Positions 1 through 60,000 of a stretch of DNA of 60,000 nt are shown here, piece after piece. Below the pieces are notes generated by a model that was not told the origin of the DNA, searched no databases, and worked only from the letters and a program-made list of their open reading frames with translations. The stretch is from Squalus acanthias (Eukaryota). The translations under genes and the position numbers were made by a program. The stretch is from NCBI GenBank assembly GCA_030390025.1, contig CM059432.1, positions 93,746,001-93,806,000 of the forward strand, read 5' to 3'. Positions within the stretch are counted from its first letter, which is position 1. Each line of letters begins with the position of its first letter.

Positions 1-282
1 AGCTTCTTGAGTGTTGTTGGAGCTGCACTCATCTAGGCAAGTGGAGAGCATTTTAGCACACTCCTAACTTGTGCCTTGTAGGTGGTGGAAAGGCTTTCAG
101 GAGTCAGGAGCACCCAAAAAAAAATTAGGGGGAACATTGGTCAGGAGGTGAGTCATTCGCCACAGAATACCCAACCTCTGACCTGCCCTTGTAGCCACAG
201 CATTTATGTGGCTGGTCCAGTTAAGTTTCTGGTCAATGGTGACCCCCAGGATGTTGATGGTAGGGGATTTGACGATGGTAAT
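1..282 (-). mobile_element. RT fragment of the same LINE family as 25471-28737
   Basis: Near-identical to 25931-26175 (SPTINILGVTIDQKLNWTSHIN). Confidence 0.85.
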
Positions 283-1890
283 TAATTCATAAAAGGCAAA
301 ATACAAGTTCCAAAAACGAAAAAAAAACCATCAGTGGCAAATGTTATTCTAAAATGTTTACATTTTAATTAGAAAAAGTCTTTTTTCAGACAAAAGTAAA
401 TTTTCTGATAAAGATTTAGTCTAACAGTGATCAAACCAATTATAAAAGAGAATAAAATACGTTCAAATAATCCAATTCAAATTTATACGTATTGTGTCGA
501 TCACCAAACGTTCATACCAAAACAATGACAACTAATTTGAGTGTAAGCGGGGCTTACATAACATCACCACAGGCTTGACACATGAACACAGAGCACTGGC
601 ATAGACTAGGGTGAAAACACTTTGATATATGTGTCCGATTACATGTATGAAAATTTTAATCATATTTTCTAAACTTTGAGCTGGGCAAGACAACTTAATC
701 TGAATTCAAAACTAACAGTAAATTTTACAATTATTCAGTTTTTAATTCAAAATATTTACAGGCAAGTATCCATCTAAAATTTTACCATAAGAATTATCAG
801 ATAGCTGCTTTAAGGAGAGTTTTTTTTTATATAAGTGCAGACAAAGTGTTAAGAGCAGCAGATCATTGGAATGCATTGCTCCATTGTTAAGTTGCAAGGG
901 GTCCAGATTTTGTTCCAAAGCTCTTTTAGGGATATGGCAAGTATTTTTTTTGAGTCAGGAGCCTTGCTGTCGTCAGGTTCTGCTGCTATTTATCCAAATC
1001 CACAACTCAAGCTTTAATTTAACAAAGATACTGTATGCAAATCTATCTAATTACATCATATTCTCTGTTAAAAGCACTAAACATTAATTGATACTCATCT
1101 TCTGTTACCATTATAGAATGAATATGTGGTAGAAAGGAGTCTGCGCATACGTTACAAAGTATGCCTTCTGCACCATTAGCTGGTATAAAGTAAGACCAAC
1201 ATGTGATATAGGCTATACAAAAGTTGTCTTTGCTTCCCTTAAAGAAACTTAGATAAAAGGAACAGTGGTACAAAAAACAAACACCAACAGTAATTGTTTT
1301 CTTTTTAAGAATGCTTAAAAATCAGGCATAAAAATTGCTCCAACTAAATTAGCAACATTTCTGTGGGCAGGTGTCCATTCAAAAGAATAGATATCAAAAA
1401 TACTCAAATGCTTATTAAATCCTATTCCTAAAGGCTTTTAATGCAAGTGGCTCATTTGCTACCACAGAATATAGTCAAAGAGACTGCAGTGGCAGGCCAA
1501 GACATTAAAAGCAACTTTATTTTTAAATAAACTTTAAAAAGCTGTAACACACCACTCAAAGTATGCCACAAATACATTATTGCACCATACAGGGATTAAA
1601 GCATTAATAACACTTGAAATGTTCAATTACATAATTTATCCTGTTGTCCCAAGTGGCCAACCCTACTATTAAATCCTTATACAGTGCAACAATTTACCCT
1701 AAATATATTAGATTATATACACTGAGACAGAGAAAAAAATAGGATTCTTCATACAAATTGTAAAAAGGAACAGAATTTAAAGACAAAATATATAAGGGTA
1801 ACATTTATTAATGCAGTCATCTATATTAGACAGAAGTCCTTTACAAAAACAAAAGGGAAAATGGGAAACTAGCATTAAATTAATTCTGCC

Positions 1891-3216
1891 TCAACTACAG
1901 GTTATACTTTCCAGGTTTTGCTCTGTTTCAGCTGCCATTGCTGCAGCTTGCAACTGCTCTGTCTCACTAGCAATCACACTTGTAGACACTTGTTTGCGTT
2001 CACTGTGCATATTGTTTTCATGCCTCTTTAGATCAGAAGCTTTGGCAAAAGCTTTAGTACAGGAACCACAAACAAATGGCTTCTCACCTCGGTGCCTCCG
2101 TTCATGATCTTTCAGGTGAGACTTGTGCTTGAAGGCTTTGTCACACATGTGGCATGCAAAGGGTCTTTCATTACTGTGGACTCGTTCATGTTTTTTTAGG
2201 TCAGGAGCTCGAATGAAAGATTTTCCACACACATCGCACCCATAAGGTTTGAAACCTGTGTGAATTTTGAGATGTTCTTTCAAGTGAGCTTGTGTGGTGA
2301 AGGCCTTTGAGCAGATGTCACACACAAATGGTCGATCAGCAGAATGCAACTTCTCATGTTTCCTCAAACGTGTTTCATCAGTGAAAGTCTTGCCACAAGT
2401 CTGACAGCTGAACTGTTCCCTATCCCCATACAGCAAATATTCAAATTTCACATCAGCGTTTGCTGTCCAGCCTGGTGGCTGCTCTTCCTTGACTCCGCTC
2501 ATGCTGTCATTGAAAGCAAGAGTTGGAGGTGGTTGGGGGGTCATATCCTTCGGCTCATTTGTCTCCATGGTTTCCACTTCTGAACCAAAGCAATTGACTT
2601 TACGAACTTCTTCACTTCCAAGTTCTTTTAAAATGGCTTCCTGAACCCGCAGGCCATTTGCTTGGGTCTTTGCGTCATCCTGATTGGGTACAGTTTCTTC
2701 TACTGCCTCTTCTGACTGACCTTCAAGTTGATCTCCAATTTCTTCTATCTCCTCGTCTGTGCTATTTACTGAGGGTCGATGGATTTTAGCACTTATACTG
2801 TAGGGGTATCGACTTTTGCGACGGGCTGCATTCTGTTGAGGAGACACATCACGCTTCTGAGTACATAGTTTATCTAAGAATTTTATTCCAAGGATTTGTC
2901 CAGAAGACATCATCAGGTTCACATCTTCTCTCTTCACAGAGATTTTAGAGGTGTACATATAATTCAGTACTTCTTCAAATATATCTGAACGCAAAAAGTC
3001 AATCTCGATCACTGAAGAACTATCAACCTCTAGTTTTTTAAACAACTTCTTGAAGTAAGTGCTGCAGGCTGCCAAAACACATCTGTGGGCTCGGAACTTA
3101 ACATCTTCCACCACAATGGCTATGTCACAGAACTCTCCTTCTAATCGCTGCTCGTTCAAGGTCTTCAGAAATGCATTTTTATGTTCGTCATCATTATATT
3201 TCACTACTTCACCCAT
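1891..3216 (-). CDS. ZBTB14: Zinc finger and BTB domain-containing protein 14 (ZF5/ZFP161), 441 aa, main coding exon
   Basis: Intact ORF with N-terminal BTB (LNEQRLEGEFCDIAIVVEDVKFRAHRCVLAACS), acidic linker, five C2H2 fingers and C-terminal ETEQLQAAAMAAE matching human ZBTB14 as I recall it. Splice acceptors ttttttaccag (exon start 3232) and ttacag (exon start 3222) lie just upstream of the ATG. Confidence 0.97.
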   Translation of the reverse strand: MGEVVKYNDDEHKNAFLKTLNEQRLEGEFCDIAIVVEDVKFRAHRCVLAACSTYFKKLFKKLEVDSSSVIEIDFLRSDIFEEVLNYMYTSKISVKREDVNLMMSSGQILGIKFLDKLCTQKRDVSPQQNAARRKSRYPYSISAKIHRPSVNSTDEEIEEIGDQLEGQSEEAVEETVPNQDDAKTQANGLRVQEAILKELGSEEVRKVNCFGSEVETMETNEPKDMTPQPPPTLAFNDSMSGVKEEQPPGWTANADVKFEYLLYGDREQFSCQTCGKTFTDETRLRKHEKLHSADRPFVCDICSKAFTTQAHLKEHLKIHTGFKPYGCDVCGKSFIRAPDLKKHERVHSNERPFACHMCDKAFKHKSHLKDHERRHRGEKPFVCGSCTKAFAKASDLKRHENNMHSERKQVSTSVIASETEQLQAAAMAAETEQNLESITCS

Positions 3217-3454
3217 TGTGCACTGTAAGCAACTGGTAAAAAAGGATTAGAAAAGGAACAAAGTAATTTAAAGTTTCTGCAGATAGGCAATAAATAAGAT
3301 GTATTTAGAATGTGCAATCCCCAAACCCAACTGGACAGCATTAATCATGGTTCTTATGGGAAAAGAGGCATCTTAAATTGGATATTTTAATACTTGACTA
3401 TGACTGACCCCCATAACATCCCATATTAAATCAGTCTGCTTTGTTCTAGGCTTT

Positions 3455-3862
3455 ACATATTCCAGAAAGCAGAGAGTAGTGGTGAACCATTGCTTTTCAG
3501 ACTGGAGGGAAGTGTGTAGTGGTGTCCCCCAGGAGTGTTGGGACCACTGCTCTTTTTGATATATATTAATGACCTGGACTTGGGTATAAGGGGCATAATG
3601 TCAAACTTTGCAGATGACACAAAACTCAGAAATGCAGTAAACAGTGAGGAAGATAGTAACAGACTCCAGGAGGACCTAGACAGACTGGTGAACTGGGCAG
3701 ACACATGGTAGATTAAATTTAATGCAGAGAAGTGTGAAATTATGCATTTTGGTAGGAAGAATGAGGAGAGGCAATATAAACTAAATGGTACAATTTTAAA
3801 GGGGTGCAGGAACAGAGAGACCTGGGGGTGTACGTACATAAATCTTTGAAGGTGGCAGGACA
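3455..3862 (+). mobile_element. CR1 LINE RT fragment
   Basis: [25 protein letters not shown], with frameshifts. Confidence 0.85.
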
Positions 3863-4068
3863 AATAAATTGTATAACATTAATTAGTGACAAAGGAAAGA
3901 CTATTAATATTGTCTTAGCAAAGCACTACTCTCTACCTTTCCCTTAAAAAATACAAGAGCAAAAGTGTCATAGCATGAGAATGTAGTATCTCCATGAAAT
4001 AAGTGACAATTATATAAGGTAGGGTATAAAATGTCATGAAAGTTTACATAGAAACAAAAAGCACAGTA

Positions 4069-4431
4069 CAGGAAACTCTTTATTAACCGGCACCGACGGA
4101 CCGGCGTAGTGCCGGTTAATCAAAAAGTCCGGATAATGGAGAGTTATATCTCCCAACGTACGAGAGCCCCGTACACATTGACATGCGCCTGCATTCGGAG
4201 CTCCGTCTCCCCGGGGACCGCCAGCTGACCATCTGTCGTGTCCGCTGCCTACCCGGGCTGCACATTCCCCTCCCAATCTACACGCTCCGATACAAGGCAA
4301 ACGCCTCGGGGTTTTTTTTAAAGTTAATTTTAAACGAGAGATGAAGGAAAACCCCGGTTACCTACTCAAGAATTTTGCCGGTTAAGAGAGATTTCCGGAT
4401 ATTTGGGTGCCGGTTAATAAAGAGTTTCCTG
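4069..4431. mobile_element. Tc1/mariner-pogo (Tigger-like) MITE
   Basis: Perfect 26-bp TIR CAGGAAACTCTTTATTAACCGGCACC, TA TSD, CpG-rich interior. Confidence 0.9.
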
Positions 4432-5394
4432 TAGTTTGTGTATTTCCACATAATGTGAACAACTCAGCACCAGTGTTACTGCAGAGGTTTCCTGAGGTAC
4501 CTCCAATCACACCTCATCACTGGTGGCAACACAACCAGCTGCCATCAATGGCACTATGGTAGGGTCTACTATCTTAGGTATGATGGTGGACGGTCATTAT
4601 TGCTGGGTGGTATAGCCCTTCCATGACATCAGGAAAATCCTGGCCAGTTTACTAAAGTTGCAAATGCAATTTGCACCAACTGCACATGCACGAGATTTGG
4701 GCGTGGGCAACTTTTTTTTAAACTTTGGACCAATTTCACGCATGTAAATCTTGTAAAACAGTAATCTGTTGTTATTAATCTAATGGGGCAGTTATGCTGC
4801 AAGAGATTTGAGCTCAAGTATGGAATTGCTAGAACTGTTCCATTGGAAGCACTCAGTAACAAAATGGGATAGGAGTTGATCGTTGTGCAAGAGGAGTTTA
4901 GAATGCCCATACATGAACATTCTCTTCGAATCAAGACAAAAATATCCTGTTTCTCTCCCAGCTTTAAGGTGCTTAACAAGAAATAAGTTTCGGCAGTCTT
5001 AATGAAGTTGTTTATTTGTGTGGGTCCACAACACAAAATAATCCACAATCTTAGAGCCCAAGTGAATGGCTAGAGTCTATCTGGAGTCAAAATGAAAACA
5101 TTAATTCTGTTACAGTAAAATATGCTCTTCTGACACTGGGGTTAAGGCAGAGTAGAGGAAGTTTTACTTGTGCTTACCTATGCTATACTTGACTTGTAAA
5201 TGCTTAATGTTAACAACTAAATCCCAACAGCAGAAATGTGTTACATTACCCAACAAGGTTGCCATTCAAAATTTAGAGTTGATGCTGCAATGGAAAATTT
5301 CTCTCAGCCAACACATCGACAGCCATTTCCCAAAATGCAAATTGCTTGGAGTTAAACTAAATCTTTAAAAAAAGATAATTCGCAGAGATATATA

Positions 5395-5760
5395 AGGAAT
5401 AATATTTATATAACACCTCGTCACATCTCTGAGAAACATTTTATAATTATTACTTTTGAAGTCACTGTTATATTGGCACACAGCAAGATTTCATAGTTTG
5501 CGATAAACGACCAGTTAATCTGTTTTGGTGATGTTGGTTGAAGGATAAATATTGCTCAGAATTCCCTGCTCTTTTTTGAATAGTGCCACAAGACCTTTAA
5601 CATACACCTAAATAGGCAGTGGAGGACTTGGTTCAATGAGTTGTCTGTAGGACAGTGCTTCTACACTGAAGTATCAGTTTGGATTATGTACTCAAATCCT
5701 AGTTTGAGATTTGAATCCACAGGCTTTTGAATCGGACGCAAGCGTGCTACCAACTGAGTA
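5395..5760 (-). mobile_element. Degenerate tRNA-derived SINE, probably Deu-domain (SacSINE1-like)
   Basis: Minus-strand tRNA-like head ctcagttggtagcac...gattcaaatc, a body resembling the Deu domain and an L2-like tail. Family name from memory. Confidence 0.55.
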
Positions 5761-6648
5761 TATGGGAATCACAACAGGAACGCGTTTAAAAGAGGCAATA
5801 TCGCTTCTGGACATTATAATAGTTCTAAATTTTCTTGATCAGATTGATCAAAGCGGAACCCACATTTTTGAAGGTTTTAATGTAATGCAAATGCCAATAT
5901 TATTGATATTTATTTCTTCAAGTGCTAAATACTGAAATCAAAAATTGTAGGGTAATCCTTGAAACACTGTGAAATTGCTTCTTAGGGTGAATGTTTTCTG
6001 CATTGCTTCTGAAATCACTTTCTGCTGTTAATCACGGGTAAACTACTCTTTTCAAAATCCATAGCTTCCAGCCATAGCCAGATACAGCGTGAGAGTTACA
6101 GAACTGTCTGTTCTTGTGTTAATATTTATTCAAAATTTGTCTGTTTATATCTTTTAGTAATTTTCTGCCAAATATAAATAAATGTTGGCTAGAGGCAGCG
6201 ATCGAATAGAATTAAGCGCTGCTGTGTTTTTGTGAATTCCTTTATGATTTAATAACAATTTGGTCCAAGTTACAATCAGCAGAGACAAAATGCAATTTTT
6301 ATAAAGACTTCAACCAACTCTATTTTGAAAACAAACAATATTAGAGGATTTGAGGTTCAGTAGGTTATTGCTTTAACTATAATTGACATTACACTCCCAC
6401 AGAATGCTTAATTTTACAATGTAAAAGGTTGACATTTCCGCAGAAATCAACATTCAAAATGAATTAACCACCCATTGGTTGTGCCACTCACAATCCGCTG
6501 CTATGCTCTCTCCGGTGTATTCTAATTAATTTTTCCAGAGAATTGTGGCGTAAATTCGCTCTTGGAGGATTGGGGAGCACAATGGTCTAACATGGTGTTG
6601 GTGGTCAATACCGCCATTGCAGCGAATTACAATATGCATCAACTTAAT

Positions 6649-8081
6649 GGCCCAGAAATTGCTGGAACGGCAATTGTATTATTTTTGCGCAGCAAATTGC
6701 TGGAAATGCAAATTCATAACTGTACGCCGATGTCAACGGGGCATCTGGGACCTCATTAACGTCGGTTCCAATGGTCTATCTCCTTAACCAATTAAATTTA
6801 AGCATAAAGGAACAGAGCAAACGACAGAGAAGGTAATTGGGTGAATTAGAGTCAAATTAGATACAGAAAGAGAAATAAAGAAAGGGAGAGAAAGATTAGA
6901 TTAAGAGATAGAAAGGAAAAGTAAGGAAAAAATTAAAAAATTAATAAAACCTCTAGGAACAACTTACTACCTGCAGGAGTGAGACTCCACAGTTTCAACT
7001 GTTCCCTTTCTGGGCCTTCAATGTTGAGTTTTGGTTGTCAGGAACATTAATCATGGCCTGGAATTTACGGTCCTGATGACGGTGAACTGGCAGTGTTCGC
7101 TGTCATTTTGCCTTTGAAACTGACCATAACTTCAGGATTTAGCGCATGTGCAGCCTAATGCGGAAATCCTGAAGTTGCGGTCTGTCATTCACTGCTCCTT
7201 CACAGGCTGCGCTGTCTTCGCCTCCCCCATCCCACAGAGCCGGCAATCAGTGAAATCTCTCAAATCATGGAAAATGACAAAAACTTTGACTCTTCTGCAT
7301 TAATTACGCTGTTAAATACCCCATTAAAAGTTAGACCCTTTTGGATTAGGTGTAACTGGGGTTTTAACAGCGTACTGACTGCTAAACAAAGGTTATGGCC
7401 CTGAAAAACTAATTTAAATTTTGTGCAGTGTCAAATTTCTCCATGTTAATAAAAATATAAATTTTTAAGAAACTTTAAAAAAAATTACTTTTTAAAAAAA
7501 AGTTTGTTCATCTTTATTTCAGATTTGCCTATTCCCCATTTGAGAGCCCCAATCTTTGTTTTGCGCTTGCTAACATTTAAAAAAAGTTTCTGCGCTTTGA
7601 TTGGCTGCTTAGAAAGCTTGTTGACATCACAGCAGCGCTTCACTGGGAATCCCCATAACTTCGTTGATTTGAATTACGCGTCAGAAAACCCGCAATTTTC
7701 GACAGAGATCGCGGGATCTTTGTGCAAAGCTTACTTCAGGGCCAGTGGCGAACGCCTTTGCTTCGCCGCTGGCCGCAAATTCAGGGCCCATGTCATTAAC
7801 AGGGTCCTTACGACATGAAATAGCAGCCCTTAATGTCTGCGGCATGCTTCATTCATATTTACAGTGCAAATCCACCAATTTGTTGACACTCATGGGGAGA
7901 TTTGACAGCGAGCTCCCGATTTTGTGAGGCTAATGGTGGAGTGGTGCAAATCGTCCAGCAATTTGTGCTAATTCGCAACTCATGGCGTATCTCTTCCTTG
8001 CCACAAACAGTAGTGTTTTTACGCATTAATAATAGTAGATGCCCTGAACTCTCCATTCATTTCCCCAGCAATTTCTGAGCC
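6649..8081. mobile_element. Non-autonomous Harbinger-like element with a nested MITE (7055-7788)
   Basis: Outer TIR ggcccagaaattgctgg / ccagcaatttctgagcc; inner ggcctggaattt / aaattcagggcc with 3-bp TSD cat. Confidence 0.7.
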
Positions 8082-8699
8082 ATTGATGGCACTCACTCTC
8101 TCCACTCATGATGCACATTTTGTGTAAAACGGGCTAGAGCCATACGGTGGTGCTTTTCCCCATGTGAAGAGGCTTTTGCTTTCACTGTGCACTTTCCAGC
8201 TATGCCACAGGCGGCGATGTGCACTGGCTCCTGGCCCGCGGATGCAATGGGCTGTTGGTCGCGGCGCTTCCCGCGTCCGTGTCGGGCTCGCGCGCTGGGC
8301 CGCGCTTCTCCGCCGGTTTGCTTTGGATTTCAGTTGTTTCACATTAATCATGTCCGACAGGTTACTGGGGCATTCATTTTACAAAGTAGTGAGAAATCCT
8401 TTTGATATTATATTATGACTGCAAATAGGAGGTTACGTTTTATGCACCGAATCATAAACTTACGTTTCATCTTTTTGTTGAAACGCCATCTGTAATGTGC
8501 ACATATTTTAATTCGTTTTCTGATCACTTCTACAGGGAAAATCCAAAGCGAATTTTAATTAAAATTGCAAACTCCAAATTTTGTGTTTTAAAAAAATGAC
8601 TAAAAGTGCATGGTTGGTTTTCTTTTGCTGATCATGTACGTGCACTGACAGGCTGTGTTGAGCAGAGTGCAAAGCTTCGAAGGGAACGGCAGAATTCCA

Positions 8700-9480
8700 G
8701 TCAATTCTCCTGAATGCACCGTTCCTTCTGAAATAAAAGGGGCAGAAACGCCCCGCCCCGCCAACTGCACCATCCGTCCATGCATCCCTCCCTTTGCAGA
8801 GAGCCAGGATCGCGCCCCGCTCCGAGCGTGCTCGGGGTGTCACGAGTACAGCTCTCACCGACCATCTTGTTGCAGACCGCCTTCACCTCTCTCTCAGCAC
8901 TCGGGGCTGGGGGCCGCTCACACACACACACACAGTGCGTGGCTTAAAAGGCCGATTTGCCGCCCCTTGCATTGAGAGGCTGGACGGTGCAAATGGAGGG
9001 ATGAGAGAGGGAAAGTGGAACAAACTCGAGCCCGGAGCTTGCAGCCGCGGCCGGGCTGGGCTGGCGCGCGCACTGCCGAGCAGCCCGGGATCGAGGAGCG
9101 GGTCCCGAGCACAGCCCGATCCGGCCCGGCCGCCACCTTACCTGAAGCAGGCTCGCTCCGCTCCGGGGATCGGGCGCCGCGCAGCGCCCGGGATTGCCGG
9201 CGGTCTCGAAAGAACAAACTGACGTCTGGGCAGTAACTTGTGGCGGATGTGGCGCTCCGCCCGAGCACCGGCAGGGTGACGGAGTGACGCGCTGCGCAAG
9301 CACGGGGCGGGAGTAGGCGCGAGCCCGGGGCGGGGACACGCACCGCACGGCCCGACCCGACCCGGATAATCGGAGCGAGCGCTCCCGACCCGGATAATCA
9401 GAGCGAGCGCTCCCGGGCCGGGCCGGGCCAGGCCAGGCACAGCGCGAACCCGGTGCTCGGAGCGGCAGCGCTCGAGCAGT
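8700..9480 (-). promoter_or_regulatory. ZBTB14: CpG island, proximal promoter and non-coding first exon of ZBTB14 (donor CAG|GTAAG, exon ends at 9142)
   Basis: Very CpG-rich relative to flanks, GC boxes at 9304-9312 and 9327-9335, strong minus-strand donor at 9141. Confidence 0.8.
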
Positions 9481-10644
9481 TTCATTAAAGGTTACTTCAA
9501 AAAGTGTGAACAGTTCATTTGGAAACCTTCTCGCATTCTTTGTCAATTATTGGGTTCTCTTTTGGAATGCGAAAAAATGCTTATTTGAAAGAGGGAAGGA
9601 AAATTAAATGATACATTTATTTTAAGGAAGCCAGTTTAGTTTCTCACTTTTCCAAGTTTTAATTACTGTAAAAAAACTTTAAAATTGCAGGTACAACTGT
9701 AATACTTTCTTAGTTCATCTTGCAAAGATTAACATGTTTCGTTGAACAGTTAACTTTAGTGCTTTCGTGCTTTTTTTTGCAGGTGCGAACTCCCTTTCCG
9801 ACTGAACAAATGAATGTCCTTATTTCAAGTTACTGTATTAGCAATCTTTCTACTGTACCTATAGTAGTAACAAGATACAAATTGGTTGCATTAACTCTCA
9901 TTCTCTAACTTATGGCCATCTTCAGTGATCACAAAGTCCCGTTCTATGGGAGAGATTAATGGTGTAGTACGCATGCACATGGGAGCACAATATTGTAAAT
10001 GTACCCTATCAGGGAACCTTTGCCATTGGGAGCGCACACCAGGAACTCAGGCACCAGTTCTCCATGATTTTCTATAGTAGTAAGAAAATGGTTGCGTTTA
10101 TTTCCAACACCAGATTTCTGATTGGTCACCTTGGAGGACAAGACCTGATGTCTGATTGGTCCCCTTGGAGGACAAGACACACCCAGCAGTTTATCTGGAA
10201 TCTGTAATTAGATCCTGCCTGCCTAAGTAATCAAGTACTTTGCAAAGTGTAATTCAAGCCATTCTGACTGCCTTGCTCCAGACAGAACAGAGCTCACATA
10301 GAACAGACAGAGCTCACCCTTGTGGGTTAAGACCTTGTCCTACCCAACAACAAGATCCTAACCTTCCTCCCACCCCCAGAGTTTCTGACCTTTTCCCTCC
10401 CAACAAGTTCCTGACCTCCCTCCCCCCTGCCCAAGTTCCTGACCTTCCCCTGCCCAAGTACCCCCCCCTCCTCGGGTTCCTGACCTTCCCCCCCCTCCCC
10501 ATAGATGGGGTATTGTGTGTGGGTCACAGATTGTTAACAGGTTTATTGGGTATGAAGTGAATAATGACAGTGTCCTAACTTCCGGATTTTGTCCAGTCCA
10601 ATGTCACTTGCCATACACGCACCTAACTTGCCGAGAAATCAACC

Positions 10645-11858
10645 AGGTCAGAAAAAACAGGGAACTACAGACCTGTTAGCCTCACATCAGTAGTTGGGAA
10701 AATGCTGGAATCTATTATAAAGGATGCAATAACTGGGCACTTAGAAACTAATAGTAAGATTGGACAGTCAACATGGATTTATGAAAGAGAAATCCTGTTT
10801 GACAAACCTATTGGAGTTCTTTGAGGATGTAACTAGTGGAGTAGACATAGATGTGGTGTATTTGGATTTTCAGAAGGCCTTCGATAAGGTCCCACACAAG
10901 AGGTTGGTGAACAAAATTAGGGCACATGGAATTGGGGGTAATATACTAGCATGGATTGAGAATTGGTTAACAGACAGAAAACAAAGAGTAGGGATAAACG
11001 GGTCTTTTTCAGGATGGCAGGCTGTGACTAGTGGGGTACCGCAAGGATCGGTGCTTGGGCCCCAGCTATTCACAATCTATATCAATGATTTGGATGAGGG
11101 GACTAAATGTAACATTTCCAAATTTGCTGCTGATACAAGCTAGGTGGCAGTGTCAGTTGCGAAGAGGATGTGAAGAAGCTTCAAGGGGATCTCAACAGGC
11201 TCAGTGAGTGGGTGAGAACATGGCAGATGGAATATAATGTGGATAAATGTGAAGTTATCCACTTTGGTAGAAAAAACAAAGGCAGAGTATTTCCTAAATG
11301 GTGAAAGATTGGGGAATGCAGATGCTCAAAGGGATGGGTGTCCTTGTACATGAGTCACTGAAAGTGAATGTGCAGGTGCAGCAAGCCATTAGGAAATGGT
11401 ATGCTGGCCTTCATTACAAGAGGATTTGAGTAAACAAGGCCTGTATTCTCTTGAATTCAGAAGAATGAGAGGGGATCTCATTGAAGCATACAAAATTATT
11501 ACAGGGCTTGATAGGGTGGATGCTAGGAGAATGTTTCCCTTGGCTGGGGAGTCTAGAACCAGGTGCCACAGCCTCAGGATAAAGGGTAGGCCATTCAGGA
11601 CTAAGATGAGAATAAATTTCTTCACACAGAGGGTGGTGAATCTTTGGAATTCTCTACCCCAGAGGGCTGTGGAGGCTCGGTCATTGGGTATATTCAAAAC
11701 AGAAGTCGATAGATTTCTGACTAGTAAGGGCATCAAGGGATATGGCGATAAGGCCAGTAAATGGAATTGAGGCAGAAGATCAGCCATGATCTCATTGAAT
11801 GGCGGAGCAGGCTCAAAGGGCCAAATGGCCGACTCCTGCTCCTATTTCTTGTTATGAT
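10645..11858 (+). mobile_element. CR1 LINE 3' portion
   Basis: [39 protein letters not shown], and a typical tail ending ctcctgctcctatttct. Confidence 0.92.
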
Positions 11859-11863
11859 GTCAA

Positions 11864-12855
11864 GGGGGAGGAAAGTAGAAGGTGGTGTGGGTGTAAAGGG
11901 GGTAGGGGGTGGGTGTAAAGGGGGTAGGGGGTGGGTGTAAAGGGGGTAGGGGGTGGGTGTAAAGGGGGTAGGGTGTAAAGGGGGTAGGGGGTGGGTGTAA
12001 AGGGGGTAGGGTGTAAAGGGGGTAGGGGGTGGGTGTAAAGGGGGAAGGGGGTGGGTGTAAAGGGGGAAGGGGGTGGGTGTAAAGGGGGTAGGAGGTAGGT
12101 GTGTTGGGGGTAGGTGTAAAGGGGGTAGGGGGTGGGTGTAAAGGGGGTAGGGGGTGGGTGTAAAGGGGGTAGGGGGTGGGTGTAAAGGAGGTGGGGGTTG
12201 GGAGAAGGTGGTGCGGGTGTAAAGGGGGTGGGAGAAGGTGGTGCGGGTGTAGGGGGTGGGGGTTGGGAGAAGGTGGTGCGGGTGTAAAGGGTGGGGGTTG
12301 GGAGAAGGGGGTGCGGGTGTAAAGGGGGTGGGGGTTGGGAGAAGGGGGTGCGGGTGTAAAGGGTGGGGGTTGGGAGAAGGGGGTGCGGGTGTAAAGGGTG
12401 GGGATTGGGAGAAGGTGCGGGTGTAAAGGGTGGGGGTTGGGAGAAGGGAGTGGGTGTAAAGGGGGTGGGAGAAGGGGGTGCGGGTGTAAAGGGTGGGGGT
12501 TGGGAGAAGGGAGTGGGTGTAAAGGGGGTGGGAGAAGGGGGTGCGGGTGTAAAGGTGGGGGTTGGGAGAAGGTGGTGCGGGTGTAAAGGGGTGGGGGTTG
12601 GGAGAAGGTGGTGCGGGTGTAGGGGGTGGGGGTTGGGAGAAGGTGGTGCGGGTGTAAAGGGGGTGGGGGTTGGGAGAAGGTGGTGCGGGTGTAGGGGGTG
12701 GGGGTTGGGAGAAGGTGGTGCGGGTGTAAAGGGTGGGGGTTGGGAGAAGGGGGTGCGGGTGTAAAGGGGGTGGGGGTTGGGAGAAGGGGGTGCGGGTGTA
12801 AAGGGTGGGGGTTGGGAGAAGGGGGTGCGGGTGTAAAGGGAGGGGGTTGGGAGAA
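11864..12855 (+). repeat. G-rich minisatellite: about 21-bp unit ggggtgggtgtaaagggggta changing to a 34-36-bp unit ggggttgggagaaggtggtgcgggtgtaaagggggt
   Basis: Tandem array visible directly. Confidence 0.95.
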
Positions 12856-12870
12856 CATGATCCGGCTTAC

Positions 12871-13135
12871 CATCTGGATCACATTCTCGCTCTCATTTCC
12901 CCCCTGCCTTTAGACCTGGTTTCTGACCTCCTCTCCCCCTTCCTCCGATTCCCTCTCTTCCCACCACCACCCGCCCCCCGGCCAGGCCACCAGCGAATCC
13001 TCTGAACTCCTCCTTACGGAGCGGAAGAAAGTGTGACCCACAGTGCAGGCCGCAACAGTTGGGTACTGCGCAGGCGCGGCTTCGGTAACCCGTGCATGCG
13101 CAGAAGGGCATCAGGCGCGCATGCGCAAAGGCCGC
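12871..13135 (-). promoter_or_regulatory. Candidate distal promoter and exon ending in ATG|GTAAG, with three NRF1-like motifs
   Basis: tgcgcaggcgcg 13067-13078, cgtgcatgcgca 13091-13102, cgcgcatgcgca 13116-13127, ETS-like gcggaag at 13021; minus-strand cagATG|gtaagc at 12873-12865. Confidence 0.5.
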
Positions 13136-14000
13136 AAAGCTGTTCGTGCAGATAATCTCAGCATTAGAAAATCTTGGGAGCGAGCACTTGATATTCCTGG
13201 TATGAGCTCGCAGTAGGAAAATGATTTTATAAAATTATTCTTTTAATGCAAACATTATTGTTTTTAGTATCGCATCTCCCATGGTGTTGCTCATAGATTA
13301 TCTGGAATATGATGGTGATGTTTAGATACTATGATGAAGCTGTATTTAGGTTGCCTTGTCCCTTAAGGCCACTGCTAAGGTTATCCCTGTGGGGAAGTGG
13401 TCTAAATAGGTACATCTTGAGGCAAATTAGAAGTTAATTGCTGAGGGACATAGGCATATATGAGTTCCTGCCCTTGGGGATTGGCCAGGTTGTCACGATC
13501 AGAACAGAACAATCTTTTTGACTCTGAAATAGTGGTGGCAATTTTCATCTGCAATCCCACTCAAAAACAGGTGGGATCGTGTTGGAGAATGCCAGAAAAT
13601 TTGGGCGGTGAGGTTTCTTTCCCCCGCCATCGCCCACTCCTTCCCTATCCAGCATGTATAAATGGCGGCGGGGGAGGGTGTAGAGGCTGGGATCCTGGCA
13701 AATTTTCTTGCTCACCGCCACACTTATGACCACTTCCCCAGAGCCAGTGTGTGCAAGATGGCATTAGGCCCTGGAAAGTGGCAGTAAATAACCAAATGGA
13801 GGGTCTCCAATCCCTCCAGATGCCCCAACATTTCCTTACGCAAGGCTTCAGTCTCCAAGGCCTTCAGTGGGAAGCCTCATTCTGATTTTCAGGGCGCTTC
13901 TCCCCATTAAAGTCCCTCATCAGAACTTTGGGTGCTGGTGTTTCCAGGCCAGCACTGGTGGGCTCCCACTTGAAAGCAGGAATCCCACCAAGAGCCCACC

Positions 14001-15995
14001 ATAAGAACTTAAGAACATAACAATTAGGAGCAGGAGTAGGCCATAAGGCCATTCGAGCCTGCTCCACCATTTAATAGTATCATGGCTGATCTTTAACCTC
14101 AACTCCAATTTCCCGCCCAATCCCCATATCCCTTGATTCCCATAGAGTCCAAAAATCTACCTATCTCAGCCCAGAATATGCTCAATGACTGCGCATCCAC
14201 AGCCCCTTTGGGGTAGAGCATTCCAAAGATTCATAACCCTCTGAGTGAAGAAATTCCTCCTCATCTCGGTCATAAATGGTTGACCCCTTATCCTGAGACT
14301 ATACCCACTAGTTAGAGACTCTCCAGCCAGGGGAAACAACCTCTCAGCATATATCCTGTCAATCCTCATCAGAATCTTTTATGTTTCAATGAGATCACCT
14401 CTCATTCTTTTAAACTTCAGAGAGTATAGGCCCAAGTTACTCAATCTCTCATAGGACATCCCTCTCAACCCAGGGATCAATCTAGTGAACCTTCGTTGCA
14501 CTGCCTCAAAGGCAAATATGTCCTTCCTCAGATAAGGAAACCAAAACTGTGCACAGTACTCCAGGTGTTGTCTCACCAAAGCCCTGTACAATTGTAGCAA
14601 GACTTCCTTACTCTTGTACTCCAACCCCCTTGCAATAAAGGCCAACATGCCATTTGCCTTCCTAATTGCTTGCTGTACCTGCATGCTAACTTTCTGTGTT
14701 TCCTGTACGAGGACACCTAAATCTCTCTGAACACCAACATTTAATAGTTCTCACCATTTAAAAAATATCTGTTTTTCTATTCTTCCTCACATTTCCCCAC
14801 ATTTTATGCCATCTGCCACCTTATTGCCCACTCACTTAACCTGTCTATATCCCTTTGTAGGCTCTTTGTGTCCTCCTCACAGATTACTTTCCCACCTAGC
14901 TTTGTATCATCAGCAAACTTGGATACATTGCACTCGGTCCCTTCATCTAAGTCATTAATATAGATTGTAAATAGCTGAGGCCCAAGCACTGATCCTTGCA
15001 GTACCCCACTAGTTACAGCCTGCCAACCGGAAAATGACCCATTTATCCCTACTCTCTTTTCTGTCCGTTAACCAATCCTCTATCCATGCTAATGTATTAC
15101 CCCCAACCCCATGAGCCCTTATCTTGCATAGCAACCTTTTATGTGGCACCTTGGAAATCCAAATATACTACATCCACTGGTTCCCCTTTATCTACCCTGC
15201 TAGTTCTTCTTCTTAGACAGTCCCTCGGAACCGAGGATGATTTGCTTCCACATTAAAAATGAGTTCGCAGGTGACTGATGAGTCCAATGCGGGACCTACA
15301 GTCTCTGTCACAGGTGGGGCAGACGATGGTTGAAGGGGCGGGTGGGTGGGGTGCTTGGGTTGACGTGCGCTCCTTACGCTTGGCTTCCGCTTGCTCCCGG
15401 CAAAGAGATTTGAGGTGTTCGGCGCCTTCCCGGATGCTTCTCCTCCACTTTGTGCGGTCTTGGGCCAGGGATTCCCAGGTGTCGGTGGGGATGTTACACT
15501 TTTTCAAGGAGGCTTTGAGGGTGTCCTTGAAGCGTTTCCTCTGCCCACCTGGGGCTCTCTTGCTGTGCCAGAGCTCCGAGTAGATCGCTTGTTTTGGGAG
15601 TCTCGTATCGGGCATGCGGACAATGTGATATCCTCAAATGTTAGTTACATCCTCAAAAAACTCTAATAAATTTGTGAAACATGATTTCCTTTTCATAAAA
15701 CCATGTTGACTGCCTAATCATAATATGATTTTCTAAGTGCCCCATTACCACTTCCTTCATAATGGATTCCAACATTTTCCCGACAACTGATGTCAGGCTA
15801 ACTGGCCTGTAGTTCCCCGTTTTCTTTTTCCCTCCTTTCTTGAATAGCGGGGTTACATTTGCTACCTTCCAATCCGCTGGGACCGTTCTAGAATCTAGGG
15901 AATTTTGGAAGATCACAACCAATGCATCCACTATCTCTGCAGCCACCTCTTTTAGAACCCTAGGATGTAGACCATCAGGCCCAGGGGATTTGTCG
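14001..15995 (-). mobile_element. CR1 LINE 3' portion, interrupted by an RTE fragment
   Basis: KSPGPDGLHPRVLKE, NYRPVSLTS, FADD, RMRGDLIE, (cataagaa)-like tail. Confidence 0.92.
15203..15628 (-). mobile_element. RTE-clade LINE 3' fragment
   Basis: MPDTRLPKQAIYSEL...GGQRKRFKDTLK...DRTKWR, C-terminal CPTC...H motif, (GAA)n tail. Confidence 0.88.
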
Positions 15996-16789
15996 TGTCC
16001 AATGAGTCCCAGTACTAAAAAATGGATCAGCGCTGCATGGGGTGGAAATACTGCTCCACTGCAACTCCACCTTGGAGAAAAATCTAAGCCATGGTGCCTG
16101 AAGTGTGACAGATGTGCACTAGACCCAAAACTTATACACACAGGTGTGTAATACCAGATCCTCTGTGGTGCTGCTCACAGTAGATCAGAGGATATCCTGT
16201 TTCATAAGAAGTGAACCTGAAATAAAAGTAAACAACAACAGCGACTTGCATTTATATGACGCCTTTAAAGTAGAAAAATGTCCCAAGGTGCTTCACAGGA
16301 GTGTAATTAGACAAAGATTGACACCAAAGGAGGAAACATTAGGACAGGTGACCAAAAGCTTGGTCAAAGAGGTAGGCTTTAAGTTGGGTCTTAACGGAGG
16401 AGAGAGAGGTTGAGAGGCAGAAAGGTTTAGAAAGAGGATTCCAGATAACTCAAGTATTACAATCAAATCTTTACTCTGTTCAGAAGCTAAATAATCTAAT
16501 GGTATGGGAGGAGTGACTATTAAGGATAGGAATAAATTCTTAAATGCTTGATTATTTTATAACAAAAATTAGTACCAGGATAAATATTTCTAGAGTTTTT
16601 TCCAGTGTGGCTAACTTTACAGTAATTGCAAAATAATTGAGATCCACCCCAGGAATCTGCACAATTTTTGAACAATCATTTCACTGCTAAGAATTTACTG
16701 TTGTTGCTCGTATCCACTCAGTGACCTTTATTCATCAGTATTCATCTCTTGTCTTCTTACCTGCGTATTATCATGCTATAAGTCATCCA

Positions 16790-18660
16790 TTCCTAAAATC
16801 TGCAAGATATGTTTTTCTAAATTGGAAAATGTCACACATTCAATTGAGCTGAAGAGGTCCTCTACCCCTCCGATGGGCGACGGGTGCCAAGACAAATTAG
16901 TCAAAAGGCAAAGGAAGAGCTGGCAGAGAATGTCATTGCCACCAGCATTGTTCCCAGAATCTTGCTGCAGTGCAGGGGAATAAAAAAGAGATCTGACCAG
17001 GACTGCCAAGGTAAGGCTCCCCTTCACATTTCTCAATCTCCACACAGCCCTGCAGGACCCTACCTTAGCCTCACCACTATCACTTCCCCACTTCCTCAAA
17101 GCAGCTGGGAACACTTCACTGCACCTCCTTCTGCTTGCACTTACAGTCTCAAAACCTGCTACTGCCCTCACAACTACTCTCTCTTGGCACATTGCTGTTT
17201 CTTCCCATCACCATGCACACTATGCTAATATGCCTCATACATCTTGAAATACCATAAACTGGTCACATATTAACCCACTTGCATGCTTCTTGAAGGAGAC
17301 GCTAGCACAGATATGTTTTTGTCCCTTGGAAAATGTCACTCATTCAATTGAATTGTGGAGGGCCTCTACCCCGCCGATAGGTGACAGGTGCCAAGACAAA
17401 TCAGTCAATAGGCAAAGGGAGACCTGAAAGTCATCCAGGAGGGAGAGTACCAGAAAAGGAGGTCCTGCTACTCTACAGACACTGACACCAATGAAGGAAG
17501 TAGCCACCGACCTTACTGACAGACAAAGGACACGCAGCATTGGAAATTGTCAGGCTGGAGGTCATGCACAGCAGGGTGTTTGTGCATCTTCCCTTCCTTT
17601 TCTCTTTTTACTTAACTCACACTCACAAACTCTGCATAACAAACTGGTGGTGTATTGCGCTGCCACTTATATGCTACTGCTACCCTTGCTAACGTGCTAA
17701 CCCTTGTCCGTCTTTTTCCAGGTCTATCTGACGACTCATAGACTGAGGGGGAGAATCTTCCCAAAGATGCATCATCACTCGCTCTTACTCTTCCAAGTAC
17801 TAGCACAGAAATCGGCCATCTGGGTGGCACAGATAGTGAGTTAGTGGGTTCTGCACTGGGTGATTCACTGAACAAAAGTGAGCAGGAGTAGCTGAGTGGA
17901 AAAAAGGTTCCAGGAAACAGCTCACATCCTAGCTTTGCTGAAGAAGATAAAGATGCAGACTTTAGGGGCCCAGCCTTTAAAATAAGATGATTTCTGTGCA
18001 CCAGCAATTGCTGAATGTATTGGACTGGCTACCAGCAATCTTCCGCAACATGTTAGAGAGTGAAGGAGTTCACTCCCAACTTATGTGGGGTTCTGGTGCA
18101 TGGCACTTCAATGGACGCTGCAGCTGGGCCCTCCCTGCAGGAGTCTATGGCACCAATAGTAGCATCTCTCAAGGCAACACATACTGGGGCAATGCTTGCT
18201 CTAGGCTCCACCATCTCCTCCGCCTTGCACAGGCAGCTAGACCGAATGGATAGGAAATTCAGTCAGATCACAAATCTCCTACAGTCTGCTCTCCCACAGA
18301 TCATTAAGACTGCAGAGCTGCTGCCCAAAAGCAGTCATGCAATGGGAATGGAAGGTGCTGCCATCTCTCTTTATGGCAGCATGGCTGGACCTGTGCGACC
18401 CCTGAAATAAAGCCTGCTCTGCTGACAGAACTCTAGTTGGGCCAGACTGTCCCAACAGAGGCTGAGTTGCTGCAGTCTGCAGTCAAGCCTCAGATCTGAG
18501 CACCTTGAGGTCTCCAACCACAAACATCTAGTCCTTGACTGAGCCACAACAATGCTGCAGCCATTGGGGGAAGCACCTTATACTCTAATTTGTACTAGAG
18601 TAGGTAAGACAGCAGTTAAGAAAGGCACTAGGGCTCACACCAGGGTGATAATTAGTGTGT
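16790..18660 (+). pseudogene. Decayed Harbinger Myb/SANT-like accessory gene remnant
   Basis: Weak resemblance to the Myb-like gene of the 24195-31238 element (W...VPRILLQCR motif followed by a gtaag donor); internal duplication of about 110 bp. Confidence 0.4.
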
Positions 18661-19312
18661 TGCATTTATGAAACCCAGTAAAACGATAATCCTTTAGTAG
18701 CTAGTGACCCTGCAACGTTACTTGGCGTGACTATCAATGTTGGTCTTTGGGCGGACACTGTTTTTTGAAGGTGGAAGGACTGGCACAGATTTTGGACATG
18801 ACTTAATACAGGGCAACAGAGATTGTTCAGCTGAAGTGCTCTTTAATAAGCTGCAGCTGAAGAGCCCTACCAACTGTTAGACTCCCCCCGCTTCTTGTAT
18901 GTCATCAGTGTCTTATTTCGCATCATGCTGAAGGTCCTCGTCTATATAGCAGAGAGTGAATATTACAATAGAAGGGAGTGTAAAATAGGGCTTTCAAAAA
19001 ATCAGACATGAATGCCATCCTATAAGAGTTCAAATGTAAAATATGCAAATTTCATGTTTAAAACTGTTAAATACTGATAATATATCTGAATGTTGGAACC
19101 ATCTGCACAATATAGAAACTAGGAGCTAACTATTAACCGGTAAGAACATATGGCAAATTCACCATTCCCATTCTCCCAGCAGGGATCTGTACTCAAAAGA
19201 AGTGTGGCTCTGCATTGGGAGTGTGAAATCAATGAATTTATCACCCACTCTCAAGTTTCTGGATTCACGATGAAACATGATGTCATGAAGATTCCCAACT
19301 ACATTACAGCTT

Positions 19313-21703
19313 TGAGAAGTCGCACAACACCAGGTTATAGTCCAACAGTTTTATTTGAAATCACAAGCTTTCGGAGTTACTGCTCCTTCGTCGGGTGAAG
19401 TAAAGAGATACAGAATCGCCAAAGCATATATAGATAGAGAACAATGCATGTGTACCTTACAATGGCAGACAACTAAATTTAATCATCCTGACTGTTTATC
19501 TGCCGAGGTGTGACAAAAGGCAATCAGGTCAGCCAGGAACTTACCACATCAAAGACATAGCAAGATACAACTGAGACAATGAGGTGGAGTCACAGGGGGT
19601 CTAACGTGTCAAAAGCTGCAGTCTGTATGTAAAACGATAAACTTTAAAATTTTTACTTTTTTACTGGGAATCACATCTGTGAACAAGCCAACGACGACTC
19701 GAGTCCGGATCACGTCATGTATCGTGACATAAACCCAAGTTCCCGGTTGAGACCGTCCTCATGAGTGCGGAACTTGGCTATCAGTTTCTGCTCGATGATT
19801 TTGCGTTGTCGTGTGTTCCTAAGGCCGCCTTGGAGAACGCTTACCCGCAGATCCGAGGCTGAATGTCCTTGACTGCTGAAGTGTTCCCCGACTGGGAGGG
19901 AACACTCCTGCCTGGTGATTGTTGCGCGGTGTCCGTTCATACGTTGTCTCAGTGTCTGCATGGTCTCGCCGATGTACCATGCCGCGGTGCATTCTTTCCT
20001 GCAACGTATGAGGTAGACAACGTTGGCCGAGTCACATGAGTATGTACCATGTACCTGGTGGGTAGTGTCCTCACGTGTGATGATGGTATCTGTGTTGATG
20101 ATCTGGCATGTCTTGCAGAGGTTGCCGTGGCAGGGTTGTGTGGTGTCGTGGTCGCTGTTATCCTGAAAGCTGGGTAATTTGCTGCGAACGATGGTACTTC
20201 TGAGGTTAGGCGGCTGTTTGAAGGCAAGTAGTGGAGGCGTGGGGATGGCCTTAGCGAGGTGTTCGTCATCATCGATGACATGTTGAAGGCTGCGAAGAAC
20301 ATGGCGTAGTTTCTCCGCTCCGGGGAAGTACTGGACGACGTAGGGTACCCTGTTGGTTGTGTCCCGTGTTTGCCTTCTGAGGAGGTCTATGCGATTTTTC
20401 GCTGTGGCCCGTCGGAACTGTCGATCGATGAGTCGAGCGTCATATCCCGTTCTTACGAGGGCGTTTTTCAGCGTCCGTAGGTGTCCATCGCGTTCCTCCT
20501 CGTCTGAGCAGATCCTGTGTATTCGCAGGGCTTGTCCATAGGGGATGGCTTCTTTAACGTGGTTAGGGTGGAAGCTGGAGAAGTGGAGCATCGTGAGGTT
20601 GTCCGTGGGCTTGCGGTAGAGTGAAGTGCTGAGGTGTCCGTCTTTGATGGAGATTCGTGTGTCCAGGAATGAAACCGATTCTGAGGAGTAGTCCATGGTG
20701 AGTTTGATGGTGGGATGGAACTTGTTTATGTTATCGTGTAGTCTTTTCAGTGATCCTTCGCCATGGGTCCAAAGGAAGAAAATGTCGTCGATGTATCTGG
20801 TGTACAGCGTTGGCTGGAGGTCCTGTGCAGCAAAAAAGTCTTGCTCGAACTTGTGCATGAAGATGTTGGCGTATTGGGGTGCGAATTTGGTCCCCATGGC
20901 TGTTCCGTGTGTTTGGGTAAAAAAATGGTTGTCGAAGGTGAAGACATTGTGGTCAAGGATGAAGCGGATGAGTTGTAGGATGGCGTCTGGAGATTGGCTG
21001 TTGTTGGTGTTGAGTACTGAGGCTGTCGCAGCGATGCCGTCATCGTGGGGGATACTGGTGTAGAGTGCCGATATGTCCATCGTGGTGAGGAGTGTTCCTG
21101 GTTCAACTGGTCCGTGGGTGCTGAGTTTCTGTAAGAAGTCTGTAGTGTCGCGACAGAAGCTGGGGGTTCCCTGTACGATGGGTTTCAGAATGCCCTCGAC
21201 GTATCCAGAGAGGTTCTCACACAGGGTTCCGTTGCCTGATACGATAGGACGTCCGGGTGTGTTGGCTTTGTGTATCTTTGGGAGGCAGTAGAAGTCTCCC
21301 ACACGGGGAGTACGTGGGATGAGAGCGCGTAGGATGTTTTGAAGGTCTGGATCAAAGGTCTTGATCAGTCTATTGAGTTGGCGGGTGTGTTCTTTGGTCG
21401 GATCTGCGGGTAGCTGTCTGTAGTGTTCCTGGTTGTCCAGTTGTCGGTATGCTTCTTTACAATAGTCCATTCTGTTCTGTATGACGATGGCTCCTCCTTT
21501 GTCCGCTGGTTTGATGACGATGTTGCGGTTGGTCTTGAGAGCGTGGATGGCGTTGCGTTGTGCTCGGGTGACATTCTGGACTGTCTTGTGAGTGCGGCTG
21601 ATGAATCTGGCGTTGATGCATCTCCTGACAGCTTGAGCATACATGTCAAGCTTGGGGCAGCGACCCTCCGGAGGGGTCCAGTTTGACTCTTTTTTCTTCG
21701 GTT
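19313..21703 (-). mobile_element. Penelope-like element family A, 5'-truncated, intact RT + GIY-YIG ORF (19710-21644)
   Basis: Motifs KPADKG, LPKIHK, GTAMG, RYIDD, YRKPT, NVVY...CKEC...YIGET; 10-bp TSD attacagctt at 19303-19312 and 21704-21713. Confidence 0.95.
19361..19398 (-). ncRNA. Minimal type-I hammerhead ribozyme-like motif (U4C core variant) at the 3' end of the Penelope element
   Basis: Minus strand reads UCAC CCGACGA A GGAG caguaa CUCC GAAA GC UU GUGA. Confidence 0.6.
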
Positions 21704-23689
21704 ATTACAGCTTGTAATATCTATCCATACTACTCACTACAAGTTTACTTGCCCTAGCCACCAACACAAATTCACATCACTTCACACCTAAGTACTCATT
21801 ACCCTAATCCCCTCAAATACTCATTGCCCCAATACAATCTATCCACCACCTCACCAAAAATCCTTACTAATTTCCTCCTCCAATTATTTCATTCAATTTC
21901 CAAGCTACTCATTACCTTCCAACTGTTCACTTTCCCAGCCCCCTTAACTGCTCCTACAACTCTTCAAGAATCTATACAAACCCAGCTCCCCTCTCCCAAA
22001 CATCATGACCTCTCATTTATTATGAACAATCCCACAGAGGAACCACTTCTTTACAAAACACCATGTCTTCTAACATCCTGTGAACAAAGCCAAGGGATAA
22101 CAACTAGTGTACACGTGAAATTAAGATTGCATATGGCACATTTTTCCCACCACACTTTGGCACATAGTTGTACCCAATTTGCTGTTTTATGAATGAAATT
22201 TCAGCCACAGATCACAACTGAGCAGGTAGAGAACATACCAATTAGCATGTAGAAAACAGGAATGAAATAAAAACTAATATTTAAAAAAAAACAAATAAAT
22301 GGGCAAATAGCAACAGCTATAAAAAATGGTAGAAGACACAACTGAAAATAAGATTTGTAGCATAATAAATAGGTAAATTATAAAATTTGCAAGAAAATAA
22401 TTAAATTTGGCCACCCGCAATACACCCCAGATGATTTTCCTTTCCATTAAAATCAATGGAATGGAAAATTGGGCGGCTCATGTAACAGGCGGCCAATCAG
22501 CTACCACCATTTTGTGCCCTGCCGAAGTTGAATTTCACCCCAATGTTGGTTGTCTGAGGCCTGGATGTATGTGAAAAGCCTCAATATTGAGTTCATGGAG
22601 GTCCTAGAATCATCGCTCTCAGCTGAAGAGATTCAACAGATTGCAGGGTATAGATTCAGTTCGAACTCTCAACATGCATTTGTGCCTACAACTTGTAGAA
22701 TTTATTTTAATGTTTGACAGCAGGACTGGTCATTCACAAAGCATATGATGACTTGTTATTTGTAAATGCTTTGCCCTCATACAGTCCTGTGTATCAAGGG
22801 GAAAGTACTGCGGATGAAGCCCCCTCAAGAAAGACATTATTAAAGCAATTTGATTTTTTTGTATAAAATATGAGTAATAAGGTAAAGCATCAACTCCAAT
22901 TTTTTTCTGAGTTAACTTTGAAAGCAGAAACAGTGTATGCTATATACTAGCTGATTTTCTATAACTGTCCATTTAAAAAAAATGGAACAACAGCATTTAT
23001 ATCATATAAAATTTGTTTTTCCCCAGTGCTTGAGCACAGAACTTTGAGACGGAGCTGGGTGAATAGCAGTCGGAGTGGAAGCTGAGAATTTGGTGATAGT
23101 CGGAATTTGGCAGAGAGGAGGGAGGCGGTTTCTCACGCCTAACTCAAAAGGAGTGGAGCCGCAGAACCCGAGGATTCTAAGCTAAGTCTAGGCTAATAGA
23201 TAACTAATATTTAGGTTCTTTGGGGGAAAAATTGAGTCGCGCCCCCTTTGGGGTGCTAACTTCGCCGGAGCGCTACTTTTAGCACCCTGAAAAAATTAGC
23301 GCCCCCGCGGCCGAAATTGAATGGTAGCGCCCCAAGAGGGAAGCGGGGTGCTACACCGTAGCGCCACTGCAGGCCTTCCTCCCGTTCTTAAAGGGGAGGG
23401 GCCTGGCACAGCGCGTCCCGGCGCCCAGCTGGGCCACCAGGGATCGGGAGTGCCGTCAAACGAGCCCGGCACTCAAGAGGAGTGCCGGGCTCACGGAGAG
23501 CAGCCGGCACCCTGCAGGGGGTCTTCACGGGGGGCCGGGGACAGCAACGGGGACAGGTGCTGACAGGCGGCCAGCAACAAAAATGGCTGCCCGCCACCTC
23601 CCCTTTAACTAGTGCTGCCCCGGCCGCAGGTAGGCCCCCCTGACCCCGGCGGCCATAGCATCCGGCGGTAAGTCGGGGGGCGCCAGCGA

Positions 23690-23910
23690 AGATCAAGGAA
23701 AATGATTTTGCCAAAGCTATGGTAAATGAGGTTGTTGCCGGGATACTGGATGAGATAAAAATAGATAAAGAGGAAGTACTAGAAAGGCTGGCAGTACTTA
23801 AAGTGGATAAGTCACCTGGTCCGGATAGGTTGAATCCTAGGTTGCTGAGGGAAGTAAGGGTAGAAACTGAGGAGGTGCTGGCCACAATCTTCCATTCCTC
23901 CTTAGATACA
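23690..23910 (+). mobile_element. CR1 fragment
   Basis: LKVDKSPGPDRLNPRLLRE. Confidence 0.8.
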
Positions 23911-24144
23911 AAAGAAAAGACTTGCATTTATATAGCGCCTTTCACGATCTCAGGACATCCCAAAGCGCTTTACAGCTAATAAAATACTTTTGAAGTGTAG
24001 CCACTGTTGTATTGTAGGAAATGCGGCAGCCAATTTTCCACATTACAACAGTGACTACACTCCAAAAGTACTTCATTGGCTGTAAAGCGCTTTGAGACGT
24101 CCGGTGGTCGTGAAAGGCGCTATATAAATGTAAGTCTTTCTTTC
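23911..24144. repeat. Two oppositely oriented SINE 3' tails forming an inverted repeat of about 100 bp
   Basis: agacttgcatttatatagcgcctttcacga... at 23918 and ...tcgtgaaaggcgctatataaatgtaagtct near 24136. Confidence 0.8.
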
Positions 24145-25108
24145 TATGATTCTCAAATACTAATGGCTGCTGCAGTTTTTCACATGGGTTTTCAGGGGGA
24201 GAATTTGGATTGTGTTCTCCCATTTTTCAGGCCTAAATGGGAGTTAAAACAACAAATTTCCCCGCGAGCCAGAAGTGTGCCTGACGCCATATTGCCCATT
24301 AGGCGTCCCTGGTGGCTGCCTGAAAGAAGCAGAGGCATCAATACAATGTTAATAAGGGTCCTGTGCTTGAATCAAAAATTGTGTCTGGCAGGGCATCTTT
24401 TGTCACTTCCGAAGACCACCCAGCAAATCATGGCAGGAACAATTGGGAAGCAAGCTTATTTAAAGGGATCCTCGCCAATGTTCATTCTAATTTTTTCTGG
24501 GTGCGCAGCCCCTTTAACAGGCTGCGTGACCCATTCAAATTTCCACACATGCGCTGTTTTTCCATTTAAAAGCTGGTGAGCTGGCTGCGCGGGACCTCCA
24601 GACAGCTGCACGGCCGCTCAACCACGCAGCTTAACGGGAACATTGATCCTCACTTCCATTAAGGTAAGACTGTGGTTCATCGTTTTAGGTTGCTAGAGTG
24701 CTTTTGGGCTAATTTTTTGGCTGATTTGGCTGTGAAATACATTTGGAGAGTGAGTTTTCGGAGGTGCTGAACTCTTTTACAGGATTGGCTTCAGTAGAAT
24801 TGTTGAACAGGATGATGTTGCTGGGCTTAGCGTTGAGGCTGCCAAATCAGGTGGAAGAGCAGCAGCAAGGAAGGAAGGAAGGCAACAAAGACCCGCAGTG
24901 GCTGCAAGAGGGTGAAGGAGGGAAGTGCGTAGGATGCTTTACAGTATGCAGTCTTCCAAAACAGAACATCATACCTCAACCTCACAGAAGAGCTGTGTGT
25001 AAGGCGATTCTACTTCAACAGGGTGGCAGTGACTCACCTGTGTCACCTGCAGCGACGAGAATTGGAGCCCAGCATCAGCGCATGCAGTGCACTGCCTGTG
25101 GCAATAGA

Positions 25109-25204
25109 AATGAGAAGTCGCACAACACCAGTTATAGTCCAACAGTTTTATTTGAAATCACAAGCTTTCGGAGCTATCGATCGCCCCTTCCTCAGGTGAA
25201 GTGA
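25109..25204 (-). mobile_element. 96-bp Penelope family A terminal fragment containing a hammerhead (25158-25199)
   Basis: TSD gcaataga at 25101-25108 and 25205-25212; UCAC CUGAGGA A GGGGC gaucgaua GCUCC GAAA GC UU GUGA. Confidence 0.8.
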
Positions 25205-25470
25205 GCAATAGAGGTCACCGTGGCTCTAAACTTTTCTGCCTCTAGCTCCTCCCAAACTGTAACAGATGATATTAGTAGCATCAGTCAGTTTGCTGTGCAT
25301 ACGGTGATCAGGCAGGTGATAGATTCACTATTTGTAAGGCACCAATAATTCATTACCTTCCCCACTGATGCTGACAAGCAGAAGGAAAGAACAGTATGAT
25401 TTGCCCGCATTTCTGGATTTTCACAGGTGCAGGGCACATAGACTGCACACATGTAGCCCTGTGTGCTCAT

Positions 25471-28400
25471 TTTAAAAAAAAATTAGTTTTTATGGGATGT
25501 GGGCGTCGCTGGCAAGCCCAGCATTTATTGCCCATCCCTAATTACCCTCGAGAAGGTGGTGGTGAGCTTCTTCTTGAACCGCTGCAGTCCGTGTGGTGAA
25601 GGTACTCCCACAGTGTTGTTAGATAGGGAGTTCCAGGATTTTGACCCAGCGACGATGAAAGATTGGCGATATACTAAGTCAGGATGATGTGTGACTTGGA
25701 GGGGAACTTGGAGGTGGTGGTGTTCCCATGCGTCTGCTGCCCTTGTCCTTCTAGGTGGAAGAGGTCGCGGGTTTGGGAGGTGCTGCCAAAGAAGCCTTGG
25801 CAAGTTGCTGCAGTGCATCTTGTAGATGGTACACACTGCAGCCATGGTACGCCGGTGGTGGAGGGAGTGGATGTTTAAGGTGGTAGAGGGGGTGCCAATC
25901 AAGTGGGCTGCTTTGTCCTGGATGGTGTCGAGCTTCTTGAGTGTTGTTGGAGCTGCACTCATCCAGGCAAGTGGAGAGTATTCCATCACACTCCTTACTT
26001 GTGCCTTATAGATGGTAGAAAGGCTTTGGGGAGTCAGGAGGTGAGACACTCGCCGCAGAATACCTAGCCTCTGACCTGCTCTTGTTGCCACAGTATTTGT
26101 GTGGCTGGTCCAGTTAAATTTCTGGTCAATGGTGTCCCCCAGGATGTTGATGGTGGGGGATTCGGTGATGGTAATGCCATTGAATGTCAAGGGGCGGTGT
26201 TTAGACTCTTGCTTGTTGGAGATAGTCATTGCCTGGCACTTCTGTGGCACGAATGTTACCTGCCACTTATCAGCCCAAGCCTGAATGTCGTCCAGGTCTT
26301 GTTGCATGCGGGCATGGACTGCTTCATTATCTGAGGAGTTGTGAATGGCACTGAACACTGTGCAGTCATCAGCGAACAGCCCCATTTCTGACCTTATGTT
26401 GGAGGGAAGGTCATTGATGAAGCAGCTGAAGATGGTTGGGCCCAGGACACTGCCCTGAAGAACTCCTGCAGCGATGTCCTGGGGTTGTGATGATTGACCT
26501 CCAACCACCACAACCATCTTCCTTTGTGCTAGGTATGACTCCAGCCAGTGGAGAGTTTTCCCCCCGATTCCTATTGACTTCAGTTTTACTAGGGCTCCTT
26601 CATGCCACACTCGGTCAAATGCTGCCTTGATGTCAAGGGCAGTCACTCTCACCTCACCTCTGGAATTCAGCTCCTTTGTCCATGTTTGGACCAAGGCTGT
26701 AATGAGGTCGGCAGCCGAGTGGTCTTGGCGGAACCCAAACTGAGAATCAGTGAGCAGGTTATTGGTGAGCAATTGCCGCTTGATAGCACTGTTGATGACA
26801 CCTTCCATGACTTTGCTGATGATTGAGAGTAGACTGATGGGGCGGTAATTGGCCGGATTGGATTTGTCTTGCTTTTTGTGGACAGGACATACCTGGGCAG
26901 TTTTCCACATTGTCGGATAGATGCCAGTGTTGTAGCTGTACTGGAACAGCTTGGCTAGAGGCGCGGCTAGTTCTGGAGCACAAGTCTTCAGCACGATAGC
27001 CGAAATGTTGTCAGGGCTCATAGCCTTTGCTGTATCCAGTGCGCTCAGCCGTTTCTTGATATCATGTGGAGTGAATCGAATTGGCTGAAGATTGGCTTCT
27101 GTGATGGTGGGGACCGCAGGAGGAGGCCGATATGGATCATCCACACGGCACTTCTGGCTGAAGATGGTTGCAAACGCTTCAGCCTTGTCTTTTGCATTCA
27201 CGTGCTGGGCTCCACCATCATTGAGGATGGGGATAGTCATGGAGCCTCCTCCTCCCGTTAGTTGTTTAATGGTCCACCACCATTCATGACTGGATGTGGC
27301 AGGACTTCAGAGCTTTGATCTGATCCGCTGATTGTGGGATCGCTTAGCCCTATCTATAGCATGCTACTTCTGCTTTTTAGCATGCATGTAGTCCTGTGTT
27401 GCGGCTTCCCCAGGTTGGCGCCTCATTTTTAGGTATGCCTGGTGCTGCTCCTGACATGCTCTTCTACACTCCTTATTGAACGAGGGTTGGTCCCCTCGCT
27501 TGATGGTAATGGTAGAGAGGGATATGCCGGGCCATGAGGTTACAGATTGTGGTGGAATACAATTCTGCTGCTGCTGATGGCCCACAGCGCCTCATGAATG
27601 CCCAGTTTTGAGCTGCTAGATCTGTTCTGAATCTATCCCATTTAGCACGGTAGTAGTGCCACACAACACGATGGGGGTGTCCTCAGTGTGAAGACGGGAC
27701 TTCGTCTCCACAATGACTGTGCAGTGGTCACTGCTACCAATACCGTCATGGACAGATACATCTGCGACAGGTAGATTGGTGAGGACGAGGTCAAGTAGGT
27801 TTTTCCCTTCGTGTTGGTTCTCTCACCACCTGTCGCAGGCCCAGACTGGCAGCTATGTCCTTCAGGACTCGGCCAGCTCGGTCAGTAGTGGTGCTACCGA
27901 GCCACTCTTGGTGATGGACATTGAAGTCCCCCACCCAGAGTACATTCTGCGCCCTTGCTACTCTCAGTGCTTCTTCCAAGTGGTGTTCAACATGGAGGAG
28001 TACTGATTCATCAGCTGAGGGAGGGCGGTAGGTGGTAATCAGCAGGAGGTTTCCTTGCCTATGCTTGACCTGAAGCCATGAGACTTCATGGGGTCCGGAG
28101 TCAATGTTGAGGACTCCCAGGGCCACTCCTTCCCGACTATATACCACTGTGCCGGTGGGACAGGACATACCCAGGGATGGTGATGGAGGAGTTTGGGACA
28201 TTGGCTGAAAGGTATGATTCTGTGAGTATGACTATGTCAGGCTGTTGCTTGACTAGTCTGTGGGACAGCTCTCCCAATTTTGGCACAAGTCCCCAGATGT
28301 TGGTGAGGAGGACTTTGCAGGGTCGACTGGCCTGGGTGTGCCGGTGCTGAGGTCGATGCCGGGTGGTCCGTCCGGTTTCATTTTTATTATTTTGTTTCGT

Positions 28401-28737
28401 AGCGGTTTGTTACAACTGAGTGGCTTGCTAGGCCATTTCAGAGGGCAATTAAAAGTCAACCACATTGCTGTGGGTCTGGAGTCACATATAGGCCAGACCA
28501 GGTAAGGACGGCAGATTTCCTTCCCTAAAGGACATTAGTGAACCAGATGGGTTTTTACGACAATCCGATAGTTTCATGGTTACCATTACTGATACTAGTA
28601 ATTATTCCAGATTTATTTAATTAACTGAATTAAAATCCCCAGCTGCCATGGTGGGATTTGTACTCACGTCTCTGGATCAATAGTCCAGGCCTCTGGATTA
28701 CTAGCCCAGTGACATTACCACTACCCTACCGTTCCCA
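25471..28737 (-). mobile_element. Near full-length non-LTR retrotransposon (CR1/L2/Jockey group, clade unresolved), frameshifted APE endonuclease + 571-aa RT ORF (25525-27240), tRNA-like 5' head, no ORF1
   Basis: VLLTNIWGL...PDIVILTESY near 28315-28205, VGDFN, NYRPISL, DIKAAFD, QGSVLGP, FADD; inserted into the Harbinger transposase. Confidence 0.9.
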
Positions 28738-31700
28738 TCATCAGGAAAATGCAATGTTTTACAATAGGAAGGTTTTTTTATTCGCTGAACGTTCAGCTTG
28801 TTTGTAACCACATGCAGCTGGTTATGCAGGTCTGTGCCCAGTTTCCTGGCATTAGTCATGGTGCTTTCATATTGTGCCAGTCTTCATTACACCCTGTTCC
28901 ACCCAGACCATCGGGTGGCAGGGTGGCTGCTGGGGGACAAGGAGTATCCTCTCACCAACTGGCTCATGACTACTGTCAGGAACACAGGCACAGATGCAAA
29001 ATGCCAAGAACCAGAGCTCTCGTAGAGCAAATGATTGGCGTCTTGAAACAGAGATTCCGCTGTCTGGACAGCTCTCAAGGAAACCTTCAGTACAGCCTGA
29101 GCGAGTGTCCAGATTTGATGCTGTTTATTGCATGTTTCACAATTTTGCCATCCAAAGAGGAGTAGCCTTGGATCTGCCAGAAAAAGTAGTAGTGGAGGAA
29201 GAAATTGAAAAAGGGCTGAGAAATCAGAGGATGCAGAGGAAGAGCAGTGCCCAGCAGTGCTGCGAGCTGCCTGAACTGCAAGACAACAAATTATTGACGT
29301 GAGATTCTCTTGAACAATACTTCCCCTACCCAGACCACCAACAGTCCCTCCTTCCATTTGATCCAGTCCTAACATCCGAATGTCCTCAAACAGTACAACT
29401 GCACAGGTGTTCCACATACATCACGAAGATTTTTAAGACCAGCAGCAATCCAAAAACAAACTACTTTACTACTCCAACATACTTCAGTATTGACAAATGT
29501 TTATATTGATCATGGATAACCACAAATCATCCTTGTGCCCGTCTTCTGTGCTGTTTTACCTATTCTAGTGCTCCTATGAAGTGGTTCCCCCATGGATACA
29601 GCATGGGAGGAGGAAGGCTGTTGAACTTACCACTGAAAGCACTTTAGATGACCGTGGTAGGTGACCTCGAGGAACTCTGACCATTGAGGACCTGGCTGCA
29701 GACTGCTGTGTCTTGGCGTCGCTGGGGCAATATGGTACAAGTGGCTGTCAGGCATCAACAAGGGCACTGGCTGAGAGGCTCACAGGGGAGTAGGCATTCT
29801 GTCATCCTGAGAGAGGACAGCATGAACCTCTCCAATGGAGCCGAAGCCACTGTCATGGGGCTGCACCTCAGCACTCCCACTGCTCTGCGCGAGAACAGAG
29901 CGGAGTGACGTGATGCTCTGGAGGCGCCTATCCATGCTCTCCTTTATGCTTTGAAAGCCTGAAAAGATGCTGGACCCAAGCTAAGATAGCAGCAGTCTGA
30001 GTTCTCATCAATGTGATCAGAGCGGTCTCCAGAGGCTCCATCAATGTGGGCTCCACTGCACTGTTCAGAGAGCTGATCATTTGCTCCATAATTGGCTGCA
30101 TGGTCTTGATGCCATGCATGAAGAGCCCACACAAGTTGGAGCTGGACTCCTCCATGCTCCCCACCATTGTGCGCAAGCTCGCTGGCAGGCAGGCCAGTGC
30201 ACTAAAAATGTCCTGATATATAGCGATCAGTCCTTTAATATAGGCTGTGGCCTGGAGGTCTTTATTGGTGCCTTCTGCAGCAGGATTAGGATGCAAGCTC
30301 TCCCTCTGGTGAGCTGCTTCATGCACCATCCTATCCTCCTACCCTTGCTTTGGCTCAGTCAAGGACTCTTGAGATGCTTAATATGCCTGGAGATTCGGCC
30401 TCCTCAAGTGTCCACCTTCTCCCTGGTAATATAGGTGAGCTTGGCCTCCAAGAAAGAAGGGAGTGTGTTTATGGTAACTTAGTGAGATGATTTGAGGATG
30501 TGCATATCAGGATAGAATAGTGTTGCTGGTGTGTGAAAGGTAGCAGAGGTGTGAAGAGGTGGTGGATGTAATAGTGAGGGAAGTAGCAGGTACACAGAGT
30601 GGCAGTAGCAGCAGAAGAAGGTGGAGTGAAGTGTACACCAGTGATTGGAGGAGACCAATGGGAATAAGGGGAGGGAAGGGTTGCGAGTGCTGAGGCTACT
30701 GGTAGCACAGGGCTAAGCAGAGAGTAGTAACAGGTATGAGTTAAGAGGCTTACTTTAGCAAACCTGGTCAGATCAGTACATTTTTGCAGCCTGGTCCTCG
30801 GAGCAATGGGCTGTCCTGCCACCTCTGACCACTTGTGCCAGGGAGCTTGCTTTGAGAGCTTCCTCCCACTGGATGGAAATAGCACGTCCCTCCTCCTGCT
30901 GCCCTCCTCCACCAATACCTCCAAGGCAACGTCCGAATAGCGGGGTACGCTTGCAGCTTTTCCTCTCCCTGCCATTTCAACCTCAAACTTGAATTGAGCT
31001 GATAGCGCGTTCCTTTTAAGAGGTGCAGGCTGCCTCTGAATAGTTTAATGGTGCCAGATTATCACGCACACAATTAGGTGAGCTGCCAATCAGCAGTGTT
31101 AGTAGTGCTGACAGCCTGCCTATTTAATTTAAATGAGGCACCTGGACCAATTTCATGAGTCACTTACGCCCATGTGAGTGGGCACGTGCACAGTACACAT
31201 TCTGCGCCTGAAAAAGGGCTTAAATCAATTTCTACCCCTCAGAGTTCTACCCAGAATGCAACTGATGCAGTGTTACTCCAACCTATGTTTAAATAAAAAA
31301 TGAAAATATGAAAGGTTATGATCATTAACAGACCCAAATTAAAGGATATTGCTCTTTTAAATTAAAAAAAAAAGCAATTAAAACGCTCAATAGAATTGCA
31401 CACTGAAGTTGATCCCTGGGACCTGGTTTTGATTCCAGCCTATACAGATAGGATGAAAGTCTTTTTGTTAACTGCATGAAATGAGACCGGCAATCTCAAT
31501 CAAGTTCCTAGTAATTGTAGTTCACACCAGAAAACTGCTCACAATCTGCCACAAAATTGAAACTGACTCAGGATATAAAGATGGTTGATTTTCAAGATGG
31601 AAAAAGTTCATACTGGTTCCACAGAATGATCTTCTGAGATTGGGAGCAGTGGGAACTTAAGCAGTCTTTTTCCCCTCCCAATCAGTTCAGCAAATACAGC

Positions 31701-32512
31701 TAAAAATAACAGGGGGGAATTTCTGCGGGGGTTCTTCCGATCGTCCACCATAATGTTGGTAGAAGAGCTTGTTACATAATATCGTTAACTGTTAGATGGT
31801 TGAAGCTAGACAGATTGCAGTCAATCAGGACGTGTACAATACCTCGTTAACTGTTAGATGGCCTTAACTTTGTTAACAACTTATTAATTGCATGCTTCGA
31901 CAATTGATTAGAGGGAAGTCATACCTAATTCCAGGCAAACAGCTATGTGTTTGTACACTGTGGTGTTGAAATGGTTTTTGTTTTATGTGGAGTTAACTTT
32001 GAGATTTATTATTTTAAATCTAAAAAGTTGTGTGGTATTGTTTAAGAGTATTTGTACTGTAAACATTATTGATTATTTGTAAAAAAAAGACAAAATCGAA
32101 ATCCATAAAGCTGTTTTTTAAGGCTTTATTGTGATCAAGGAATGAAAAGGTTTACTATGTAATTGATAAGTTGTATAAATACTATTGTACTTGAATAAAA
32201 AGATTAATGACAAAAAAAAATTCCAGGCAAACAAGAAGTCTGTGTAAGAGAATGGCTGGTTGAAACTAGACAGAGTGAGCCAATGAGTTTCAGCTGATGC
32301 AACAATATGCATGTACCACATAAGGAAAGGGGTACAAATGAAAGAGCGTGAACAGAACAAAACACAGCAGATTTGAACAAGACCTTCCACACTGCACTGC
32401 TGTCCAGAAACTCAGACCGGGTAATACGGACCTTAATTCTGTTAATTGTTGCTTGAATACTATGTGTATGATTGATTCTGCTAATGTTACAATAAAGCCT
32501 TGTTATACCCAA

Positions 32513-34065
32513 AATAACAACAGAAAACGCTGGAAAAACTCAGCAGGCCAGGCAGCATCCGTGGAGAGAGAAAGAGAGTTAACGTTTCAGGTCGATGACC
32601 TTTCATCAGAACTGGGAAGAGCCGGAAATCAAATAGATTTAAGGCCAGGGTAAAGCTGGGAAAAGGGGGAGGGGATAAAGGAACAAAGGTGGAGATGAAG
32701 AGACATTAAGAGACATTAAGAGATATGCAAGGCTAGAGGTGGTGTTAATGTGACAGATTAAGGCTGAATGAAGTGTGAAATCCACTGGCAGAATGAAGGA
32801 CAGCTGCCAGCTTCTAGGAGGAAAAAAAAGGTGGGGGGGGACAAATAAAAGGGTGGATAAAATAAAATATAAATGTGATTGGAGCTGAGGTTATGATCTA
32901 AAATTGTTGAACTCGATATTGAGTCCAGAGGGCTGTAGCGTGCCTAAACGAAAGATGAGGTGCTGTTCCTCGAGCTTACGCTGAGCTTCCGTGGAACAGT
33001 GTAATAGGCCGAGGACGGTGAGGTCAGAGTGGGAGTGAAGCGGTGAATTAAAGTGACAGGCCACCGGGAGCTCGGGGTCCCCCTTACGGACTGAACGGAG
33101 GTGTTCCGCAAAGCGGTCACCCAATCTGCGTTTGGTCTCCCCAATGTAGAGGAGTCCACATCGTGAGCAGCGAATACAGTATACTAAATTGCAGGAAGTA
33201 CAAGTAAATCGCTGTTTCACCTGGAAGGGGTGTTTGGGGCCCTGGACAGTGGGAAGAGGGGAGGTATAAGGGCATGTGTTGCATCTCCTGCGCGTGCACG
33301 GGAAGGTGCCGGGCGAAGGGGAAGGGGTGCTGGGGGTGGTAGAGGAGTGGACTAGGGTGTCGCGGAGGGAGCGGTCCCTACGGAATGCTGAAAAGGGAGG
33401 TGAGGGGAAGATGTGTTTGGTGGTGGGATCACGCTGGAGGTGGCGGAAATGGCGGAGGATGATCCGTTGAATGTGGAGGCTGGTGGGGTGAAAGGTGAGG
33501 ACAAGGGGAACCCTATCGTGGTTCCGGGAGGGAGGGGCAGGGGTGAGGGCAGATGTGCAGGAGATAGAACGGACACGGTCGAGGGCCGTGTCGACCACGG
33601 TAGAGGGGAATCCTCGGTTGAGGAAAAAGGAAGACATGTCGGAAGCACTGGTATGGAAGGTGGCATCATCAGAGCAGATGCGGCGGAGACGGAGAAACTG
33701 GGAGAATGGAATAGAGTCCTTACAGGAGGCGGGGTGGGAGGAAGTGTAGTCCAGGTAGCTGTGGGAGTCGGTGGGCTTGTAGTGAATGTTAGTCAATAAC
33801 CTATCCCCAGAGATGGAGATGGAGAAGTCGAGGAAGGGAAGGGAAGAGTCGGAGATGGACCATGTGAAGGTGAGGGAAGGGTGGAAATTGGAAGCATAGT
33901 GAATGAAATGTTCTAGTTCAGGGCGAGAGCAGGAGACGGCACCGATACAGTCATCAATGTACCGGAAAAAGAGGTGAGGGAGGGGACCCGAGTAGGACTG
34001 GAACAAAGAGTGTTCCACATATCCCACGAAAAGGCAGGCATAGCTAGGACCCATGCAGGTACCCA
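32513..34065 (-). mobile_element. Penelope-like element family B, 5'-truncated, RT C-half + GIY-YIG open
   Basis: MGPSYACLF, RYIDD, HYKPTD, NLVYCIRCSRCGLLYIGETKRRLGDRFAEH; stop at 32891; possible TSD tacccaa at both ends. Confidence 0.92.
32577..32613 (-). ncRNA. Minimal type-I hammerhead ribozyme, canonical core, in the 3' region of Penelope family B
   Basis: AGUU CUGAUGA A AGGUC auc GACCU GAAA CG UU AACU: stems I and II pair fully and stem III is the palindrome AACGUU. Confidence 0.8.
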
Positions 34066-35267
34066 ATTGGGATTGCCAAGCAGCATCATTGACAGGGTAA
34101 CCTAGGGCCGAGCGCCCCGACACGAGGGAACCCCATAAAAATTGGCGACCGACGGCAGGACAGGCAAATAACAAGGCGAAGTAGCCATAGCAGAATCCCT
34201 TCGGGTTGTAAAGGGTTATAACCTAACTCCTGGCGGAGGAAACTAGTTTAGTGGACTCGGAATGAGGGCAATGTGCTACGTTCTGACAATTAAGGAGCAC
34301 AGGTAAGATAGGGGAATCCGACTGGATCCACCAATATGAGGAGGTAGTCAAAGGTAGTGTAGGTAAGGCGCTGATCCTGGTAATGTCTAAAGCAGACAAA
34401 CCATACAAGGAAGGGTGTGGCCATGGATGCCAGAACAGGTCAGAGCTAAGAACTAAAACCAGGCAAGAAAGCAAGACATTTGTGCAGATATGCTAAGTGG
34501 TTTCTGTGCAGTTAAAAATTAAGACAAGGATAAAAATTTAAAGGTAGAAATGACAGCAGAAGTGCCAGAGCGAATGCGAGAAAAGGGAACTACAGCAGTC
34601 AATCGAGAGCTTTTGCTTATGAATCACTGAGTTAAGTGCTATGTTAGGAAACCAAACAGCACGAGTGAACTTAGCAGCCAGGCAAAGATCAGAGCAGGCT
34701 GCACTGGAGTGCCAGAGAGAGAAGCTGAAAAATGAGAAAAGTTAAAATAGCAGTTAGAAGATGCAAGAGGGGTGCTGAGGGAAGAGTCAGAAAGGAATAA
34801 GGAAATGGGTAAACCTGACCATCGACCATATCAGATGCAAATAGAAATGTTCAGGAATCATTTGGGGCAGAGAACGGCTATGGTATAGGCAGTAACCCGA
34901 GGAAGTTGCGGTTTTGAAGGTATGAGATTGATTGGGGAGCGTTGGAGGATGCGGCATATCACTATCATGATGATGATCATCCTCCTAAGGTGCACAGGAA
35001 AAAGGTAGAAGTGGTGTACCACAGGGGTTCTCAACCGTTTTGCTTCTGAGGCCCCCTTCCTGTGTTATAAAAATTCCATGGAACCCCTGTAGCACAAAAC
35101 AACAATAACTTGCATTTATATACGCCTTTAATGTAGTAAAACGTCCCAAGGTACTTCACAGCGTTAACAAACAAAATTTGACACCGAGCCACATAAGGAT
35201 GACCAAAGAGGTTGGTTTTAAGGAGAGTCTTGAAGGAGGAAAGAGAGGCGAAGAGGTTTCGGGACGG

Positions 35268-35341
35268 AAACGTTAACTGTTTCTCTCTGCACAGATGCTG
35301 CCTAACCTACCGAGTATTTCCAGCATTTTCTGTTTTTGTTT
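35268..35341 (+). repeat. Truncated Penelope family B 3' terminus (only the GAAACGTTAACT half of the hammerhead)
   Basis: Similar to the reverse complement of 32519-32588. Confidence 0.65.
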
Positions 35342-36983
35342 AGGTCAAGTAACAAGTCAATCTCAGGAGGAGCGCCCGATCACCCACGTAGAACAGCAGG
35401 TGATGGCGCAAGAGCTAGGTCCGATTAGAGATGGGAGGGACCATTAGAACTCGCTCAGACATTCAGGGTCTTTATCCAGGGTCATCCTGAACTTGGCGAT
35501 CTGGATCTTAAGTGCATACTATTGTATGGCTCGAGTCCAGATCTCAAGGCACGGTTGGAACCAGTGGTCTTTGCTGCCGCCACCAACTCTCAAACTGCAA
35601 TGGATGCCATTTATGCAATGCTGGGAATTGGCCAGATAGATGTTTATGGTGTGATCGGTAGATGTGCACAAGGACAGCAAGAACACCCACAGGCATTTGA
35701 GCAAAGATTGCACAAGCTGTACGTTATGTCCCAGCTGCTGGCCCCAGTAGAGAACAATTATCACAATCAGCAGGGATATCAGAATTTGTTCCTCTCAAAG
35801 TTGACCCTGAAAGTTAAAATCGCCCCGGGAGTGGTACTGAATACAAAAAGTGCATGGGCCACAATCATTGTCGCTGTACTTCAGGCACATCAGAATGTAC
35901 AAGCCTTTGGGCCCGGAGGGGAGAATACCGGAGCGAAGCCCAGGGTGAAGTATGAGGTCCATATGGTCGAGGGTCTGTACCCTTTGAGGGCTAGTGGGCA
36001 CAGCAGGGGTCAAGGTAGACAAGAGGGCTATGGCGCCTAACCAGGGAGCAGAAATCACCCTATTGAGGAAGGATGTTTAAACTGTGCTAAACAGAGACAC
36101 TGGGCAAGGGATTGCTGAAGCGCACCCTGCTCGATCCAGGGGTTGAGGAGGTCCAGGACCGAGAATCAACTACCCTCCTCCCTACCATCCCCCACAGATC
36201 AAAAATTGGAGAAACTAATTGCATTATTGGCTGCTCAGCAATTAACAGGGTGGGGGGGCCTCCCAATGGGGCACCCCAAGGTAAATGTAAACAATATCTG
36301 ATTCCCACTGAGAGCCATCCGTATCAACAGGAGCAAAATGCGAGCCATCAGGGTTCAATCGCGCTGAATTCACCAATTTGGTTGGTAAAGAAACCAGGTG
36401 GCAGTTGGTGATTAACAACTAATTACATGAAATTGAACTCCGCACCCGTTGGAGATATCGAGGGTCTTTTCGACCCTCGATATCTCCAATGGATTCTGGC
36501 GTGTCCCAGTTCACCCAGAGGATCAATATAAGTTTGCATTTACTTTCAACGACCAACAATACACCTGGACATGTTTGCCACAGGGGTTCCATAACTCCCC
36601 TATAATCTTCCACAAATGCATGGTGTTTATATTGAAGGGATATTCTCACTCAGTCGGTTCTACAATATGTGGATTACATTTTGATTGCCACCCAGACGTG
36701 AGAACAACATCTGATGTTCTGGACAGACTAAAGACGGCCGGTCTAAAGATCAATCCCAAGAAAGCTCAGCTACAACAATCAAAAGTATCTTTTCTGGGGC
36801 TCGTGCAATGGAAAGAAGCCTGACACACACAAGGTGGACATTATACAGAGGCTACCACTGCCAGTGACAAAGACAGCTTTCCAGTCATTTCTGGGGCTCG
36901 TGGGGTAACAACGATCATTCACCCTCACCCCACAGCTTGCAGCACTCGCTAAGCCGTTATATGACTTATCCAAGGGAGATGAT

Positions 36984-37371
36984 TTTTAAAATTAATTCAC
37001 AGGATGTGGACGTTGCCAGCATTTATTGCCCATCCCCTATTACCCTCGAGTAGGTGGTGGTGAGCCATCTTCTTGAATACAACTGAATAGATTCAGAAGG
37101 CAGCTAAGAGTCAACCACAGTGCCGTGGGTCTGGAGTCATATATAGGCCAGACCAGGTAAGGACAGCAGATTTCCTTGGGTGGGTTTTTACGACAATCCG
37201 GTAGTTTCATGGTCACCATTACTGATATTAGCTTTTTATTCCAGATTTATTTAATCAAATTTAAATTCCCCAGCTGCCGTGTTGGGATTTGAACTCGTGT
37301 CTCTGGATCATTAGTTCACGCCTCTGGATTACTAGTCCAGTAACATAACCACTATGCTACCGTACCCCCTA
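36984..37371 (-). mobile_element. tRNA-derived SINE sharing its head/body and 3' tail with the 25471-28737 LINE
   Basis: B-box gagttcaaatccc; body matches 28430-28730 and tail matches 25495-25580; TSD agatgat at 36977-36983 and 37372-37378. Confidence 0.85.
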
Positions 37372-37442
37372 AGATGATGACTCAGTTCAGCGGGATTAGA
37401 CGGACATACCAATGCAGTAACCAAGCTGAAGCAAGTGGTTGC

Positions 37443-38358
37443 AGGTGCATGGGAACACCATCACCCCCAAGTTACACACCATCCTGACTTGGAAATATAT
37501 CGGTGTTCCTTAATCGTCGCTGGGTCAAGATCCTGAAACTCCCTAACAGCACTGTGGGAGTACCTTCACCTCACGGACTGCAGCGGTTCAAGGCAGCGGC
37601 TCACCACTGTAAGATCCGGATCACAGGCCACACAGATATTACCCAAAAGGGTTTTAGAAGTTGTAAGGCTTTTATTAAAGAGTTACAGTTTTAAAGCATA
37701 ATCAGGTATTACATATGGTTTAAGCCGAGTATAATAGACATACAACCCGTGACAGTAGGAGCGATCTACGACTCCCGAATCGGAATGCCACGACCGGACG
37801 GACGGGGAGGCAGTACGGTGGTCTCGGATTGGGTGGATTCCTGCAGTCTGCTGCAGCGGTCACTTCCGTTGGGTCATCTCTCAAGCTGTTGGAGGTGTTA
37901 GGCCGTCAGCCACCTCAGAGGCTAAACTTGACCAAGGTGTTAGGCCGTAGCCACCTCGGGAAAGCCTTCGCCCCTAACTGCCTGATTTCCTCTCTCGATC
38001 ATCTATATTTATAGTTATGTCTGGAGATCTTTGTTCATGAGGAATGTTTTGTTATGTTTCTTTAAGGACATTTTATGACTTTTCGGATCCATTTTTGTCT
38101 ATTATCCCCCACCCTGTGTTTTGCATTTTACGATTCCCTTATCACTTCTATTTGTCTTTTGATGCTTGATATTCGACCTTGCTGACATTTCTGCTATCTG
38201 TTCCCAGCTGCATGTTGTCAGTCTCTGTTCGAAGAATTAAAACCCATCTTTGAATCTAACAGCTATTTCTTACACCACCACCTCCTCAAGGGAAATTAGG
38301 GATAGGCAATAAATGCTGGCCTTGCCTGCAACACCCACATCCCAGGAAAGAAAAAAAA
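37443..38358 (+). mobile_element. 3' end of the same LINE family, interrupted by a solo LTR
   Basis: Reverse complement of about 25495-25735, split at 37607/38275. Confidence 0.75.
37608..38274 (-). mobile_element. Solo LTR (667 bp)
   Basis: TGTAAGA...TCTTACA termini, 4-bp TSD ccac, minus-strand TATA-like motif near 38005 and AATAAA near 37672. Confidence 0.8.
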
Positions 38359-39200
38359 GTCATGTTAACTGAAGTGTACTTTAGACATTTCTTAACTGTT
38401 CATTTTTTGGGTCTTTTGTTCGGCTGTTGTTTAGGTGCTTTTATGCCAATTGATCAGCAGCAAGAGGTGATCATAACTTACTTTGGTAGTTGATTAGTAT
38501 ATGCAGAGGCTCCAATTCCTAAAAGAAGCTGGGAAAGCAGACATAATAGCACCCCTACGGTACATGAAGTCCTGATTAACTGTAATGCAGCCCGATCACA
38601 CTATGTCATGCATTCAGTGGCATTGCATGACAGAAGCATGCCAGGGTGATCATCAATGCACCAATTGTGTCTCCAGGCAATGTTGCACCTTCCTGTTGAT
38701 AGCCATGAGGAACTGTCTTCACAAGATCTGGGTCTGCAGAGTGCCAGCGGCAGAGTTGTTCCATCTGTAGCTAGGAGACCTGCAGCTATAACAGTCAGCA
38801 CAGCCTGTGACAGTACTGGTTAGCTGCAGCCTCCTCCTTCCAGGCATGAAATGTTGATCTATGCAGATGGTGCCATGCAGTAAAGAGGGCAACCCTCCTC
38901 TTGCAGCACCACCTTTGCTTCATCAGTCAACAAGTGGGAGGAGGAGGTTAGCTGGGCTGCATTGTTACTTGCAGGAATGAATTCCCAAGCAATTTGGGTT
39001 TCCTTTCCCTTCACTTTTGCTGCTCAATTCCTAGTGGTCTCCCCCTTCAGCATCGACAAAATCTGCTACTGGGTCCTTTTAAGCCCTTTAGAATTTTTGT
39101 CATTCTGTTCTGACTCTCCCTTTTAGTTGCCTCCATCTTCCTAAAATTTAAATGTATTCACATTTTCTGTTCCCACCACAAGAACTTGCATTTATATAAT

Positions 39201-39925
39201 GGGCTGTATATTCCGATGCCTACGGGTGTGTACGGGCTGTGTACACACCCGTAGGGACATCGGAAATGCCGGTTTCAGGCATGCGAAGCGCATGCGCTGA
39301 AAACCGGTATTTCCGATCTGTCAAGAATGCTCTTGACAGATCGGACGCCTGCCCTGGAGAAGGGCCTCTGCGGGCGGATAGTTCCGCTTTCTGGAGAACC
39401 TCCGCCCGCTGAAAACCCATAGAAACCTTACGCCTGAGAAAAGCAGGCGTAAGGTCTGCTTATACCAGCATAAGAGTTGAAAAAAGTAAAATAGGAATTT
39501 TTTTTGACTCATTTCTAATTTAAAAATACTTTTAAAAAAAGGTAAGTTTATTTTTAGCCCCGTAAAAAACTTTAATTACTTTTTTCAAAATTAAATTTGT
39601 TTAAAATGTTTAATTTATTGTAATTTCAACTCATTTTAAAAATGTGATGGTTTTTTAAAAATGTATTTAATGTTTTACTGTGTTTTTGGGGTGATCTCCA
39701 TTCATATATTTGACAGGTCTATCTGTCAAGTGTATGAAGGGAGATTCCCTTCTCCTATTGGCTCCCCATGGCCCACTTGATCCCAGGGACGCTTGCGAAC
39801 CACATGCGCCTCGGATACATGGGCCCTGCGCATTGAGTTTGGAGAGGCCCAGGTAAGTCCATAGATTTTTTTTCCAGATCGGAGGCCTCTGCACGCAGGA
39901 AGCTCCGATCGGAAAATACGGGACA
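39201..39925. mobile_element. MITE inserted in an L2 tail
   Basis: Imperfect TIR gggctgtatattccgat / atcggaaaatacgggac; L2 tail sequence on both sides. Confidence 0.6.
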
Positions 39926-39929
39926 GTAT

Positions 39930-40455
39930 CTTTAATGTAGTAAAACATCCCAAGGTGCTTCACAGGAGCGTTATCAAATAAAATTTGACACCGCGCCACA
40001 TAAGGAAATATTAGGACAGGTGACCAAAAGCTTGATCAAAGTAGGTTTTAAGGAACATCCTAAAGGAGGAGAGGTAGAGAGGCAGAAAGGTTTAGGGAGG
40101 GAATTCCAGAGTTTAGGGCCTAGGGAGCGGAAGTTAAGGCCACCAATGGTGGAGCGAAGAAAATCAGGGATGTGCAAGAGGCCAGACTTGTAGGATAGCA
40201 GAGATTTTGGAGGCTTGACGGGCTGCGGGAGATTAGAGATAGGGAGGCACGAGGTCCTGGAGGGATTCGAAAACAAGGATGAGAATTTTAAAATCAAGGC
40301 ATTACCAGACCGAGAGCTAATGTAGGTCAGTGAGCACAGGGGTATTGGGTGAATGGGACTTGGTGCGAGTTATGATACAGGCAGCAGAGTTTTAGCCGAG
40401 TTCAAGTTTATGGAGGGTACAAGGTGGGAGACCGGCCAAGAGAGGATTGGAATGC
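39930..40455 (-). mobile_element. L2 LINE 3' fragment (related pieces at about 16230-16445 and 35098-35260)
   Basis: RSTIGGLNFRSLGPKLWNSLP; the related pieces end in a tataaatgcaagt tail on the minus strand. Confidence 0.75.
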
Positions 40456-40748
40456 TCTGTGCAGATATCCAAATCTGCACCTGAAGCTATGCAATGAGCT
40501 CACCTTGGAAAATTGCGCACTTTTTGAGTCTGCCTGAAACCCACTAACCGTTCTCGTCAAAACTGCACTTATATTAGAAAATTCCAGTGGCTAGGCAAGC
40601 TCTAATGGACTACATATTGATATAAAATCTCTTCGTATACTCTGCACTAAAAGCTAATGTAAACTTTGCAACAAAAAAATCCATGCAAAATTTGCTCCAT
40701 CTTAAGTATCCACACAAAATAGCTAACCCCCCCCCCCCCGCAAACTGC

Positions 40749-40773
40749 ATATATATATATATATATATATATA
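40749..40773. repeat. (AT)n microsatellite next to a C12 run
   Basis: Visible directly. Confidence 0.9.
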
Positions 40774-43700
40774 AATATTGGATAACAATAGCTTCTGTTT
40801 TAAAGACACAAAACATCTTAGGCTTGAGGCTGATCAAACAGTTAAGCTTTCCACTTATAAAAGGCTGATTTTTCTGACCCATTCCCCGGCACAAACATCA
40901 GGGGAAAAAGGGGTGCAGACCCATAATGCTCGGTCTCTGTCCCCTTTATGGTGCCTTGAGGAGGAGGGGATGTGGAGCTAGATTAGTATGATAGGAGGGG
41001 GTATTTCCACCTCTTTCTCCTGTTGCTGTTTCCATGGGACACCACAAGAAGCTAGTTGAGGGCATGTACTGGGATTTCCCTCAGGCTGGAGAATTTGGAG
41101 GGGGGAGGCTGCAAGCCGAAGAGGATCCCTCAAGTTGGAATACCAACTCTCAGGCCTACAGCTGCTCTCCTTAATCCTGTCCAGTTTTCCAGCGCTAGGC
41201 CCTGCAAGCATTCAGGCCTGCGCTAGGAGTGTCCCCAAGCTAAGTTAATGGCAGGTGGCATGAAGTCCAGTGCACTTCGGCTGTGATGCTCCTGTCCAGC
41301 ACTGGGGAAAGGAGAGTGGGGGCCAGGAAAATTGGCCACATGTTATCTCAAACCCTAGAAGCACCTCCTGTATGTGTTAAAGGGAGTGTATATATGAGAG
41401 AAAGAAAGAAATTGCAACATAGTTCCAGTGTGATGCTACATTTAAGCAATTAGTGGAATGAACAGCATTCTGAACAATTAAGTTCAGAGTTGATGGATTG
41501 GGAGTTACGGTCAGGTCTTATTATGTGGACCTTTAAGAAAATACATGTTTTGTGACTTCAGTTATATCTTTATATGTCCAGATCTTTCATTTCATTATTT
41601 TGTCTTACGATGGCTGTTTTTTATAGTTTATTTTTAAAGGAAGAAATGACTCGTATTTAAACAGTATCTTAACATGTTGCTCAGAAACTTCTCAAAACAC
41701 TTCACACAATGAATTATATTAAAGTGCAGTCATTGTTATTATGTAGGCAAACTGAAAATTAAATCGAGTAGTGTGAAACTTGGTCACACTGTACAGCTTG
41801 TAACAATTGAAGATAACTCTGAACGCAGTCATCGCACTACACTACATACACTGTAAAAATATTATACATGTACAGTATATGAACACACATGCCACTAAAT
41901 AGTCATGGGGTAGATCTTTGTGTGATAGTGTTAAATGGGTGATAGTGAGTCGGCAGCCCATTTCACATCTCTCCCTATTTTTATTTCCATTGTTAATGGG
42001 GGCTGAGCCGATAGCCAGTTTTACACCATCATCCAAAGGCGTAATTACCCACAACGTTTTACGAGTCAACCAGAATCACCGACTGAGATATTTGTTCCTA
42101 TCTTCCCCAAAAAGGAATTAAAAGGTATTCTTGTAACTTTACATGCATTAGAAATCATATTATAGTGGCTTCTTTTAGAGGATTTACACAGCATGACAAA
42201 CTAATATAGACAATAAATAAGGGAAATAGAAACAGCTGTGGTGGTGGTTGGGGGTATAAGACAGGTCAGAAATTAAGAGGATAAGCTGGCAAAATGAAAA
42301 TGAATCCAATAGCCTAGAAGGAAAACGCAGGCTGATACCAATGTCTGTTCTGTGTTAACTTGGAATTTTCTATGTTAAAACTGTTCCCTCTACAGACGCT
42401 GACCGATTTGCTCAGTGTTTTAACCATTTTTTGTTTTTATCCCTTATTAAACTGCGCTAACTTTTGCAAAAATACCATTGGTGAGTGTTAGGAATATGGC
42501 ATGTGCCAAATTAATATCAGGTCAGGTCAAGGAGTTACTGACAGTCCCTGTGGGATAGATGAATTTACATTTGTCTTTGCAGTCAGGAATTATGCTGGCC
42601 CAGCAAGGTCAATCAGCTCTGATTCGCATCACAAAAATGGTATAATTACCAATATCCCTGGGCTTAGAAATTAATTGACGCTGCACTCATTTTACAGGTG
42701 TCTAAGCCCTAAGTGTCCAATATGGCGGGTGGCATGCGTGTGCACATTCCACGTCAGAAGTGCGCTACCCGCCATATTAGTAAAGGCTGAAGAATAGGCA
42801 TCCAAGGCCCATGCCTGAAACAGGCGACAGTCCCTTTGCATAAGCAAATAGGAGTCTTAATGCCTGTTTCAGGACCCCCTTCTCGAAATTGGGCTGCCCT
42901 AATTGCAAACAGTGCCGGGCAACCAAGTCTACACGTGGCCTAACCAGTGGTTCTTCAAGGAACCGTTGGAGGCCACCACCAAAAAGATGAGTGTAATAAA
43001 AAAAATACTTATCTGAATGTGAAGCCGGGAGGAGCAGCAGTCCCGAAGACAATCACTGGGCCCTACCCAATCGCCTCTACCCCTCCCTGATTGTGCCCCC
43101 CTCCACCCACCCGATCGCCTTCAACCCTCCCAGAACCTACCTGAGGGCTGCAGTCGGCAGTGGCCCAAAATTTATATCTGCTTCGCTGGCAAGCTGCCTG
43201 GGGCGCGCAGAGGTAGTCCGCAGCACGTCTGTCAAATTTAAACAAGTCCCAATATTGGGTGCAACTCAGGCCTACCCATTCCAGTGCTGGGATTGATCCC
43301 TGTGCCCAGTTTGCGCCACCAAGCTGCTGTTATCCAATTTCACCCCCACGATGTCTGAAATGTACATTCTATTTCTATAAATGGTATTACAGTTTTGTGT
43401 TATTTTGAACAAAAAACTGTTGATTTTTAGATTAATGATGAAAGAGAAGGCAAGTTTGGTAACCAAGTATAGCATGTACACTGGGAAGCTTTTTAGGGAC
43501 TGCCATTTATTTTACAATATTGTGCTATCTAATATAAATGTATAGGAGCATATGCTGTACTTGAAACATCTATGCATGGTAATGTTTTACACTGAAGACA
43601 CACAAGCAATTTAAATAAATTATGAAAAAATCATTAAAATAAAAGCCATATTTATCATCAGTAATAGCTTAGTGGTTGAACTTTACACCGTTCTTTTGAG

Positions 43701-43884
43701 ACTCCCGCAGCTTTTCTAAACACACGGTGTACAATCGGGAAAACTGCCACAAAGTTCAGCTCCATAGTATTTATTAAGTGATTTTAAATAACATTTGACA
43801 TAATTATTCTAAAAGAATTTCTGAATATTTTAACAAAATACAATACTGCAGGTTAGGTTATCAAACAGAATACGACACAGCAGT

Positions 43885-45129
43885 GTGTTATGCCTTTACC
43901 ACTTTTATTTCACCATGAAGAAACATACATTCAACATTTATTACATTGCAGCAGAAAATTTGATGAAAGTATTGTACCCTACAGTTAGCTGTGTGGTCTT
44001 CTGTAAATCATAAATGCTTCATGATTTGAAAGCTTTCAATGGGGTTTGCTATTTTATGTTTAGTTTAAGGCTTTGCTCTGAATCTGGAGTCTACGCAGAG
44101 TGTTTAAAAAGAATCAATGCCGTCATAGTCAATGATGAAAAACAAGAAGTCACAGGTAGTAAACAGAGAGAATCCTTCTAGAGCAGACACATTCGCTAGC
44201 AACATAAACCGAGCAAAACAGGCTCAGTTTAAAAAGGAATACTGAAGTCTCTTCTAAGGGAAGTCAACATATACGACTAACGATGGACTACTCTACCTGG
44301 CCTTTTGGTTCCAATGTAAAAGAATGTGCTCATCTAACAAAACCAAATCAATCATTCAAGTAAAATATATATTTATATATATATTTCTTTAAAAAAAATC
44401 TGTTAGGTAACGTCAAATTATGCTGACAAAGCACAAGATGCAGCAAAACAACTTGTTCTAAACTGTTTAAGGTTATTCATGTTTTCACAGGCATTACCAT
44501 TGTATATCAAGGTTTCCAGTTATAAGCTTCAACTTGCTTAGTATGATAATAGATATGGGCTTACATCATTGGCACATCTACTGTAAGGTATGACATAATC
44601 CCTCAATACAATTAACATTTTTCACCAGCTTTGGGGTGAAAGTTACTTGTTTATAAATGAAACCAGGTACAATTAAAATGAATTACTGCCAACTTAATAT
44701 CTCGCTCAGCTATAGTTTTTTTTAAACTGGCAAAGGCAGGATTTTCCCTCTGTTTCGTTTAAAACATTAGTGTTCCAATGTATCCTTTGCTGTTTGAACG
44801 TGCTGATAAAATGATAACTTAAGAGAAGTGGACGCTTTACTATATGGATTTGGAAAATGCTTTTCTCTTTATTCCTTTTATGACAAAGGTTTATTCTAAT
44901 CATGCAATATTCATCTGCCGTTTGGATATGCTGGAATGAGAAGGTTTTTTGCCAATGTTCTTATTTAGTGAGAGGGTCCTCATACAACGTGCTCCAGTAT
45001 GCTTGACGTGAAAGGTCATTAGTGGATGGATTCAGGACAAATGAAGTCATGTATATGACTCCATTTAGACTTCAAAATCATTCCTAATGATGTGTATGCA
45101 TTACTTCTTTTGTGAAGATGTGGTTACTC
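43885..45129 (-). other. EPB41L3: Probable EPB41L3 terminal non-coding (3'UTR) exon
   Basis: Acceptor ttcattttccttcccag| at 45130; repeat-poor AT-rich sequence; minus-strand AATAAA at 43937-43942 and 43904-43909 followed by a GT-rich tract. 3' end approximate. Confidence 0.65.
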
Positions 45130-48100
45130 CTGGGAAGGAAAATGAAACAAGAAGCCCATTAATCACTCCAGTTAATCTGTTTCATTATCAATAGCTTAGC
45201 AGACAAGCATAAAAATGCAGAGACTATGCAATATTTGTTTACAATGTTAATAAATTATATTTTTATTAGAGTTGTTAAGTACAGTTTAAAAATTACAAAT
45301 ATATTGCAAATCCTATCTTGTGTTTACAGTTTGATAGAATAGAAAGATGTGAAAACAGAACTAGAACCGAGCGTGCGGCCGATGCATCTCATTTAAAAGA
45401 GAAACAGAAAATGCAAACTTCCGAAAAGGTCCATAACAGCAAAATGCAGTGTTCAATTATTAGGCAGCCACATAAATAAAAAAAATAAAAAAATATATAT
45501 ATTTTTTAAAAAAGCAAAAGGTTGCAATTTACTTTTAAAACGACGCTCAAAGTTAAATATATTTATGCAATGATAGTATTTTACAGTATTGGATTAAAAT
45601 AATGCAATCCAACATGTGATGTTACTGTATGATGAGTTTTTAGGTGAACCAACAGTTTGTCTCTTTCGGTACACTGAATGGTTGACATGGTTTTAAAAAT
45701 ATCGGCATCTTCTCTACTATCTGGACAGATGTTTTTTCAGGAAAATGTTATTTATATTGGCCCGTAATTTGCTGGAGCAGCGCATTTGGCCACAAATGTT
45801 ATTAGTTAGACCGTTGTGTACCCCGATCCTTCAGTGGCGAATTTATATCCAAATTTGCTGGAGAACTCATTCTCACAGCAAGGACAGTGGTGATTCAGAA
45901 GCGCCACAGCCAATGGCCAATGCACTAATCCCACAACGGTAATGGATAAAAAGTTAAGATGCAGCAGCAATCTCCAGCTAGGATACCATGCTGCATTAAA
46001 TTAATTATTTGAGCATTTATCCAAAGTTCAATATTAAATATTAAAGCATAAGTGATTAAAAAGAGCTGGCTGATCGATGATCTGCTGTGAACTGCAAGAG
46101 TCCTATCAGAAAGGGCGACCAGGAAGTACCCAAGAGATACATGGCGACCTACCATCAAATTCATTTAAAATCCTGTGTTCCCCGAGAGGGTGAATGAACC
46201 ATTAAGCTAAAACAACTATAGTTGGCTTTTAAAAAGTTATTGTCAAAACTCCTGATATTAGCAATGGGTAAACATTCTGCTTCAGGTTGTGCAGCGTCTT
46301 CAACAACAGGGTTTTAGATCGGCTCTGCTATCTGCACATACACGTCTCAATTTCTGTTTATTCTACTAACTGTAATTGCTGTTCAGTTAATTTAACACTT
46401 ACTGAGCCAGTGCCTTTTCCAGCTTGTTGAAATTCTCCAATTAAAGTGCAGTTATCTTCCTTCAGTACAAATTCAGTACTGCTGCACTGTTCTGGCCAAT
46501 CTAAATGGCAGTGGGGAACAAAGCGCAGGGGGGTTTGATTGGGGGGGGGGAGAAACTATAATGGGATTCTTGCTATTTTGTGGAGGGTCACAGCAGAGGG
46601 GGCCAGGAAATTTTAGTGTGGTGCAAGGAACAGCTTGATTCACCTATGCCACAATTTCTTAGAAAATCTGTGTTGTAGTCATGGCGTACGTTGCAGGTAC
46701 ACCATTGCTGTGGCGCAAGTTATAGCCCTATATAAATCAATGTTGAACCTGGGTGGCCTGTTTTCTAAATATACTTTTTGAATAAACTTAATTTTGATAG
46801 TTATCTTTTTGATTTTGATCCTGAAATAATGACAAGAACTCTCATAATAATGATCTTCAGTTTGTGTGAAGATTTAAATGAATCAAGCGTGTGAGTTTTT
46901 ATAGAAGTATTTCACACAGTGAAGCTAGGAATAAAGAATTTTTAAAATAACACTAAGTGAAAAGATCATACAATTTCCATACCTTGAAATTTTTTTTTTT
47001 TATAAAAGCGTTGCTGGGATTTAACCACTGGTTTCTCAGAGCATTTCCCCCAAAATAAATAAGGTCAAGGAACATGGGCTTAATACGGTAAGGTTTTATT
47101 CCCAGACAAAAAAACAAAATGGTTATGGCATAAAAATGATATGATTTAGCACATGCAAAAGCACAGTAGGAAGACATACACCAGTGAAATCATGGCGGGT
47201 GGAATCGCGGTTTCTTCAAATAACCAGAAGCAGGCACACAAATCACTCTCTAACCCATAGTTTCCTGTATTATACAGTGTTTATAAGTCAATGACCTCCC
47301 TTCCAAGCTCTTCATACTATTGCTAACAAATCATATTGTATGAAGAATTTTTCCTTTAACTTGTATACTGCTTGCTATCACGTATTCTCCTCCATCCTCA
47401 AATTGAGAGGACATGACAAGATAGACCAGTACAAACTGTAGACATATTCAGAGTGACAATTAATACTACTCAATACTATTCCGCAACTGACTAAGTGCAA
47501 TTCAAGTTTAACCTGCAACCTCCCCTGAACCTCCTCAGAGCTAAATCCTTTACATAGTTTACATGTGGCATTCTGTCTAGAAGTCTTCCTGGGAACTGTT
47601 AAACCTCACTCAACTAACTGTCAAGTTTAAATGACCAGTAGCCCTGGGCTTTACTTTACAGTTCAGTCAATACTCAGGTATTTGTGGTATGAGTAATGTA
47701 TTACTGAACTGTTTGGCTATTAGGAAACAAAATAAGACTGTATTGGATCAGCGTCAAATAATTTCATTTTCTTGTACATGCTGGGCCCAGTTTGATTGAT
47801 AACCATACAATAGAAGGCAATAGTGCGAGCATTAGATCATAACTGTATCTATATTGGAAAATAAAGCATGTGATGAGAAAAGGCCATTTGGTCCACCAAG
47901 CCATTTCCACAGACTACAATATACCTCACCATATACTCTATCCCATCCATTTAATCTCTTGAAGGAAAGTTCTGCATAAATACTTCCTGATCCAGGAAGT
48001 AATCCAGTAAATAACAGAGGACCAGTACAGATCTGGTACCAATACATCTAGCTAACTGCACTAGTGCAGATTTGTTCTTCATAGTCAACTAACATTATGT

Positions 48101-48328
48101 GCATTGTTCATTTCAATATTCACAATATTTTAATGCAGATAAATTATATATTTAAGTAAACATTATATCCCATTACTTGTAACTGTTAGCAGAGCATCCC
48201 AAAGCACTTGCCTATGGGTTATAGAGTTAAAAGCTGCAAATTAAAATCAAAGGTGTGAGGAGTGCGCTAAAGGTACTGCACAGCAGCTTGTAAAATACCA
48301 GGCGGATGCTGTTTGTTCTTACCTGCGG

Positions 48329-48439
48329 TCAATCATCTCCGTCTTCCGGTGTGATCTCTGTCTCTTTGTGTACCACTACTTTGGTCACAGACATATCAGG
48401 GTGCTGCTCTTTGGCCTCTTTAATTGCCTGAGCCAGGGC
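48329..48439 (-). CDS. EPB41L3: EPB41L3 last coding exon [36 protein letters not shown]
   Basis: Acceptor at 48440-48441, TGA at 48329-48331, donor CAG|GTAAG 6 nt after the stop (exon ends 48323). The ETEITPEDG ending and adjacency to ZBTB14 indicate paralogue L3. Confidence 0.95.
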
Positions 48440-49124
48440 CTAACCCAAAGAAAGCCCCCGAGGTATAAAAACAGTAGGTGGGACATGCATGATCAGAAGC
48501 AGGATGGAGAATTATGATTTTTTTTTCTCAATTACTTTATTGATGGAAATGATTAAAAGAAAATTTTAAAATTTCTACTAGAAGGAGCAGTACGTCATAC
48601 ATTTGTATGCTAAATGTATATATTTTCAACTTGACCTCATCCCTCGAGGGTGTGGATTTTGTTTTTGTTCAATATTGATATAGGGCAGTGGACTGTTCAA
48701 CCAGTTAGTTCCACCAGCTTCTGTGCTCACTGTGGCACAACAGGTAAGCTTGTGGCCTCAGTCGCAGGACTCTGCCTTGGCAGTGGCATTAGGTCAGTGT
48801 AGCTGGAGCTGCCCCCAAACTGCAGCTAAGGCTCATGAGTCGATTTAAAAAAGTGAATTTTGAAAGTAATTTCTTTATTATGTTCATGGTTTTAGTCACA
48901 AACTCATTCTGTTAAATGAATCTACCAACAGAGGTACCATGCTATGACATACAGCTCCTTTAACCTGAAATGCAGTTGCTGAATTAAATTACAAAACATG
49001 CAGATTTTAATTTCTTCTGGCGAGTAGAGTTTCCGAACACTACATTTGTCTTTTAAATATATAAGCCATTTTTACTTAACAACTCATTTAGATGCAGTGC
49101 GTCCACAGTTAAGTGTTAACGTAC

Positions 49125-49205
49125 CTGATCATGGTCAATGTCAGCATCTCCTGTAATAACAATTCGTTTCTCAATGCGTGTTTCTGAAACTCCTCCTTTC
49201 ACAGT
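49125..49205 (-). CDS. EPB41L3: EPB41L3 coding exon TVKGGVSETRIEKRIVITGDADIDHDQ
   Basis: 81 nt, AG/GT boundaries, highly conserved 4.1 C-terminal domain. Confidence 0.96.
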
Positions 49206-49334
49206 CTATAAACAGGAAGTTGAATACAGTTAGTCACTTCAAGTTTAGATAAACTCATATTACAACTAGCTTACTGGGTAAATTTACTGGCTGGTTTTGT
49301 ACAAAGTCATCGGATCCAGGTTCTAGTGTGCGCT

Positions 49335-50352
49335 AAATTAGGGTTGAATAACTCCAATATTCTTCCTACAGTTGGGGTGTCCAGTACTGCATGCAATACT
49401 CCACTGTAGCCTAACCAATGTCTTGTACAAATTCAACATCACTTCCTTCAAAGCCCCTATGCATAAAACCAAAAATCCCATTTGCCTTTTTAATGGCCTT
49501 TTCCACCTGCACTTCTACTTTTCAAAGGTCTGTGTATCAGCATGACTAGATTGCCCCAGCCCTCCATTCTGTAAAGAGTCTTACCATTTAGGGTTTACTT
49601 CCTTTCAATGTAATTATTTCCAAGATGTAAAAAGTCACTGATTTGCCCACTCCGCTCACCTGTCTTTGTCCTTCAGCAATCTTACTTAGAGTTTACCATG
49701 ACTCCTAATTTGCTATCAGCAAACTTCAAAATCATTCCTCTTGTGCCAATGCCCAAATCATTTATATAAATTGAAAACAAAAGAATTCCCAGCACAGATC
49801 CCTGCGGAACTTCACTAACCATATCCTGCCAAAACATCCAGTTAGCCTTAATCTTTGCTCCCTGTTCTCGACATCTCTCTTTCCATGCAACTATGCTACC
49901 TTTAATACCGAGTCCCTTAAGTGGCACCTTATGAAATACATTCTAAAAAACCATAAAACACAACATCCACCACATTCCCTTATCAATACACTTTGTGATT
50001 TCCTCCAAAACTTCAATTTGTCAAGCACGACCTGCACTTTACAAATCCATGCTGACTGTTCCTGATTAGCGCCATGCTGTTCTAAGTGTTGACTAATTTT
50101 ATCTCGCATTATAGATTCTAGTTTATCCACAACTGAGATAAAACTAAGTGGCTTATAATTTCCTGGCTCATCATTTTCCCTTTTTTGAGGGGTGTAACAT
50201 TTACCTTTCTCCAATTGCTTGGCACAATTCCTGTTTCCAAAATTTTTTGGAAAATTATGGTTAGTGCCTCTGCTATCTCCTTCCCAAATCTCTTCAGCAT
50301 TCTGAGATGCATACCTTCTGGCCTTGGTTATTTTTCTACCTTCAAGTTCCAT
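49335..50352 (-). mobile_element. Degenerate CR1 LINE
   Basis: [25 protein letters not shown] in shifted frames. Confidence 0.85.
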
Positions 50353-51003
50353 TATTTTTTTCTAAATAGAGAATATTCTTTTGAATACTTATCTCTAGTA
50401 CTAGCTCTTCTACTCCTCAGCTATTCCAAGGGGCAGATTTTAAGTCACTCCACTGTGTGGAAACGGGCAGCAGTGGCCCAAATATTACTCTGCTGTACTT
50501 ATTGCCCCATTTCTGTCGGCTGCCAATTTTCTGGAGGTGTCTACATGGGCGGCCAAGGCACCCATCTGCTTCAGGTGAAAGTTTCATTCCAATAAGCTAA
50601 TTGGGGTCCTATGACTTATATGGGACCCCAAGGCAACGTACGCTTCACCCATGGCACTAGGCATCAGTTCTCAAAGGGACTGCTGCAGCCCTCTCATGAA
50701 AAAGCTAAGTTTTTTTTTTACTTTGATTTTTGTGGGACCAGGTGGAGCCACCAGAATTCCCACTCCCCCGACTGGTGAGCTGCTTCTGCCTTCCTGAACA
50801 ACACTCGCCGCTCACTGGGGTTATGGTGATCAGGCCCAGCCATCAAAATCACTTGGGCATTATGGTGATGACATCAGGCAGGTAGTACAATCACACCACT
50901 TGCCTGACATCTGCCGTGTCTAAAAACAACTCCCTATAATTCCACTGTCGGCCTATAAAAAGCAGCAAAATGAATTTTAAAAATATACTGACCACTTCCA
51001 AGG

Positions 51004-51005
<2 letters not shown>

Positions 51006-51036
<31 letters not shown>
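51006..51036. repeat. (GT)n microsatellite
   Basis: Visible directly. Confidence 0.95.
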
Positions 51037-51038
<2 letters not shown>

Positions 51039-51416
51039 GTCAAAAATGAAGTGAAAGAAAACCGGCACAAAATGGAGTCTCTGGGTAAGCAGTGGAGCGG
51101 CAGAGTTTTGTTTGATAGTTTGAGATGTATGTGCCGCATGAGATTGGTGTGAGGAGGGTTGTCCTATTTAGCACTTCAGGGCAACCTTCCCAGAGGATGG
51201 TAGTGGATCATTCCTGGCAACAGATGATCACCAGATTCAATGCTGTGTACACTACCTGCAGGACTTGAGAACAGATGCACAAGATAATGGCACATTTTAA
51301 AGTGTGCAGATACACTGCTTTTTAAAGATGGCAGCACGATTGGATAAGGGCTTTAAAAGAAGCAAGTGGGATCCTTGGTTTTGTATCTAGAAACATAGAA
51401 TACAAAAATGAAGAGG

Positions 51417-52275
51417 TATCATATTTCTGGATTTTTTGATCATTTTAATTTTGAGATTGCTTTAAAGGGGTTAAATTCACTGGACAACGTGATTCGTAGG
51501 TGTGTATTGAGTTTCAGACGGGCATCCAAAATGAGCTCCCTGAAGATAATGAGGGAGAGTTTGACATTCCAGCAACTGTTCACACTCATTGCTGCTGTGG
51601 TAATCCTATACATTTTAACTAAGCAGTTAGGCTAGTGGACTCTGCTCAGCGGGAGGGGATGTGGGTAGTCAGTTTAACGGCTGACACTGCAAACAGGCTT
51701 TTAAATAAAGCAGAACACAGACACCAAGGAAGGTAGTCTGGTTTTTGGAACAGGGCTTCACGAGCAGTCAGACAGCAAAAGGAGAGTGGTTCTGCCCCGG
51801 GAGTATAGGACAGAATGCAGAGAGACTATTCTGTTTCAGTCAGACAACCCAAAAAGTGACATAGCGTTACATGTTCTTTTATCATTACGCAAACGTAAGA
51901 TGTATTGATTGAACAAAGCAACTCTGATTATACTTTTTAGTCAGTACATTTTACCTTAGTGTGGGATAAAGCAGTTTACAAATTGAACCAATTTATGCCT
52001 CATCTAGCGTTAACTCAGTCTGCGGTCATAGAGATTGAAGAAATACACATCCGTAAGACACAGCGATCCGATCCAGATCTTTATTGTTATACAGTACTGG
52101 GACCAAAGAGTGTAATTAGATATAGAGCAGTGTAAGTTTGGATCTTCTGTAGATACTTCCTCGGGTTCAGTGGTGTCAGTTGCTCCTGTAAGTGGCCTGA
52201 CCACCCATAAAGTAAGAAGCTCAGATCAATTTCGGGAGCAATTGACACCACTGAAATCAAGAAGTTATCGTAACA
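51417..52275. mobile_element. About 860-bp LTR-like insertion splitting a CR1 fragment
   Basis: CR1 sequence stops near 51416 and resumes near 52276; insert ends gtaaca; TSD degenerate. Confidence 0.4.
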
Positions 52276-52700
52276 GAAGGCAATGTTGAACTTGTATAAG
52301 TCCTTAGTTAAGCTGCAGTTTGAGTATGTTGTACAGTTTTGGGCACCTCATTATAGGAAGGATGTAAAATGGAAAAAAATGCAGTGCAGATTCACAGGAT
52401 GTTACAAGGAGTTACAGTTATGATGACTGACTTTGAAAGTTAGGACTTTTTCCATTAGAGCTTTGAAAGTTAAAGGATAATCTACTAGAGGATGTCAAGA
52501 TTATGAAGGATTACAATAGGATAAATAGATTGTTTCCACTGGTCGATGAGATGACACAATTGTAAGATAATCACAAAGAACTAAGGAGAGTTTAGAAAAC
52601 ATTTCTTTACAGAAGATGGTTAAAAAGTAGAATTCCTGGCCACAAACAGTTGTTGAAGCAGAATCTGGTAAGTTATGATTAACTGACAGTACCATGTATT
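52276..52700 (+). mobile_element. Degenerate CR1 3' fragment (continues from about 51340-51416)
   Basis: LYKSLVKLQFEYVVQFWAPHYRKD-like sequence. Confidence 0.7.
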
Positions 52701-52710
52701 GGGTAGATAG

Positions 52711-52938
52711 AATTGAGAGGTCGCACAACACCAGGTTATAGTCCAACAGTTTTATTTGAAATCACAAGCTTTCGGAGCTATCGATCGCCCCTTCCTCAGG
52801 TGACTTCACCTGAGGAAGGGGCGATCGATAGCTCCGAAAGCTTGTGATTTCAAATAAAACTGTTGGACTATAACCTGGTGTTGTGCAACCTCTCAATTTT
52901 GTCCACCCCAGTCCAACACCGGCATCTCCGCATCTTGA
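52711..52938. mobile_element. Penelope family A inverted terminal-repeat insertion with hammerheads at 52762-52803 (-) and 52806-52847 (+)
   Basis: 93-bp arms (52711-52803 and 52806-52898), one mismatch, 2-nt spacer; TSD gtagatag at 52703-52710 and 52939-52946. Confidence 0.85.
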
Positions 52939-53725
52939 GTAGATAGCCCAAGGTTGCTTACCAGAAAGTGTTGCCGATAAACCTGTTCCTCTCCTATGCC
53001 AAGCTCCCAAACAAATTTACAGCTCATTCACTGCATTTCATGGAAACCCTCCCTCAGTGGAGCACACCTTCTCGATGCAACATACAACTGAAAGCTTTGT
53101 GATACATTCATCTTCCAACGGCATCACACCTCAAGCCATTATAACACTACCTAGGATGCATGCTGTGTAGTCACACACTGATACACAAATTGGTGTGCAG
53201 TTTACTGACATCTGTGTTCCTTCAAATTCCAGCATCTCAGCACGGCAGTTCTAGTTGTACAAGATGTCACAATCCCGACCTGCAAAAGGTCCTTCCTAGT
53301 GAAGCGTAGGTGCCCAAAGCACATCTGCTCTGATGTACTAAAGTAGATCTGTGGACCGTATACGTGAGTAATGGCAGATCTATGAAGCCGGCCTCATGTG
53401 CAAGTAGATCTCTCTTTGATCACTGCAACTTAATCTTTAAAATCCCTGATGACAAGAGGAATTCGTAGACAATACCTATCATAACAGTTTAGGGTACTTT
53501 AAATGAGTTTTAAGCTGCCCGAAATGCAGTAACGTGAAAAAACAAGCAAATGTGCAAAAGTTTTTTAAAAATGCAACAAACTGTCAACAACCTATCAATG
53601 GGAATGAAAATTGGGCAGTTTTTACATTGTCTGGTCCATCTGCAAGATCAGTTTTACGTCCAGGCAGCAAGTTCAAAATCTATCCCAAAGTGACTGCTCC
53701 ATGTCTGTAATGAAAACTGAATTAC

Positions 53726-53824
53726 CTTGGTGATGTGTGTAGTGGTTGTAGTACTTGAAGTTTCTGAGGTGATCGTCTGAGCACTCATTAGAACTCCTGG
53801 GTCACTGTCAGCACTCAAGTCCAA
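53726..53824 (-). CDS. EPB41L3: EPB41L3 coding exon LDLSADSDPGVLMSAQTITSETSSTTTTTHITK
   Basis: 99 nt, AG/GT boundaries, 4.1 C-terminal domain sequence. Confidence 0.95.
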
Positions 53825-55122
53825 CTGAAAAAAGGGAAAGAAACATTAATTTTAATGAACAGAAGTTGTAGCAAGGAAAATGCGTTTTCTGCTCCACTTC
53901 TCCGAATAAAGCTTCTTCAGCTGCAGGAAGAAGGTCTTGTAAAAGAACAGAAACAAGCATATAGTAATTAACAGAAATAAAGAACTCTGTTAGTAAGTGT
54001 AAGTGTGCAATTGTCATGAATTGCTTACGAGTAATATCTGCCTGATTCTAATATAGTTGATGTCCCGAAAGTTAGATTAGCAAAACTGTGCTGTCTGAAC
54101 TAAACTTTGCAATCAGCTGAAAAAGTTTAAACTATAAATATATCTATCCATATATACCTATTACTTCCTGTTACAATTTTTGAGTCTCTTTTTATGTCAT
54201 CAAAGACAACATTAATAGACATTCCTTCTTTGCCCAGGTCAACAAGGCCTGTCATATATAGCCCTCCACTCACTCGGTGACATTATGTAAGCTCATCAAT
54301 GTTTCTCACAGCCATTTACTTTTCAATACCAAAAACTACTTCTCTCTGCTGCAGCCTTTCACAACCGCAGGTAAGCTCCCCACTTTTACAATATTAATAT
54401 GGACATTATTCATTTGTTCAAACTCTCTTGTAAATGTTATTGCTAACTGGCTGCTATAGCCTGGCTCTGCTAATGTTCATGTTCCTTCAGGCCTCTCCTA
54501 TGAGCTATATAGCCCACACTGATATTTTCCAGTCCTGCTCAGATTTTGGAGCGGCCCTACACCCCATTTGTCGGCTCATATGCAGTCACAGCTCCACACC
54601 TGCATTTCCTGTCCCCAGTGACAGACTTATTGTGGCAGCAGCCTACATCGCAGCCTCACTGACATTGCCTGCTCACATTACCTCCCAGACCCACTCAAAT
54701 CCTATTCTGTGTGCCCATCCAGCCCTTAAGTATAGTTCCTGGTCAAAAAGTGCCCTGGACCCATCCGATACCAGTATCACTTTAAAAAAAAAAAAATTCT
54801 TGTTGCTCCTATTGTGCCCTGAACCATCCGGGTGCCATTATTTATACATATAAAAAATTGTTCATCATAGGCAGTTACTAAAGTAACTACGAGTAGTTAC
54901 TAAAATTTCCTTTAAATCGCCTGTGTCTTTTCAAACTTCAACTGCACGAGCATTGAATGGCCATTACATAAACAGAAATAACAGTGGTCGCACAAATTAA
55001 GCAAGGAAAAGCTTAATATGTTACATAAACAAATAATACTAAGACCAATATATTTTAGGTTTGATTATTTCTTACAAACTGTATGAAGAACTACACAAGG
55101 CTTCACTCAACAAACATGTTAC

Positions 55123-55251
55123 CTTTGCTGATTCATAGGTGATTGTTTTAGTCTCTGTGTGAACTACTGGTACATCCTTGGTGCAGATTTCTTTCCCATC
55201 CTCCTGACACACACTGTCAAAGCTGACAGACTCTGTTTTCACAACAGGTGG
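55123..55251 (-). CDS. EPB41L3: EPB41L3 (protein 4.1B) coding exon PPVVKTESVSFDSVCQEDGKEICTKDVPVVHTETKTITYESAK
   Basis: 129 nt, AG/GT boundaries, phase 0; the 4.1 C-terminal domain motif VPVVHTETKTITYES. Confidence 0.93.
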
Positions 55252-56034
55252 CTAAATGCAAAACGACAAGCAAACAAATACTCAAACAAGTGTGAGCAAA
55301 CCTTCATGACATTTTTCATTCTCACCATTCAGAAACTGATGGTTTCACAGTACGATACATGCCTCATCAGTTTTAAGGTGCTTTTACACTCAGTGGTTTT
55401 ACTTCCTCTTTGGGGAGAGTGACTTCTGTGCAGGGACTCTTATTCAAACCTGACAAGTTACATTCCCCAATATTTCCATGGTGTCTTTTACATTTAATGT
55501 TGGGTGCTGGAGTCCATATGTAATACGGAGACCCAGAGTGTAAACACGATGCTCTCCATGTTTATTTTCTGGAACAAGGTGCCTTAAACCAGTGACAGAT
55601 TATCGACCCACATTTTTGTGTTTTATCATGTCTCTGCATTTATGCTTAGGAATTCTGGAGATCTATGCATTTACAGTTGGGGGCACTCCTATAATATTAA
55701 AGAAACTTCAAAAATATATATATTTTCTGCATTGCTCTACTCCCTCATATTATTTAGCATAAATTGTCATGTTGCTATTTCACACATGGACCAGCAGGGG
55801 GCCTACTCTCAGTTGATGGCCAACAGCAAGTTAAACTGCTGTTAATTTTTGTCCAGAAGTCATTTGTACCAAAAAAAAAGCAGAGAAATTACCACAAAAG
55901 CTGCGTTTCTCAGAAAACTGCAGAAATATTTTGGAACTCTCAAACCAGCAACCTTACTTATTCTTTTCTACATTGAATTAGACAGCTTTCCCTCCCACCC
56001 TGAATAATGTTCTGCAGAATGAATGCTTTATTTA

Positions 56035-56175
56035 GAACATAAGAATTAGGAGCAGGAGTAGGCCATACGGCCCCTCGAGCCTGCTCCGCCATTCAGTAAG
56101 ATCATGGCTGATCTTCAACCTCAACTCCACTTTCCTGCCCGATCTACATATCCCTCGATTCCCCTAGAGTCCATA
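56035..56175 (-). repeat. CR1 3' tail
   Basis: Matches 14013-14150. Confidence 0.8.
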
Positions 56176-56419
56176 CTGATATTTTAAAAATTAACGTCTA
56201 CTACTGGAATCTGTCCACATTATAACATTCCGTGAGATCCAGCTATTTTTGTAACTAGATAAGGGTAAATGTAGCAAACATCCCATAGCATAGCATACAA
56301 GAAACAGAACGATTATGAAGCCTAAATATAAACAAAACAAGAGAGCATAGGAAAGAATAAAGTAAGGGAGGACATTGATGGCCAGGGAATAAACAGGAGT
56401 CTAAAAAGATGGCTAAACA

Positions 56420-59126
56420 TAAAGAAAGAGGAAATCCTATTAAAAATGAGTTAAACTGTTTGTACAGCAATGCACAGTTCTGTAATAAAACAGGGGAGCT
56501 GGAGGCAATCATGTGTTGTGAGGAACCAGACATAGTAGGGATTACTGAGACATGGCTACAGAAAAATCAGGACTGGGAATTAAAAATTGCAGGGTATAAC
56601 ATATCTAGAAAAGAGAGAGAGGGGAAAAGGGGAGGTAGAGTAGCTGTACTTATTAAGGATAACATAATGGCCATAGGAAAAAGTGATGCAGCTATCAGCA
56701 AGACAAAAATAGAATCCATATGGACAGAGATAAAAGATAATAAAGGATCAATCACTAATAGGCATAGTCTACAGCCCACCTAATAGTGGAAGGGAGGTGG
56801 AGGAAGAAATATGCAGACAAATTAGGGAAATTAGTAAAAAAGCATAGAATAATCATCATGGGGGATTTCAACTACCCTGATATTAATTGGACAGAAGAGG
56901 TAGGTAAAGGGGATAAGGGAATGGAGTTCCCACAATGTGTACAGGACTCCTTTCTAACCCAACATGTAAAAAACCCAACAAGGGAGGATTCGCTATTGGA
57001 TCTAGTAATGGGGAATGAACCAGAGCAGAAGAAGAGAAGTAAAAGTAGGGGAACATCTAGGCAATAATGACCATAATATAATACGCTTTAAAATGATAAT
57101 TGAGAAGGACATAAGTATGATGAAAACCAGGGTAATAGATTGGAGAAAAGCTGATTTTGAGGGTCTGAGAATAGAATTTGGGAAAATAAAATGGACAACA
57201 GTATTGGCAAACAACGATGCAGAACAGCAATGGAAACATTGAAAATGGAGTTCAACAGAGCGCAGGAACAATATATTCCGCTAAAAGGAAAGAACAAACT
57301 AAACACTAATGAGGCTCCATGGATTAATAAAGCCATAAGGGAACAATTGAGGGTAAGGAAAGAGGCATACATTAGGTACATGGACAGCAGAGGAGTGCAC
57401 GATATGGGAGAATACGAAAAGATTAGGAGAGAAGTCAAAAAACCAATTAGGAAAACAAAGAGGAACTATGAAATTAAATTATCAAGGAACATAAAACAAA
57501 ACAGTAAAATATTTTACAGGATCAATAAAAAAAAGGTTGGGATGGGAATAGGGCCATTAAGGGATAGACAGGATAATACCACAGGTAACGATAGCGAGAT
57601 GGCAGAAATATTAAATAATTATTTTGCTTCAGTATTTACCAGGGAGATAGAACAGGTGGACATGACATTGGATGACGAGATTAGTAATGAGAGAAGTGCA
57701 TTTAAAATAAAAAGAGGGAATATATTAAATAAACTAATCAAACTCAAAGAGGATAAAACCCCTGGTCCGGATGGATTGAATCCACGCATTTTAAAAGTAT
57801 CTAGGGAAGAGATAGCAGAGGTATTACTAAACATAATTAATAATTCGTTAGAAAAAAGTGTAGTGCCAGAGGACTGGCGGATAGCTAACGTAATACCTAT
57901 ATCCAAAAAGGGGGATATAGAACATGTCCAGGGAATTATAGACCAGTCAGCTTAACATCAGTGGGAGAAAAATAATGGAATCCCTACTAAAGGAGAAAAT
58001 AGAAGAACATCTAGAAATGAAAAATAATAAAGAATAGTCAAAATGGATTTCAAAAGGGAAAGTCTTGCTTGACCAACCTTATTGAATTTTTTTTGAAGAG
58101 GTAAGAGAGAATAGACAATGGTAATGCAGATGATGTAATTTATGTAGATTTTCAAAAGGTCTTCGATAAGGTACCTCATACTAGACTGATGAATAAGGTC
58201 AGAGAATGCAAAGTCAGGGGACAAGTACCAGAATGGATAGCTAGCTGGCTTCAAGACAGAAAGCAGAGAGTAGGAGTAAAGGGTAGCTATTCACAGTGGC
58301 AGAAGGTGGGGTTCCACAAGGATCAGTGCTGGGACCACTGTTGTTCACAATTTACATTAACAATTTAGACTTTGGAATCAAAAACACAAGTTCGAAATTT
58401 GCGGATGACACCAAATTGGGGGAGGATAGTCAATACTGAAGAGGACTGCAACAAATTACAGGAGGACATTAATAAACTTGCAGAATGGGCATATAATTGG
58501 CAAATGAAGTTCAACACAGATAAATGTGAGGTATTGCATTTTGGTAGGAATAGGGAGATCACTTATTACTTGGAGGGTGCGAATCTAGGTGGGGTAGAAG
58601 AACAAAGGGATCTAGGAGTACAAATACACAAATCACTAAAAGTTGCGACACAGGTTAGCAAGGCCATAAAAAAAGCAAACCAAGCACTAGGGTTTAGTTC
58701 TAGAGGGATAGAATTGAAAAGTAGGGAAGTTATGTGAAACCTGTATCGAACCTTGGTTAGACCACACTTAAGAGTAATGTGTACAGTTCTGGTCGCCATA
58801 TTATAAAAAAGATATAGAGGCACTGGAGCAGGTGCAGAGAAAATTTACACGGATGATACCAGAAATGCGAGGGTATACATATCAGGAAAGGATGAAGAGG
58901 CTGGGTCTCTTTTCTTTTGAAAAAAGGCTGAGGGGTGACCTAATAGAGGTCTTTAAAATTATGAAAGGTTTTGATAGAGTGGATAGAGAGAGAATATTTC
59001 CACTTGTGGGAAAGAGCATAACTGGAGGCCATCAATATAAGATAGTCACCAAGAAATCCAATAAAGAATTCAGAAGAAACTTCTTTACTCAAAGAGTGGT
59101 GAGAATGTGGAACTCGCTACCACAGG
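56420..59126 (+). mobile_element. CR1 LINE ORF2 (endonuclease + RT), frameshifted
   Basis: PDIVGITETW, MGDFNYP, KTPGPDG, DFQKVFD, PQGSVLG, FADD, RGDLIEVFK. Confidence 0.93.
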
Positions 59127-60000
59127 GACAACAGATGGACAATTACATTCCCCCTCATCATTCCTTTCATGTCCCAGATTTGAAGAAAACACAGGCCATC
59201 ATTAGTACAGGAGTCTGCATAATTTCTTTTTTTTTTATATACAGATACAGGTAATTTCAGACTGTTTTTTTTGCACAAATCCCAGGCTCACCCAGGCACT
59301 AGTTTCCCCAAAGTCTGTGCTAATTCTGATGAACATTCAAATGTGGAATGCAGTTTTAGTCTTTTCCTAGTGCAAACTATTTGTCCAAGGTATTTTGAAA
59401 ACCATATCACAGAAATTGTGCCAAAAGAAGGTTAAACTCGGTCAGGTGTTTTTTGCACACTACTTTTCAACCTTCTTTAGGACAAATCAAAATAACAACT
59501 TTAATTTTTAAAATAATTTAAGTGTTAGCAACTGTTGAAATAACAGTTATGTAAACTATAGTCAAACCTCATTAAACTATCTGAAACCTCTCATTATAAA
59601 AACTTCATAATTTAAGATTTGGAAATATTTGGTCTTGGCAGAGCTCCCTAATTCAGGAAGGAACATAAAATTGCAGTTAGATGAACTCAGATTGGTCCCC
59701 AGGCGTTTACAATAATGTGATTTGACTGTAGCAAAAAGAGACTATGAAAATAAAATCAAAAATAGAAAGTATCACAACATCATCAAAAGTTAGACCAAAA
59801 GCAGTACAAGCGTGCAGGAGGCACTTTGTTAAGAAGCTGCAGTAGTACAATGGCGTTTCAAAACCAGTGCGATGAGACGACAGCATGCAGATCGTAGGGA
59901 GGTAATTTTAAGCTAACCCGCTCGGAGGGTAAGGGTCGGCAGGCCGTTTTACATCCCATCTGACTTTACTTTCCACTGAAGTCAATGGAAAATAAAATTG

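Follow-up and report, generated by a model that had tools for sequence, protein, structure and literature searches.

Penelope-Like Elements and Hammerhead Motifs in the Window

The window, a stretch of 60,000 nucleotides of the Squalus acanthias genome (GCA_030390025.1, contig CM059432.1, positions 93,746,001 to 93,806,000 of the forward strand), contains four insertions that carry five minimal hammerhead motifs with three distinct sequences (Table 1). Two of the insertions are 5'-truncated Penelope-like elements (PLEs), one from each of two families, A and B, whose proteins share 31% identity and combine a reverse transcriptase (RT) with a GIY-YIG-type domain; the other two are a solo mini-copy and a head-to-head fold-back. 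The family A unit is 3,136 bp long, is repeated in tandem and has a motif at either end; its ORF begins about 92 nt past the predicted cut. The family A ORF in the window has shark homologues at 80-93%, while the family B element has a GIY-YIG profile score of 20.9 bits, which is under the cut-off of 22.6, and no resolved target-site duplication (TSD). Both ORFs contain a C-X4-CxxC linker that fits the Neptune-type pattern CX2-5CxxC, and, judged by this linker, a feature shared with Nematis (PMC8557442), families A and B are Neptune-like Penelope elements.

Table 1. Features of the window, numbered from its first nucleotide
Feature	Position	Strand	Remarks
5'-truncated family A Penelope-like element	19313..21703	-	96.7% identity to a family A unit; 3' end at site 1, without tail
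TSD of this element, 10 bp	19303-19312 and 21704-21713		Flanks the element
663-aa open ORF	19710..21701	-	RT (RVT_1) and C-terminal GIY-YIG-type domain, C-X4-CxxC linker; N-terminus missing
TATATATG	19425-19432 (region 19401..19432)	-	Begins 31 nt ahead of Inr-like A at 19401
AATAAA	19350..19355	-	Just 3' of predicted cut; common to all four family A copies in the window
Family A minimal hammerhead	19361..19398	-	U4C core CCGACGA, extra A9.1; stem II GGAG/CUCC, palindrome AAGCUU
Predicted cut of 19361..19398	Between 19365 and 19364	-	Predicted
Solo mini-copy, 94 nt	25109..25202	-	Putative +1 A to site 1; 8-bp TSD 25101-25108 and 25205-25212
Family A minimal hammerhead	25158..25199	-	CUGAGGA; stem II GGGGC/GCUCC
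5'-truncated family B Penelope-like element	32514..34065	-	C-terminal half of RT, C-X4-CxxC linker, GIY-YIG; stop at 32891
Family B minimal hammerhead	32577..32613	-	CUGAUGA, extra A; stem II AGGUC/GACCU with A10.1-U11.1, palindrome AACGUU
Predicted cut of 32577..32613	Between 32581 and 32580	-	Predicted
Family B-type terminal remnant	35254..35344	+	3' half of motif only (GAAA-CG-UU-AACU), no intact hammerhead
Single head-to-head fold-back insertion	52711..52934	.	12-bp TSD with one mismatch, 52699-52710 and 52935-52946
Family A minimal hammerhead, left arm	52762..52803	-	Arm ends at site 1
Family A minimal hammerhead, right arm	52806..52847	+	Arm begins at putative +1 A (52803) and bears tail
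Predicted cut of 52806..52847	Between 52843 and 52844	+	Predicted

A descriptor scan of the window (core CYGANGA, stems I and II of at least 4 bp) returned exactly the five motifs that a preliminary description of this DNA had listed, with the same coordinates, strands and stems; only four of them have the CUGANGA core that it had assigned to all five, as the fifth carries U4C. Its assignment of the motifs to two Penelope-like families was borne out, as was their position on the sense strand downstream of the ORF in both coding elements (311 and 277 nt past the stop codon) and the palindromic stem III, which reads A-GC-U or A-CG-U in all five. The covariation it had drawn from the window has the stems as described, but amounts mainly to one comparison between two families, since the motifs at 25158, 52762 and 52806 are identical 42-mers and the latter two are arms of one insertion. 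The 19361..19398 variant recurs in 12 distinct loci. Among 200 dinucleotide shuffles of the window, none contained a minimal palindromic motif and two contained any type-I motif.

The motifs lie outside the canonical class of full hammerheads with a stable helix III and a match to a curated Rfam model: an Rfam search gave no hammerhead among 13 matches up to E 10. The folding z-scores of the monomers are unremarkable (-0.5 to -1.5). An unpaired nucleotide between A9 and 10.1 and a helix I of 4-5 bp instead place them with the minimal hammerhead ribozymes (min-HHR), a motif class that was described in 2014 and is not new. The motifs at 52762 and 52806 were considered as dimer partners and rejected because they are the sense and antisense arms of one fold-back, whose transcript is predicted to fold into one perfect hairpin, some 100 bp long (-192 kcal/mol). 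A sixth, canonical-looking hammerhead with a GUC site at 42780-42837(+) was also discarded as a chance state of an old repeat, since CUGANGA and GUC occur together in one of 30 related loci, the window's own.

In the family A pseudo-LTR, TATATATG and the Inr-like A at 19401 are the putative promoter and start site, and the AATAAA beyond the predicted cut is a possible poly(A) signal.

Genome-Wide Abundance and Conservation

The high density that had been proposed for these motifs holds across the genome, with at least 55,379 exact matches (23,155 + 3,392 + 28,832) and none for the reversed-pattern controls. Tails of the two families number about 53,000 (A) and 49,000 (B). Stem covariation, too, is evident at this scale: among 37 recurrent variants, 98.8% of 333 cells are paired, compared with at most 41.7% when the alignment is slid, and changes on both sides of a stem also occur inside family A (I.3 and II.5, each CG to UA). 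Stem III is A-GC-U or A-CG-U in 37/37 variants, which were parsed with a palindromic 15.2/16.2 as a requirement. The 10.1-11.1 pair is G-C in 27/27 family A variants and A-U (6) or G-U (4) in family B, and N7, loop II and H17 vary freely; the same fold is kept in both families despite their protein divergence.

Conservation of the core nucleotides is clear in family A: in 86 copies not chosen by a hammerhead query, 10 of the 11 core positions are free of recurrent variants, whereas 16 of the 24 spacer positions vary (p 0.002). In family B the difference is not significant (1/11 against 10/25, p 0.07), significance being lost once loci picked by hammerhead queries were removed from the test. 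All unselected copies were drawn from a single contig, within its first 8 Mb. Across subfamilies the stems thus covary and the core is kept, distinctly in family A and more weakly in family B.

Of the exact matches, 3,392 belong to a lineage with the U4C core, so that spread does not require an intact core. U4C rows make up 13 of the 52 in a tree, where they form a grade, the tree being midpoint-rooted only. A return from C4 to U4 was considered as proof of selection and set aside: C4-G5 is a CpG, so mutation by itself favours the decay of C4 to U4; subfamilies may also have recombined, and the rooting is as stated. In a viroid, U4C has been reported as a tolerated natural variant (PMC3088659). 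Neither shark PLE hammerheads nor a U4C variant in PLEs came up in a literature search, although the set of Lunse et al. and one supplement of Cervera 2014 may contain such cases. The hammerhead is best read as being under selection yet dispensable for insertion.

Copy Ends and Insertion Pattern

The preliminary description had proposed that self-cleavage processes the RNA of these elements. As far as the copied RNA is concerned, this is not supported, in view of the U4C lineage and of 98 of 100 family A copies, chosen by a downstream 29-mer only, that run at least 10 nt past the predicted cut. As nearly all inserted copies run through it, the RNA that is copied probably does not owe its form to self-cleavage. 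Only one of the 100 family A 5' ends falls within -10 to +4 of the cut, whereas 30 lie 29-47 nt upstream, where they are 5.8 times as frequent as in the next 83 nt (p 5e-9), and 11 junctions fall at 12-28 nt. Junctions are most often at an A that precedes C3 by 7 nt (22 of the 138 located within 44 nt), TATATATG begins 30-32 nt ahead of it in 154 of 161 copies, and the counts fall beyond about 12 nt before C3. In family B the junctions scatter across 18-43 nt, and their mode is weak. Of 117 copies, 2-4 are broken at the predicted cut or up to 2 nt from it, two of them through internal deletions that stop there. Junction clusters at 80-89 nt were dismissed as artefacts of reference divergence. 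No GT-AG joint across the motif was seen in four contig runs, which, the contigs being fragmented, is evidence neither way.

Family A insertions have two fixed end points, at about +55 and +93, from which they extend upstream across the cut. Among 66 fold-back pairs examined, all 58 with a clear TSD combine one site-1 and one site-2 arm, as do 26/26 of a second set (one of which repeats the first); arms of the same fold-back do not count as independent samples. The arms often share microhomologies. The TSDs are mostly 12-14 bp and 70% AT, with CAG-rich flanks, and family A targets are not simple repeats, so that the microsatellite insertion bias hypothesised as a Neptune trait is not seen in this family.

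Proposed Function of the Hammerheads and Alternative Explanations

The reading that we prefer, with a probability of about 0.6, regards the motifs as type-I hammerheads of the minimal kind, housed in the pseudo-LTRs of two Penelope-like families and likely slow and in need of a partner or the element's protein; on this reading the copied RNA is nearly always uncut. Transcription would start at the TATA/Inr-like site 3 nt before stem I, so that the hammerhead would fill the first 40 nt or so of the RNA and recur after the ORF. The RT may prime on both strands of a staggered target cut, start internally at the two sites, and often run off at or near the 5' end of the RNA, which would account for the mini-copies of 90-140 nt as well as for the fold-back pairs. 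The dispersed motifs, in their tens of thousands, would then be dead by-products of insertion. Since selection appears to maintain the core in master lineages, cleavage probably acts occasionally or later. It would then strip the RNA of its capped 5' leader, or of the poly(A) signal where the downstream copy is cut, and would in this way damp or retire the element RNA. The start site is placed by sequence motifs and junctions, and stalling of the RT in the hammerhead fold could mimic the pile-up; the D. virilis Penelope is reported to have an internal promoter without TATA (PMC2377424).

That the 5' pile-up reflects such stalling, or template switching in the hammerhead stems, and not transcription start, with the preferred reading otherwise kept, is a possibility that we regard as the less probable one. 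It would account for the junctions scattered across the motif in both families and for the microhomologies between arms, but the modal junction is found 3 nt outside stem I, at a canonical distance from the TATA-like sequence, and the counts drop beyond about 12 nt before C3. A G precedes 16 of 22 modal junctions, as a copied cap would give, an argument weakened by the frequency of G at neighbouring positions (9/13 and 6/9). Rather unlikely, in our estimate, is the model of the preliminary description and of Cervera, by which dimeric self-cleavage frees unit-length RNA from tandem or read-through transcripts and this RNA, perhaps circularised, serves as the template. The palindromic stem III, the conserved core, the tandem units with a motif at each end and the few family B breaks at the cut all agree with it, related motifs cleave at a low level as dimers in vitro (PMC4209133), and a religated circle would read through the cut as well. 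Such a circle would not predict a pile-up 29-47 nt upstream that falls beyond, the cut itself is nearly devoid of family A 5' ends, and folding energies do not predict the active dimer as the lowest-energy state.

Least probable of all is that the motif lacks ribozyme function here and is retained either for a structural or protein-binding role in the promoter or the RT-loading region, or else as a passenger. The persistence of U4C through several subfamilies, the predominance of U at H17, the missing G10.1-C11.1 of family B and the conservation of the sequence 3' of the motif, about equal to that of the core, would fit such a role, and Craig 2021 (PMC8557442) raised the possibility that hammerheads parasitise PLEs. 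Against this, it is precisely the catalytic set (C3, G5, A6, G8, A9, G12-A15.1, U16.1) that does not vary, while N7, loop II and the stems change, with compensation, in two widely diverged families; the viroid tolerates U4C, and a related PLE hammerhead cleaves with protein (PMC11167929).

A bolder form of the preferred reading, which we put forward only tentatively and think more likely wrong than right, would make the hammerhead, as the first 40 nt of a capped transcript, a tunable self-decapping brake (at the 3' copy, one that removes the poly(A) signal) and not a means of template processing. In one lineage its strength would have been lowered and then raised again (U4 to C4 to U4), and its record would be the tens of thousands of cap-run-off mini-copies, joined in strict site-1 and site-2 pairs where a dimeric endonuclease had cut a bipartite CTG-N-CAG target.

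Comparison with Known Systems

The min-HHR in the pLTRs of metazoan PLEs are type I, lack helix III and are palindromic at 15.2-16.2 (Cervera and De la Pena 2014, PMC4209133). The window motifs resemble them in type, in the extra nucleotide after A9, in the 4-bp helix I and in their location in the pLTR of an RT and GIY-YIG element; the 2014 motifs are likewise dispersed as truncated copies, some on opposite strands, and the lamprey motif shares stem I UCAC/GUGA and the turtle motif the GC-UU end. The 10.1-11.1 G-C pair, highly conserved but not required by the descriptor in that study, is replaced in family B, and the copy numbers given there, about 4,000 in coelacanth and 9,000 in Xenopus, are far below that found here. 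Neither a shark nor U4C occurs in the searched part of its supplementary file 2. Small PLE hammerheads with a diminished stem III and dimer cleavage were also reported by Lunse, Weinberg and Breaker (RNA Biol 14:1499), as summarised in PMC6765202.

According to Frangieh 2024 (PMC11167929), the hammerhead of Anolis carolinensis Poseidon cleaves only with protein, core mutants had no effect on insertion in vitro, and both target strands are extended, with a tail between two RT start sites. Poseidon and the shark elements appear alike in having two internal RT start sites around the tail, extension of both target strands, an uncut template and an AT-rich target. In Poseidon the hammerhead and the start codon overlap, and the RT start sites are 111-118 nt inside the ORF. 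In the shark elements the cut precedes the ATG by about 92 nt, insertions reach no further than the ATG, and both families have the Neptune-type linker. More than 50,000 copies in one genome form a natural record that bears on PLE hammerhead function, and this record agrees with that one in vitro study in that the template is uncut and an intact core dispensable. It also offers testable features, namely the predicted start 3 nt before stem I, the two RT start sites and the target preference, and natural U4 and C4 alleles occur in near-identical young elements.

The TSDs of Adineta vaga Penelope insertions, at 8-10 bp (Arkhipova 2013, PMC3846280), are shorter than most of those found here, and neither the strict pairing of site 1 with site 2 nor the CAG flank preference was found in the available parts of that paper or of Craig 2021. 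Non-LTR retrozymes (bioRxiv 10.64898/2026.07.22.740005) are similar in being non-coding hammerhead sequences derived from PLE pLTRs; they form head-to-tail tandem arrays with a hammerhead in each unit, whereas the window copies are dispersed or head-to-head, its mini-copies being single or head-to-head and flanked by TSDs.

Hammerhead motifs in the window

A descriptor scan of the window returns exactly five type-I hammerhead (HHR) motifs, at the positions given in the preliminary description, and a minimal palindromic motif in 0 of 200 shuffles of the window sequence. In all five, stem I has 4 bp, A9 is followed by an additional A and stem II has 4–5 bp, with A-GC-U or A-CG-U taking the place of helix III. 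The CUGANGA core attributed to all of them is wrong for 19361-19398, which reads CCGACGA and is referred to here as U4C. Three of the five are identical in sequence, two of these being the arms of one fold-back insertion that is predicted to form a 100-bp hairpin with both motifs buried inside. The motifs are of a known kind, correctly caught at first reading; the class is described in Cervera and De la Pena 2014 (PMC4209133), and Rfam is without a model matching the window motifs. A canonical-looking hammerhead at 42780-42837 (+) was rejected as a chance occurrence, as it lies in an old high-copy palindromic repeat (519 candidate copies) and its core is not conserved in relatives. The window also holds several other LINE fragments, and a zinc-finger ORF that we take to resemble ZBTB14.

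Features of the window
Feature	Position	Strand	Remarks
Single-exon BTB + C2H2 zinc-finger ORF	1891-3246	(-)	451 aa
GC-rich tandem array	about 11860-12890		
5'-truncated Penelope-like element	19313-21703		
Motif, family A	19361-19398	(-)	U4C
Motif, family A	25158-25199	(-)	
Non-LTR retrotransposon open RT frame	25525-27306	(-)	593 aa; RVT_1
5'-truncated Penelope-like element	32514-34065		
Motif, family B	32577-32613	(-)	
Decayed family B-type terminal remnant	35254-35344	(+)	no intact motif
Decayed family B-type terminal remnant	42374-42443	(+)	no intact motif
Single head-to-head fold-back insertion	52711-52934		two identical motifs as arms; 12-bp TSD
Motif, family A	52762-52803	(-)	fold-back arm
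Motif, family A	52806-52847	(+)	fold-back arm

Host elements and abundance

The motifs belong to two Neptune-like Penelope-like element (PLE) families, A and B. The proteins of the two truncated elements share 31% identity, and both carry a C-X4-CxxC linker ahead of the endonuclease, a type given as a trait of the Neptune and Nematis clades by Craig 2021 (PMC8557442). The family-A ORF has its closest homologues in sharks, at 80–93% protein identity. In a near full-length family-A unit of 3,136 bp, the ORF starts about 92 nt past the predicted cut. This places the motif in the pseudo-LTR, past one unit's stop codon and ahead of the start codon of the unit that follows. Sequencing runs of several organisms, presumably of RNA, also contain the family-A 3' end, so that the family is common to related species. 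At two loci of contig C1 (L225 and L226; 6988000-7060000), same-strand family-B motifs are spaced at ~1.6–1.7 kb and 3.3 kb with no PLE ORF between them, possibly as a tandem array or segmental repeat.

The proposed high genomic density of motifs is supported by exact matches to patterns for family A with CUGANGA (23,155), family A with CCGANGA (3,392) and family B (28,832), each with 0 matches in the reversed control; with pairing not enforced and mutated copies missed, the total is ≥55,379 (14.9 per Mb of the 3.71-Gb genome). The tail that follows the motif is present 53,277 times for family A and 49,352 times for family B. The window, which lies on contig C8 and has five motifs vs ~0.9 expected per 60 kb, is somewhat rich.

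Conservation and the U4C lineage

The stems had been described as covarying, and this is supported: of the 333 stem cells in 37 variants, each present at ≥2 loci, 98.8% are paired in register vs no more than 41.7% once one side is shifted against the other. Both-side changes affect 8 of 9 stem pairs, a count no better than that of many shuffles (159/500 reach it), and most are differences between families A and B. Compensations inside family A are found at the third pair of stem I and the fifth pair of stem II, the latter being a C-A intermediate in the U4C motif of the window. In 86 family-A copies not picked by a hammerhead query, U4 is the sole variable position of 11 in the core vs 16/24 in the spacer (p 0.002); in 45 family-B copies, 1/11 core positions vary vs 10/25 in the spacer (p 0.07).

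U4C accounts for 12.8% of family-A matches, is found in 10 of 80 unselected full motifs, and occurs across several loop-II subfamilies; at 19361-19398 it is a shared lineage variant, not a private mutation. In a midpoint-rooted tree of 52 copies, built from the 600 nt upstream, three changes are required for the 13 U4C rows, which form a grade giving rise to the young CUGAGGA subfamilies. Gain followed by reversion is the simplest interpretation; the reversion could also have come about without selection, through CpG decay or recombination. According to Perreault 2011 (PMC3088659), U4C strongly lowers in vitro activity but still permits viroid infectivity.

Cleavage and the copied RNA

Self-cleavage had been proposed to process the RNA of these families, and the family-A 5' ends argue against this for the copied RNA. 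Among the first 100 matches on a single contig to a 29-mer downstream of the cut, where arms of one insertion count as non-independent entries, 98 read at least 10 nt through the predicted cut and one ends within -10 to +4 of it. Thirty end 29–47 nt upstream, a rate 5.8x that of the adjoining 83 nt. Among 299 mapped motifs, partly chosen via hammerhead queries, the modal junction is an A lying 7 nt ahead of C3, with 22 of the 138 junctions that fall within 44 nt. In 154/161 long copies, TATATATG begins 30–32 nt upstream of this A; G precedes 16 of the 22 junctions, and neighbouring positions are also often G. This A is also the first base of the 94-nt mini-copy 25109-25202 (-) and of the right fold-back arm, at 52803. 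From these positions, we infer that family-A transcription starts at this A.

Hammerhead chemistry is well established, and hammerheads of related PLEs are known to cleave as dimers or with the help of protein. The family-A monomer is predicted to adopt the hammerhead fold at or near minimum energy; for each of the three sequences, alternative structures are predicted to be more stable than an approximate trans double-hammerhead. In 117 family-B copies, junctions are scattered across the motif, the first base of stem I being a weak mode; as many as four copies break at the cut or ≤2 nt away, two of them (L278, L300) internally deleted copies with their right edge at the predicted cut. The family-B breaks are a slight indication that cut RNA is copied, or may come from Harbinger activity at the triplet of the cut. 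Frangieh 2024 (PMC11167929) reports that the hammerhead of the Anolis Poseidon element needs protein to cleave and that core mutants leave insertion in vitro unaffected. In the part of the relevant literature covered, neither such genome-scale counter-evidence to template cleavage nor the U4C lineage was found.

Insertion anatomy and target

The 3' ends of family A fall at two sites (about +55 and +93 from the predicted cut) in 60/100 and 39/100 copies, the last copy running on into the ORF. TSDs of 10–17 bp flank 58 of 66 inverted pairs. Each of these 58 combines one site-1 arm with one site-2 arm, as do 26/26 further pairs (one locus shared with the first set). Inverted pLTRs, one-ended tails and TSDs are already known for PLEs (PMC3846280), and Frangieh 2024 (PMC11167929) attributes the tail to a pair of internal start sites for RT, with both target strands extended and a protein dimer predicted. 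In family A, RT would likewise start internal to the RNA, mini-copies would be run-off products, and putative cleavage would strip off the leader with the cap or the AATAAA that directly follows the cut.

CAG stands directly outside the TSD in 65/116 half-sites vs 22/116 further out in the first set, and in 29 vs 5 of 52 in the second. The target preference is bipartite and roughly palindromic, an AT-rich 12–14-bp TSD lying between CTG and CAG. Many family-A insertions recur at the same spots within other repeats, presumably CR1-type LINEs.
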